NCBI GenBank assembly: GCA_003344405.1 | Contig: NOWV01000012.1 | Coordinates: forward strand, 620,001 to 684,000 | Length of the DNA: 64,000 nucleotides | DNA from: Trichoplax sp. H2 | Taxonomy: Eukaryota | Direction: 5' to 3' | Shown here: piece after piece, positions 1-64,000 of the stretch | Layout of the letters: each line of letters begins with the position of its first letter | Position numbering within the stretch: the first letter of the stretch is position 1 | Notes under the pieces: model-generated | What the model saw: only the letters and a program-made list of their open reading frames with translations | What the model was told of the DNA's origin: nothing | Database searches by the model: none | Translations under genes and position numbers: made by a program

Positions 1-3000
1 ATTCGATCATATTCTCTTCCATCTCTTGGTCAGCTGTAATATCTAGGAGAAGCCTTTTCATGAGATGGACCTTGTAATATCTGAAGAACAAGTTACGAGC
101 AATTAAGTTCATGTCGAATCATAACCAAATATGAAATATTCATACCTCATAAAAACGTCCTTATTTTGAACGTATTTCAATAACAGAAGCTATAGCAAAG
201 AGCAGCAGAGAATACAATGAGAAGTCGAGTAACTTCAATAAGGACTTTTAGAAATATAACATCTACACGAAATTTTATGAAATTTTCGCTCATATTCTAC
301 ATTGTATCCGAATGGAAATAACGTGATCAAGCTATCATACCGCATCTTTTAGACGTCTTTCTATCTCCCCAGATGTCAACTTTTTATTTACGTTAGTTTT
401 ACGTAACAGTAAGTCACAATAGCCTGCTAATAGCTCAGGGCACCTGGACTCCGGTTCAAGCTTACCCATGCTATTGGATCAGAAATATTACGTGTGATGT
501 TATATTTTACGAATAGAAGGACTGACAGCTAAAATATATAAAAATTTAACAGCCAAAACAATAATAGTTGTAGATATTACACAAGTGCATAAGGCATATT
601 TATATTTACAATACATGCACAAATAATCACCCTTTGATCTTTGTTGGAATATTTATAGAGAAAATAGTCCGATCATTGATGATTTTCTTAAAAGCCTTAC
701 AAAACATAATAAAATATACCAAAATAGTATTATAATTCTAGTTATACCAGACCACATTAGCAATAATCTATGGTATCCAAAATTCCTACTGTACCTGATC
801 TCGACATGACAAAAAACGTGCATCGTCGTTGAAACCACCTTTAAGCAATTCACTAAACTTTTCGTAAAGCCCTATAAATTTATCAACGTATTTTTCGCTA
901 TCCTAAAAGGAATAAAGTTCATTTTCAAATATTATATGAGAAATTAAACATAACAGGAGGGGTAAATTTAATGACAAATAAGGTATAGAAAAGTTACCCA
1001 AATAATAACTTCCGCATCAGTCAATAAAGTTGACATTCCCGATTCAAGTATGTGTGAGCTCAAAGCTTCCAATACGTTGTCAATACATCCATTAACTCGA
1101 TCCAGTAACTTAAATATTATAATAAGGTCTGTAGGGAACAAAAATGCACCTGAGTGGCTTGTTTAAAATTCAAATTTTATTCGAAATTATTAATTAACAT
1201 ATAAAGCCAAGAAAGACAGTTAAAGATTAACCTGCAGTATTGCCATTCTTTATCATTTTGAAACACTCTTGTAATAATATAGATTTTCGACTATTTATTA
1301 AATGATTTTCTATGGATTCGAGTACCTTAAGGAATCATTAGCAGTAGATTACAATCCAAGTTGTATATAAGAATGTAAAGTAAGAGAAACATTACAGTTA
1401 TGAATACATACAACTTTCATGGAACTAAATTCCAAATATCGCCGACAGTTATCCTCTTCTTCTCGTAGTTTAGCATCTACCTATAATACGTAAATTAAGG
1501 ACATAATATAGCTATTATATCTTGATAGCAAGGAAACAAGCATATAATTAACAAATAATAAATTATATCATAGCGGCTGTGCTTGGCCACAATATCCTAT
1601 GTTACTTTGGAACGATATAACTTACATAACGAATGTAATCCGACATAGACATCTCGTCCAATGCCATTGAAGATTGTAACTTGTAATATTCTAAAATATT
1701 TTTCATATATGCTCGTTCAAATTGTTGATAAGTATCCAACTTATCTTTATCTTTGGAGCAATGGAGATGAACTATGAAGGAAAAAAGGTAAACTAAATTA
1801 ATACAGGTGACATTACCAAGACCAGCTAAAAGAATTATCAGGAAGCTTTGAATTCTAATTAACCAGTAATAGATTTATGCCTACCAAGCGCATCCTTTAT
1901 ATTCGTAATAAGTTGTCCATTATAAATATGATTACGCTTCTCTTCTATTATCAACTCCATTACATTATCTAATAATCTTTGGATATGGTAATTAAGCAAA
2001 CCATCTTTCCATTTCTCCAACATTGTCTTAAATGATAAAAATTATTGATTATTAATATATTCACCATTGCAGAGCTTTTTATATTTGAAGTTGGAAATAA
2101 CTTATGCCTTTTCTTAGTATAGCTGCTACCACTTACATCTCGAAAAGCTTGACATTTATTTCTCTTACTAACTGACAAAGTAGCACTGCCAGATTTGTTG
2201 GTTGAAGCTACCTCCAACCTCTTAAATAGTTGCGGTATGTAATCGCATAAACGATAGTAAGTCTCCCAAATTTGTACATATTCTTGCAAAAAGACTAGCT
2301 TGTCACTCTGCGCTGCAAGAACCTAGGACGTTAACAGATTATCTACATATTTAATATTACCATTAAAGATAATGGTTAGTTTATTATCCTAACTACAAAC
2401 AATATTTAAATCTTAAATAGAACTAAATATATGAATGTCTTTGAAATTCAGTATGACATTATTCTATGCTCATATTCTTACGTTCACAGTATCTAGTCGT
2501 ATAATGATAATATCAGAGACCACATGATATGCTACAAGATCGACTAAATAAATTTCATGAATAATTACAGAACTTTTCAAACTGACAAAGTAATAATTAT
2601 TTTAAAAAGTATTGATAAAAATACTGCACTATTGATTCTACGCACTGTATTAGTATAAGCAAGACACATTGTTAAAGATTATCGGCGCAATTACCTTGCG
2701 CTAAGAAAATCACAATGATACACAATGTATCCAATCTCTACTTCATACGAGTATATTACTGGGATGCATACCTCCTTTTTATCCTGGACAAATCTGTTAA
2801 TAACGCTATTAAAGTTATCGACAATTATTTGATTGGATGATTCATACCACATACTCAATCGAAAAGTCAATCTGGAATTAAGAAGGCATAACATTGCATA
2901 AAGTTTCGGTAGAATATAGCATATATAAATGCTTCTATAGCTTTGGTTGGAACAAATTATGTCTATCAGTATCCGAAGCAAGTACGTATTCGAGACAGTT

Positions 3001-3694
3001 TTCGCAGGTCGAGAACTCATTAATTACGTATTGACATATATTTTCTAGAATGAGAAGTACAGACGATGCTATCATTCATAGCTATAAAATGGAAGGAATG
3101 TAAGACACATGCTTTACTGTATTTGTAAATGTCTACTCTTGATTCATTGCTATAACAAGTTTAGCAGTCGACTTGGGATGCAATGATAGTCAGAAAATGA
3201 CCTTAACCAATGCAAATTGCAATATTGATTGTATATTTATGATTATATGATACGGTATATGTACTTGTTTCTCGATCTATCGTCTAGGCATAAATCATTC
3301 GATGTTGATCCACAGGTAGTTCGTTATTCTATATTTCATATACCGTATTGCAAGTTGGCAAGAGCCAATGTAGGCTATAAGTAAACATTCTACCGTAGTA
3401 CGGAAGCACCATTTATAAATAACATGTCAACAACCTAGTTGCACTAATATACCGTAGCTCAAACTGTCACTATTGTATACCGTACTCAATAGGTAAGACT
3501 TTGTAAGTAGCATAATCAATTAATACAGTAAAGCTTGCATAAAAGTTAGCTTACGCAAAGAGATCTTGCCATTCCCTTTTGCTGATAGGTTGCTGATTTA
3601 AGAGCGCCAATAGAGTATGTTCAATTTGCTGCCAACTACGTTCGAAATCATCATTCGATGAATCGTCGGCACTGAGTAATAAACCTGTCGGCAT
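1..3694 (-). CDS. CUL5: Cullin-5, 5' portion (multi-exon, continues beyond window start)
   Basis: ATG at 3694; exon 1 (3555-3694) gives MPTGLLLSADDSSNDDFERSWQQIEHTLLALLNQQPISKREWQDLF. Later spliced exons give VDAKLREEEDNCRRYLE, DSEKYVDKF, PESRCPELLAGYCDLLLRK, LLLLKYVQNKDVFMR and YYKVHLMKRLLLDITADQEMEENMIE, which match CUL5-type cullin sequence. Introns are GT-AG. Confidence 0.93.
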
Positions 3695-4346
3695 TTTTAA
3701 ATTAATCAACCACAAGGGTAAAGTAATATCTAATAATAGCCACCAATGGGAAATGTCGGGTTGTTAACACATTTAAAATTGTGACTATAAAATAGAATTT
3801 CAACGGATTTTAAGAGGATTTCAAAGGTCTAAAAACTTTAGTAGGTCCGTTTCAAATTTTTAAAGGTTGTCTTTCAAATTGTATTGCTTGTACTCTCTAA
3901 TATTATATTCTTTCAAGTTTTCACTCTTTGTAGGCTTACTTCATCCTTTTCCAATGAAATCCTACCATTTCTTTCAAAACTTGTTCTACCATTCAATTTT
4001 AAAGCGATAGGAGCAGACAGTAGTTCCTGAATTTCAAATTTTTCCAATGTCGTCACTTTAGCTTAACTAACTCGGGTAAAGTTATTACACTGGATCGACG
4101 ACTACGTCTTGCGATACTATATATAGTAATCTGCAGTCCTATTACCTATAGGTTAGTGCGACTGGGCTGACTAAGTATTGTACTAGTATACAGAGTGGAC
4201 TACAGTATCAGTACTACAATAGTATACTATAGTATACTATATTGTACAATGGACGCCGTAGACAATTTAAAAATCTGGATCATTGCAATATACGATCAGC
4301 GGATATATCTAAGCCTTCAAATAAAATAAATAAACTTCCAACAACT

Positions 4347-4579
4347 TCACGATTTAGTGTACATAAGTGGCAGTCTCGTGATATAATTTCTGAAGGGATT
4401 CTATTTACTGAAAGTCAACTAGCGCCGTTTCAAATACTGATACAACGCCATTTTTTTTTTTTAAATGACCCAAAATGGCGTTGTATCAGTATTTGAAACG
4501 GCGATAGAATACTTTTAGCAAATAGAATTCCTTCAGAATTTATATTAGGAGACTGCCACTCATGTGCACTAAACCATGA
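4347..4579. mobile_element. Foldback/MITE-like long inverted repeat
   Basis: Two ~105-bp arms (tcacgatttagtgtacataagtggcagtctc...gccgtttcaaatactgatacaacgccatttt and aaaatggcgttgtatcagtatttgaaacggc...gagactgccactcatgtgcactaaaccatga) are imperfect reverse complements around a short loop. Confidence 0.75.
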
Positions 4580-6242
4580 TGAATCTGTTACGAAATGATT
4601 GATTTTAAAATTAATCTTTTAAGACGGTCTCAATTGTACCATACTCTTGCGCGGATTTCCATTAGACTTTCTCCTGGTGGTCATGACGTTGATAAATAAG
4701 TCTATTTGGATCTGCCTCTGGTGATTGTAGTTAATATTATTCATTTATTATAATAATTAAAATTACAAAAAAACCTCTAATTATCCGGCTAAAATATAGT
4801 ATAACAGACTAGCAATTAGTTAGAGTATATGTTAAATACTGTTGCATAGTTAAAGTATACAGTATGTTAGATACTGTTAGATAGTGCATCTTGTACGTCG
4901 AGTACGGTACTGGGTACTAATAATAAATAATAAATAATATAATATGGCTATATATTAGAATTAATTTTCCATATTTTTATGGATTTACTATGTATTACTC
5001 GAGAATCCATTTGTATCCAGTTTAAGAGGTAATATTATTATTTACTTATTATTCAGTCATTTTCAAATACTTTTAATCAAACATTTTTAATATACCGTAT
5101 CTAACTAAAATATGACATAGAAGACTAGCTATCAAGACAAGTATATTTAATTAACACTAGGATAAATTCTATTCTACTATATATTTACGTTACTAGACAG
5201 TCCATTGGTATGCGGACTCGGCAACTACACGTATTTTATTATCAGGGCAGCTAAAAGAGAGATACAGCTCTCTCTCACTTTTAATAGTCTCCGCTGCTAC
5301 TATATTATTACTAGTTAAATAAACAGCCTGCCCGTGATACTTCGTTTATTTGTTTATTAATAAGTAGAATTTCAGTATAGGATGTACATCTGTTACGCAT
5401 TACATATTATAGTACATTATATCGTCATTTTTAATTAAAAACAGTCTCTAGACTACCGTATCCAGCTAACTTAACAGACGAGCTAGCTATCAAGTCTATT
5501 CGACACTAAATTAATTCATGAAAATTAGCTTCTTTCGCATGTTAAACCTCTGGTATCCTCCTTCCCCCTCCTGGATTCGCCGTCCATACACACTTCATTT
5601 AGCAATGGACCACTAGATGTACCCACTCTACGTAGTAATCCACCATCATCTACTATAGTAACGCTATATCTAATCAATGCTGGAGCCGGTTACCCTATAC
5701 ATCGTATATTAACACCACTTTATCCAGGCGGGAATTTTTAAATCATTTTTTATTGTCTATAATATAGCATCATCAAATTAAATAAGCAAATTATTGAAAT
5801 CATCGTGAGATCAAATCACAAAAAAATGAAATGATACTATGCATCATACCTGAAATTATAGGAAAACAAATGTTAACACCTTGATCACCTGCACTACTGT
5901 AATTAGGGTACTAACGGGCTAAAATGAATTAGAATTTATAAATATTATCTAGAGATGGATATATCTGTTTCTTCTCTCCGTTAGAAAAATCTACCTTCAT
6001 TAAAACTTTCAAACCATATTCGCCTTCGCAACCAATATAAATTAGATGAGAAGATATATAATGTAGTATAGATAATATATACAGTCATCTATGCCCTTTC
6101 TTGATTAAAGTTAATACAATATAAATTGCTGTAGTTATTAGTAAAATATCCGGACAGACTACACATGATAATACAGCTATACACTTTCTAAATCTGAAAT
6201 TATTGCAGTACGTATTTTCTTTACGAATTAGTTTATATGTAG

Positions 6243-9200
6243 TTATGAATTATGCAAAGCTGATCTCGTTTTACTTTTACAACTATTTATTCGATTTATC
6301 GGTAGTGGTGGAGGTGGTTTTGTTGGCGGTGGTCGTCTACCTACCGCTAAATTAATGCAGGACGCTTGCATGATTGAACTTTTCGGTCTCTCTGGTATAG
6401 CGGGTGGACTACTATATAATGACCGCGATCTTGATAAATTTGTTGATCCAATTAAATTTTTTTGTCGACTCTGAAGAGGCGGCGATGATGGCATAGCACG
6501 TAATGATTGCGGCCTAGGCAAATCCCTTGATTTCAGTCCATCACTCAATGATAGTGGTCTTTGCAAATTCGTATGTCGCACCATACCTTTATTATTCTTG
6601 GATACCTGTAGATTAGTCTGTCGGTTCGGTATAGCCGGCGGCAATTTACCGCACAATGATCGAGACCTTGACAAATTCGTTAAATTCCTTGATTTCAGTC
6701 CATCACCCAACGATAGTGATTTTTGCAAATTCGTACGTTGCACTATACCTTTATTATTCTTGGATACCTGTAGATTAGTCTGTCGGTTCGGTATAGCCGG
6801 CGGCAATTTACCGCACAATGATCGCGACCTTGACAAATTCGTTAAATTCCTTGATTTCAGTCCATCACCCAACGATAGTGATTTTTGCAAATTCGTACGT
6901 TGCACTATACCTTTATTATTCTTAGACACCTGTAGATTAGTCTGTCGGTTCGGTATAGACGGCGGCAATTTACTGCACAATGATCGAGACCTTGACAAAT
7001 TCGTTAATCCCGCTGTGTCCGTATTGATTGATCGTGAAGTAGTGGTTACCGGCGAATTTATATATCTATCTGGCTTACGATCTAGTAATTAATAAAATAG
7101 GTTAAACTTGCAATACGCAATGAGAGCTGTAAATATATTTAATCTTTCTACTGCTCTGAGCCCTCACTGAAATGTTGAAAATTTATGGTATTTTCATCAC
7201 TATTGCAGTAATAAATTTTACGAAAATTATGATATGTACAGTATAGTACCGCATGTTATCTTTTCCTTATTCTAATAGTCGGAACTTACTAGTTACAGAT
7301 CCCTTTCGATACTCCGGAATAAATGTAGCATCCATGTTTTTACTTGCTTCATTAAATACTACCGGATCAACAATTCGTACATTAGCTTAAATACTGTATA
7401 TTAAAAATTTTCTGCAAGTCAAGATGGCATTAATAATCTGTTTTTTCTATTATAATAATTTTTAAAAGTATAGCACTTGGCGTCATCTTACCAAAAGATC
7501 TATCTCTAGCTATTGGTGAAGTTATTTTCGAATTTTCACATTCAGGAAAGATCTTTCCACAAATGGAACCTTGACGTTTAGTACTGCTAATTGATGAAGC
7601 TCTTGAAGAACGACGTTGACCTCTCTGACTCAAAATGTAAGAGTCGATGGAATCTGTACACCGAGAAACTTTCTTGCCGTAGAAACTTTCTTGCATTCGT
7701 CGTTGCTGATTGGAGCAACAACAGAATGCTATTTTGGTATAGCACTCAATCATGGCATTAATGACAAAAAGAAAGAACCTTAGGATAAGCCGGAATAAAC
7801 CACAATATCTGTGTGATAAAGCGCGATTTCCTTCCCATGTAATTGAACTACATGGAAACCATAATCGATACCTCTGTATGTACAATGTAACAAGAATAAC
7901 CGGAGTTATGATAAAACCAATCAGAGATGATCGGATTGCTATGGATGAAAGTAATATTAACCCAAGTGTCTGAATTATACCTTAAATTAGAAATAATAAT
8001 AACAATTTTCTTAATAAATTAGTTTAAGAAGGTTAGAAGTTACAGTGATAATAAAAGTAACAATGATTTGACTGCTATAGAAGCCACTTACCTAAATTAG
8101 AAATAATAAAGCCAAGTAAACTAGCACCCAAGATTGCTAGTAAACTATTCATGATACTTTTTAAAATATCTTCCTCTTTCCTTTCTAGCTCTCCTACATA
8201 TTGTATAGCCTTTATCCTGCAGATATTATTTACCAAACTAGCTTCTCCTTTAACTAATTCATCCAACGGAGCACAATGCTTATCATTAGCTGATTGGCAG
8301 CAGATCAAGCAGGAAGATGATGAGCTACTATCCTTAGCATCTTTGCTATTATTTCTTGCATAATTATTATTGGGGCAAGAACATGCACTTAATCCAGATA
8401 TTGAACAAATAGATCGTTGACATGTACCGGCAATGCATGATTTATGATCATCACAAACTGTATAATCATCTTTAAGTTTGGCTTTGGGGCAAGCTGATCC
8501 AACAAGGTGGCCATTGCAGTAAGATTTTACAGCACATTGTGTTTCGTTTTGACAAAGGTGATGTTCACGAATGGTAAAATAGTGACAGGTTGCATCATTG
8601 CAGCAAGGCCCTTGAGATGGACTACAAACAGCATGCTGAGCTAATTGACATGTCGATGGGTTACAGCAATAATCCTGACATTCTCCAATTGTTCCACAAT
8701 CACATTGTTCGTATGGTTCAACAATTTTATTACCACAAGTTGACTTTGAGGTAGTGGTTTGCGCATTTACTTTAAAACATTCCATTGAACGCGAACGGAT
8801 CACTTTAGCCATGGCTTGTACGCTGCAGATAGAAAATTGCATTTGATCTAATTCTGTCGCATTGATAACAATTCCAGACATAAAAAAGGGTATATTGGTA
8901 GCATATCGTTTACAACGAGTTTCTGAATCGTGTACAGCGCCAAGGCTATGAGCTAATTCATGTATCATAACATACGGAAATAATTTATGGTCATGGATAT
9001 TGAAGTTAATGAGAGCTGTATTCATCGATTTTCGACGATCATAGCTATGATGATGATAATCAAAAGTAGAGCATAAACCTGTATTTTTGTTTGTTGTACC
9101 AATCCAAGACAATCCGTTTACACTATAGCGATCATTATTAGTTAAATAATATGCTAAGCAATATTCACTGTGATTATGCAATGAAATTCTTTCTAAATGA

Positions 9201-9757
9201 TGGTAAGCGTTATCAAATGACGGACTTTCTTGTTGAAATTCGCCAATAGTTAATCGATCAATATAAAATGTAAAATTATCACTTTTTTGATCTTGATTAA
9301 AATCTATTACAGAAAATACACGATTGACCATTTTAATGGTATCATAAATGTATTGGCGAACTTTTGTAATGTGGAATAATTGTAATGCACGGACAAAGGT
9401 TTGATCCGCGTGTATAAAAATGCCACATCGTCGACTATTGCGATTATTATCGGGACCATGTCTACTCACAGCTGATCTTTTCGATCTTCCTGACTTCATG
9501 AAACGTGTTTTCCGATCGTCGGACACCATTTGTACGATATCGCCATCTAATGATTTTTGCAATCTTTCCAAATGAAAATTGATTTCCATCTTTTTATGAT
9601 AAATGGTCGAGTGGCAGTGATAAACTTTAACTGTCGAGTTAATATCATCAGTAGAAGCATTGAAACTTTGAAAAGATTCCCTTTTGTTGATGTGTGCACT
9701 ATAATATCTTGATTCCAGTAGAAAAAATACCAATAGTATGGATGGTAAGAAATGCAT
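6243..9757 (-). CDS. ADAM10/17-like metalloprotease-disintegrin, 3 exons (8092-9757, 7492-7980, 6243-7081), ~997 aa
   Basis: Signal peptide, furin site RSKR, zinc motif HELAHSLGAVHD, Met-turn, disintegrin start CGNKIVEPYEQCDCG and Cys-rich region. Donor G|gtaagt at 8091 with acceptor ttaag at 7981, and donor G|gtaaga at 7491 with acceptor actag at 7082, are all phase 1. They join the ORFs at 8075-9757, 7430-7885 and 6243-6998 without stops. Confidence 0.85.
6522..7007 (-). repeat. Coding tandem repeat, 162-bp (54-aa) unit x3
   Basis: cg(a/c)gaccttgacaaattcgttaa recurs at 6661, 6823 and 6985. The unit is NLSRSRSLCGKLPPAIPNRQTNLQVSKNNKGIVQRTNLQKSLSLGDGLKSRNLT. Confidence 0.95.
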
Positions 9758-11077
9758 TCTTCATAGTTTTTGATCGAAAATACTTCAAAAAAATAACGAA
9801 GATAAGATTCGAATGTAGAAGTAAAACTATTGCGACAATTAATAAATGAATACTACAGTAATTTTCTACTTATATCTGTGAGGGCCAGTCTAAACAGACG
9901 TAACTAGTCTAGAGCTGATCACGAAACCGTTTGTAACTTCTATATTTGATAATGAGCTCTATCAAATAGAGACTGTATGATTGAATCCCGTATTACAGGA
10001 ACGTCAAAGATTAAAAAATCTACCCTTTCATACAAGAGTTATCATCCAAGTCAATTATAAATTGTAAAAAATTAGTTCAAACTTATTTTCTTCTTTCTAT
10101 ATAAAAGTATGCTACCAAAATTTGTATGTATTTAGGATGAATAAAAATAATGTTAAATATACTTTGACGGTAGGGTAATTTATGGAAAGTCAACATGGAC
10201 AATTTTTACCTAATTTATCATTCGCTTTGGCTCTATTTTCTATGTTTGTAATTGGAATGCTTCGAAATTGACGTAAATATAATCTTAGTCATGTAGATAT
10301 ACCACGGTATAGCTACAATAAGACTGTATTCTTTTTTATGACTTGACTTTATACGTACATGGAGTCTGATCAATAAAAGACTATGATATTTAAGTAGGAA
10401 CTATATGCTAACGATTACCCAATCTTAGAATGACTTTCATTATCGCTTATATTAAGAAATGCAATTAATCATTGCAAGTTTTCTATGAGTTATAGCCGAG
10501 AAAATATAAATAAAAAAATTTTATATTTACTTTATAGTCTGCAATATGAACTGGATGATATGCGTATCTTTGCCACTTTTCCGATGGTCATAATTGTGAA
10601 AATATGAATAAAAACTTTGGTGCTACTGTATAGGTATGCAATACTAGAATAAACTGTATGATGCGCGTATCCCTGTAACTTTTCCGATAGACATAGTTCT
10701 AAAAGTAAGCGTATACGTAAATAAATAAATAAAAATAATCTATTTATATGAATACAGTATATAATGTGCAACATAAACTGGACGAAGTGCGTAGCCTTGC
10801 AACTTTTCTCACAGCTATAGCTGTGAAAGTAGAACTAAGAATTGATCACTTTTTTATGCTATAAGACCTGAAAGATGAGCGTATCTCCTCGTTATACATT
10901 TTCAGGGTAATCATTTTAATTTTAATAACTGTTTTCTACGAGGAATACGCGTATTGTCATCTATTAGCCCTGCGATCTCTTTACAAACGGATACGCGCAT
11001 AGTAGTAATAATAATGGTATAATGTCATTAACCGATATAATGGGATTTGAAAGTCAAATTGCTACTTTAGCCCATAC

Positions 11078-11139
11078 CATGGACTACTAAATATGCCCGG
11101 TCTGGACAGGACAACTACTGTAGTATCGAATAGTCCATG
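11078..11139. mobile_element. 62-bp mini-element with CATGGACTA terminal inverted repeats and ~8-bp target duplication
   Basis: gcccatac|CATGGACTAC...TAGTCCATG|gactatac. A paralogous uninterrupted site (actttagcctataccaagatagggcta) lies at 11221-11247. Confidence 0.7.
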
Positions 11140-11372
11140 GACTATACCAAGACAAGGCTATTAAAATTATTAAGGAAAAAGAATCTTGAATCAAATAGCG
11201 GATCTCAAAGTAAAATTTCTACTTTAGCCTATACCAAGATAGGGCTATGTGTATGTCGCAAGAAGAGGAGCGTTGAATCGGATAGTAAATTTTATTTCCA
11301 TTCAAGTCAGCCACATTAGAGATAGAGTAAAATTCCTAAACTGTTCAATTGACCAATTCAATTTGACCATCG

Positions 11373-12390
11373 GATACTATAATTTGTATCTGCTATTTTA
11401 TCCTCAGTCTTCCACAATTGGATTATAACAATACTGATCAATGAACTATAAATGTGCCTATACTGCCCAAAATGAATTATCGACGGATTTGATCATTTCG
11501 ATAGGGCTAATCCATCTGTAATCACACCTACATTTGGCCGATACTATCGTTTGTACCTGTTATTTTATCCTCAGTCTTCCACAATTGGATTATAACAATA
11601 CTGATCAATGAACTATAAATGTGCCTATACTGCCTAAAAATGAATTATCGATGCATTTGATCATTTCGACAGGGCTAATCCATCTTACGTAATCACACCT
11701 ACATTTGGCCGATACTATCATTTGTACCTGCTATTTTATCCCCAGTCTTCCACAATTGGATTATAACAATACTGATCATTGAACTATAAATGTGCCTATA
11801 CTGCCTAAAAATGAATTATCGATGCATTTAATCATTTCGACAGGGCTAATCCATCTGTAATCACATCTACATTTTGGCCGATACTATAATTTAAGTCAAC
11901 ATGGCCCATGGCCATAACTTAAAGTAGTCGCCTTGCTGCTATAACTGGCTTGTCAATGATTGAACGCCAGGGGATCACTGCAGCCTGGACAGTCTCCAGT
12001 GTACAGTACGCTGTACTGTACACTGTACAGTACTGTACTGTAGACTGGACCAGGTCATTGGGACGCTCAGTCATACAGTACTGTAGAAGTTTCCTTACCT
12101 TCTATGGTCAGTCGATGCATTTAATCATTTCTACAGGGCTAATCCATCTGTAATCGCATCTACATTTGGCCGATACTATAATTTAAGTCAGCATGGCCCA
12201 TGGCCATAATTTAAAGTAGTCGCCTTGCTGCTATAACTGGCTTGTCAATGATTGAACGCCAGGGGATCACTGCAGCCTGGACAGTCTCCAGTGTACACTG
12301 TACACTGTACTGTACACTGTAAACTAGACCAGATCATTGGTACGCTCACTCATACAGTAGAAGTTTCCATACCTTGTATGCTCAGTCGAT
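11373..12390. repeat. Compound tandem repeat: ~169-bp unit x3, then ~292-bp unit x~1.75
   Basis: Units begin with gatactat at 11373, 11540, 11711, 11880 and 12172. Both unit types share the tail ...gggctaatccatctgtaatc...tacatttggcc. Confidence 0.92.
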
Positions 12391-12826
12391 ACAAGAAGAA
12401 CGACGCCAAAGCCCGCGAACAGTCACTATCCTTTAAACCGCAGCCAGGATAGCTTGCACTTTTAGCAATTTTCATTGGCAGCATTTAGGGAATAGTATCA
12501 CTTTTACTTTGCTCTTTCTGGCTATTACTTTCAAATTGGATTGGCAATTACAGCAAAGCTTTTATTTGTAAGAAATACAAGTAGGATACGGCATCAAAAT
12601 AGAAGAATTTCAAATTAGACAAGGGGAATAAATCAGTGAGCATTGAATTGATTAAGAGGCCTATCCAAGTACATCGTCCTCGGATGACGGACTCATTGAC
12701 GGACTGTTGAAAAGGAAAGGCTTGTAGTTTTAATGATTGTTGCTGCAACTTGGAGACCTGCAGTTGGTTAATTACTACTTCGATTGAGGTGTTCTATCTA
12801 ATATTTTCAACTCAATCACAAAGGAT

Positions 12827-15800
12827 ATGGCAGACGCTAAAGAGATTTTGGCTAATTTCGAGAAGGCTGCTATAGTAATGATGGTAAGGTCGAATGTCTA
12901 GGATAGGATAGGCTAATGTCGAGATAACACCGAGCGGTGAATCAATTCTTCAACATTGTCTTCTAAAACGCCTTAAAATATCCTTTGCTTTTATACACTG
13001 TAGAGTCCGCCTAATCAAGTTAGCGGGGAAGACTATCGAACTGCTGAAAAGATTTTCTTATCCTTTCGTAGAGCCAAACAGCCTTATTCAATCTGTAAAT
13101 ACATGTTAGGTACGAAAAGTATGAATTGAGGTGCCTTGTCTGACTCTTGCTTGTAAATTAATCAATACTGTATTGATACTATAGCACAGGAATGATGTGT
13201 ATAATGTACGAATATTAAAGAATCAATAGTAAAGAAAAGCTGTAGGAAAAAATTACCTACTCATAATGTAGTGTAGTAATGGCGTGCATAGCATGCGTAC
13301 ATGGAAAAGTTTATAGTTCAGAAAAGCTTTTAGAAATGAAATAACAGGTCTGACTCCCGTCTACTCTACTTACAATGATCGCATTAATATTACGTGTACA
13401 GTACAACGTACGTACCTACTCGTATATGCAAGAATCTACAGCTTAGAGAAATCGTAGAAAAAGATAGGGTACTTAGCATGTTAATGACGTCTATGCCATT
13501 TCCTTTACTCATAAGTAGTAATGATATACATATACTAGTAACATAGCAGTAATGACGTACACAGCATGTGTACATGGAAGAATTTGCAGTTCAGAAAAAC
13601 TTCAGAAATGAGTAGCAAGTCTGACTCCTGTGCACCATATAGTACTTTACTCATGGTTAGTGCAATAACTGCGTGTACAATATACGTATACTGAAGAATT
13701 GAAAGTTCAGAAAAGCCTTAGAACATAGGTAGTAGGCCTGACTGCTAGATACTACTATCCTTTACTCATAATAGAGTAGGTTGATTACATGTATAACGTA
13801 TATTCAAGAATCTACCTGTTACAATTATGATTTATTATTATTAACTTAAATCTATCAAACTTTTATTGGCTCAATGAATTCCTACGACTCTTAAAATCTA
13901 ACTTGTTTCTCTCATAGAAAACAGCAGCAATACCTATGTCCATTTTCAAGCTGCTAGTACTATAAAAGAAGCAATCGTTCGGGAATGGAAATTAATTAAT
14001 GAGAACGATAAAAATTCACTACGCGAATTCTTACTGAATTACGTTATTGGCCAATCTAGGTGAGAACTAAACATCTAATTGGACTCTTTATTGACGTCGA
14101 TACTAGCAATTGCTAGCTACATCATGCATATTCTTGTTATAGCTTCCGTTTATTATACGATATCTCAGTAGTCATCTTAAAATACTTGCAGCAATAATCT
14201 TCTAACTATGTAATATAGTAGTGATGTGTATAAAGTACCTATCTAGGTGTACGGTCTTATCCATGATAAAACAGCGGCAACATTTACATCCCAACTATAA
14301 ATAATTTGCAGCAATGTAACTGTATTCTACTACAGCATGTATATATATATATATATATACTGTACGTATAATAATTATTTAGTACGTAAACATTTGTAGC
14401 GCTTACAAAGAGACGTTTGTTTCAAAATTGAACCATCGTGAACTTGGAACAATTCTATATGACTACTATACACTGCTTTAAATTCATAAAGTTATAAAGT
14501 ATGCGATGATACAATACTGTACTATACTTTCTGGATACGAGGTCGAGTTATTTTAAAGTTATTCCTAATTCCAATTAAAATTATTGGAGATTATATTCTG
14601 ATTCTGCAATCTAACTATAGTTACTACTGTACAGTAGACCTACTACTTTATAAAATGTTCTTAAAATACTTAACTGAGGCTATCGTACTGATGTAACTGG
14701 TACTTAATGCATCAGTACGATAGTTTCAGCTAAGTATTCTAAGAACTTTTTATAAAGTGGTGGGTCTACTATACAATCTGGTTTCTGATTGTATGCTATA
14801 GTAGTTAAACTGAGACGTTACACATCATACGCTATAAAAGGATATTGCACAGGCCAATAAAATTCTTTAACTTATTTAAAATTTTTACTTTTTGTAGATG
14901 CCAAGATTATGTTCGAGAGCAAATTCTTTCCTGTGTTGCTATTATGTTTAAAAAGTCAGCAGTAACCGAATCTGGTATAAATGATCTTGATAACTTATTA
15001 TCCACTATCTATCAGTTAAAAAACAGCGATTCAAGTAGGGTGGTAAGTGATCAGGACTTACGTGACTGATAACGAAATCTGATGCATAACATCGCACTAT
15101 ATTACTCTCAAATAAGCATTTAGATAGCTGTTCCCTTATGGCCTCCATACTTAACGAATTTTGTGTCAATCAAAAATCAAGCAGATTAAGCGTAAGCTGG
15201 GAATTTCACATTAAAGCAAAGAAAAAATTCGAAGTATGCAACTGTTTTGAATTATGATGATATTGTTGTCTACCGTATTACTAAGTAGTTGCATTGCTAA
15301 TTTTTACTTGCAAAATCTTAATCTATAATATTCTCTTTCTAGTCTAGTGTCCTGAAAAAAATATGTATTATAACATTGGAAGGATTACAGTACTGCAGTC
15401 GCAACTTGAATCATGACACTAAAGTTATTGAAAAGTACTTAGAGTTATCTGAACAAGTTCTGACGTGGAACTTTAGCGACTTAAGCCGTATCTTTCCTAT
15501 TTACCTATAGCCGTTTATGAGGATAATGATTTACAGATATTCGAATTTTTCACAATTGGTATTGATATTGGCCTAAAGTTTTAAGTATTTTATATTTCGT
15601 AAACGTAAAAATGTTATAAAACCTTAATTAATTTATGTAGCTAATCGTCCTAAATTTGGCCAAGCGGACAACAATAAATTTGTTACCTTTAGACCTAGTC
15701 GTGATTGGGATGATATGATTTCGAATCAATCGACCATCAATTTATTTTTAGAGGTGAGATTTTTTCTTACTTTTGTCATTGGATGGTAGAAAATGTCATT

Positions 15801-18800
15801 AAAAAATCCTTTACACTGATGTTTATCAATTCTTTTCGCCACAGCTATATCAGAAATTGCGACAAGAATCACGCTTGTGTCATCTCACACTGTTGTGTAT
15901 TTCTCAGTTGATCTCTATATGCGGTGATGTATTTCCAAGTATTCAATCAAGAATGTCTTACAATACGTATCTGATAACTTCGTTGATCAAGGCACGAAAC
16001 AGGTAAAAGTTATGCAAATCATAAAATTCGTAACTGACATATAATAATATAAAATTGACCTATTCTTTACTGCAATGTAAAGGCAAATTTGTCATGGCGT
16101 TGAAGCTCAAGATTTAGCAGACGTTTTTAATCGGATAGTTATTGTCGATAAATTATTGGAACACGTACAAGATGAAGCCATATTCACTTTTATTGATGAC
16201 CTGTCTCATTTAACATGCGCTTGCCTGGAAAATTGTGTTAAAGAAGAAATGGTAAATATAAAGTAACTAACACTGTCAACTTGTCAAACTTATTCGTAGA
16301 TAATGCCCTTTTTTTTTACCTATACTACATGTGGTTAAATTCCTGAATTTATAATTGAAAGCTTAATTATTTTGATACGTAAATTATAGACTGACTCCAA
16401 TAAGACTGGTGTCTTTTCGTAATGTAGTATGTTTCATGATTTAGCTAGTGCATCATTTACCTCATTATTAGTTGTAATATCCGACTTTGTGTGACTACTG
16501 ATCAAATTAATCGTGCGATAATTAATGTAAATAACGCATTATACACTCTTCGCTTATGCAATATTGCTTGTTGTAATTTATAATTGACTTGCCAACTTAC
16601 GAAATTTATGCTAAAATATTTTCTTATATTTATTTAAAATTAACAATTTTTAGGAATATATAGAAGAAACATATTTTTCTTATGCTTGTGACCAGTTGTT
16701 AGAATGCTGGTTTTCCATCGTTAGTGAAGATACTGCAAAATTTGACGTCAATCGTATCTCTCTAAATGCTATTGCAATATTTGAGTGTTATCTGAAATGT
16801 CACCTAAGTGAAGGCCGAAAATCTATCTGCGCTACCCTTACTGGCCATGATGCCGAACTTGAAATTGATGAATTAGATGAAGATGACCGAGTTTCATACG
16901 GTGAACAATTATTAAATATCGGCATACTTGGAAGATCGGTTCTATCCCTCTCGTTACCCTTACTATCGCAGTTATTGGAAAATACGATATTAACTTTAAG
17001 ACAATACGTATCACGTCCACTTTCCGCCGGAATTGGTAACACTATTGAGTTAATTAAATCTTTCATTTTCAATATACAGTATACTGATAGTATAGCAAGC
17101 ATTTAATTAAAATATTATTATTTATATTAAACAGACCACAATGCTCTTATGGATGATATCCACTGGTTAATATTAATTGCTGGTAGTGTCCTGACAGATG
17201 AAAATAAACTTGAAGTACCTTTGATACCTTCCGCGATATTACGCTACTCAGATAATATACCTAACTCTGACAATTACGCTAACCTAGTTAAGCTTTTATC
17301 TCACATCTGTTGTAATGATTCCAGAAGTATAGATGACAACATGGTACAACTATTGCATGTAGAAGGTAAATACGTTAATATAGTTTCAACTATTTTCGAT
17401 ACCAGTTCGTTTACTTTTTTACTACTTAATCAACACTGCCTTTATAGCAATTTATAACGTATACGATGCATGTTGAATTACTGTATTAATATCGTGGATT
17501 TTTTTATCTACTTAGGGATCAATCATGTATTCGTGATAGTTTTTTTAATGTTATTCATTTCTCGAATTGAACAAGAAGTATTACAATCAGCTACAGCTGA
17601 TTCTCTGAGCCCTCAAGTTGGAAAAACGATTGTTTGGTTTTTGACACGATGGAGTCAGGCTTATTTATTACCGATGGAGAATCGCTATGATCACATCAGT
17701 TTGTCTTTAATTTTGACGTTTGGTCAAGACTGTGATCTTGGCACACAAACTGTCAAATTTCTTATTAGAAAAGTAATGTCCAATTTAACGTTTTGGAGCT
17801 CGGAAAACGATGTCGCTATAGAATCTATTAATTTGTTATCTACTGTTGTAGATAATAAAGCTAGGTATTTTTCCATAATTTTACGATTTGGTCGCGAATT
17901 TTAGCTAGAAACTAACAAGCTTTTCATATAGATGCCATATCGCAGTTTCTTGCGAGGATCTTTGGAATTTGGCAGTACAACAAGCTGGTAACACCAATTT
18001 ATCTACTAAAAAGTTATCTGGGGCTGCTCAAAAACAGTTAGCGTGTGCTTTAATAAAAGCTGGCTCTTGCGTAGATGATAATGATGCTAGAAATCGATTT
18101 TGGAGCAACGTATGCAATATAAGAGATTAGTAATAATTACAAACTTCATATTATAATATTATCTGCTGCTTTATACAAATATTATTATTATTAATGGAAT
18201 AAATCTACCGTCTGCATTCGTAATTCATTTACTTCTTTTTTAGGTTTTACAACCGCTAAAAAGTCGATTTTTAGCTGCGCTACAAGGGCCACTGCTGGCT
18301 AAAATGATACAGGATTCGGCTCTTAGGGATGAATTATGCAATACTATCGATTGCTGTTCTGGTGTTGCTCTTGCAACAACTGCATCATCAGTATCAGCTC
18401 TATTTTCATATTTGCTGGGTATTTTACATGATTGTGTACCGCTCCTACAACATTTTTCCAATTTTCCTGATATGGTAGAAACGATCCTTGAGTTTTTCGT
18501 AAGCACAACTAAGTCGCAGATTGCTTACCTAAATCAGGTATTCTATACTAGTGAAGAGTTATGATCAGAATTAAATTTCATTGATTGAGATAACCTTATA
18601 TCCTACTTTTCGTGGTTTTCTCATTAGAGGGAAACAAATGAACTTTTTAAATTATGCTTGGCCATAATTCAGACATATGCTAAATGTAGTATAGGTATGG
18701 ATTTTAATAAATAATATGTAAAATATTAAGGTTCTCACAATTAATGTAATGTAATTTGAATCAACACTGGCAGGGAGATTTAACGACACAGTACTAGCTG

Positions 18801-20356
18801 AAGAAGAAAAATTTACGGATTTGTGTCTAATATTACAACTTTTATCGCACGTTACCTCGAAAGATTATCTTGATTTTTCAAAAACTGGTATGTATCTTGC
18901 TTCATTAATTACATTAAATTTACAATCTCTTTTTCGTATTAAATGTTATTTACTGAATTAACTGATGTAAATACAGAGATTAAAGTTGATGCAGGACAAG
19001 ATGATGCTATATCTGTTATTGATGTAGTTTTAAGTGGTTTAAATTTTATTATACCACTTATGAACGAAAATCTATTAAAGGTATGATAATGCGTATGACG
19101 TATATATTTTTTATAGATCATTATTTTCAAACTTTCTTTACGTATATTTACTAGCTCATCAATACCTAATGTTCTACTTTCTCAATTTTGGAATAAGATT
19201 CCAGATTTATGTTTGCAGTACTTTAAGTTGGTCTCGTTTCACTGCGAAATTCATCCTGGAAAATTAGTCGACATTCCACAAAATTTATCGAATTCGTTAA
19301 TGGTATCTCTTGATATGGGTTTGCGCAGGTTAGATGAATACTAGCAATAGATCTGTCATTATTAACACAGATCGTAATTGATAATCCCTATTATCAATTT
19401 GTAGAAGAAAGATATTTTATTTTATAAAAAATTTCATGTAACACACCAGACAACTTGTGTAAATTTTGCACGTTAGTGTTACAGTAAATCACAAGCATCT
19501 TCCAAATCTGTAATAGAAGCTAGAACCTAATCACGCCTTCACCGATGTGGATATATATTTCCAATGCTGCTTTTAGTAACTATGCTTACCTGCACAACCC
19601 TATTGCTACATGGAAAGCTAACATAGCGTTTAACGAAAATTTGCGTTCTTACGATATTATCAATCTAATTATTTAGATTTGGTAGTGAGGTCAGCAAATT
19701 AGCTTTGGAGTCTATTACGGGATTAGCTACATTCGTGTATGGAAAAAAATGCAATAAAGAGCGAAATAGTCTAATGATCGGTATCGAAGTGTTTATGAAG
19801 GTAATTTCCTGGAAAATTACTTAATTGAACCATATTCGTAGTGTGTTAACTATGGCGTAATCCAGTTCTCAAGTTCATATTTTTCCTATTATTTAGAATA
19901 GTGTTGACTGATTACAACTATTGTTGTTTGTATTTTCCATAATGATAGTCAATTTTAGACGTTGTATTTTCCGAAGATTTTGATATGGATTTACTACAAC
20001 CAACGTCTGAAGCCCTTTATTGCATTATCTGTTGTCATCCGGTAGATATCATATCTAAAATATAATAACGCTACTTTATTCTGATGTTAACCTTAAAATG
20101 TCTCTGTTTCTTGGTTTTTTCTACCTTTTTATAAATATCATAAATTTGAATACTATAGGAGGCTTACAAGAACTTAATTGGTAGCTTTTTGTTAACGCAA
20201 AGCGACACCGAATTACGTGACTACCTCGCAGAATGTTTTAACAAGTTGACTCCTCCTTCCTTGTCGATGAGAATGGAACGACCTAGTAAATTACAGTTTC
20301 GGAAAAATCTTGGTGCTTTTTTGGCCGATGCCAAGGGTTCCATTTGTTACCGATAA
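12827..20356 (+). CDS. XPO4: Exportin-4 (multi-exon)
   Basis: ATG at 12827 gives MADAKEILANFEKAAIVMM. Further exons give AEKIFLSFRRAKQPYSICKYML, YVHFQAASTIKEAIVREW, YVREQIL, DIHWLILIAG, LSPQVGKTIVWFLTRWSQAYLL and the C-terminus ...LADAKGSICYR with stop at 20356. Order matches XPO4. Confidence 0.95.
13190..13820. repeat. Degenerate ~125-bp tandem repeat in XPO4 intron 2
   Basis: Recurring blocks (c)tttactcat, gtacatggaa, agttcagaaaa and gtctgactcc; roughly five diverged copies. Boundaries are approximate. Confidence 0.6.
14632..14771. mobile_element. 140-bp Tc1/mariner(pogo)-type MITE in an XPO4 intron
   Basis: TA|CAGTAGACCTACTACTTTATAAAA...TTTTATAAAGTGGTGGGTCTACTA|TA is almost entirely an inverted repeat, with a CAG terminus and TA on both sides. 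Confidence 0.78.
15488..15640 (+). other. U12-type (minor spliceosome) GT-AG intron in XPO4
   Basis: 5' splice site GTATCTTTCC; branch-site-like ACCTTAAT at 15621-15628, 12 nt before the end of the intron; no real polypyrimidine tract. Splicing keeps the frame (TWNFSDLS-PNRPKF). Confidence 0.75.
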
Positions 20357-21756
20357 AAACTCTCAGGACGATTCATTTCTTTCGCTAATTGGATTGCTCG
20401 TATAGCATGAGAGATGCTCGTCATTTTTCTATTTCTTTAAGTGCCACTTCGATATATAATAAGAGATTTTGTAAATTATTCAATTAATGGTATCCAATAG
20501 CTACTTTATGTCAAGTTTTTATTAGTGAATAATGATAACATGTATGAAATACATGTAGAAAATTTACAGAATGTTATCATAAATAATTACAGTGACTCTG
20601 ATAAATTCTTCGAATTAGACCTATTCCATCCGGTTAGCTTGAAAAAGTTTGATGCACTACTTGAATAATTACTATTTGACGAAAAATATGCTAATATTTA
20701 TCTTTTCAAAACATTTAGCTATATTGAATTGAATTTTGATCTCTATATATAAAACTACTGTACAATTTATTAACTATATATTTTCTAGTGACTATCTCAT
20801 TTTTATACTCTTTGAACTTAATATAAGATAAGATTTGATATTTGTTATTTTATGACTTAGCAAATGGAACTATTTTTCTCTTTTAAGAGATATTTCTAAG
20901 AAAATTGACAATACTCGTATATGTGACTTGGATGACTTGCTTTAGTATCATTGTAGTGGAAGTGCTGATCTACATAATATATCCTTTCGTAATAATAATA
21001 CAATTAATTACTTATTGATCACATTAGATACCAAAGCGATACTCATAACTGCGCTTTTATTCTTAGGCACTAATTTTTGATTATTATATACGCGTATATG
21101 TGCATAATAAATTGATACCTAACCATCAAAGCTGGTTTATTGAACGTGTATAATTGTTGTTCATTTTATTATTACACTGCAGAGATTAATCGGATATAGT
21201 AGCAAGTTCTGAATTAATCTAGTCCGATCTATTGAAGTCAAACGTTCGTAGTTCTAGTAGAATGTGATAGACGTGTTCAGCGTTGCAGTCAGCCGGATGC
21301 GGTACAATAATATGTTGTGTATCGGTATCTTGAGGATGTACTAACAATTGTGTAAGCTCGAACTAGCATAGGAGATAGGAAATTGCACCATACACATGCA
21401 GCCAAGAGAGATCCTTGGTATAGCGTAGTAAGCTGATTATATATAATTATTTAAACAAACGGCAGCAAACCATGGACTACTAGAATAACAGAAAAATATA
21501 GTCTGTCTTTTAAGTTACCTTCTTTAGCAAATTTATTATTTCAATACACGTTTCCTTCAGCTACTGTAATACATACTTGAGCTCGATTATTTTTAGACGG
21601 TTACTGTATATAGACCTAACTTTAATGGGTATTCTACCGTACGACTTACAGTATATTAACTATTGACGCATTAAAGCATCTCGAGAAGGATTTTGCCCAT
21701 CTGAAAACGAAATAAATGCACCGTACAGGACTATACTGTACACTACAGTACCGCGA

Positions 21757-21817
21757 GCGCATGCGCAGTCACTGTACTGTACTTTAACGGCCCGCCCCGG
21801 TATTAGCCCGATGACGT
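21757..21817. promoter_or_regulatory. Promoter-like motif cluster (NRF1-type GCGCATGCGC, GC box, CRE half-site)
   Basis: GCGCATGCGC at 21757-21766, GGCCCGCCCC at 21789-21798 and TGACGT at 21812-21817 form a GC-rich island in AT-rich DNA. Confidence 0.45.
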
Positions 21818-24800
21818 ACTGTATACTGTACTGTACTGTACGTCTGTACGAGTGTATATATATACAGTACTGTACTACTCTGCACATTCTGCAGCCACAG
21901 GAAACATGTAGACGCTGATGCCTCATGGCAGCTTCTCATGGCCGCTTTGCTTTTTCACAGTACCGCTAATCTTTGCCGATAAATGACCTCCAATCCAGTA
22001 TCCAGATTGAATTATTGGATATACGAGCAATTAATGAAGACATCAAGGACAACTTTATGAAATACTGTACACAATCATGATAATTACTTGCTGGAGCTGC
22101 CATCGTAGTAGACATCGTCAAAGTGATCAAAGCATGGTCACCGACCTGGCACAGAAACGTTAAAGGCGTCGTCGTCGATCGATTCAAATTCCACGATTGG
22201 TTGTATTTTTTCTCGACATCTCAAGAAATGATAATCGTGGATTACTTCTGAAATGGTATTATACAACAGTACTAACTGTAGAATAAGCATACGATAAATT
22301 AGAATTTTGCTACAACTGTAGTGACGTCAAATTGCAATATATCTCATTGATGTATGTATATGTTAAGCTAAAGACTAATACAATAAGATTAATTTGTGAT
22401 TTCGTATGTAGATGAGTAGACTGCTTGATTGATGGCGTTGTACGAGTAGCACTAACAGATTTTGTTAGAAATTGTTTACCGCTTGGGTGATCGGATGATG
22501 AGTACAGCACAGACGGGCGGGCTGAAACAATCTTATGTTGAGTTTTATTCTGTGCACTGACTTAACATCACCCAATTCAGTCTATTAGCTACTAATGTAG
22601 TACTACTGTACACTGTATAGTATACTATGATTGGGAGTGACAGTTCAGCATGCGGAAATTGTAAATGTAGATCCATGTCGTAATCAATGCTGTACTAGTA
22701 ACCTTTTAACATGTAGAAATAAGGACGTTACTAATGGTAATGTGATGCATTTTTTCCTTCACAAGGTTAAAAGAATCAAACTCCAAGAATCTATTCCCTA
22801 GCTGTATCTAGGAGGCAGCTATGAAATCGAATAAGTTCTTTTCTACCACGTCAATCCAAGTTTTCAATCATCAGGTGCTATATTGCTTAAATTGAGAGAA
22901 TTAATTAAAGTATCCAAAATGCCAGATGTACAGTACTTGATTCAACTCTACTATGTCTACGATCTAGCAGGATTAGTAATTACTTGGCTGATACAATTAC
23001 CTTATAAGACTATATTCGTAAGAGCAGTTGAGGTAGGTAGATCAATTTTTAGCCGATCATTCTATCCAACTGCTTAACGGTAACAAAGTACTTTAGCTAA
23101 ACTTAACAATTTTTAGCTTAGTGTTTACGATATACTCACGTTAAGAATTTTTCAAATTATTGATATATGATTACGTTGTACTACAGTATATCGAAAATAT
23201 CGTCTCTTTGATGAGATCATCCTTGCGCACTTAGCATTAGCTCAAATATGATCTAATGTGACGATTGTTAGGGAGCATGTGTAACGAAGGCTCCAATGGA
23301 GCTCGTTCACATAGCCTGAGAGATGCTTGAATACAGTGGATTGAAATATAAAATTTTTCTTAAAGTATAACTTATGTAGTCAGCTTAGACTTATCTGTCT
23401 CTAAGAGAAGATACTACAGTTTACAGTAACATATAGATGATGCAATGCATTCATAAGTAAACGATTAACGATCGTATATAGATTTTTGACTGTGTGATTT
23501 TATGATTATGAAAGAGATTTAAAATTAAACTAATAATTAAGCAGTAGTACTGATTGCTATACTATTCTAAAGACTTGCTTTTCTTAGCAGATAACATCCG
23601 GAACTGATCAACGACATCATAGACTGGTAGCATACGATTTACCATCTGGTCTTTTTTACAACTAATGTTATACAAGAGAATATTTAAGTAAATTTTCCGC
23701 TTTTTAAAATGCCGTTTACTTCCAAATGGAAATACCAATCTCTAATTTTCTTCCATAGTACTTTCTACCCAGGTTAGAACTATTTACGCGTATGAGTGGA
23801 CTATAAAAATGATAATTAGACCATGTTGGAATGAATATAGAATCGTTATTGTCACAATCCTTGCACAATTTCGTCCTCGCTTACATGTAAATTCAGCCTA
23901 TATGTTGTAAATATGACTCTAGGTATTACATATACTTTTGAGTGTATCATTTATTAAGGAATCTAAATCCAAGTTAGGGATAAAACAACAAATAAACATT
24001 ATAAATTGTTACCATAGCAGAGCTTGATGAGAATTTATTGAGCAATAATAAAATATCATAAATTGTACTGTATTGTATATCGAACTTGACTATGTTAAGA
24101 AATGAATCAATGAAAACTTAGAATGATTAAGAAACAAATAGCATTTAACCTGTTTTAACTAGTTCACGACAGGCAGCATACATATGTAATAATTGTACGA
24201 TAGAAGATCTCTGTTCTTGCACACTTATCGTATCAATGGTATAGAGATAAGTCTAAGACTGTATTGTTAACTGACGTCCAAAATCACGACTACATATTAT
24301 GTTACCAATAATGTACCAATATGTATGAAATCAAAGTAATGTATAAAATAAAATTTCAAAGCATCCACGTTCTACTAGGTACCTCACGAATGCAGTGTAC
24401 TGTAGATATACGATCCTGTATACTTATGCTGCCGTCGGAGGTCGACTTTATAAATAGGCAGTATTTATAATGTGCTGCACTGTGCTTACTGAACTTTATT
24501 AGCTGTTACGCACATTTTGATAATTATGTATAATCATCGTTGAGATACTGATTCAATAAACTTAGTTTCACGATAATGATATCTATTCTTTGATTATGAT
24601 ATTGGAACGTTATTTGCGTGGAAAAACTTGCTCGACAATCAATCGACTTTAGTAAACTACCACTGTTTAAGTTATACAAGCATGCGCATAGTTTATTTTC
24701 CCGCGATAAAGTTAATAGTAATCACGTTAAATACTGAGCTTTTATAGCGAAACCACTATGTAATATGTACATTGACCGTAAACATAGTTACCTATACTCT

Positions 24801-25890
24801 TATGTAATACGAATTGATTCGTAAACTAGAAGTTAGCTTTGCAAATCAATAATGCTGCTGTACGAGTATTTCAATCAATATCAACGAACTACTAGTAATG
24901 ATATTTAGTTACATTAAAAAGATTGAGATACTGCAGATAGATAGTACAGTATAAGATTCAATCATTTATTAAAGGTTAGAAATTAGTAATCATTTTCAAC
25001 CTAGATAAATCAAGGTCTTTGTTAAGCAGTGACAAGGCGCAAAATCTACATCTTATACAAAAAATCTGCAAGCCTTTTTGAACAATTCTTGTAAAAGTTC
25101 TGTTTTTCTATACCTGATAGATTTACAGAACGCTAATTGCAATTGTTATAACTACTATAAATTTGACCTTGAAAATAGCGATCGAAGTCGTCCAATCATT
25201 CTATACATGTAGTAAATATTAACATACAATTAAATATAATTTCAGAAATTTAAATTTTACAGGATTAATTATGTAGCGGTGAATCACTAAAAAATAATTT
25301 AATCATGTACACCCAGAAGTAGTAGCAATTACTCCTACACTCCGCATATGGCGTACAATTCGACTTGCCATCTTGATGGAACAATTATAGCGTTATTTTT
25401 TTTAATGTCTATCCTAAAAGGTATAGCAATGGTACCATTCTATTAGTAAAACAGATAGCTATAATATTTCTTAGCACATGCCAAGAAAATCAGTAAATAG
25501 GATCGCATCAATATAGCTGCTATTGTCTTATTGTTAGGGGCCAGCTTTTATTCAACCTCCAGCGACCTCAAGAAAGTTTGTATAACAATAATCCTGATAG
25601 CTATCAGGTCTTCCATATATATATATATCAATGCAGTAGGATACAAAGCTATTACAGTGATACATATATGTTTCTACTGTACTGTAGGCAAAACTAACTG
25701 GTTACGATATTTATAATTACGTGTCATACATATTACAATAGCATTTCTGCAATGACATTTTACCGTAAAAGGATAAATTTTTGTATTCTGGTTTATGCTA
25801 CGATGCTACTCTAACAGCTATCCCTATGCAGGTGCAGTATGTGTATGTCATCGGTATGATGGTTAATCATGAAGAAGTTGAAACTTTGTA

Positions 25891-27290
25891 TTAACAATTT
25901 GGTACGTAAGCAGGAGGTAGACCGGTAGGCTTCGATTCCATAGATTGTAGCGAGGGATAAAGGTTAAGAGGAGGCTGGGTAGAAGCGGCGTTGTCATCAA
26001 TAGGTACTTTCTTGATGTCAGTACTTGATTCTGTCTGATATAAAGTGCCAGTGGCATTGGAAGATTGATTCTTTTCTTCGATGACAACCGCTAGCAAATT
26101 TTGACGCTCACGCATAGCTTCGTTAACTTCACGAACCAAATAGGGCATGCGGATAATATCGATTAAAAATCCAAACGAAAACAAGCCAAATGTAATCGAG
26201 TAGATTGTTCCCCAAAGTGGTCTTCCTAAATAGAAGTGCTGCAAACCCAACATTCCGAACGGGAATGTCAAAATGTAAGCGTCGTCTAACTTTTTTTCGG
26301 GGCTAGGATTTTCATCATTTGCCCTTTTGACTAGTATTGGCATACGGAAAAAATCCACTAGCCAACCAACTCCTCCCATGCCAAAGGTGCATAAATAGGC
26401 AATTCCAAAAAAAGTGTCACCCAAGTAGAAATGATGAGCACCTAAAATTCCCAACACCCAGGTAAGATAAGCATCATCTAAATGTTTAATTTGCTTTTTA
26501 TGAATAGCTTCGGGGCATTTTTCTAGCTCGATTGCTCGCTCGTTGGCATCTGCCACTAATTTAGGCATTCTAAAAATATCATAAAGCCAGCCAATTCCAA
26601 ACATGCCGCAGGTGAAAGAATATGCGGTTCCGAATCCTTTCCTGTAGGCAGAAAAATCAGAAAGAAGTATCTTATCAGTTTCAAGATCCATAATGTCATT
26701 TATAATTTCTAGTAGACAATGTTAGTGACTAGTACTATTTTAATTTAAATTAAATTATCGATGATATCGTAAAACGAAATAGTGGACTGCGTTTGATTAT
26801 ACACATGATGATAAAGGTATGCAGATAAAGTTTCGTTAGAGCATGTCTTTTTCAACTACGATTGCGTAAGCTTTATGAAAAGGTAGGATGAAATTTATCC
26901 ATATCATAGAAACTGTTCTTACCTTCCTAAATAGAACTGATGTAGTCCAAAACATATACCCGCAGGGCCTAAACAAAGTATGTAAGCATCAGCCAGGTTA
27001 TAAATTTTTCGAGATGATGGATTAGCGCGGCAATCATTGACTTTCTCCACCAGATTAGACATAAAAACGAGATCGTATAACCATCCAAGACCAAAGAATC
27101 CTCCTGAAAATAAATACGCTACTCCAATTAAGGATTGACCCAAGTAGAATCGATGCGCGCCAATCAATCCAAGTGGAAATGCCCACAAATAAGCACAAAT
27201 AAGCGATTTACGGCGAATTGGTAAGACCTGGTCGTGTTGTTTATCTTGATCATATAGGTGATTTTTTAATTCGATCTCCTTCTTCGACAT
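25891..27290 (-). CDS. 4xTM2-domain membrane protein, paralog A (exons 26923-27290, 25891-26641; 372 aa)
   Basis: Four repeats of AY-x(6-10)-G-x-Hx/QH-FYLG...G..GWL.D...M..LV...N. Phase-2 GT-AG intron in YLG-R. Tail contains LYPSL and LPPAY. Confidence 0.9.
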
Positions 27291-27977
27291 ATCGGATAGT
27301 TGGTAATGCAGTGGGTAGCTACTTGCAAAACAACAATTTTATCTCTCGAATGAGATAAATTAAGTTCAAATGGCTGCACACTGGACAGGCCTGTGTTATC
27401 CACACTAACGATGATTAAAGTTAATGAAAGAAGAACCAAAGCTAATTTGCAGGCGAACTATTGCTGATAACCTTTATATACCTTCTAGATATGGTAGATA
27501 ACATTGTTGTTTTCTTTGTTTGAATTAGATTATCCAATGATCAACTCCTATATTAGCATGTTTATCTAAAAGCTTATTGTTCACAACGAGATAACCGATA
27601 CTATTTATCAGCATAGAAATTGTGACGGAGCTAGTTATCACTTTATACACTCTATAGCGTTCAGTATGGAACAATTCGTCGACGTTGGACGGACGGTCTT
27701 CACAAATCGTTTTTATTGACTTCATAAACTGAGCAAAAATTTCAAGACGACGAAACCTAATCGCCTTAACATTGGCAATATCCTTCAAAGAATCATCCCA
27801 AGTTGGCTTATGGCTGCTGTTGGCAGTGACTATCACACGAGTAAAAGCAAGCTAATGACGGATTTGTAGCCTTGCTATTTATTGATATCATCAACTACCA
27901 ACAGCTACCAATGATAAGATTGAAACATTACGTAAGAATAAATTAACATCAGCTATTCAAAGTGGCTTTGTCTGGAC

Positions 27978-28029
27978 CCTAGACTACGAGAAAAGGTAGG
28001 AGAAAAGGTACCTTTTCTCGTAGTCTATG
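27978..28029. mobile_element. 52-bp mini-element of the CATRGACTAC family
   Basis: tctggac|CCTAGACTACGAGAAAAGG...CCTTTTCTCGTAGTCTATG|tctatac. The inverted repeat is long and the flanks match at 5 of 7 bp. Confidence 0.55.
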
Positions 28030-29904
28030 TCTATACTTAAAAGCATTACTGCATACAGTTCATTGAGCATCTACCCTGCATGTCTATGCAGTTGGTTGGA
28101 GATTTTTTCAATCTTTATTTTCTTTCGGCTATGGTTATTTCTGAATTGAAGACAGTTTAAGTCATTTCAGGTTGCACCATTTACTCTGCATGCACTTAGA
28201 AAGGATGCTGGCAATATGTTTGAACTAGTCATAAAAAGTATCTTCAAGTGCTTCTAGTGCACTAGTATAGTACAGGAATTTACCGTTTAGTATAACCCTA
28301 TTTTTAGAAGTTTTACTGTAGACATTATGTAATGGGATTAAATGCCTTTATTACATATAGACTGATATAGTATACATAATATCATACTGGTACAATAAGA
28401 AAATGGACTTTGTTCACTGTTGCCAACGCCTTGAAAGTCCATATCAAGGATCTTTTGATTAATACTGTACAGTATTTTTAGGATTTGATGATTATCGTTA
28501 ATAAAATAGCGAACCACGAGAGGAAAACTCAGCATACTTTTTAATTATTAACATGCGGATGCATGTAATTACCGTGTGAGAGCATTACGTCAAAGGTGTA
28601 ATTTAGTGGGAGTGGGGTTAGGATACGTCCAGAAAATAGTTTATACCCACAGCCACGATTTACGCCTTCGTGCATGATATTTACTGTATTTATTTATAGA
28701 TGAGAGTACGCATACTTGACTGTTTTTTAGACCAAGAACTACTGAAGTTCAAATAATTAATTAATAATCTTAAAAATGCACTTCCATCTAGTGTAATACG
28801 AATGGTTCTCAATCAAACGCAACGCCGTCGATGCACAGTTGAGCTGATACTTAATTGCTCAAGCCACGTAAATGCAGACACTGCTATCTGGACTGACGTT
28901 TTACATTACCAACACACTGATATAAGTTAAACATTAAGAGTGTAAGATATCGGTTAGAACTAGTTTTAAACCTGCTATTATCAAGCTATGATAATATTAC
29001 ATTAACATTATGTTGGTCTCGTACCAATCTAACCAGGTAGTGTGCAGTTACATCTATAACTAGAACGACAACACTGTTCTTGATATATCAATACTACATC
29101 AACCTTTATAACTGCAAATAATGCGTAAAAACAACTAACTAGGATAATAATATACACACAAGGTGTAAATTAGTTATAAATAATCGTTTGGATACGTGAT
29201 TGCATACGTTAGCACACGCTCCACTTCAGGTATTGGTTCGATACATGGAAGAAAATCAACTCGTAATGTATCAATTTGTTCAAAAATGAAATGAAATTTA
29301 GCTCCGTGTTTATTTATTACTTGTTACCATAGAGGTGGGAGTAGGGTCCGCCGGCCTTGAATTTATGCATACGTCATTTTATTCGTATATCATTGGTTGA
29401 TAGATGCAGCCAGCGGAAGACTTTATTAGAAAGCAAATGTAAATAATAATTGGAATTCAATAAGAGCAGCATGTAATTTATTCATACGTAATTTATATAG
29501 CATCTTACTGGCTAGAATCATTACAATCAATGATATAGCGTTGGTTGCTGCTTCCATGGCATTGGATAGAAGAGTACCTTATCGATCAGCACGCTTATGT
29601 CAATAAATAATATCTACTGTCACTGAATTTTCCTTTTTTATGGTAGTCCTTTTATCAGCTGTTGGCAGCATTTGATTGATTTGATTATAATGCCAATGGG
29701 AAGGATTATTTATTTTCATTATCAGCCGTTAATATCATTGTCTCCCTCCCATTCTTAAACGATCAAAGCCGTAAGGCAAATAAAAGGGTTCTGTCCTGTA
29801 CTATTTAAGGCACAGCTCTGCCAAGATCGAAGTAAAATTTTCGCTACAGTATAAGCTAACTTTCACTTAAGATAAAAAAAGCGTTTGCCCATTTTTCATC
29901 AATC

Positions 29905-31294
29905 ATGTCGAAAGGAATGGAATGCAATAGCCCTAATAATTATAATCCAATGGGTGATCGACTGCAAGTCGTTCGTCCATCTCTACCGAAAAAATCCATT
30001 GCTGATGCCTACTTATTGGCATTCCCTCTTGGAATTCTTGGCTTACATCGCTTCTATCTGGGTCAAAAGTATCTTGGGCTTGCTTATTTTTTCTCTTTTG
30101 GATTATTCGGCCTTGGATGGTTGCATGATCTTGTCTTTATGCCTAGCGTAGTCAATCATGCTAATCGTTGCCGAGCTCTTCCACAAGAGAAGAAACCATA
30201 CAGTTTACTCGAAGCCTATATCCTTTGCCTCAATCCAGCTGGAATTTTTTTCGGTTTACATCAATTCTATTTAGGAAGGTAAACAAAATAGCAAGTACTA
30301 TTTCTACGGACTGTTTGCCAATGAATTGATTAACAAAGTAATCCATGCAATATACGTAGTTCTGATTAAAATCTAAAATCTATTACCATAGCGTTGATTA
30401 AATTATTATTATAACAAGTTCGATGGACGCGTAGTCAACATTTTAAGAACTATTTCTGTCCTGTATTTGTTCATTTACCATCATGATTTCTTTGACTGTA
30501 TGGCTAGGAAGGGATTTGGTACCGCTTATTGCTTTACGATAGGCTTATTTGGTGTTGGTTGGCTTTCCGATATACTGAGGATGCCTAAGTTAGTTGCAGA
30601 CGCCAATAAGCGAGCAATGGAAATACAAGCTAATCCTGAAGTTGCTAAGCAAAAGAAAGCTAAGAAAATTGACGACGCTTACATTTTATGCGTATTCGGA
30701 TTTTTAGGACTTCATCATTTCTACTTGGGCAATATTGGATTTGGTTTTGCCTATTTATTTACCATGGGTATGGGAGGAATTGGATGGTTAGTCGATTTCC
30801 TTCGCATGCCAATACTAGTAGCCAGAGCCAACGACCCTAATCCAAGCCCCAAAAAGCATCTAGATGACGCTTATATTTTAACATTCCCCCTTGGAATGCT
30901 GGGTTTACAACACTTTTACTTAGGTAGACCTGGTTGGGGTGTTACTTATATGTTTACGCTTGGCTTGGCTGGCTTTGGATTCTTGGTTGATCTTGTTCGT
31001 ATGCCCTTCTTGGTTCGCCAAGTTAACGATACTATAATTGAAGGTCAAAATTTACTTGGTGTTGCTATTGATTCAAACTATAATGGTAATCAACCTCAAT
31101 TTGGCAACAATCCCTCTGTGAATGCCTCCAATATGCCTTACCAAGCACCTAACAATGTTATGGAGACTAGGAAAGTACCAATAGATAACGGAAATACTGT
31201 ATTAAATTATCCACACAAAGATGTATATCCACCTCCACCATCAATTAGTACTGAACCACCACCTGCTTATGAATCAAAGGTTAACTTACGCTAA
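29905..31294 (+). CDS. 4xTM2-domain membrane protein, paralog B (exons 29905-30278, 30508-31294; 386 aa)
   Basis: Same four TM2 repeats and same intron position (AG|gtaaac...ctag|G). Tail contains PPPAY. Confidence 0.9.
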
Positions 31295-33181
31295 AAGAGA
31301 TCGCGTTCTGGCTACCATAAGCATAATCGACTCAATATTTGTAAGATTGCACAAGGCTTATAAAATCTTTCCTACTGTATATAGAGAATTTCCCTTCTAA
31401 TTTGGTGATAAGTATTATAGATCAATTTAGACCTTTTCTTCGCGAGTAGTCCATGCAAATACTGTAACAATTTCCTTTAACATAAAGGTTTTCACGGTAT
31501 TCTCGCAATTAATATAATAAAATTATCGCGAAATTATTTTTTGCACTTTTCACATCAGTTCTAATCGCAGGCATACAATCTGGTTGAACCTTATAGAATT
31601 ATGCATAGCTGGTCTGCCTGTTGTGATGATGATGATCAAAAAAATACTACATATTGCTCAGTTGGTAGCGATTTCTTGATCTGATGTAATTGTAGATTTA
31701 ACAAATGACGACTCAATCAAATTACCGATTGCTGATTCAATCACTACTTCGTTGTAAAGTATTATAAATCGTAAGCTATCATTGATTGATAACTGCTTAA
31801 GCTGTAAATAGCATTCCACATATAGTAAAGCTTTGCGTCCAATAATTATATTTAATTATGTATGTAATCAAACTCTAGAATATGTAATTATACATATAGT
31901 AACGTTATAATAAATGCAGTAAATGTATTTGAGCAATTTACATATTTTGTAATATTTCTTGCGCGCGACCAGTATTGTCTACTACAGTCATCCAATCGTA
32001 TAATGGTCTCTAAGAAAATTATTATGCTATATATTTGTATAGTATCTATTTATAAGTATTTATAAGCGAATGAGACTTTACTATAACTGGGTAGGTCAAT
32101 TTATAACTAAGTTGGGATGAACTGAGATATTTCTAGAATTGACGAATCTTCTTAATAGAAAAATTGTCTCGATATTCGCTATGTAATACAGACTTGCTGA
32201 AGTGAAGATTAAAAGGCATTAATTTAATAAAAATATACTGGTTCGATATAGCACCAACACGATTAACTAAGTAGTGATCGCATGCGTAACCTACAATGAG
32301 AAGAGTAAGGCCTTAAAATTTACCCATCGTATGCATGCATCAGAATTCAAAATATTTCATATAAATTAATTGGGTTCCAATTCTTAAATTTACGTATAAG
32401 AGAGACGGTTTTTTCTTTCCTGTAATAATTTGACATACGGCGTGTAAGCCACAATGCTTTTTATGAATTATTTTAAGATCTAGTCAAGGTAGAATGATAC
32501 ACGTATGATGCAACAAATGGTGTATGTAAACAATGTATCTACCAAAGTATTTTATTTCCACATAAAGCACTACCAATTAAATCACCTAAAATGCTTTAAA
32601 ATGTTCATTTTATTTTCGCATACTGTAGATTGTTCAGTTTGATTTATTCGTCATTTACGCTAAGGAATTCTAATTAAATTAATGATATTTTAATCGATAA
32701 ATATATCCATGACTTCTCTACATAAAGCTTTCTGCGTCACACTATTGTAAACATATTTCATAATGTGTTCGCTCTGTTTTATTTGAAAAATAATGATAAA
32801 TCTATACAGTGTAGAGATACTGATAAATACTGTGGCATATCAATGCTACAGCAAATAACTTTCTTAATGTATCCTGATTTTCAAAATGTGTGTAAGGAAT
32901 AACTACTTTCATTCTTAGATAAAAACAAAGAACATACCGATATACAAAACATGAAATAACATTATTATTTAATGCTGCAAAACAAAAACAGTAATTTCGT
33001 TTTCCAATATTTAATTCTCACTGGTATGGACCTTAATACATATTCTCCGTATCATAGATTGTCAGTACAGTTATTCTTTACTAGATTGACACGATGAATG
33101 TGAAATGGGATCAGGCATGGGACGAGTAGTAGATCAACCGTAGTAAGCCCATGTTGTACAGCAGTAATAAACAGTAAGGCG

Positions 33182-36100
33182 TCATGTAAACAGATGTATA
33201 GTTTCCGAAGGATAACCTAGTTCTTGTAAGGCTCTAGAATATAAATAATTAAGTTATGAAAACTGAAAGAAACAGCTACGCTTTGCTATATCGTAAGTTG
33301 CTATACAATAAAAGGTGTCTAGTATCTGCTGTTTGTGTAAAATTATTACAATAGCTTAGATAAAACATACGTTTCCATGCTATTTGTAAAAGGTGTTGGA
33401 CCGCAAACACATATCAATAGTTTGTCCAAATCCGTAACACCTGGAGGTGGTGGGAGTTGCTTATGAAGCACTTCTTTTGTAATCCTACCGTTATTACCTT
33501 TCCAATCAGGAGATGGCGCTGATAAAGTATGATATACCTGAAACCTAATACAGTAGATTTCATATTCCAAATTTTTAGAATGTAATACAGTAATAGTTTA
33601 CTATTACTACAATCTTATATCAACATGCCATCTTAAGTGAATTCGCAATATCGATAACGACACGCAACACAGTAATGACGCATATTTGTATTACAATTTT
33701 CTTAAAATTATTTGCACATAAGTGAATTTTCAATATCGATAACGATAACAACACAGTAATAAGATATATTTCTGCTACAATTTCATAAACTATTTGCTTG
33801 GACCTTGTTTTTTAGAATGTCTGACATTTATTATGAAGACAACTATCAAAAAAGGTATATTACAATTTGCGATATTGCAGTAAATAAAATATCATAATGA
33901 TCTTAATTGTACCTATCGTGGCTATATCGAACCAAATTCTCTAAAGAATCTTTCCACAAGATATCCTTTTCCGTTTTATTACCAAATAAAAGCTTAACTT
34001 GGCTGAATAAATTGAAATAAGAACAGAATATTCCTTCATTAATCCACATAAAGAATACCTAGCCAAGAAAATCAGCTATAGCAATAATCTATTATTTATT
34101 TGATAAAAATAACTAAATAAAAAGGATATTAACCATTTTGATTCCGGTTTGTCAATTATAAAATACCGCATTAGCTTTACCATTGGAGTAAAACCTTTTA
34201 TTTCGAGAAGGATCATTAAAACATTACTTTTCAAGGATAGTAACATTATCAGTAGATCAAATATCGTACAATAAATATTCGGTACCTGTTCCGCCAGCTA
34301 TTAAAATAAGTTGTTCGATTGATTCCAGACGTGAAAATTTAAAATTTCCCAAGTGTTCGCTAATTTTAATTGTCTCACCTAAATCATTGGCATAATTAGG
34401 TTTGCCTCTGCTAATCTCGAGGGCCTTTATTACCTAAGCTATTTTATTTTGCATTGCAGTATATAATTCGCACTGCGCATATACTGTAAAAATTATGAAA
34501 CTAACTTATTTTAAGTGAACCGAGAAATGGAGTTAAAGCGCCATCCTTATAAACTTTAATCATAAATGAAATATCACGACCATTTCCTGAAATATTAACG
34601 GCTTCATCAGGATTTAAAGAAACTACCGGCGTATAATTGCGGCCAATCTCCATGCCTGTACAGTACGCATACAATAGTCTTAGTTTTCAAGTATCTAGCT
34701 CAAAGATTCAATGAACTACAATACTATACTATTTTTTAAGTTTGAAATTAACTACTAACCACTCATTTCAGTTTGTATTATAAGGTGACGTCCGACAGGG
34801 ACGTGCATAAATGAACCTCTAGGTAAGGCTACGCCAAAAATCCAAGTATCGTGCGTAACAGGAGTCTTGGAAATCAACTTACAATCGAAGTAAGAAGTTT
34901 CTACGAAAAATTATAAGGTTAAAGGATAGATTAGACAAAAGCTATGCAATAACTACTAAAAGACAGTTTATTATATTTTGAAACTTATATTGATACACAA
35001 GATAAATCAAAATTTGGCGCTAATATCTTGCAAATAACTGATATCCAGGTCGATAATATCACCTAAATATGAGGAAAGGAAGAGGGCTCACTAATTCACT
35101 ATTCACATCCTCATTGAATAAACGGTGGATGGGTGAAGGGAGCGAGATTTGCCATATTTAGTAAATCTTAACTACCGGCGTTTAAGTCGATTGAGTGATA
35201 AAAGTGAAGGAAAGAAGGTAATGAACTTAGACATGTAAGCGAACTGCACGTTAGCCTTTCAGGATACCGTTTTCAGTCATGGGAACTAAACTACTTGCAT
35301 AATCAGTACACTCTAACTCCTTATAGTTCAGCATACTGCAAGCTCTGTCTACAGTACAGCATATTCAACGCTTTCACAAGTAAGTTCAAATATAGCATCG
35401 TCATATGCAGTAATACTACCATATCCAATATTTTGCTATATAATGTGATATGAAAATAACAATAAACAAGCATAAATGCATGACAAATTTCATGTTGTTA
35501 GATAAAGATACAGTAGTATCATCATCTACTAGCGTTCAATCTCAGCGATAACATTGACAAATGGCACTGATTGACAAGAAATTCCAAGAACCTATAGGCT
35601 TTACCTCTATTATTTTTTGGTAATAACTTGTGATGTCCTGACAGTTCTTTCCCTAAGGAAAGCCATTTTTTACCAATTTCTTGTTTTAAAAGTATCACTT
35701 CAATATTGCCCTCTGTCGATATTTTCACTACAAGAATTAGGATATAGAACAGATTAAAAATGATGAAATATCAGCACCGCATGGTATTATATTCTAAAGT
35801 TTATGACCGTTAAAAATGTACGAGCTTGCGCTAATTAAGCACTATGCAGTGGACGTCATAATAATGGTATTCATTTTATGCATCAACAAATAGTAAAAAC
35901 TAACCTTCACTTTCACATATTTCCTCGAAAAGGTCTAAAAAGTAAATTTATCTTATTAGTATTCGATTTTATTTTTAGACAATGTTGGTGTGAATGGCTA
36001 TACGTGTATTTACCTAAGCATAACTGAAGGATTTTATCTCCCAGTACAATCCATATATCGGTTTTTCTATTATTTTTCACATTAACGAGGATATCTTCAT

Positions 36101-38186
36101 TTGTTAAGCCTTTGTGCTTAGTATACACGACGATCGTAATCGATTTGTCACTTTGATACCAATCGTACCTAGACGTTAATGTTGAATAAGTTTACCATGA
36201 AATTGAAATAATTTATAAGCTTAATCGTGCAATAATAAAATAAATTATATTTAAAAATTGGCTACCTCGGGATAGGAGGTGATTTTTTTATATTTTGCGG
36301 AACAGCAAATATTTCTATGATTATAAAGTAACCGTTTTAATCACAGGCAAACTATTAACATAAAGTATACTTTGAAATCTATGATAAAGCTATAATGTAT
36401 GTTACCTTTTGATTGGGTCGGCACAGATAACGAAGATTTGGAAACCATGCTTCCTAAATCCATATTTTTATGAAATAATTTAAAATTATAAATTATCAAT
36501 ATAATTTCGTCGTTATAGTCATGAAAGCTATATATAAGCCATGAGACAGTTGACCAACTTTCCATTGAAATCAACATATAACGAACCGTTTGATTTTTTA
36601 TTCTTTTCTTTGCCGTCAACTCCATCAGCTATAATGTAACCTACTAAGCACTTTGCGAGCATCGATTCAACATTGACCCAGCGATGAATCTAAGAATGTT
36701 TGTACGCATCATTAATTTTAACATATTACCAATATCACTATAATAGCGATAACTGTGATTATATAATTGTTATTAGTAACACAGTTTATTAATTAGGGAA
36801 TAAATTTTAATATAGAAAGTATAACTTTGGAACTAGTGCAGTTAGTCTAATAATAATAGAAAGCATACTTCATCGAATAGATCTGTTCCGTCACAACCAA
36901 CACTCCTCATTAATTCGTCGATACCACCAGGATGGAACTTCATATAAGGAGTGATATTATAAACTTTCCCTAGTTAATAGAAGAAATTTATTTGTAAAGT
37001 CAGAAAAAAGGTGAATGACTATCGTATGCGTATGTCGGTAAATCTATTCCCATCATAGATAAAAATGCCAAGAAGGAATTGTTTCCAGGCGGAGATATTA
37101 TTATTAATAATTAGACTGATAGTGAATAATATCAATTTGAACTAATTGTTTATGCAGCATGTTTTAGATTGTCGCTTAATGTTATTTCAACTGCCACTGT
37201 TTACAAATTAATAAAATATGCTATAAAAATTTTCAATTTGATTCATCTTACTGCTGCGAGCGTATAATTTTAACCAAGCTACAAAAAGAATCTTAAAAGA
37301 GTTGAAGTAGTTACCAGCTAAAACAATAGCTTTAGCGTACATTGCTATAAAATATGCTACTTCAGAAAATAATATTTGGTCTTAATGAAACAAAATGGCA
37401 AATGACTACGGTTGCTTACAAATAAATAAATTCTTTTCTCGTTTTAAAATTTAAACTATTTTACCATCAAATTATAAAGATTATTATAGGATAGAGGTTA
37501 AGACTTGTATCCCGCAGTATAAATCTGTAGATTAAAATTACAAAACTACTGCTAATTAAACCTTTTTTTTCAATTCTCCTATCAACTATTGCAACGATTA
37601 ATTAATTTATATTGAACGCCACGTTTGATAGTACGATTCAATTAATATCACAATTTGAGGCAAAGAATCGAATCCTGTTAGGAAACGATCAATCGTTTAA
37701 TTATAACAAGAAAAGCTACGATTAACTTTAGGATATTAAGTAGAACTACCGTCTCTAGAACTCTACATTTCGTCTACTCTAATTTGAGTAGAATAGAATA
37801 TATTTTTTTATGGATGTTCATAAACACCCTTATACTATTCATTTTATAACAGAAACAGATTGATTACCTCGAATACACGTCCATGCATCCGTTTCAGTAT
37901 TATGGCGAGCAAGTTCATCGTTGGTTATTTTGCGTATAATGCCGCCAGTCCCAGCTAAATCTGGATGTTTCGTCCCTAACGTAATCCAATCTAATAATCC
38001 ATAACCTTTGCCTAGGATGACCTTTTTTCTACCACCATTGGCTGTTGATCCAGCGCTGCTTCTCTGTGGAGAATTAGCCATTGGAAAGAGTTGACCACCT
38101 TTAGGATTAGACATTTCTTCCTCTTCCTTCTGCTTATTATCGCTAGTGCTTACTGTCAATTGAGAATTACCACAAGCATTACCCAT
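33182..38186 (-). CDS. CYB5R4: Cytochrome b5 reductase 4 (NCB5OR; b5 + CS + reductase domains), multi-exon
   Basis: [16 protein letters not shown]...[13 protein letters not shown]; heme-binding [13 protein letters not shown] domain [42 protein letters not shown]; last exon [16 protein letters not shown] with stop at 33182-33184. Confidence 0.95.
33635..33797. repeat. ~85-bp direct tandem duplication in a CYB5R4 intron
   Basis: aagtgaatt..caatatcgataacga..caacacagtaat..atattt..tacaattt..tatttgc occurs twice. Confidence 0.7.
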
Positions 38187-39858
38187 AATCAGATCATCAA
38201 GACCAAAAAAAAATTTAAAGTTTTGCCCAGTCTCAAGTAGTCAATATAAACTTTTGAATTTCTTCACTACTTTGATGTTAATGATGAGAAGAAGTCCCAG
38301 AAATGAAAACAACACTAGACTACGGTGATTATTTTTTTGGCATACACAAAAAAGTTTCTACTATAGAGTCCAAAGTAGAAAGATAATGAGATGTCTGAAG
38401 TAACAGTAACGAGTTTTGTTGGATTAGAAAAAGAAGCAGTAACTTATCAACGACACACGAGTCTGTTTAACGTTTTGGAGATAATTTCTAACGTAATTAA
38501 ATAGAGATGATTTTCACAGATGATAATTTTCGTTTTTACAGTAGATTAAGGCATCAATTAAAAAAAACTAATTTAGCATAGCAAGGAATATATTCAATAA
38601 ATAGCTTAGCTTAACACGATAGCCCTCCACTACAGTATTTACTCTCTCTCTCTAATCTAAGTAGTGAGGGCGAGCAATACTGTACATACAGTATACAGTA
38701 TAAAATTATCACTAACAATTAATTAAATACAGGATGATAGACTATTTAGAATATGCGTTGTAAACAATTCATAACATTTGTTAAGGTTATAGTATAATCA
38801 ATTTTGCTTTAATAAAATTGGAGCCTAATACAAAGGTAGACCGTGAATATAATAGATTCATTTCAATATATATATATGTACATGTACATGTGTTATCAAT
38901 ATCATAATTAGTTTCTTCTGGTTCTATAGCGATAACAATAATACTATTCGCTACCGCATTGAGTACATCAAATTGTGACTTGAATTGCAAGCGCGCTTAT
39001 GATAGTTCTACCGTTCTATAATAGTTTTAGTTTTTAATTGATAAAACTTGTAATAATTGATTTTGTCTACATCTATTATTTGATATGAATCCTTTGCCTT
39101 GGCAACTATCTGATAATGATATGAAAATTTGTAGTACCATATGATCAGTATGGATTGTATGTACGTAGTGTTTGTCACATCTGCTTTTTCTCTATGGAAA
39201 CGTAGATTACGTTGGAATTGGAAAAGTTCTACTAACGTTATGAATGTTCTGATCAACATCTAGTATAAACATTTGGATATACAGTGTCGTCTAGCACGAA
39301 AAAGGTCTCGATTAGCATATACTTTACTACATGACTAACTGCATAATTTTACGCGTACTGTACTGTACAGTGTACAGTACAGTAACTGCATAATTCTACA
39401 GTATAATAGAAGTACTGTACGCGTACAGTACGGTACAGTCGCGCTATCATCATGACTGAGACAGAGAGACGGAAGTGATGGTTCCCTTTAGTCTAAGAAA
39501 TGTCAAGACGGATTATCTTTTACTGGTTATTTGAAAGTGTATCGTATATCTGCAACGGTACACTATATTGTCGGCGATAACATCTAAAAATAGTCCCTGA
39601 TTTTTTGGTGTGTTAATGCATCATCGTTTAAGCTATTTACGCTGAGTATCTGAGTAATCGGGGTTATTATGGCTGGGCCTACTGTACTGTACAGTACAGT
39701 ATGTCTAAAAATCAGTCTACAGTACAGTACAGTCAGTAGTCCAAATAAAAAGACGGCCGACCAGACCACAGACTACAGTACTGTAATTGAATCGCTACAG
39801 TGTACAGTCCTACAGTATAATACAGTACTGTACTGTACATCGCGACGCAACTGTACTG

Positions 39859-40199
39859 TACAGTACAGTACGATACGGTACACTGTATAGTACAAATCAT
39901 TCTGGGAGTACAGTACAGTATTTCACCCGGTGCTGTACAGTGTATAGTGTACAGTAGTTCTTGTAAATCATTCGGAGTACTGTACTGTAAGTACAGTACA
40001 GTACTGTATGACGAGACTAGCCGGTAAACGGTGAAGAGTACAGTACAGTACGATACGGTACACTGTACAGTACAAATCATTCTGGGAGAACAGTATTTCA
40101 CCCGGTGCTGTACTGTACTGTACAGTGTACAGTGTACAGTAGTTCTTGTAAATCATTCGGAGTACAGTACTGTATGACGAGACTAGCCGGTAAACGGTG
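39859..40199. repeat. Direct duplication (39859-40033 / 40039-40199) in a TACAG/TACTG-rich tract
   Basis: Shared cores aaatcattctgggag, tttcacccggtgctgta, gttcttgtaaatcattcggag and tgacgagactagccggtaaacggtg. Copies differ mostly by CAGTA/CTGTA units. Confidence 0.9.
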
Positions 40200-40295
40200 C
40201 AGTGACACCACGAAATACTGTAATTTGACCTGATTGTACGCAGTGTCATTGGTGCTGTAGTTGACCGCTGTATCGTTCTGTTGTAGCACTACAAA

Positions 40296-43200
40296 ATGTC
40301 CACCATCGAAATTCAAGGAGAAGGTTCGGAATCTGAAGAAGAAATTGCAATCTCCCAACAACTCCATAGCTGCTCTAATACACAAAGCACTGTCAACCCA
40401 ATTTCAAGCCATGGAACGATCGTAGCTGGGGAAGCATCGGAATCAGAGGACGATCAATACCCTAACGTTCAGCCAGCCCAAACTGTTCATCCGCAAAAAC
40501 CCAGGTACAGTACAAATACAACCTAAATGATTCGTCCTGCTCATTCTTCTACTCTAGTACTGTATTACTGTGCTGTATTTGGGGCTGTAAAGATACCAAG
40601 AAGTTAATCGACACTGCTATTGGACTATTTCATGAGTTTGCATTATATGCATAATTCAACTGTTAGACATTTTATTGATAGTAATGCTAAGTCAAGGCTA
40701 TCATAATCCAAGCTAAATGCTACAAGCTATAGACTGTAATCGAGGAATTCGAAATTAATCAATAACGCCAGGGAGGGAGAGACTACTCCCAAGAAATAGG
40801 TATAAATGGGTACTTTATTCCAATTTTACTGATGAAATATTACTAAGCAATGCTTGAAATTGACTGGCATTGAAATCGAAAGACAACAGGTATACCGTAC
40901 AATATCGTAATACGAACTCTTGTACATTTCTTATAAGATCTTCTACCCACCCATTGCCCCCAAAATATTTGTTGTCGTTGTACAATATCACAGTGCGTTG
41001 GCAATGATCAGTTACGAAATAGAAGTATAGTATACTTCATTCATTGAAATGATGATAGTCATTCTGTAAGTGATCTTACACTATTGTAATAACTGGCAGT
41101 GTAAAATAATCTCTTGCAGTCAATCTCTAGTTGCTTCCACATAAACTGGACTATCGCAAGATATCAATATGCAAAGGACACCAATTGCGCAACATTATAC
41201 CCGTACATTACAAGTGACAACAAAAAATTGATTACTGCATAAGGTGAATCTACCAAAATTACATAAAAATGGCAACACCAATAAAGCATGAACAGGTGTA
41301 CAGTATGTGGTAGACGTGTATGGTGAAAAAGTGCATGAATGGATACAGTAGTTGAATTCTCTTACCATACGTTTAGATCCTACGTGTCTTCTCTGCACCT
41401 ATATTGAGATATTTGCTGTGGACGTCATAAAACTCGACTGACTGTCAATAGTTGAAACGATCATGAGGCTTATTTAGACCTATCTACTCAAAAATTCTAC
41501 CTTTATAAGAAGTTAATGCTATGAAGATAAAATACAATACGCCACAATAGCAATTATATAGGCAAGAGTTTAGACAGACCTCATGAATTCAAGTACATCT
41601 AGATCACCAAGACCAATTTCCTTTTTTTGGTGAATGAAATCGCTCTTTGAAATCAGTGCATTTTAAATACACTACAGTATCATTCATTGTACGTAAAATA
41701 CCGTCGTACTGTACTGTACTGTACGGGTACGGCTGTACAGTACTTACCATTGTCTTCAGTACAAAGTATTGTACTCTACAGTACTGTACAACACGGCACA
41801 GTATTCGTGATTACAGTACCAACGAGTACAGTACTGTACACATCTGCCCAGTAAGAATATGAGCTTTGCCAATGGTAGCCATTTGCATCTTGTCTCAATT
41901 CAAGATAGAAGACAATCAGTGAATGGAGATTGGAGATCAAATACTGAGTCAAATTAAGAAGTTAAAATGGATTGTAAATGTATGAGCAGGGGTGCAGTAC
42001 TAGGCACTTTGGAGAAAAATTGAAACTACTTGAAGAGCATTTTACTCATAGTAAAAGTCCTTGACAGTAGTGTACCGGCTTGTAGTCTAAAAAGTACTAC
42101 ATTCATCATTTTCATGTTTAGCATTGACTGTGTACAGTATTGTATTTGTTTATTTATTAAGAGAAAAAAACAAAAACAGGAGTATTATACAGCAGTCAAC
42201 TAATAGATCATTTTAGAGTACAGTTCAGCCATGGACTACTCCAGGTAATTCAGTAGTCTATGGTTCAGCTAACTTCAGTATTACAGTATGGACTGATTAG
42301 ATTAGAATTATTGATCTGTTTTATTGACATTTTGACGCTGTCTGCCATAGTCTCCATACTCAATGGTCACCCACTGTCTTAATAATAAACTACTAGTCGA
42401 CGTATGATACAATGCTCTGCCCCAAAGACTGATGCATTCTGCACTCGATGGCCGCTCAGTTTTTACAACATTGAGATCAAATCTATAGGCAGCAAACAAC
42501 AAGAAACCAACAAGTGGTTTAATGGTTGATCAGAAGAGGTATCTTCTTTTACCTCTAGATAGTACTCAGACCTTTAAAGCTTTAACACTACATTTGTACA
42601 ACATAGTATCCCGCCAGATTGAAATCCTGGATTGTACGCTGAATCAGGAACTTCTTAAAAAGTCCCTGGTTGAACGTAATATGTGGTCAAGTGGTATTCG
42701 TTGCCTAGTATTCTTATGATTACAACTGTGGCGACATCGCATACACTTGCTAGCATGCCTGGGGTAATGATACATTCTTGCTCTAAATAAGTCATCATTA
42801 AATTCGTCAACATCTCGTATGACTGCCAGTAATCATAGTATTATTTCTGAACAAAATAGAAATAATCACATCTCTAAGGAGGTTGTCTTACTACTATACA
42901 GTGACTTTTGAAAGAACACAGGACGAATTATAGTGTCCTATTCTAGTGGACGTATATCAGAATTCAAACAGAGTATGATGCTATAGGTCATCCAGTTCGA
43001 GCCCTTGGTGGCACATACCGTATATGCTTTATTTATTTAAAAAAATACCTGTTAATTATAATTAACTCTCCATCGACAATAGTATTTTTGCAGACTTATA
43101 AAAATAGCGACTACACTTGATGCCAAGACAAAGGACTGCAATGCTTACTGTTAATAAATAAATAAAACAACTATAAAAACATAACAATTTTGTTGTATGA

Positions 43201-44512
43201 ACCATATTCTATAGCCAAATATTTCAGTTAACTTAGCTAGAATAGTACAATACGTTGAGACAGTATTGCAAAATTTTTCCTAGTTCTTACGTTAGACATA
43301 AAAGGAAAATCGGCAAAGACAGGATACACGCACATAGCCGTATACCATGTTACAATGTTTGACCCGAGATAAATTAATTTTTGATGACCCAATAGACCGC
43401 TAATTTACGTACGACCTCTAGTGTTAATCTTAGTGTCATTGATCAATGAGAGTATACGTGCTTGCTTTAATCTTTTACTTAATTATGCATTGCATGAATA
43501 AGTAATTATCAACTAAAGCTAATCAAATGTTAATTATATTAGTTTTAAATGTTGATAAATCGAACTATTTAAAAAATGTGCATAGTAAAGCTAGTTGTCA
43601 AATTGCTCAAGGGTACAGACCTCAGTATAGATTTTAACTTATGACAGGATAAAACCGCATTTGGACTTGTAATCAATATAAAAATATCGTCAGGTAGGAT
43701 AGCCACATCAAAAGTATTTCTTTTATCATCTTTCCATTAGATTAACAGCGGATACTGACCAGCAGTCAAAATCAACAATTTCCAATGATAACACTGTATC
43801 CAATGAACCGATCTCGCCTGCGTCAGAACTTTCTGAAACTCAATCTACCCAGAAACAAGAAAAGACAGTCCGTTCAGGAGAGAAATACGACACGTATGTA
43901 TTACAAATACTTGTAACTTATTCACTTCTTGTTGTGTGCAATCGGAACTGAGAAGATATGGATACGAGTATGTACTGTATTAGCTTTCTACTGCATATAG
44001 TATACTATGTTGAATGGGCTATATTTAATTATTAAGCGTTATAATCAATTATTTTATAATAAATTATTGCTATCTCTCTAATCTTTAGGTTACTACACCG
44101 TAAATTACGTAAGTAGAAGAAAATATAATCTACGATTGTATCTAAATAAAGCAGTAAGAAACGAAGTGAGCTAATATCGATCTGATAAAATATTTATTAT
44201 TTAGGCGAAAAAAATTTACAGTTACGAAATGAAATTAACGCCAGAATTACTGATATGTATAGTAACGCAAATTATAAATTAGAAGATACGGTTAATCAAA
44301 TATGTAAAACTCAATCAGTTCTACAGGTAATAAAATTTCACTTTATTAATCTCTCTAGAAGTTAAATCTAGTAATATGTTCTACATGTGCTCTTTTCTTC
44401 GTGTTAGGATATATCTCAAACTGTACATACTCTAAAAGATGATGCTGTAAGGGTTAATAACGCCGTGGATATTCAATTCTTTCAAAGCTTTTTGCCGGAT
44501 GTTAAAATTTAA
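40296..44512 (+). CDS. BLOC1S3: BLOC-1 subunit 3 (exons 40296-40504, 43741-43893, 44089-44108, 44205-44326, 44408-44512; 202 aa)
   Basis: N-terminal IQGEGSESEEE / VAGEASESEDD motifs; C-terminal coiled coil KYDTLLHRKLREKNLQLRNEI...FLPDVKI*. All splice phases are compatible with GT-AG. Confidence 0.85.
42230..42262. mobile_element. 33-bp mini-element of the CATRGACTAC family with exact 7-bp target duplication
   Basis: gttcagc|CATGGACTACT ccaggtaattc AGTAGTCTATG|gttcagc. Confidence 0.7.
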
Positions 44513-45166
44513 ATCTTACTACTACGCGCCTGTCATAAGCGAGAATACGAGATCAGGATATATACCATCAATTTAGAGTCCTAACTATAAGTTATGCTGG
44601 AACAAGCTTCAAGAAGGATTCAGTACGACTTCTTGCTATGCGTAATTTTAAATAGATAATTAATTTAAGAGTGTACATATACTGTAGTAAGATAGTTTCA
44701 ATAGTAACATTACCTTCTCACTCGATATAAATACTAGTTAGGTGAGGAAGCCATTAATATAGATGATCATTTTGAACCATTAATCTGTACAATTAAGCCA
44801 TTATTGCATTATATACTAGTAGTAGAACATTGCGTTCTGTTGGAACTCTAAAGTGAAGCATACATAGTTTTATTTTAGCTGGCGACTGTAGGTAATACTA
44901 TAGTAATCATCATTCTAATGCAAGTTAATGTACAATGTGTACTATTTTTAGCGGCAAGGGTAAGTTATCATTTTTATTCGAATTACTAGCTAAATAAATA
45001 AGTTTTGTTAAAATACAATTGGTAATGTTGCATAACATTATTACAGAATTTAATAAAGATAAATTATAACTTTAACTTATCGCAAAAATTGCATAAGTAA
45101 TTCTAAAATGATTCATTTCAATCGTAGATTCCTATAATTTCAAGACATTAGGCTTTTCTAGTTACA

Positions 45167-46330
45167 TTAAACCAATTTTAATAGTAATGTAAAGTATAAC
45201 ACTGTTTGATAAAATAAAGCAAAGACAAGCAATATCGGAACAAATGTATATAGGCCTATGATTACCATAATTAACATCAGCACTTCTAAAATGAAAATTG
45301 TCAAGGTATTACATGCAAATGCAACATCCTCTTTATTAATGTCGAGATTGTTTTCTGCTATGTAAGCTTTTTGTTCCCTCATTGCCAACGCAGCAGCTGT
45401 AGCAACGATTGTGAGACTAGCAATTATAGGCAGGATAATAAATAGTACATATAAGCCAGTAGATAAAGTTGGATCGATTGATGTCGATTGATGGTATGTC
45501 CAGCCAATGATACAAACGGGCACACTAGTGATAGCGGTTAAGCCAAGAGATTCAAAGATGTATAATACTACCGTTTTCGCAGCACTATTACCCTGATCAT
45601 TACTATTAACATCGCCTTCATCATAATGCAGCTGAAATCCAAGTAGTCTTAACGAGGTCGCATAACCAATCATTAGCATAAGTACGACCTTTGCTAGCAA
45701 ATCGAAATCAAAGCCATAGACCGCTAACAAATTAGAGCATACAGTATTATTACTAATATAATTAACTCGGCATTGGAGGCATCTTAGTCCCATGGGCATA
45801 TTTTCTAAATGTCTTAAAGCAATAGTTAAACAAGTCAGTGGAACTGACTGTAATAACATTGGTTGAGGTATTGATATTAAAGCTGCTAATCGAAAGACTT
45901 TGGAATCGTACAATTGCGATGTGTAAATGATTAATGCCGAGCATCGTATAAATAGGAAAAAATTGACAATCATGGTAATGCTAAAGATAAAAATATATGT
46001 TACGTATACGCCTTCGTATTCATGCAGTAAAATTGAAATGCGATATATGCCACAACATCGAGAGTGACCAGATTGGCTACATGGTGAAGTATTATAAAAA
46101 TGACCATTTGTATCTTCCAATCGATGAAGAAAATTGTTGAAAAGAGTCGATTGAGAAAGAATTCTACCGTTGATAATTGTATCCGTTAAAACCAGACAAA
46201 TGAAAAGAAAATTCCACAGCCTAATTTGGTTTTTATACCGCTGAGTATTACTTATTTTGGTCGATAAATCTCTCAAGATTCGAAAAAACTTGCCGCAGCT
46301 ATTTTCCACACGATCGACTAAAACTGCCAT
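45167..46330 (-). CDS. Uncharacterised intronless multi-pass membrane protein (387 aa)
   Basis: Long ATG-initiated ORF in AT-rich DNA with about 7-8 hydrophobic segments and Cys-rich loops. No family motif recognised. Confidence 0.8.
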   Translation of the reverse strand: MAVLVDRVENSCGKFFRILRDLSTKISNTQRYKNQIRLWNFLFICLVLTDTIINGRILSQSTLFNNFLHRLEDTNGHFYNTSPCSQSGHSRCCGIYRISILLHEYEGVYVTYIFIFSITMIVNFFLFIRCSALIIYTSQLYDSKVFRLAALISIPQPMLLQSVPLTCLTIALRHLENMPMGLRCLQCRVNYISNNTVCSNLLAVYGFDFDLLAKVVLMLMIGYATSLRLLGFQLHYDEGDVNSNDQGNSAAKTVVLYIFESLGLTAITSVPVCIIGWTYHQSTSIDPTLSTGLYVLFIILPIIASLTIVATAAALAMREQKAYIAENNLDINKEDVAFACNTLTIFILEVLMLIMVIIGLYTFVPILLVFALFYQTVLYFTLLLKLV

Positions 46331-47626
46331 ATTGGACTGTACACTAGTTAGTACATAACGTTATTTACATTACGCCAGTTTTAGAGTGGGTTTTAATGGC
46401 ATCCCCTTCAAGATACAATGAATGCAAGTAGAGAAAAGTGATCAGACGAATACTGGTATCTACCCAAATTTTACTTTATCGTAGATCGTAGAAATGGTAT
46501 TCCAAGTCATATCTGTGTCCAATATTACAGCCAATACCTCGTACTGTATGATGCATACCTTCAGTACTTGTGGTATGAATCATGAATGGACAAGATTGTA
46601 TCTATATGTTAATAGATACTACTATGTACATTACTGGATGATGTCCAGTTTTTGTCAACTCACAGCCCAGGCATCAATATGGTTCTAATTAATTCAATCA
46701 ATATTGCATCGTGATCATTTTGTTGAAATGATAGAGGTCACAAGAAACCACCTCTACGGTTATAAAACTCGTGTTTGCTGATCACCGTAAATCTACAGTA
46801 CTGTACACCAGATTTACAATGTGAGTGAGCTTGTAGCCATAGAGACCGAGGAAGAAGTAAAGTACCGTCTGGCGTCGATTTTTTCCCCCCCTCCATTTTT
46901 AACAGCTCTCCATTAGGAGATACCTAATGGAATCGTTCAATGGAGTAAAAACGCCACCCGAACCCGATGAAATGGTTGATCTTCTAACCCGAAATAAGTG
47001 CAATTGCTATACAACCACTCCATCACCATGGAAATTCTTCACCCGAATCTCCCCTCGAGTCGAATTCATGTCGCGGTTTCACGTTGACTTTTTCTTGACT
47101 GATACCTAGTACTGTCTATGATTGGATTACTCGATGCACCTATTACCTCATAGTACTGATGTTGTATCATGATCAGGGCTATGAATAATAATAATAGCAT
47201 GTTTTAATCCAAAGGATTCGGAGTTTCCTTTGAATAGTACTTCAAAATAATCCAACATTTAGCTTCCAAATGTCATTAAAGACCTACCGAGTGCTGCGCT
47301 AATTTGATAGAATAGTAGAAAGACCCCCAAAACGATAGGATAGGGCCTCCAAGTTGTACTCATTCTAGTACGGTACAGTACGCGATGTTATCCAATGACG
47401 TCATTGTTGTCCAACAGTATTGTACCGTTATAACAAAATAAAATGAAGCATTTGGCAATCGAGTCAAAGCGCTATCCACTGTTCCGCGTATACATCGCCA
47501 TTCCATATAGATTGACTAGCATGGGACTCGAGAGAAAATAGACAATATCATCCAACGACTGGATAGTGGCAACACCTTTCTTCTTCTCCAAATCCACTAT
47601 CCAAATCGTCCAACATAGCAACAGCA

Positions 47627-50090
47627 ATGATCGATTCTTCAAGTGCCAGTGCTTCAGTCATCATTGGAAATGTTAGCCGTCCAAAAAGTCAAAAATCCGT
47701 GGCTGATGCCTATTTGTGTGCTTTCCCTCTTGGTTTTTTAGGGTTACATCGATTCTATCTTGGTCAACCACTCTTAGGATTGGCATATTTATTCTCGGGG
47801 GGATTTTTCGGCGTGGGTTGGTTGCACGATATGCTCATGATGCCTAAAATTGTCCAACGAGTCAATCATCGGCTGGCTAATCCTCAAATTAGCAAGGAAT
47901 TTAGTTTACTTGAAGCTTACGTACTTTGTTTGAATCCTGGTGGCTTACTTTTTGGATTGCATCAATTTTATCTTGGAAGGTACAGTATACAGCATAGCGC
48001 ACCAGTTTTATTGTATTGGCTACTGCCGATACGATTTATACTAGTTTGAGCTTTGCATGCCCTTGCGGTCATTAATTAACCTAGCTCTTTAAATTAAAAT
48101 ACCATCAACAACAATACAACAGCTGCAGATCATGGTCAATTTTGTTATCATTATTTCGATATCGTGTACTACTCTACTGAGCTACATCATAGTAAACAGG
48201 AACAAGCTATTCGTTCAATTTAAATGACTGATTGAAATCGCTTTATCATCAGATTATACAATATACTGTACTTTAGTCATACTCGTACACTATTTTACAG
48301 TAATACATCCAATTCGTATTCATTTTCCTTTTAATGAACAACTTGTTATAGTAGTGCACACTCAATTTACTGAATCGATTTGTTCTAATCATATTGTTGT
48401 CGTATAACTTTAGTGTAAACCTATTTTGCTATGCTATGTAAGCGAGCATACACTTACAATTATAAAACATGTAAATCAATGTTTAGAAGTTCAATATGTC
48501 CAATGATGATGACATCCATGCGAGATAAAACATTCAAAGATGGACGGGAGGGGGTACTTCCATATCATTAATGTAGATGATGAACAGTTACATAGTTATC
48601 AATTGCAATATGCAATAGATCGTATTAGTGGGCCTACTAAAATACGATTAAATGTAGTGCAGGAGTTTATATAATAATACTTTTGCGAATGAACTGGAGT
48701 ATATCAAATTACCATTAACTTCTAGAAGTCCATGAAATTACTCACAGTTGATTTATTAAACCTAGAGGAGCTACAATACCTATAACAAATAATCTACTGT
48801 ATATTCGTATTGCCTTAGACCGTACGTAGGTAGAAAGCTGATCGCATACATGAGTCAGTTTTTTAGATATTACATCAAATTTTTAACGTATATACTATAT
48901 GTATTGCAATCTAGAGCTATAGCCTATAATTAAAGTAGGTCGAAAATAACCATCATTACTTTGGATCAGTACCCAACCTATAAAAAATATATCTGTTACT
49001 GTTACTTATTCTTTAAAATCTTAAATATTACTGTATAAATTACATCATGTAGGACAGTACCTACAAGTGTACGCACAATTTATTGTACTGTATATTTCCA
49101 TTGCTATGCTTACAGTTTACATACATATACGTATACGACTCTATTGTAACTGTTATTATAAAGATCAAAACTGGAAACAGATGCAATATCAAATTAAGTA
49201 GTGTTGAAGGAAGTAATTGTTGTAGATAGCATTACTTATACCCTAACAATATCTGCTTTCAATTTCATAGGAAAGGATTTGGGACAGCGTACTGTTTCAC
49301 GGCCAGTTTTGCCACTATAGGATGGTTTTTAGATATCTTCAGAATGCCGCTATTGGTAGCAGATGCTAGGCAACGTGTACACGAATCAGAAGAATCTCCC
49401 GTCGCTACTATGAAGAAACGACCAAAGAGACTAGACGATGCATATGTTATGTGGGTTTTTGGATTTTTAGGTGTCCATCATTTCTATCTTGGAAATATTG
49501 GTTTTGGTTTTGCTTATTTGTTCACCATAGGGATGGGGGGAGTTGGTTGGCTAGTTGATTTTTTCCGCATGCCTGTGCTGGTCAGAAGAGCTAATACACA
49601 TCCTCCAAGTCCTTTCAAGCATCTAGATAGTGCTTACGTCTTAACTTTCCCGTTAGGCTTTCTTGGATTGCAGCACTTTTATCTAGGCAAACCGGGCTTA
49701 GGTCTTACCTACTTATTGACGTTTGGGTTAGTTGGCATTGGATTTTTGGCCGATATTATCCGTATGCCATTCGTGGTCCGCGAAATCAATGAATCAATCG
49801 CCGCTGACCAATTGATTACTGTTACAGTTGACGAAAATACCGAGAACCAAAGCGTTAATTCTAACATAAATTCTCTTCAGGCTACCAATATACCCTATCA
49901 ATCACCGCAACCACCAACTGATTTACCTAATGAACAAGCTAAATCTCTGTTAATTACCGAAACTAGTGCAGATACGATTAACGCTGCAGCTGCTCCGCCA
50001 CAACATCATTTGCCTGAGCCTTATGGCCCACCTCCAACATATCAATCCATTGTTGATGACAATACTCCCGAAATTTCCCGTAGAAAATAG
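47627..50090 (+). CDS. 4xTM2-domain membrane protein, paralog C (exons 47627-47979, 49271-50090; ~390 aa)
   Basis: Same four TM2 repeats and same phase-2 intron (AG|gtacag...catag|G). Tail contains PPPTYQSI. Confidence 0.9.
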
Positions 50091-53000
50091 TACACTTGAA
50101 TTAGCACTAGCAATGCCTGCGAATGAGTTTTTATACAAATCTGATTACGAAAAATAATTCAATATTATACCATAAAAACTTAAAAACTCAGTCAATTAAA
50201 GATAATTACTCCGTTCTTAAATTAGATTATTAATAAATAATATAAATCCTTTATGTACAGTACAATATTTTGACTTTTTTACTCCTTAAAAAACTTGTAA
50301 AGTAACATAGAAGGCTATGCTTCTCTTTTACGTTTATCAATCTTTCCAACGTGAAGCTCAATAGCTATATAATACTCGTATACAGTATCATCGTAATATG
50401 ATAGCTGGAAATATTAATAATACTGGATAGGCTCGTCTTTCAATGATGATCAAATTGCTTAATGTTAATTCCAAAAATTTAAAAATTCTCAAGTTATGAA
50501 ATAGGACAGACTGACGTTATCTATATAGCGCTATAAAAATTAACATTTAAAAGCCTTAGGTGTAGAAATAATCTTGATGGCTATGGATTTTGCTAAGTTA
50601 TCTGATTGTAAACCTTACTTTTTAATTGAACTTATAAGATGGACAATTGGACATGGTCTGTCAAAGTTATTCATTAATGTTTTCTGCTATTAATATAAAG
50701 TCGCATTTCAATTATTAATAAGCATTAAACCTGACTTATGCGAGTATTCGATGCTACAATTTTCTAGTTGAAACACCATTTCATAAATGAGTAATGTAGA
50801 ATACAGCGTATTTACGCCAGTTAATTATATCATTCTCATATTTTATGTACTTTGTTCACAGCTAGTAAAAACAGGGTGGAATTAACGATAAAAATTTATT
50901 TCATAAATAGCACTATTAATTACGAATTGAACTGCATTAATAAAATACTGTCACTAATAGCAAAACAACACTATGAGACGGGATAGTGATGGCTAATCGT
51001 TATAAATCAAAAGGCGAATCGCTGATGAATAAACAAAACTTAAGCATGACTCATAATTCCTAATTAAGATAATCACTGTTTGATTGATTGATTAAATATC
51101 TTGACAGCAAATACTGAAAGGTCTTGTCTAGTTCGTGTGATAACTGGTTTGGTTAATTAGCGGAATGATGATGATTTGTACCGGATAGTAAATAAATAGG
51201 GATATTTGTTAGTAACATTCATCATCTTTTAGTCTACTTTTTATGCAAATTGGTTCTGAAATGCAAACATGTCTAGCACCCTCTCTAATAGCAAAAATAG
51301 CTAGTCAATGGGTGTTTCTCTAAAGCTCTAGTTGTTGCATCAACATTATCATTACATCGTCTACCATAAACTTTTACTTTCTTTTTAGGTAGATTTTACT
51401 ATTGATCGATAGACTCTGAAAGGGTTTAAATTAGATTAAGGCATTAACTCATAACAGATAAAAATTCTGGATGATACATTACTAAGGTTATAATGTATCT
51501 GGATAAATATTCCCTTATGGATATTGACAGAACTTGGACGGAAAAATTAAATGAATTTATCTTATGCTATCAATACGAAGTTATTTTATACTATCTAGAA
51601 GGAGTTATAACGATCTCTTAAGTGTTCATTTCGACTTCGGAAATAGTTAAATTGTTGTATCATAACTAGGACTTTTAACTGTATACAAATAACTTTAAAC
51701 CAATAAAAAAGGAAAACCAAAATCTGTTTGGCTATCTTTTCAACCCATTTTATACGACGACTGATTAGAATTAGTACTTTATTCGATGGAATAGTACCGT
51801 AGTAACAATACGGCTACAGTAGTACTGTAGTTGTTACAATAGTAATGAGTAATAGAAATTTAATTATTTGTTTATTCATTCATTCCATATCACTATTCTT
51901 TTTTCAAACAATGATAACTTTAACGTTATTCTAGATAAGATTTCTTGAACTTGAGATACTACAGTGATATGTACAAAGTTAATCTCGATATTAAAAATAT
52001 ATGAAAATGAAAAATCGATTTAATATTGGAGAGAACGGTGACAAAACATGATTAATATGACAAAATAACCCGTGTTAGTAATAATTCTCTTAAATTCTAG
52101 ACATTAATTTGTGCCTTTAAATTACGCTAAAGTATCGCTTGCTATCAGTTGAAATAAGGAGTAACGAAATGCAATTATCATGGAAGAATAGGATACTTAT
52201 CAAGTTGCATAATCGTATTGTACTAAAATCTTTAAACCGTCTGTTTGGATGACAGATAATAGAATATGGCATTATGAATTGATTGATTTGGAACAATTTT
52301 TTATTAACCTTACAATTACACAGAATATGAACTGTTAACAATCTTATTATTATAAATAGCAAATATAATATTAGGTAACTAATTAGATTGATTGTATCGT
52401 ATCAGTGAAAGCAAAGAATTCATTTTCAAATGGTTAAGATAAAGAAAAGCTGTTATTAACAAATAAATCGGATACTTAAAAATTATAATTATTATTGATA
52501 CATACTATTTAATGAATTAAGATTTATTACTGACACAAATAATTGCTTTATCGTTTTCAATTTACAGCGATTATGCTAATAACTTTGAGAATAATATTTA
52601 TATTAACAAAATAATTAGCCAACAAATTTAATTATCTGTTTAGTCGGTTGATCAGCATAACAAAAATTACAGCAATCATCAAGCTCCAATTAAATTTTTT
52701 AACCTAACTTTTAAGAAGATAACATTAAAATGGAGATCTCAATCTATTGTCATGTACAGTATTTAGCCCACTCTTTTTCCTTTCTGTTCTCTTTTCATGT
52801 AACTCTGCTGTATATATACGCATTCTATAAAAAGATAATATGAACATTGGGGATATCTTCATTTAGTCAACTTGATTACCAAGTGTTATTGTCTCAGCAC
52901 ACCTGTGTTGGTTACAGAAATCATTTAAAGATATTCTCAATCATTCCCGTTCTTATAGAATACTCTCCTCATCTAACCGTAACCGTAAGTGTTAAAACTA

Positions 53001-55003
53001 AATACACTAGCAGAATTAGAGTTATTCTAATACTTTCAATTTCACAAAATTTATCCTATTGACATCTGGGGTTACTCGCATATACAATATTTTTTACCCC
53101 AAGATAATGCAATATTAGCGTTTCAATCAAGCCTACAAGACTTCTACAGCTAAATATCGCTGCAATTTTTATTCATCTTATTTGGTAAGTTAAGTGATTC
53201 TTTGTTAGATATGGATGAAAAACTATAGCATTATTATATACATCTAGATAGACTACATAGTTGGAGTACTAAATGTATTAAATTTGAAGATATTGCTTAC
53301 TAATGTTAGGCTAGGTTTAATTTGGTATAGAATGATCATTTTAGGTAATGAATTCACAATTATTTCTAATGAATGCTATAATTTTTTGAAAGAGGATCAC
53401 TTACCTCATAGTAGCACCAAGTAACTGCAATAAATTCGTAAATTAGATTAGCTTTCCGATGAATGTAACACAGTATAGGATAAAAATTTAAAAAGAAGAT
53501 GTTAATATATTCTGTATAGATAAATGAATCACCATCTACGTATCTTCTCGGCTATTGAAAATTAGATATCATGATTTAATAGTACGTATATACGGTATTT
53601 TGGATTATGATAAAATGTTTTCTTTTAATAGCGTTTTCGTGTAGTATGTATGGAAGACAAGATATGCAAATAAATTGATAAGCTAACCTTACTATCGCTA
53701 ATTGCTAGTGATAGTTTAGACAGCTTGTTGATAAGGATATCCAATACTTGTACATTACATGGGAATGTCTTTTTCTATGTTCAAACTACATTTCCGTTGC
53801 TAAATTTTTTGAATGTTTTTAAGTACCGTAGTTATGACAATTGCTAAGGAGTTTTTCTTTCTCGAATATGTGCTCCATCAAAAAGGAATAATTAGATATA
53901 TGAATAAACAGCTACTTCATTCTGAAAATCTCATCCCTAATTTTCTAAACAGAAGCAACATAGTGTTCTTGAATAAAATATTTTATCTGAAAATAAATAA
54001 CTAGTGGTGATAGATAGAAATTTTATTGGGTAACTATTCGATGTAAATGTTGAATTTGATTCAATTTAAGTAATAGATCAACATAGATGTATGTAAAGTA
54101 ACGACTTGTATAGAATACTCTGAAATAGGTCTATCGGTTATTAGAAAGGTATAGTAGATAGATAAGATAATTTTTTATTGTTTGACAGTTGTATAGAAAG
54201 CGATAGATAAGAATGTTTACATTATATTCAAAATTTCTATCGAGGTGATAGGATAGATAAAGATTACTTTACAATCATGTAACATTTACACAGAAAGTAA
54301 TAGATTAGAATATTTGATAATTGATAACATTCATGGCCTTAGCATATGAATAGAAAATCATAGATAAGAATGTATTATATTTGTTCAATACTTGTGTAAA
54401 ACTGACACATGAATATAAAAGTATTTACATAGTTCAGCTCGTGCGTACAGCATATACAGCAGAAAGTGATTGACGAGAGCATTTATATCACTACAACATT
54501 TGTTTGGAATCTACGCACTATTTCATGAAATGTATAACACGAAAGTAGGTAGCAATCAGATATTTGTTCAATAGACGAGAATTATTAATATTCATGTTTT
54601 AAAAAAGAGAACGACATATATGTACTGCATATACACTATAGTTAAACAATTTGATAAGCTCATTGCGAATGGGTACGGTCGACGAGTACAGTATACGAGT
54701 TACTCAGAACTCCTATATTATAACTGGCGCTATTTGAAATTAATACTGATTGTAATCAGAAAAGGTTCAAATTATAGCCGTGTGATATATAAACATCTTC
54801 GTTATTACACGGTAGCCAATTTGATATAGGACGATAATATCATTTTCTAAGACAGAATAGCTTATCTAGAGCTATTGTTGTCATGACTTCTTCTATTAAC
54901 AAAGTTGTCATTTTGAATCCCTTTTATAGAGTTAGCATCGAACAGCTACAACCAAGATCGCAAAAATTTTAAGTTGCAATAACTTCAAAGTTAAGCAATA
55001 AGA

Positions 55004-56260
55004 ATGGGCCATCAAAATAATAGCCTTTTCCTCCAAGTCAAAGCAACTCCAACCCCTCCAAGTATCATCGGTGTACAAAATTGGGAATTTGTTTGTTTCA
55101 CAATATTATACAGTATCACTTTTATCCTAAGTCTATTTGGTAATAGCATCATGATTATTTCCATCATTCGTAATAAAACGAAAAATATGAGAGGCGCTAC
55201 CAATTATTTCATTGCTAATTTGGCCTTTTCTGATCTGTTAATTGCTATCTTTGTCATTCCCTATCGTTATAATGAATTCATTTTTAAACGTTGGCAATTA
55301 GGTCGATTACTATGCGCTTTGTTGCCAACCATTGAGAAATCGCTCTTTACAGTCTCTATTTTACAAATATTAGCTATTGCTTATGCACGCCATCGTATTG
55401 TTGTCTTTCCATTTAAAAAAGCATTAACCAAACGGCGTGCTGCTATTATTATATTCCTAGTATGGATCGTAGCTATTTCAGGAGCTATCCCAGTTACAGT
55501 TAAAATGCACTATGACAATATTTTCACTACTAAACGAGCACTTTATTGTGCACCATGGTGGTCATTTGCTTATCAACGTATATATTATCGTGTCTTGTTC
55601 TTTCTCAATGCTGTTCCCATGTTTATTACGTTTGGTATTTATGGCCACGTTTACTACGTTATGAGACGTCGTACCCGACGCAATAATAGCATTAATTCGC
55701 ACAATCCAGCAACTGCTGCTAGCCATCGTAGTATCTTAAAAATGCTACTAGTAATGCTATTATTAAGTTCATTGTGTTGGATACCCTACGGTAGCATGAT
55801 CTTTGTTCTCAGTCTTGTTATTCTTCGCCATCCAAAATTAACATTGATATTATCATTTTTAAAATGGCTTGCAGTCTTTAACTGCTGTCATAATCCATTT
55901 GTATGCTGGATATTTAGCCAGAATTATCGCCAAGAAATGATTTACGTCATAACATGCGATAAGCGAATATCTGTATTTGATCGTCGGAGACCTGATCGGT
56001 TTACCACTTCTGCCAGTACTCAAAGTAAAAGTATAATGTTGTCTAGCCAACGAAGTAAATCAGGTAGTTTTAAACTTTCACGCCGTACATTATCGTTTTT
56101 TGGAAGCTTTCGTCGTCAATCAAATCAGCAAAATAAAAGTAATAACGATGCTAATGGTAATCAACAGCAAATTCCTTCCAGACAAGTTCAAAAACCCCTT
56201 CAAAATCTGACTAATTGCTTAAGTTCTCCATTAATGCAAAGTAAGGAGGCTATGGTATAA
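55004..56260 (+). CDS. Class A (rhodopsin-like) GPCR, peptide-receptor-like, intronless CDS
   Basis: Seven hydrophobic helices; TM1 GN, TM2 NLAFSD, WQLG..LC, TM4 W, TM6 CWIPY, TM7 NP; Ser-rich C-tail. Confidence 0.93.
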   Translation: MGHQNNSLFLQVKATPTPPSIIGVQNWEFVCFTILYSITFILSLFGNSIMIISIIRNKTKNMRGATNYFIANLAFSDLLIAIFVIPYRYNEFIFKRWQLGRLLCALLPTIEKSLFTVSILQILAIAYARHRIVVFPFKKALTKRRAAIIIFLVWIVAISGAIPVTVKMHYDNIFTTKRALYCAPWWSFAYQRIYYRVLFFLNAVPMFITFGIYGHVYYVMRRRTRRNNSINSHNPATAASHRSILKMLLVMLLLSSLCWIPYGSMIFVLSLVILRHPKLTLILSFLKWLAVFNCCHNPFVCWIFSQNYRQEMIYVITCDKRISVFDRRRPDRFTTSASTQSKSIMLSSQRSKSGSFKLSRRTLSFFGSFRRQSNQQNKSNNDANGNQQQIPSRQVQKPLQNLTNCLSSPLMQSKEAMV

Positions 56261-58785
56261 TTGTGTCATTATTCAAAATCAAGATCAAATATATCATCTG
56301 TTCTTTTTAAACTTTCAATCTCTTATAGTATAATCTTAATGATTTGTTTACCGAATCATAACAGAGCTATCTTCTACCACTGATAATAATATTACTATTA
56401 TTTATAGGGTAATTTAACTTATACTAGGTAATTAAATACAACTATAATTATCTGCAGCTATCTATAACTACCCTGCTATAATTAATTTGATTAAGCTTAA
56501 TCCTTAAAGTTAGCAAGTAAATTAAATTCTGAAATTTTAATCAAATTTATTATGATTACTAAGATTTTTATTCCTTCAATTATTAAACTTATGTTTATAA
56601 ATTAGAAACTAGTATCACTTAATAAGTTTCAAAATAGATTGACCACACTATGCCATATTAATAGTGGCTTTTTAATCTCCATAAGAAAAATCGACGATAA
56701 ACATAAACTGGAATCAGTAGTCTTAACGCTAAGTATAATATTTAAATTCTATAAAACCCAGCCTTATTAAATGAAATGATCTTATAAATCTTACTCAGTT
56801 TTATCTATCCATTTTGTTTCAGCTCGCAATAATATTTACCTGTCTTCACGATTTCATTAATCATGTATCATCGTATCATTTAAGGTTTAATAAAACTAAC
56901 CAAATATTCAGACTAAAATCATCCGTATTTATCTTATTGTATGGAATACCAAGTAATCAATGCTATATTACTTAATATTGCAAAAGTTGTATAGAATATT
57001 GTAATATTACATATTAATATAGTTATTTAATGCTGTAATCAGCTTTCCTCCGATATACAGTTCATATTGTTATATAGGATTTCAATCATCGTTTCTCTAA
57101 TTGAATTAGCTGTATACTGTACTATAGTTTATTTGCAATTATACATAAAGGAATAAGCATAAGAGGAACTGGTATATTTATTCTAACTTAGTATACTGTA
57201 AAAGTGGACAACTCTGTCCAAACTGATCGCTTCTACGACTCGTCTCATAGATTGAAAATGGCAGCTTTCATAAGTACGTTTAATATCGCTTAAAACTACA
57301 ATATTTCTTTACGCTTTTCCTCATCATAAATTCTATCGCTATTATTTAATAGCTAACCGGTTCTTATGCTTTTATTTTTTACTACATTAGCAATTTTCTG
57401 CCTTATTTTTTATCAGAAGTTCAAGAATCAGGATGAAAATAGCAGGCAATTAGCCAAGGATTAATCTAATCAGTTGACCGTTATTGAATCTATCGCTCGT
57501 GCTTGCATGTTGTAGACTTCTTCGTACATTGATACTGTAAGTAGACAACTAAAATACACAGGTCGATGCTATAAAGTAACGGCATAATTTGTCAAGTGTC
57601 GAAATTGTACAATGCACACCTTAGATGGGAGTAAATGTTCCTATTGATATTCTTTACTAAGTTATGAACTAAGTCACAATTAGAAAAGAGAAGTGTTACC
57701 GGTAACCTAACAATAATGCTTATTTATCAGGATTAATATAACTAATAAGAAAGCTGTATGAAATTTAGTTAAATATTCACATGATGAAATTTTGACTTCT
57801 TTCCATTATTTTAATACGATAATTAATGGATAGTTATTAAAATGACGTAAGCTACTTTTTACCTTCTGAAACGATACCAAGGATTGTGATTTGTTTGGTT
57901 TAAATGTAAATTTCCTTTTTTAGTTCATTTCGATATATCTTTATGAAGATTATCAAGTTCCGAAACAAGAAAATTGAAGTAGTAAAGTGCTTTTATTACT
58001 TGTAATAAGAAGAACTTTCTTTGAGCAATACAGCCTAAGACTTCGAAATATATTTACGAAAATGATATTGTGATCGGAAAAAGTAATACAAATTTGCAAA
58101 TAGGATTGAATTAAGATTCTTAGAAAAGTAAGCGAACTAATAGTCTTTCAAAGTCAGATACTAATAATACGTTAAGATATATGTTATACCAGTATGAAAG
58201 ACTCTTACAAATAATACATTATCTCCTGCCCAGTACAATCAAATACTGTAGAGCGTTGCTTGCACAAAAGCTAAAGTTTGTGTTAGATTTACAGATTTTC
58301 AATAAGTCTGTAGTCTTCTGTAATACAATAGAAGTGCACTAAATCTACAGAAAAACGAATTTTTCGGTGCATATTAATAGTCGATGGCCAGCATCGATTA
58401 ATTAGCAACATCATATTTCCTTGAATAAAAATCATATAGCTAGACCAGCTTAGTATTGATAATTATGACGAATCATGAATAGTTTTACATTATATACTAA
58501 AATTGTCCTTTATAACACACATATGTTATTCTACTTCGTGACATCGGTCAGAATACAAGTTAATATAGCATGCTTTAAAAATTTAGTTGCAAAATCTAGT
58601 ATGGCATATTTTATCAGACATTTTTCGAAGTATCTTGATCGAATAGATCATAACATAGCTACTAAACTCGTATATTGCATATTTTACATGTCAGTTTTAT
58701 TTATATGTTAATATAAAGAAGTTCTTTCTTAACTTGGCATAGAATGAAAATTTAAAAGGAGTTGGAAGATATATATATAACAATG

Positions 58786-61700
58786 CTAATCTTTTACTTT
58801 TACAAAAGGATGATTCAGTAATTCGCTAGTCGTCCATCTATCTTGTGGATCGTGTACTAAGCAGCGACTGAGGAAATCCTTTCCTTCATCGCTAATGGAA
58901 TCTGGTGTAACTGGAGCTGCACCACTTCCAACTTGGAACATAATAGCAAATTCGTCATCGAATTCTGACCACGGATGCTAAGTAATAAGTAATTCCGTTA
59001 GTTAAGGTACGTGATTAGCTGGTATTAGAATTTGTATAGCTATAATATTAATGTAAATATAAATTCTCGTAAGCTCACACTATGGATGTATCAACTTACT
59101 CTGCCAGTTACCATCTCGATTACTACACATCCTAAGCTCCAAATATCGACTGCTCTACCATGTCCTTTTCGTTTATTTTCAGTTATCATTTCAGGGGCCA
59201 TAAAGGCTAAAAATTATAGGTATAAGATGAATTTACCGATTAAGGCAATTAATTGATATTTTTTAATTAAAACGGGTCTCTATCTTCAAATTTGCTAAAT
59301 CACCTGTGGTTCCTCTCATATTATTAAATTCACCATACATAGTCGTAGTTTTAGACAGTTTAACGGAACAACCAAAATCTCCGAGCTTGATAAGACCATT
59401 TCTTGCCAAAAAAATGTTATTACCTGAAAAGATAGTAGGTATTCGATTAAGATTGGAGCTAATTAATACAGTGATTCTGCAAACACAAATAGTCTAATAA
59501 GGTTGTAAGAAATGGAAGAAGATGTAGGTTGTGGATTTAACGTTCTAGTACAGTGAACAAATTTGTACCTTTAATATCCCGATGTACAATACCATTTTCA
59601 TGTAAAAAATCGATTGCAACCAAAATTTGCTTCGTGTATCTACGAATCATTGCTTCAGGTAATCCATTTTTGGCAGCGTCACTGATTGTACCTTCGTTAC
59701 AGTATTCCATGAAGATTAACAATTGCTCCTAAGCACACAAGTATTAATATGTTATTTCTAGCATTGAGAAGTGTTCTAGAAAATAATACGAACACAATAT
59801 CATATTTGCAAAAAGTAGATATTTATACGTAGTTTACATGATTTATTGCATACAAGACATAACAAAGTTATCTCTTACTCTGTGAATTTCAGCCCCATAA
59901 CATTTTACGAGATTAGGATGATTAATATTTTCGATATTGCCGATTTCATCAGCTATTTCTCTAATGGAAGCCAAGTCACCGCGTTGAAAGCGAATCTAGT
60001 AATCATAAGTACGATATTAGTAATTAAAGTTACAGAAAGGAGCTTATACACATCTAGTATGCTTTAAAATTAAATTCATAGCTTAGTTGATTATTTCTGT
60101 ATGTACGATAATTTTATTTTATTTGTATCAAATTAAAATAAAACAAAATTCCGCAAGGTATAATACCTCCTTCATTGCCATTATTTCTCCAGTGTCTAAA
60201 CTGATGCAAGTATAAACTTTACCAAATCTACCTTCACCTAGGGTAAAGAATATCGTATAACTAAATAAGCAAGGGCTACCTTACCGTACTGTGCATTGAA
60301 AAATAGTGGTATAGCACCATTTCAATTGTAATCAAAATTTTTCTGAAAACATACCAATTTTTTTGCTACGCTGCCAGCGATATTTCACCTTCCTTATTAT
60401 TAATGCATCGATTAATCCGCTAGCAACATCTCTGTGACGATTACAAAGTCTGCCAATGACATCATCATTAAATAGTTTTTTTTCTCTTCTTTCTTCTAGT
60501 TTTTCTATGTAGTATAGGACTCGTATAGAGCGTGGATATCTATCAATTTCTGAATTATTGTGGCTTAAAGAATATACTCCACTGCTGTTACTAGATGAGG
60601 TCGTTTGATGTGAGAATCCTGATACGGGTAAGGGACCAGGAGAATTGACACTAAAAAAATCAGCAATGGTTTCGTGTTCGGAATCGCTACCTGAGAAGCT
60701 ACCGAGTCTTTGAACTAGTAAATTGCAATATATTAAGATTGTTATCAATAAACGCGGTAACCAATTGTATGGTTATTTCTGGAATTTACATAAGGAATAC
60801 TTACGGACATCGCCTTTTAGTTTATCAGCTATACTAGTGGGATATGATACTGGTCGTTGTAGCTTCTGAACTGTGCTAGATGGTGATTTTGGTGGCAAGA
60901 TTATTCTAGAGCTTTTCGATTTCTTGTACTTATCCATTATTGGATTACCAATGATGTGTGCTACGCATTTATCTGTCGATGCCTTTAGTAGCTAGATTCG
61001 AACGATATCATTTTTGAGTCATTATAATGATAACATCTAATTTTACTACATTATAGCGTTATATAGATCTATCGACTTACTTGAAAATTATCTTCTGATA
61101 TATGGGCTACATTTTGTGGACTACATACCACAGATAGAAATTCTAAGCCTTGCAATGACCATCTATATATTTTAACATAAAAGGTGCTGTAAGTTGTGCT
61201 ATCGCGATAAATCATGTTTCAAAACTGTCGTATTGTGTTATGTCATAACAGATCTAAAAATAATCAAGGATAACAAAAAGAATACATTATGATGTTTCGT
61301 ACAATCGATATCTTATCTCCTTAGTTTAAAGACAATGATTGAATACCTTGGTTTGGATCCTCTGCCTTTTTCGCAATTCTTTTGGACGAAAGCTGTCCAT
61401 TGCAAAGCTAAGTCGATTAAATGAGGTCCTAGAGGAACTGAAATTTCTTCCCATCCTAACAGTCGAATAATTTCTCGATGATACTAAGTGAAGGAAGTAA
61501 AATAATGAAATGTCAAAAAAATTCTACAATTAAAAATGAACGATCTAATGCACAAGCGTGTATGCAAAGACGTAAAACAACAACACACCTCGAATCCCAT
61601 ATTGTAGCAGGCGTGCATAGTTTCAACATAGTAAGAATGAGTTACGACTTCGTGTAGGTTAGAATGTACACGTTCTATGGCGCTGCAGATTTCTTCACTT

Positions 61701-64000
61701 AATGAATAAATCGAATTCTATAAATAAATTAGATTAATAGGGATAAAATGTAAATCATTTCTCTATCAATGCTGGTTGTAGAAATGTTATATCATTAATT
61801 TAATAAATTAGCAATCGTAAGCTATTGCTAGTAATTACTCTGAGTATGTCAAGTGAATCTAATACTCCTTGATGACAAGTCGTTTTCTTATTAACTAAGG
61901 TTACTGAATCCTTCAGAAGTTTCTGAAATTTATGCCGCTGTTGCCCTAGCTGCGCTGAATTTTCAACAAGCAGTGTTAAGTGATCGACCTACAGCGCCGA
62001 TGGAGAATATCAAAGGATACATAAAATATTTTAATATTTTATAACAATAGACACTCAATTGACATATATTATTTATACGTCGATATATTTGCTTACAATA
62101 ATATCAGATAAGGCAATTGCTGCTTCTATTGATGAATCGACAAAAACCATACTTTCAGACCGACGTATCGTAGTTAGCGGTTTAGTTTCATTACTGTTTG
62201 TTATTATCAATAGATAATAATCCTGATCGCTATTAGAAGAATCAGGAGTATCTCTACTACAACACACATTCATTAATTTTGAAATGGCCCTAAAGAGATA
62301 AGAATATGATAAGTGTCTTACATATTTCAGCAATAATCCAATTACTTAATAAACAGGCAGTAGAAGAATAATATAATTCTATCTTACTTCTTGTTTTTCA
62401 CCATGCCAACAGGAGCAAATATCAGCATACCAGTTGTATGACGCGTTACAACTTGTACGTGACCAGTTTCGTATAATTTTTGAACAATGATATCGTGCTC
62501 ATCTTGTATCTTGAACGTTGCAGCAATTTCTAAGTCCTAATTTATGAAATATGATTTAATTGAGCTAAGGAGTACAATTTAGTAAGTTTCAAATAATCTT
62601 CATTACAGTATTGGATATACGCTTATCGGTAATAAGGAAAATGTATAGAGCGTTAATATGTTCTACATATAAAGGGTTATATGATAGATATAAAGTTTAT
62701 TGTTTGAATTAGTTGTATAACGAAGTCATGTTGGCGCACCGTACATATTAGTAGGTACCTTTTTCAGCATTTTTGCGAAACTTAGAGCTTTATTTGCTTG
62801 TTGTTTAGCTTGGTTGAATAAGTCTCTACAGTAGCGGCTTATATCATTGACTTTACGTCTAAAGAGTAAATAATATTTTCAATTCAGCTTCTTGATAAGA
62901 AACACTTTGATAACGTACGTAAGATTACTAGAATTATAATAAATGAATTAATTAATTAAAATTGAAGTTTACCTTGATCCATCAGTTAAAACATTTTCTG
63001 CTGTATTATCTTCCACCTCCATGCAATACTCGTCTAGTTTAGCTTGTAAATAATCACCAGTCGTTTTAATCATACCAGCAGCAAGAGCACTATAAAATTG
63101 ATAAAATTGAATCTTTAGTATTTATGCGTACTGATACTCAATTAATGTTACGATATTTACCGACTATCGTTACGTAACAGTAACAATATTATATAACACA
63201 TGTAACGTTTTCGTGTTCAAATTGGATATATGAGCAATTAAAGTGAATGATATTGTTGTAGAATTACCAGAATCGCTTTGCGGCACCAACTTCACCATCT
63301 AGAATTGAGGATGAAATTTCCCTTAAAAAGGACCACTCTTCCTCAAGGACGTTGTTCATAGAATTGGAGGAAACAGTTTGCCATAGGCTTAACCAGTGAT
63401 GTAAATAATTGAAGTAGACCTGTAAAGGACATGATCAATTAAACGCTTTAATGTTAAATAAGTCTCTTATAAATCGGTCAGTGTAGAACCGAATATACGT
63501 ACTATCAACATTCGGGTTAAATGTAAGGTACTTATATAAAATAGGAAGTCAAAGATAAGTGAAATAAAGAAAATCATATGGATACCCTTTGCATGTCGTG
63601 AAGGTGTTCTTCAAATCCTGCGACATCCGAGTCGAAGATATCTTTATTAACTGAGTCGAAATCGACAAGAATAGCTTCGACAGATTCTTGATAGAAATTT
63701 TTTACTTTAAAGCATGCTAATAGAACTTGTTTACATTCCCGTAATAGCTAGAATATTACGAAAGAATAAATAAGATTCGATAAACAGATTTCTTTAAAGA
63801 TTTTAAAGTTTGAAAAGGTACTTTGAGTGAAAATCTAATAGGACAATTTTTAGGTTTAATTTCAATGGCAATATTAAGTTGCCAAAAAAGAATCTGGCGT
63901 TTTTAGAAAATTTAGCCGATTCCTTGCTTCCTTTCAATTATTATTAATTACCTGTTCAATACTAAAGGATGATGGTTCTGAACTCGGTAAATGCTCCAGC
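58786..64000 (-). CDS. MAP3K4: MAP kinase kinase kinase 4 (MEKK4), 3' portion, multi-exon
   Basis: [68 protein letters not shown] and HPFVK; upstream MEKK4-type [17 protein letters not shown]. The exact last codon is uncertain. Confidence 0.93.

What the first reader, a model, noticed from the sequence alone, without database searches (positions are those of the whole stretch)
6243..9757. Unusual ADAM protease: possibly multi-pass membrane anchor plus a long cytoplasmic tail
Seen: the apparent single-exon ADAM ORF ends at a perfect donor (G|gtaagt, 8091). Two phase-1 introns join it to the two downstream orphan ORFs, giving ~997 aa. After the Cys-rich domain comes a ~55-residue nearly uninterrupted hydrophobic block (SIMNSLLAILGASLLGFIISNLGIIQTLGLILLSSIAIRSSLIGFIITPVILVTLYIQ). 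A second hydrophobic or amphipathic stretch ends in CCC (possible palmitoylation), followed by a basic Ser/Pro-rich tail. Known: membrane ADAMs are single-pass type I proteins. Inference: this sheddase may have 2-4 membrane segments, an architecture I do not recognise. Retention of intron 1 would give a nearly tail-less single-pass isoform ending ...NLGKWLL.
Basis: partly seen in the sequence, partly recalled or inferred. Interest (0 to 1): 0.8.

Follow-up and report, generated by a model that had tools for sequence, protein, structure and literature searches.

The report
Placozoan ADAM10-like protease, odd membrane anchor
This is an already-annotated Trichoplax ADAM10-like cell-surface protease whose membrane anchor is unusually long and has a second membrane-seeking helix, but whether it crosses the membrane more than once remains unproven.

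Summary
The gene is real and lies on the minus strand of a Trichoplax (placozoan) window. With that exon, the window's translation equals public protein RDD45935.1 letter for letter (Trichoplax sp. H2, 1020 aa, named ADAM10).

The ectodomain is ADAM10-like (PDB 8esv/6be6, E about 1e-41).

The unusual anchor is real. It has a 57-residue hydrophobic block (aa 535-591), a basic Cys-containing loop, an amphipathic helix (aa 617-641), then CCC and a basic stretch. Another placozoan lineage conserves it (55% identity, no gaps over 105 aa). None of 78 non-placozoan ADAM10-like hits has two hydrophobic spans.

Multi-pass topology is not shown:
- AlphaFold2 gave one continuous helix for the block in both runs.
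- The loop's positive charge favours a cytosolic position.
- The second helix is too polar to insert on its own.
- No spliced RNA junctions could be obtained.

Verdict: a known gene and a new variant of a known kind, of moderate interest. I favour a single crossing plus a palmitoylated in-plane helix (about 0.45) over a true three-pass anchor (about 0.3).

The parts
8092..9757 (-). Coding exon 1 (aa 1-555 plus 1 nt): signal-peptide-like start, short pro-region, catalytic domain, disintegrin domain, shortened Cys-rich domain, stalk, and the first 21 residues of the hydrophobic block
   Evidence: ORF. Pfam Reprolysin_5 at 8.5e-13 and Disintegrin at 9.7e-11. Identical to RDD45935.1.
9476..9487 (-). 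RSKR (aa 91-94), a furin-type site at the end of a short pro-region
   Evidence: Regex. Its role is inferred from what is known of ADAMs.
8927..8962 (-). Zinc-binding motif HELAHSLGAVHD (aa 266-277)
   Evidence: H266, E267, H270, G273, H276, D277 and M293 sit in nearly invariant columns of the 27-row alignment.
7981..8091 (-). Intron 1, 111 nt, phase 1, GTAAGT...AG. Read-through adds KWLL and then a stop.
   Evidence: Both public models use the same junction. The exon-1 ORF of another placozoan also stops 4 codons after the same Gly (P0002).
8093..8109 (-). Copy 1 of a perfect 17-nt direct repeat (TTATTATTTCTAATTTA), the last bases of exon 1 before G|GT
   Evidence: blastn E 3e-4 within the window; the next best match of the intron anywhere in the 64 kb is 13 nt.
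7983..7999 (-). Copy 2 of the 17-nt direct repeat, the last bases of intron 1 before the AG acceptor
   Evidence: The repeat plus GGTA aligns 21 of 22; 1 of 500 shuffles reached its score.
7492..7980 (-). Coding exon 2 (aa 556-718): the rest of the hydrophobic block, the basic Cys loop, the amphipathic helix, CCC, and the start of the tail
   Evidence: 55% identical with no gaps over 105 aa to P0088 from another placozoan.
7874..8155 (-). Hydrophobic block aa 535-591 (57 residues), interrupted in the DNA by intron 1
   Evidence: Kyte-Doolittle 19-residue windows at or above 1.6 from centre 540 to 584. Predicted as part of one continuous helix.
7799..7873 (-). Loop aa 592-616 (RYRLWFPCSSITWEGNRALSHRYCG): K+R 4, D+E 1, with Cys599 and Cys615 conserved
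   Evidence: pLDDT below 50 in both models.
7724..7798 (-). Amphipathic hydrophobic helix aa 617-641, with polar positions R619, R623, N630, E634 and K638
   Evidence: KD peak 1.97. muH 0.45-0.61 for windows starting at 606-623. Conserved in P0088. Helix 608-655 at pLDDT 63-76.
7715..7723 (-). CCC (aa 642-644), followed by SNQQRRM.ESFY; candidate palmitoylation site
   Evidence: CCCSNQQRRM is identical in P0088. Palmitoylation itself is inferred, not tested.
7359..7491 (-). Intron 2a, 133 nt, phase 1
7290..7358 (-).
   Evidence: Present in both public models. Coordinates.
7082..7289 (-). Intron 2b, 208 nt, phase 1
   Evidence: One X4 contig (6960-7249) runs into it unspliced.
6243..7081 (-). 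Last coding exon (aa 742-1020) with stop codon at 6245-6243: a basic Ser/Pro/Asn-rich tail
   Evidence: Disordered in AlphaFold2 (pLDDT about 25-33). Contigs of the RNA-labelled run X8 lie at 6432-6683 and 6982-7045.
6520..7007 (-). Tandem repeat of 162 nt x 3.0 (95% matches, no indels), i.e. three 54-aa units each carrying RSRSLC and KLPP.IPNR

Best explanation
This is the Trichoplax ADAM10-family sheddase gene, public protein RDD45935.1.

Gene and protein:
- It has four coding exons and encodes 1020 aa.
- The ectodomain has a complete zinc site, a disintegrin domain and a shortened Cys-rich domain, so it should work as a cell-surface metalloprotease that cuts other membrane proteins close to the bilayer. 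That function is inferred from homology.

The anchor differs from other ADAM10-like proteins:
- The stalk and the transmembrane helix have merged into one 57-residue, only moderately hydrophobic, Gly/Ser-rich helix.
- A positively charged Cys-containing loop follows, then an amphipathic helix that ends in CCC and a basic stretch.

My preferred reading, which is inferred and not shown:
- The chain crosses the bilayer once inside the long helix, with the N-terminus outside and the C-terminus inside.
- The extra hydrophobic turns stay buried at the outer interface or against a partner.
- The RYR...HRYC loop is cytosolic.
- The amphipathic helix lies in the plane of the inner leaflet, pinned by palmitoylated CCC.
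- The 380-residue disordered tail, with its repeated PxxPxR and RSRSL motifs, recruits SH3-type and phospho-binding proteins, as other ADAM tails do.
- The long block may have grown by a small internal duplication of the segment that codes for the transmembrane helix.
For: Identity:
- The window's translation with the 69-nt exon equals RDD45935.1.
- The best hits in the protein database are ADAM10 from many animals at 25-34% identity.
- PDB by sequence: ADAM10 8esv and 6be6 at E 8e-42 and 1e-41, against ADAM17 at about 1e-18.
- Foldseek on the model: 6be6 at 5e-27, 8esv at 6.5e-26.
- The zinc-motif residues and M293 sit in nearly invariant columns.

The anchor is real and under constraint:
- Exon 2 is 55% identical with no gaps over 105 aa to P0088, including the part that the 2008 model spliced out.
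- The end of exon 1 is conserved in P0002.

The anchor is unusual for the family:
- 0 of 78 non-placozoan hits have two hydrophobic spans; 73 have one span, 28-39 residues by the window-union measure.
- On a rough insertion scale, 71 of 77 controls have a 21-residue window below 0 (median -1.27). This protein's minimum is about +0.1 to +0.4 (scale values recalled from memory).

Single crossing with an in-plane helix:
- The block is one unbroken helix in 2 of 2 AlphaFold2 runs (506-592; 522-592).
- The loop has K+R 4 against D+E 1, with the same balance visible in P0088.
- Helix 617-641 has muH about 0.5 and rough insertion costs of +4 to +6.
- In the MAFFT alignment the ADAM10 transmembrane helix falls on aa 547-571 and the ADAM10 stalk on aa 535-546.

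Tail:
- Four P..P.[RK] motifs, six [RK]..P..P motifs and four RSRS motifs lie in the tail.
Against: - 57 hydrophobic residues are far more than one crossing needs, and I have no tested account of where the extra residues sit.
- The two halves of the block resemble each other (score 34 against shuffles at 21.4 +/- 4.1; 20 of 2000 shuffles reach it). That would fit a duplicated transmembrane helix forming a hairpin.
- CCC followed by a basic stretch directly after a 25-residue helix is the usual look of the cytosolic end of a true transmembrane helix.
- The conserved Cys599/Cys615 pair in the loop could be an extracellular disulfide.
- AlphaFold2 confidence in this region is only 50-84 with the 27-row alignment and 49-69 with the 4-row alignment, and the method ignores the membrane.
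- No dedicated topology predictor was available.
- No spliced RNA reads were obtained for any junction.
Confidence: 0.45

Rival explanations
1. It is a true three-pass ADAM. The 57-residue block forms a transmembrane hairpin (about aa 538-560 going out to in, about aa 563-591 going in to out). The Cys loop is extracellular and disulfide-bonded. Helix 617-641 is a third transmembrane helix whose polar face packs against the hairpin. That puts CCC and the tail in the cytosol.
For: - The block length is about two helices.
- The two halves resemble each other (20 of 2000 shuffles reach the score).
- An odd number of crossings keeps the SH3-motif tail inside the cell.
- CCC plus a basic stretch follows the third helix, and CCCSNQQRRM is identical in P0088.
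- Cys599 and Cys615 are conserved.
- All candidate helices are only marginally hydrophobic, as is common for helices of multi-pass proteins. That generalisation is from my own knowledge.
- No other ADAM10-like hit has two spans (0 of 78).
Against: - No helix break is predicted at the supposed turn in 2 of 2 AlphaFold2 runs.
- The supposed turn (SNLGIIQT) carries no charge, while the supposed outside loop has K+R 4 and D+E 1. This goes against the positive-inside rule.
- Helix 617-641 carries R, R, N, E and K, and costs roughly +4 to +6 on the recalled insertion scale.
Confidence: 0.3
2. The long hydrophobic helix is mainly a protein-protein interface. It would either self-associate or pack against a multi-pass partner, much as ADAM10 works with TspanC8 tetraspanins and ADAM17 with iRhoms. 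Only part of it would be lipid-exposed, so the protein is single-pass but obligately complexed.
For: - Small and polar residues (G, S, A, T, N) recur every 3-7 positions along the block (sequence).
- Hydrophobicity is marginal compared with 71 of 77 controls.
- R572 inside the block is conserved in P0088.
- Solved ADAM10-Tspan15 and ADAM17-iRhom complexes are the closest structures.
Against: No partner or self-association was tested here. muH along the block is low (0.02-0.2), so there is no clear single polar face.
Confidence: 0.15
3. It is a gene-model artefact. The main mRNA would not join all these exons as modelled, for example through intron-1 retention giving ...NLGKWLL-stop, or through another acceptor. 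The 57-residue block would then never exist in one protein.
For: - No junction-spanning RNA was obtained.
- The two public models disagree with each other inside exon 2.
- An X4 contig runs unspliced across acceptor 7082.
Against: - The exon-2 reading frame is conserved without gaps in another placozoan.
- Both public models use junction 8092/7980.
- The H2 models came from an evidence-based MAKER run fed with RNA-seq transcripts (PMC6057997, passages read). Evidence for this particular gene was not seen.
- Donor GTAAGT and an acceptor preceded by a T-rich tract are good sites.
Confidence: 0.1

Closest known systems
RDD45935.1, 'Disintegrin and metalloproteinase domain-containing protein 10' of Trichoplax sp. 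H2 (and XP_002112917 / TRIADDRAFT_56535 of T. adhaerens)
   Same: RDD45935.1 is letter-for-letter the window's four-exon translation. The T. adhaerens record is 99% identical over exon 1.
   Different: The T. adhaerens 2008 model starts at a later Met, so it has no signal peptide. It also splices out aa 583-634, which are conserved in another placozoan. Neither record's name mentions the anchor, and no paper containing these accession names was found.
ADAM10 / Kuzbanian (PDB 6be6, 8esv)
   Same: - It is the best match by sequence and by fold.
- It shares the HExxHxxGxxHD motif and Met-turn, the disintegrin domain and the start of the Cys-rich domain.
- Neither has an EGF domain.
- Both have a Pro-rich cytoplasmic tail with SH3-type motifs.
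   Different: - Identity is about 25-31%.
- Pfam's ADAM10-type Cys-rich model PF21299 was not detected at E <= 0.1, and an 18-residue piece with two conserved Cys is missing.
- The pro-region is about 90 aa with no Pfam propeptide hit.
- The anchor has a 57-residue block plus a second helix, instead of one strongly hydrophobic helix.
- The tail is about 380 aa with 54-aa tandem repeats.
ADAM17 / TACE with iRhom (PDB 8snl, 8snm)
   Same: It has the same domain order and is the second-best match (E about 1e-18; Foldseek 1e-19 to 1e-20). From my own knowledge, ADAM17 has a membrane-binding juxtamembrane segment and depends on a multi-pass partner that grips its transmembrane helix.
   Different: It is much less similar than ADAM10, and ADAM17 is single-pass. 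Any functional parallel to a partner-gripped or membrane-dipping stalk is a lead, not a result.

Membership tests
ADAM (M12B adamalysin/reprolysin with disintegrin domain) | Zinc site HExxHxxGxxHD with a downstream Met-turn | tested here: met
   HELAHSLGAVHD at aa 266-277. These residues and M293 sit in nearly invariant columns. Reprolysin_5, _3 and _2 score above their Pfam cut-offs.
ADAM (M12B adamalysin/reprolysin with disintegrin domain) | Disintegrin domain after the catalytic domain | tested here: met
   PF00200 at E 9.7e-11, 42.7 bits against a cut-off of 35.1, aa 347-424.
ADAM10 subfamily | Closest to ADAM10 by sequence and by fold | tested here: met
   - Named hits with E <= 1e-22 are ADAM10 or Kuzbanian.
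- PDB: ADAM10 at 1e-41 against ADAM17 at 1e-18.
- Foldseek: 6be6 at 5e-27.
- One-to-one orthology was not tested. The genome is not held, so other Trichoplax ADAMs could not be listed.
ADAM10 subfamily | ADAM10-type Cys-rich domain (Pfam PF21299) | tested here: not met
   Not reported at E <= 0.1, and not among the precomputed domains of P0001 or P0002, though it is listed for most other hits. The alignment shows the first Cys positions kept and an 18-residue piece missing.
ADAM10 subfamily | Long prodomain (Pfam PF01562) with a cysteine switch, removed at a furin site | tested here: inconclusive
   There is no PF01562 hit. The pro-region is about 70 aa after the signal peptide, has one Cys (YHCHS), and ends in RSKR at aa 91-94.
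Membrane ADAMs in general | Type I single-pass anchor: one strongly hydrophobic helix of about 20-25 residues | tested here: inconclusive
   - There are two hydrophobic spans where 73 of 78 relatives have one and 5 have none.
- No window falls below 0 on the rough insertion scale, against 71 of 77 controls that do.
- AlphaFold2 shows two long helices and no hairpin.
- The number of crossings could not be determined with these tools.
Membrane ADAMs in general | Cytoplasmic tail with Pro-rich SH3-binding motifs | tested here: met
   Four P..P.[RK] and six [RK]..P..P matches in aa 779-1002. Binding itself was not tested.

The most novel reading that the evidence does not exclude
This is a genuinely polytopic ADAM. 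A small tandem duplication of the segment coding for the transmembrane helix would have produced a transmembrane hairpin, leaving the 17-nt repeat that brackets intron 1 as its trace. Together with a third, polar-faced helix, the hairpin would form a three-helix intramembrane module fused to an ADAM10-like ectodomain. Such a module could do in cis what multi-pass partners (TspanC8, iRhom) do in trans for ADAM10 and ADAM17, namely position and gate the protease at the membrane. It would be the first multi-pass member of the family, in one of the earliest-branching animal lineages.
Probability: 0.3. Interest if true: 0.7.

Novelty: new variant of a known kind. Interest (0 to 1): 0.4.

Why it matters
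ADAM10 and ADAM17 are the main sheddases of animal signalling (Notch, EGFR ligands, TNF). Their activity depends on how their single transmembrane helix and stalk are held by multi-pass partners.

A placozoan relative has an anchor that is itself extended and carries a second conserved membrane-seeking helix. It offers a natural experiment on how membrane positioning of the catalytic head evolved.

If it proves multi-pass, it would break a family-wide rule. If it is single-pass, it is still a compact case of a hydrophobic stalk plus a palmitoylated in-plane helix, which can be tested by simple topology assays.

The gene itself is already public, so the value lies only in the anchor.

Tried and rejected
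RNA evidence for the junctions:
- One run search and one laying of four runs gave no joints.
- X1 and X2 are DNA-like. X4 is too fragmentary to tell DNA from RNA. X8 covers only two pieces of the last exon.
- Parts without cover mean nothing.

Relatives of the anchor:
- The word-index search with exon 2 found only P0001 at 'longer' lengths and nothing at 'near' lengths.
- The exhaustive search found a single relative, P0088, whose cluster has one member.
- The ESM Atlas gave no usable hit for aa 525-665.

Paralogues and earlier notes:
- The window's genome is not held, so paralogues could not be counted.
- Earlier notes of this scan returned nothing.

Structure:
- AlphaFold2 on the whole protein and on aa 521-680 gave continuous helices at modest confidence. 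I treat this as inconclusive for topology.

Origin of intron 1:
- I tested the idea that intron 1 is a degenerate copy of the start of exon 2 (intron gain by tandem duplication).
- Beyond the 17-nt repeat, the similarity is weak: score 16.5 against a background of 10.1 +/- 2.1, reached by 10 of 1000 real-sequence controls. It is also 25 nt out of register. I do not claim it.
- Intron 1 as a repeated mobile element is rejected for this window: the best other match in the 64 kb is 13 nt.

Other checks:
- The RPN13_C Pfam hit in the tail (24.2 bits against a cut-off of 39.3, no stretch passing) is rejected as noise.
- The plus-strand ORF 6475-7092 is the mirror of the tandem repeat, not a gene.

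Literature:
- Three searches found nothing on this protein or on any multi-pass ADAM. Only listings were seen for those. Passages were read in PMC12166595 and PMC6057997.
- Supplements are closed. The H2 paper's supplementary tables might hold transcript support for each gene.
Full report
**What is there**

The window is AT-rich eukaryotic DNA (GC 0.28-0.39). On the minus strand, a 561-codon open frame (8075-9760) starts with MHFLPSILLVFFLL and carries HELAHSLGAVHD. Pfam finds reprolysin-type metallopeptidase models and a disintegrin domain above their cut-offs.

A protein search identifies the organism. The best hit is TRIADDRAFT_56535 of Trichoplax adhaerens (99% identity). Next is an unnamed 563-aa ORF at 65% identity, and then ADAM10 from many animals at 25-34%. 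The 90% cluster of the first hit also holds RDD45935.1 of Trichoplax sp. H2, 1020 aa, named ADAM10.

**The gene model**

- Donor G|GTAAGT, with GT at 8091-8090.
- Acceptor AG at 7982-7981.
- Donor G|GTAAGA at 7491.
- Acceptor AG at 7083-7082.
- All are phase 1, and the join gives 997 aa.

When it is included, the window's translation equals RDD45935.1 residue for residue. The gene therefore has four coding exons, and it is already public.

The older T. adhaerens model differs in two ways. It starts at a later Met, and it removes aa 583-634 as an intron.

According to passages of PMC6057997, the H2 models came from an evidence-based MAKER run fed with RNA-seq-derived transcripts. I did not see the evidence for this particular gene, and supplements are closed.

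**RNA evidence**

I could not obtain junction reads. Of the four runs laid:
- X1 and X2 have contigs running straight through the introns, so they behave as DNA.
- X4 has seven short contigs, one of which (6960-7249) crosses acceptor 7082 unspliced.
- X8, the only run on record as RNA, has two contigs in the last exon.
- No joints were reported.

Splicing therefore rests on the site quality, the two public models and cross-species conservation.

**Conservation**

An exhaustive profile-free search with exon 2 found one relative, P0088, a 234-aa ORF from a Logan contig. It aligns to aa 564-668 at 55% identity without a single gap. The aligned part includes the stretch that the 2008 model spliced out, so the H2-type model is the better one.

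Conserved in P0088:
- R572 inside the hydrophobic block.
- SLIGFI.TP, QRYR.W.PC and HRYC.
- The polar positions of the following helix.
- CCCSNQQRRM.ESFY.

Beyond that point the tails diverge.

The end of exon 1 is likewise conserved in P0002 (...KSILNSLLGILGAKLLGFVISNYG). P0002 also runs into a stop four codons after the same Gly, as expected if the intron sits at the same place.

**How unusual is the anchor?**

I used a Kyte-Doolittle 19-residue window with a threshold of 1.6.
- RDD45935.1 has two post-catalytic hydrophobic spans, aa 531-593 and aa 614-635. P0088 shows the same two.
- 88 proteins were held. I set aside 6 that lack the exact zinc motif and 4 placozoan rows.
- Of the remaining 78, 73 have exactly one span (28-39 residues by the same window-union measure), 5 have none and 0 have two.
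- Among the 6 rows set aside, P0081 (an ADAM15) has a weak second span (1.66) near its C-terminus.

This protein never goes below about +0.1. The anchor is therefore long but only moderately hydrophobic, and rich in Gly, Ser, Asn and Thr.

**Topology**

For a multi-pass anchor:
- The block is long enough for two helices.
- Its two halves resemble each other (IMNSLLAILGASLLGFIIS against ILLSSIAI-RSSLIGFIIT; score 34 against 21.4 +/- 4.1; 20 of 2000 shuffles reach it).
- CCC plus basic residues follow the second hydrophobic helix, as at the cytosolic end of many transmembrane helices.
- Two loop cysteines are conserved.

Against a multi-pass anchor:
- AlphaFold2 with a 27-row alignment predicts a single unbroken helix at aa 506-592 (pLDDT 53-84 by decade) and a second helix at aa 608-655 (63-76), with the tail disordered.
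- The fragment aa 521-680 with a 4-row alignment gives the same two helices at pLDDT 49-69.
- The loop between the helices has K+R 4 and D+E 1. The supposed hairpin turn has no charge.
- Helix 617-641 has a hydrophobic moment near 0.5, with R619, R623, N630, E634 and K638 on one face.
- In the MAFFT alignment the ADAM10 transmembrane helix falls on aa 547-571, and the ADAM10 stalk falls on aa 535-546, which here have become hydrophobic.

My weighting is about 0.45 for one crossing plus a cytosolic, palmitoylated in-plane helix. I give about 0.3 to a true three-pass anchor. The rest goes to a partner-buried helix or a model artefact. None of this is a measurement, and no dedicated topology predictor was available.

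**Family placement**

The closest solved structures are human ADAM10 (8esv at 8.4e-42, 6be6 at 1.2e-41), then ADAM17 (about 1e-18). Foldseek on the model agrees (6be6 at 5.4e-27).

Differences from ADAM10:
- Pfam's ADAM10-type Cys-rich model is not detected.
- An 18-residue piece with conserved Cys is missing.
- The pro-region is short, has no Pfam propeptide hit, and ends in RSKR.

Whether this gene is the ADAM10 orthologue or a paralogue could not be tested, because the genome is not held.

**Tail**

- It runs from aa 642 to 1020 and is 16% Ser, 11% Arg and 8% Pro.
- It is predicted to be disordered.
- It includes three 54-aa tandem units (162 nt x 3.0, 95% matches). Each carries RSRSLC and KLPP.IPNR, and a fourth degenerate copy follows.
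- The PxxPxR motif type is what other ADAM tails use to bind SH3 domains (from my own knowledge). Binding was not tested.

**Intron 1 curiosity**

A perfect 17-nt direct repeat ends exon 1 (8109-8093) and also ends intron 1 (7999-7983). In each case it sits directly before GGTA. No other 17-nt match to the intron exists in the 64 kb; the best is 13 nt.

This is the pattern expected if the intron arose from a small tandem duplication around an AGGT. However, similarity beyond the repeat is weak and out of register, and the intron seems to be shared with a distant placozoan. I leave it unexplained.

**Literature**

No paper in the searched library holds the accession names. Searches for Trichoplax with ADAM10 (13 papers, listing only) and for multi-pass ADAMs (listing only) turned up nothing on this architecture.

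**Verdict**

This is a real, publicly annotated gene. Its anchor is conserved across placozoans and atypical for the family. It is a new variant of a known kind, and multi-pass status is possible but unproven.

Noticed in passing
window 8093-8109 and 7983-7999 (minus strand): A perfect 17-nt direct repeat sits immediately before the donor G|GT of intron 1 and immediately before its acceptor AG. This is the signature expected of intron gain by tandem duplication around AGGT. Yet the intron position seems shared with a placozoan whose protein is only 65% identical, which makes a perfect repeat hard to explain.
   Followed up: partly
window 25891-27338 (-), 29860-31294 (+), 47567-50090 (+): There are three paralogous loci. 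Each has a 139-160-aa ORF with one TM2 domain followed by a 276-298-aa ORF with two matched TM2 stretches (Pfam PF05154, E 1e-17 to 9e-26). They are probably three multi-TM2-domain genes with one intron each. Two lie head to head and one is 17 kb away.
   Followed up: partly
window 54995-56260 (+): A single-exon 421-aa rhodopsin-family GPCR ORF (PF00001, E 1e-40) with a Ser/Gln/Asn-rich C-terminal tail.
   Followed up: partly
window 45167-46360 (-): A 397-aa ORF with several long hydrophobic stretches and no Pfam hit at E <= 0.001. It may be an unclassified multi-pass membrane protein.
   Followed up: no
window 7970-7973 (minus strand): A second good-looking acceptor (ttcag) lies 10 nt inside exon 2. 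If used with the same donor, it would shift the frame and end the protein about 40 codons later. That would give a short-tailed form with only the first hydrophobic stretch. This was seen by eye in the sequence, and there is no evidence that the site is used.
   Followed up: no

Follow-up and report, generated by a model that had tools for sequence, protein, structure and literature searches.

Results

The window, a 64,000-nt stretch of Trichoplax sp. H2 DNA, contains three genes, here called A, B and C, each encoding four TM2 modules in tandem (Table 1). Their spliced products are 372, 386 and 390 aa long, respectively, with identities of 60% (A–B), 55% (A–C) and 59% (B–C). Spliced A is the same as database protein P0002 and spliced B the same as P0001, both from Trichoplax sp. 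H2; in exon 2 of gene C, 245 of 248 residues are identical to T. adhaerens TRIADDRAFT_56542. Each gene has one GT-AG intron of phase 2, which splits the codon for Arg in the module 2 YLGR motif. The B intron is skipped in contigs from three of four runs and the C intron in contigs from two of four, a third run having a matching loose end; this check covered B and C, and the A intron is taken from sequence only. The three-gene cluster is an ordinary placozoan duplication. Paralogs beyond the window were looked up only in a published orthology table, in its accessible part (PMC10580291).

Table 1. Positions of exons, introns, TM2 modules and PPxY motifs of the three genes, numbered within the window
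Feature	Position	Strand	Remarks
Gene A exon 1	27290-26923	minus	TrispH2_001896 by gene order; short N-tail, TM2 module 1, first half of module 2
Gene A TM2 module 1	27218-27036	minus	within exon 1
Gene A intron	26922-26642	minus	281 nt, GT-AG, phase 2, in module 2
Gene A exon 2	26641-25891	minus	rest of module 2, modules 3 and 4, 76-aa tail
Gene A TM2 module 3	26499-26317	minus	
Gene A TM2 module 4	26307-26122	minus	
Gene A PPxY	25906-25917	minus	PPAY, residues 365-368
Gene B exon 1	29905-30278	plus	TrispH2_001897 by gene order; module 1, first half of module 2
Gene B TM2 module 1	29980-30165	plus	within exon 1
Gene B intron	30279-30507	plus	229 nt, GT-AG, phase 2
Gene B exon 2	30508-31294	plus	rest of module 2, modules 3 and 4, 88-aa tail
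Gene B TM2 module 3	30647-30832	plus	
Gene B TM2 module 4	30842-31027	plus	
Gene B PPxY	31259-31270	plus	PPAY, residues 376-379
Gene C exon 1	47627-47979	plus	TrispH2_001899 by gene order; module 1, first half of module 2
Gene C TM2 module 1	47678-47866	plus	within exon 1
Gene C intron	47980-49270	plus	1291 nt, GT-AG, phase 2
Gene C exon 2	49271-50090	plus	rest of module 2, modules 3 and 4, 99-aa tail
Gene C TM2 module 3	49413-49595	plus	
Gene C TM2 module 4	49608-49790	plus	
Gene C PPxY	50031-50042	plus	PPTY, residues 372-375

Counted with Pfam PF05154, as the first-pass annotation had suggested, the TM2 stretches number four in B (P0001, 158.7 bits) and four in A (P0002, 152.4 bits; cut-off 27.9), and P0001 and P0002 match no other Pfam family. 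Gene C, scanned as two exon pieces, gives 60.8 and 82.2 bits with one and two stretches, and our own TM2 profile finds four modules in it. Only 17–25 residues precede module 1 in the three proteins, and a hydropathy scan finds no hydrophobic segment among them; Pfam finds no DnaJ match in the A and B proteins or in the C exon pieces. The motifs HRF, HQF, HHF and QHF follow each other in module order in A, B and C alike, and DRF occurs in none of the 12 window modules. Gene models, PF05154 and our own profile thus agree with the first-pass annotation on three spliced paralogs with four modules each, on the identical phase-2 intron in repeat 2, on this motif series at the 'DRF' position and on the lack of an ectodomain and a J-domain. 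NCBIfam matched none of six proteins, a PDB sequence search gave only two matches (E 0.77 and 0.86), taken as chance, and the ESM Atlas returned only bacterial TM2 clusters at 0.89 and, with TM2 skipped, clusters at 0.85 or lower.

The tail after module 4 is disordered and 76–99 aa long, with a PPxY 5–19 residues from the C-terminus in A, B and C; the first-pass annotation had not noticed it. PPxY is present in 82 of 104 relatives with at least four modules and a tail of at least 40 aa, as against 15.8 ± 3.6 (maximum 28) in composition-preserving shuffles, a null that ignores descent, and the 104 tails are mostly from molluscs and not independent. Among relatives with two or three modules, PPxY occurs in 33 of 78, versus 6.7 when shuffled. 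The last PPxY stands at a median of 20 residues from the C-terminus (64 tails). RING was found by our own pattern in six of the 104 tails; Fabomonas P0176 and a further protein, P0052, exceed the Pfam RING cut-off, Capsaspora CAOG_06335 has a precomputed PF13920 match, and the ctenophore RING is recognised by our pattern only and not by Pfam. UBX is present in Soliformovum P0087 and two further proteins. Neither PPxY nor RING is found in 17 of the 104 tails; two of these 17 have UBX and three have six modules, including a protein of the bivalve Mercenaria. A ubiquitin-interacting motif before UBX was also considered and rejected, as our pattern matched none. Beyond module 4, A and B but not C have dileucine-like motifs; YxxPhi motifs are scattered.

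Multi-TM2 relatives occur in Capsaspora, ctenophores, molluscs, annelids, a brachiopod, echinoderms, hemichordates and protists, so the family is not a local one as first proposed. Of the two things that the first-pass annotation had joined, a widespread and a characterised family, the first holds; as to the second, the literature search found no paper describing or characterising the multi-TM2 family. Vertebrate, arthropod, nematode, cnidarian, sponge, fungal and plant names are not among the named matches listed, which are 51 of 51, the best 120 of 199 and the best 120 of 257 and do not prove absence. Repeat number is not fixed at four: 255 eukaryote-type relatives, including fragments that make up many of the short ones, have one (7), two (68), three (68), four (100), five (3), six (8) or seven (1) modules. 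Apparently complete proteins with three, six and seven modules exist; Mercenaria, Lingula and Anneissia are among the sources of those with six. That each of the four modules descends from its counterpart at the same position in other phyla was rejected on the centred diagonals (Trichoplax with bilaterians 0.01–0.07, with Capsaspora 0.04, with ctenophores −0.06); the value is 1.08 among the three paralogs and 0.25–0.41 within molluscs and annelids.

Across modules 1–4 of A, B and C, position 20 reads H, H, H, Q and position 21 R, Q, H, H, i.e. His stands at the first position in three of four modules and at the second in two of four. Because neither position is His in all four modules, a symmetric four-His ring at position 20 or 21 is impossible; these counts leave room for an asymmetric His site. 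Among four-repeat modules, Asp47 is found in 335 of 335, Tyr33 in 323 and His20 in 315; the second His is present in 267 of 335, and bacterial-type modules have Arg there. Judging from the alignments, His20 is generic to TM2, since short bacterial-type proteins with two repeats have it in 40 of 40 modules, and the membrane histidines are not distinctive. Modest covariation of His21 with loop residues 26 and 29 would place it at the membrane surface. Capping by Asp47 of the helix at Gly18 was dropped when the coupling fell to 0.35 under a pair-wise null, with a null maximum of 1.62.

The AlphaFold2 model of gene B has a pTM of 0.70, with pLDDT of at least 70 in 299 of 386 residues. The model suggests that the four modules are probably packed together compactly, as a ring or a row, and we read the pTM as that of a rigid unit. 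To this extent the single-chain body of the first-pass annotation is supported; with one to seven modules among relatives, four-fold architecture is not supported as a family feature. A six-module Mercenaria model (pTM 0.54) would suit a closed four-ring as well as an open array. Module 1 helices are short and broken in the gene B model (8, 4, 5, 14 and 8 residues), the first stretch free of charge spans only 12 residues, and the covarying pair W11-H20 implies a U-turn. Such modest covariation suggests that the helices may be re-entrant rather than membrane-spanning; loop-to-C-helix pairs stay below the null maximum, and bacterial modules have a charge pattern that agrees with an ordinary two-pass hairpin. 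The available part of PMC10684865 holds nothing on topology. A Foldseek search of the gene B model against the PDB gave no match at E ≤0.001, and the best VIA-align hit among 48161 chains had Z 4.2. Viral models gave nothing at E 0.001 and three weak rows (probability 0.77–1.0, 52–80 columns), one named TM2 domain protein. This lack of fold matches does not show a new fold. A complex prediction of modules 1–2 with modules 3–4 and two Zn scored 0.00 twice with the alignment not used, and is counted neither way.

Expression was taken from the accessible part of the PMC10580291 supplement, where modules with counted sizes hold 219–544 genes. There the four-module gene HoiH23_PlH23_004663 belongs to module darkturquoise (score 0.665) together with TSG101, CHMP2A, IST1, TOM1L2, VCP and LAMP2; NSFL1C is in the same module as VCP, and ESCRT and lysosome terms dominate. 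The community to which this module belongs, gc032, shows enrichment for multivesicular body assembly (p 3.1e-23) and includes the Hoilungia hongkongensis WWP1-like ligase. In H23, the orthologue of gene A and the WWP1-like ligase are both in the 350-gene module green. Gene A and true DNAJC22 fall in a fibre-cell module, and fibre cells phagocytose (PMC8639732, available part). Only one of the four module-assigned placozoan four-module genes is in the ESCRT module; the other three are in fibre (0.592), gland (0.619) and unannotated (0.564) modules, with middling scores. Genes B and C of Trichoplax sp. H2 are in none of the modules listed in this part of the supplement.

Discussion

The reading that we consider about as probable as all others together is that the multi-TM2 protein is a membrane adaptor coupling TM2 repeats to ubiquitin-dependent endolysosomal sorting; on this reading the family is old and uncharacterised, and the window genes are copies that arose in placozoans by duplication. 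The repeats would pack into one membrane-embedded body, probably of short re-entrant helices that enter in pairs from the cytosol, and the contacts of this body would be with membrane proteins as clients or with a lipid domain. The cytosolic PPxY would bind WW domains of a Nedd4-family HECT ligase, such as the WWP1-like one of placozoans. Clients and the adaptor itself would then be ubiquitinated and passed through ESCRT to the multivesicular body. The action would be like that of NDFIP or TMEM127, without kinship to either. Like NDFIP1/2 and TMEM127, the window proteins are small multi-helix membrane proteins with PPxY, which is cytosolic in those adaptors, and a PPxY in the terminal tail, a feature of Nedd4-family adaptors, is present in all three; TMEM127 binds WWP2 via one C-terminal PPAY (PMC7342019, available part). 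However, no Pfam domain is held in common, placozoans have their own NDFIP1 apart from the multi-TM2 genes in the sources available, and the adaptor role has been shown for NDFIP1/2 and TMEM127, whereas we infer it for multi-TM2 proteins.

PPxY can also be merely the sorting signal of the protein itself. In that case the repeats might wedge into one leaflet as a structural, lipid-shaping endosomal scaffold, with PPxY serving its own sorting or turnover, which would make the protein cargo of the ligase and not an adaptor. The broken helices of the model, the short uncharged stretch, the U-turn and a freely varying repeat number suit such a scaffold, and the ESCRT co-expression in the available supplement fits it equally. 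What makes it unlikely in our view is that RING and UBX, which act on other proteins, stand at the same end in Capsaspora, Fabomonas, ctenophores and Soliformovum and would be left unexplained. Re-entrant helices are common in channels, and Nedd4-controlled channels carry PPxY as a down-regulation signal; the compact four-module model, four as the commonest count (100 of 255), and the nearly invariant Asp47, His20 and Tyr33 in the hydrophobic part with the frequent second His could also belong to a single-chain pseudo-tetrameric channel, transporter or metal/pH sensor that uses membrane histidines. This is harder still to believe, given complete-looking proteins with three, six and seven modules, no position with His in all four window modules, a generic His20 and a His21 that covariation places at the membrane surface; moreover, modules re-entrant from one side, if they are so, leave no membrane-spanning path.

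UBX and membrane RING fusions, the J-domain fusion in DNAJC22, and VCP with NSFL1C in one expression module would be expected of an ER membrane quality-control factor, ERAD-like and working with p97 rather than endosomal. Against this, the window PPxY points to Nedd4-family ligases of the plasma membrane and endosomes (PMC7342019, available part) and ESCRT and lysosome terms dominate the module, and we regard an ER role as very improbable. Slightly fainter is the chance that the four modules stand in for TM2D1-3 in fused form and act on Notch or gamma-secretase. Against it, the same architecture occurs in Capsaspora and non-opisthokont protists, which are not known to have Notch signalling. 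The TM2 domain (PF05154) is common to the window proteins and the TM2D1-3 set, the isolated Almondex TM2 domain inhibits Notch at the gamma-secretase step (PMC8714088) and TM2D1-3/almondex have endosomal and Notch-trafficking links (PMC10409296, PMC8714088), all as given in the accessible parts. However, those proteins have a signal sequence, an ectodomain, a single TM2 and DRF (PMC8714088), and the window proteins have none of the four, the signal being judged by hydropathy scan. The N- and C-termini of TM2D1-3/almondex are reported as lumenal, whereas the PPxY, RING or UBX end of multi-TM2 proteins must be cytosolic, and TM2D1, TM2D2 and TM2D3 are separate placozoan orthogroups in the available PMC10580291 table.

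The first-pass annotation gives DNAJC22/Wurst a TM2-like segment with HHxYLG. As in the window proteins, TM2 lies there on the N-terminal side and the C-terminus provides a cytosolic effector, but DNAJC22/Wurst has one TM2, further TMDs and a J-domain, whereas the window proteins have four TM2 modules, a PPxY tail and no J-domain. DNAJC22 is also the nearest human name given by homology to the three genes in the available PMC10580291 supplements, a label that upholds its naming in the first-pass annotation, and a separate placozoan TM2/DnaJ gene exists in all four species of that table. DNAJC22/Wurst acts in endocytosis and an endosomal screen picked up TM2D genes (PMC10409296, available part); among the roles first suggested, that of a trafficking module is the one supported. 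The accessible part of PMC10013729 mentions neither TM2D nor DNAJC22. Bacterial two-repeat TM2 proteins labelled 'NINE'/YozV (about 130–170 aa) have the same Gly18, His20, Thr/Ser36 and Asp47 pattern; they differ in having two modules, HR in 40 of 40, an acidic C-flank and no tail or effector.

TM2 is described as a domain without known molecular function (PMC10409296, PMC8714088, available parts). TM2D3 and DNAJC22 share it as their conserved core, and neither the sequence nor the fold searches brought up a solved relative. We consider it possible, though doubtful, that TM2 is in general a one-sided double re-entrant module that recognises clients and has in eukaryotes repeatedly been wired to disposal machinery: to RING, to HECT recruited by PPxY, to p97 recruited by UBX and to Hsp70 recruited by the J-domain of DNAJC22. 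If this is true, multi-TM2 proteins would form a class of membrane E3 ligases or adaptors that predates animals, has gone unrecognised and is absent from view in the usual model animals, and they would provide a first biochemical role for the domain that they have in common with Alzheimer-linked TM2D3. The multi-TM2 family shows its effector openly (PPxY, RING or UBX), which opens the role of TM2 to direct assay on a single-chain protein. PPxY occurs together with RING in Capsaspora and without it in placozoans and bilaterians; ctenophores have RING without PPxY. This distribution fits an exchange between a built-in and a recruited ligase, tentatively a replacement of built-in RING by recruited HECT near the origin of animals.

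Gene structure and origin

Genes A, B and C each consist of two exons and one GT-AG intron (281, 229 and 1291 nt, respectively), which interrupts, in phase 2, the Arg codon of the YLGR motif of module 2. Two Trichoplax sp. H2 proteins in the database match the spliced products of genes A and B exactly. Splicing of genes B and C is seen in RNA-type contigs, the gene A intron lying outside the stretch examined: the gene B intron is skipped in contigs from three of four runs and the gene C intron in two of four. The proteins (372, 386 and 390 aa) share 55-60% mutual identity, have four TM2 modules each, and read HRF, HQF, HHF and QHF in modules 1-4. Judged by sequence, they belong to the TM2 domain family. 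The first-pass annotation had described three four-TM2 paralogs with a common phase-2 intron in module 2 and this motif series, which holds in full; its statement that signal peptide, ectodomain and J-domain are missing was also confirmed. The published gene order TrispH2_001895-001899 (exportin-4, TM2, TM2, cytochrome b5 reductase 4, TM2) fits the neighbouring ORFs of the window.

A single branch (support 100/99) of a 29-row tree unites the three paralogs, the Trichoplax adhaerens gene C fragment and four further fragments; the triplication is accordingly placozoan. The T. adhaerens gene C model is identical to gene C at 245 of 248 positions and covers only part of exon 2. Module 1 and the greater part of module 2 are missing from this model, TRIADDRAFT_56542 (P0018); RNA-type contigs show splicing of the complete gene C.

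Features of the window
Feature	Position	Strand	Description
Gene A	25891-27290	-	Four TM2 modules
Gene B	29905-31294	+	Four TM2 modules
Gene C	47627-50090	+	Four TM2 modules
TRIADDRAFT_56542	49344-50087		Begins inside exon 2 of gene C
ORF	6243-7088	-	Proline/serine-rich; sole Pfam match sub-threshold
Repeat in this ORF	6520-7007		Three tandem 54-aa (162-nt) units, 95% match
ADAM-type metalloprotease	8075-9760	-	Reprolysin + disintegrin; one uninterrupted 561-aa frame
Multi-exon gene	about 32600-41400	-	Between genes B and C; at least 13 introns as joints in RNA-type contigs
TACAGTAC-rich repeat	39350-41730; 46790-46810		Short, dispersed
ORF	45167-46360	-	Single exon, 397 aa, several hydrophobic stretches, no Pfam match; just upstream of gene C, opposite strand
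Rhodopsin-family GPCR	54995-56260	+	Single exon, 421 aa

Spread of multi-TM2 proteins

Relatives were gathered by homologue searches and a profile-free library search. Multi-TM2 proteins named among the matches come from molluscs, annelids, Lingula, echinoderms, hemichordates, two ctenophores and Capsaspora, and look-up added Soliformovum and Fabomonas; with this range, the designation of a local family could not be upheld. Among 255 proteins (left from 300 once 21 short proteins of bacterial type and 24 near-duplicates within clusters had been set aside) there are one module in 7, two in 68, three in 68, four in 100, five in 3, six in 8 and seven in 1, counts that include many fragments among the short proteins. 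Six-module proteins of Mercenaria, Lingula and Anneissia are apparently complete, as are several three-module proteins. Four is the commonest module number in the family, not a fixed one. Position by position, the modules correspond among A, B and C, and likewise inside the molluscs and the annelids; no such correspondence links Trichoplax to another group. Two-module versions occur in bacteria (including Atlas clusters), and relatives of one such protein were found in Bacteriovoracaceae, Planctomycetaceae and a proteobacterium (near-full-length at 5 of 12 loci).

The first-pass annotation had raised the case of a widespread, characterised family. Widespread it is, but not evidently characterised: nothing found in the literature covered, which excludes subscription journals and preprint supplements, describes multi-TM2 proteins or ties TM2 to ubiquitin. 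The architecture can already be seen in databases and is listed in a published table; within a known domain family, multi-TM2 proteins are a real variant, undescribed in the literature covered.

Fold and histidines

AlphaFold2 applied to the 386-residue protein (49 sequences) gave a mean pLDDT of 83.4 and a pTM of 0.70; 299 of the 386 residues reach a pLDDT of at least 70, and the tail is disordered. Since rough arithmetic gives a pTM of about 0.4 for two halves placed independently, we read the prediction as one rigid four-module body, with which a ring or a row would both be compatible. Of the proposed single-chain pseudo-tetramer, one compact four-module unit is probable, and four is not a fixed number across the family. 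Each modelled module breaks up into short helices (8, 4, 5, 14 and 8 residues, then a 13-residue helix, in module 1), with a first uncharged stretch of 12 residues and a second, Gly-rich one of about 20. No match among solved structures was obtained by sequence or fold search.

Mean-field covariation over 713 distinct modules, corrected by 60 column shuffles (a null that ignores descent), placed F22-L34, F22-G30, H21-R26, L32-L39, W11-L48, W11-W44, W11-H20, Y8-M51 and Y33-G38 above the null maximum, although some pairs could be inter-module contacts; W29-R50, R26-R50, G25-A58 and W11-Y23 are consistent, yet under it. W11-H20 and the loop-to-C-helix pairs would bring module start, His loop and module end to the same face, as in a pair of re-entrant hairpins, a reading about as likely as not. 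Bacterial modules, with a positive loop and an acidic C-flank, have a charge pattern that fits an ordinary two-pass hairpin.

Asp47 is present in every one of the 335 modules from four-repeat proteins (a set with near-duplicates), and His20, Tyr33 and His21 occur in 315, 323 and 267, respectively. Among 20 short bacterial-type proteins, all 40 modules have the pair His-Arg at positions 20-21. His20 is therefore a usual residue of TM2 modules, bacterial ones included; judging from non-TM2D modules only, the exception is probably TM2D with its DRF. Going by these alignments, it is His21 that is the eukaryotic multi-TM2 feature. Modules 1-4 of the window proteins have H, H, H, Q at position 20 and R, Q, H, H at position 21; as neither is His in all four, a symmetric four-His ring is impossible.

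C-terminal tail

A, B and C end in a low-complexity tail of 76-99 aa with PPAY, PPAY and PPTY, respectively, near the C-terminus, a feature that the first-pass annotation had overlooked. The motif is enriched: PPxY is found in 82 of 104 relatives (four or more modules, tail of at least 40 aa; rows not independent) vs 15.8 ± 3.6 (maximum 28) when these tails were shuffled 500 times. RING was detected by sequence pattern in 6 of the 104, PPxY or RING in 87, and two of the 17 with neither are UBX proteins. These domain swaps are confirmed by Pfam for RING in the database relatives P0176 (Fabomonas) and P0052 and for UBX in Soliformovum P0087 and two further proteins. Capsaspora CAOG_06335 carries both PPxY and RING, the latter as a precomputed Pfam match; ctenophore RING is based on sequence pattern and visible Cys/His spacing. 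That distant lineages carry three different parts of the ubiquitin system at this one end is the strongest hint of function that the sequences offer.

An unexplained fourth kind of partner domain is a conserved region of ~200 aa, Cys- and basic-rich and without Pfam match, which is fused ahead of three TM2 modules in P0088, P0144 and P0182 (unnamed or MMETSP protists).

Expression in placozoans

According to the available part of the PMC10580291 supplements, placozoans have separate TM2D1, TM2D2, TM2D3 and TM2/DnaJ genes; the three window genes are labelled DNAJC22 by homology, and a TM2/TM2/TM2/TM2 architecture is given, uncommented, for four genes. Gene A belongs to the fibre-cell module (score 0.592), as does true DNAJC22 in four of four species; fibre cells are described as macrophage-like in PMC8639732. 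Another four-TM2 gene is in a gland module (0.619), and another in an unannotated 350-gene module (0.564) together with a WWP1-like C2-WW-HECT ligase. The fourth is in module darkturquoise (0.665) with TSG101, CHMP2A, IST1, TOM1L2, VCP and LAMP2; in the corresponding community gc032, which includes the WWP1-like ligase of a second species, Snf7 and multivesicular body assembly are over-represented (p about 1e-23). Of the four four-TM2 genes, one is in this ESCRT-type module, and its score is middling. None of the expression modules listed there includes gene B or C of Trichoplax sp. H2.

Proposed mode of action

The most likely mode of action, to which we give an even chance, would be a membrane repeat body that contacts clients and a tail that leads them to ESCRT. 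The repeat body would be lodged in the endosomal, phagosomal or plasma membrane, the tail would recruit a Nedd4-family ligase, and cargo, once ubiquitinated, would pass into ESCRT. A precedent is TMEM127, whose single C-terminal PPAY binds WWP2 (PMC7342019); the window proteins may resemble NDFIP and TMEM127 in working, though unrelated. The proposed mechanism is testable and departs from the main idea of the first-pass annotation. That idea, a channel or metal site, relied on the membrane histidines and is unlikely. It is somewhat easier to believe, though still doubtful, that the repeat body is a membrane scaffold and that the enriched PPxY sorts only the protein itself. An ER quality-control factor is very improbable. 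A fused TM2D equivalent would share the domain and is the least probable: TM2D proteins have a signal sequence, an ectodomain and DRF (PMC8714088), whereas the window proteins lack all three. They also differ from DNAJC22 in lacking its J-domain (PMC10409296).

Neighbouring features

The 397-aa ORF possibly corresponds to Tadh_TriadG56541/TrispH2_001900 (matched by gene number only), assigned to the lipophil-cell module (0.807). The multi-exon gene is cytochrome b5 reductase 4 according to the published gene order. In each of the four runs, loose ends and joints from other loci gather in large numbers at the TACAGTAC-rich repeat, which looks like a small repeated element.
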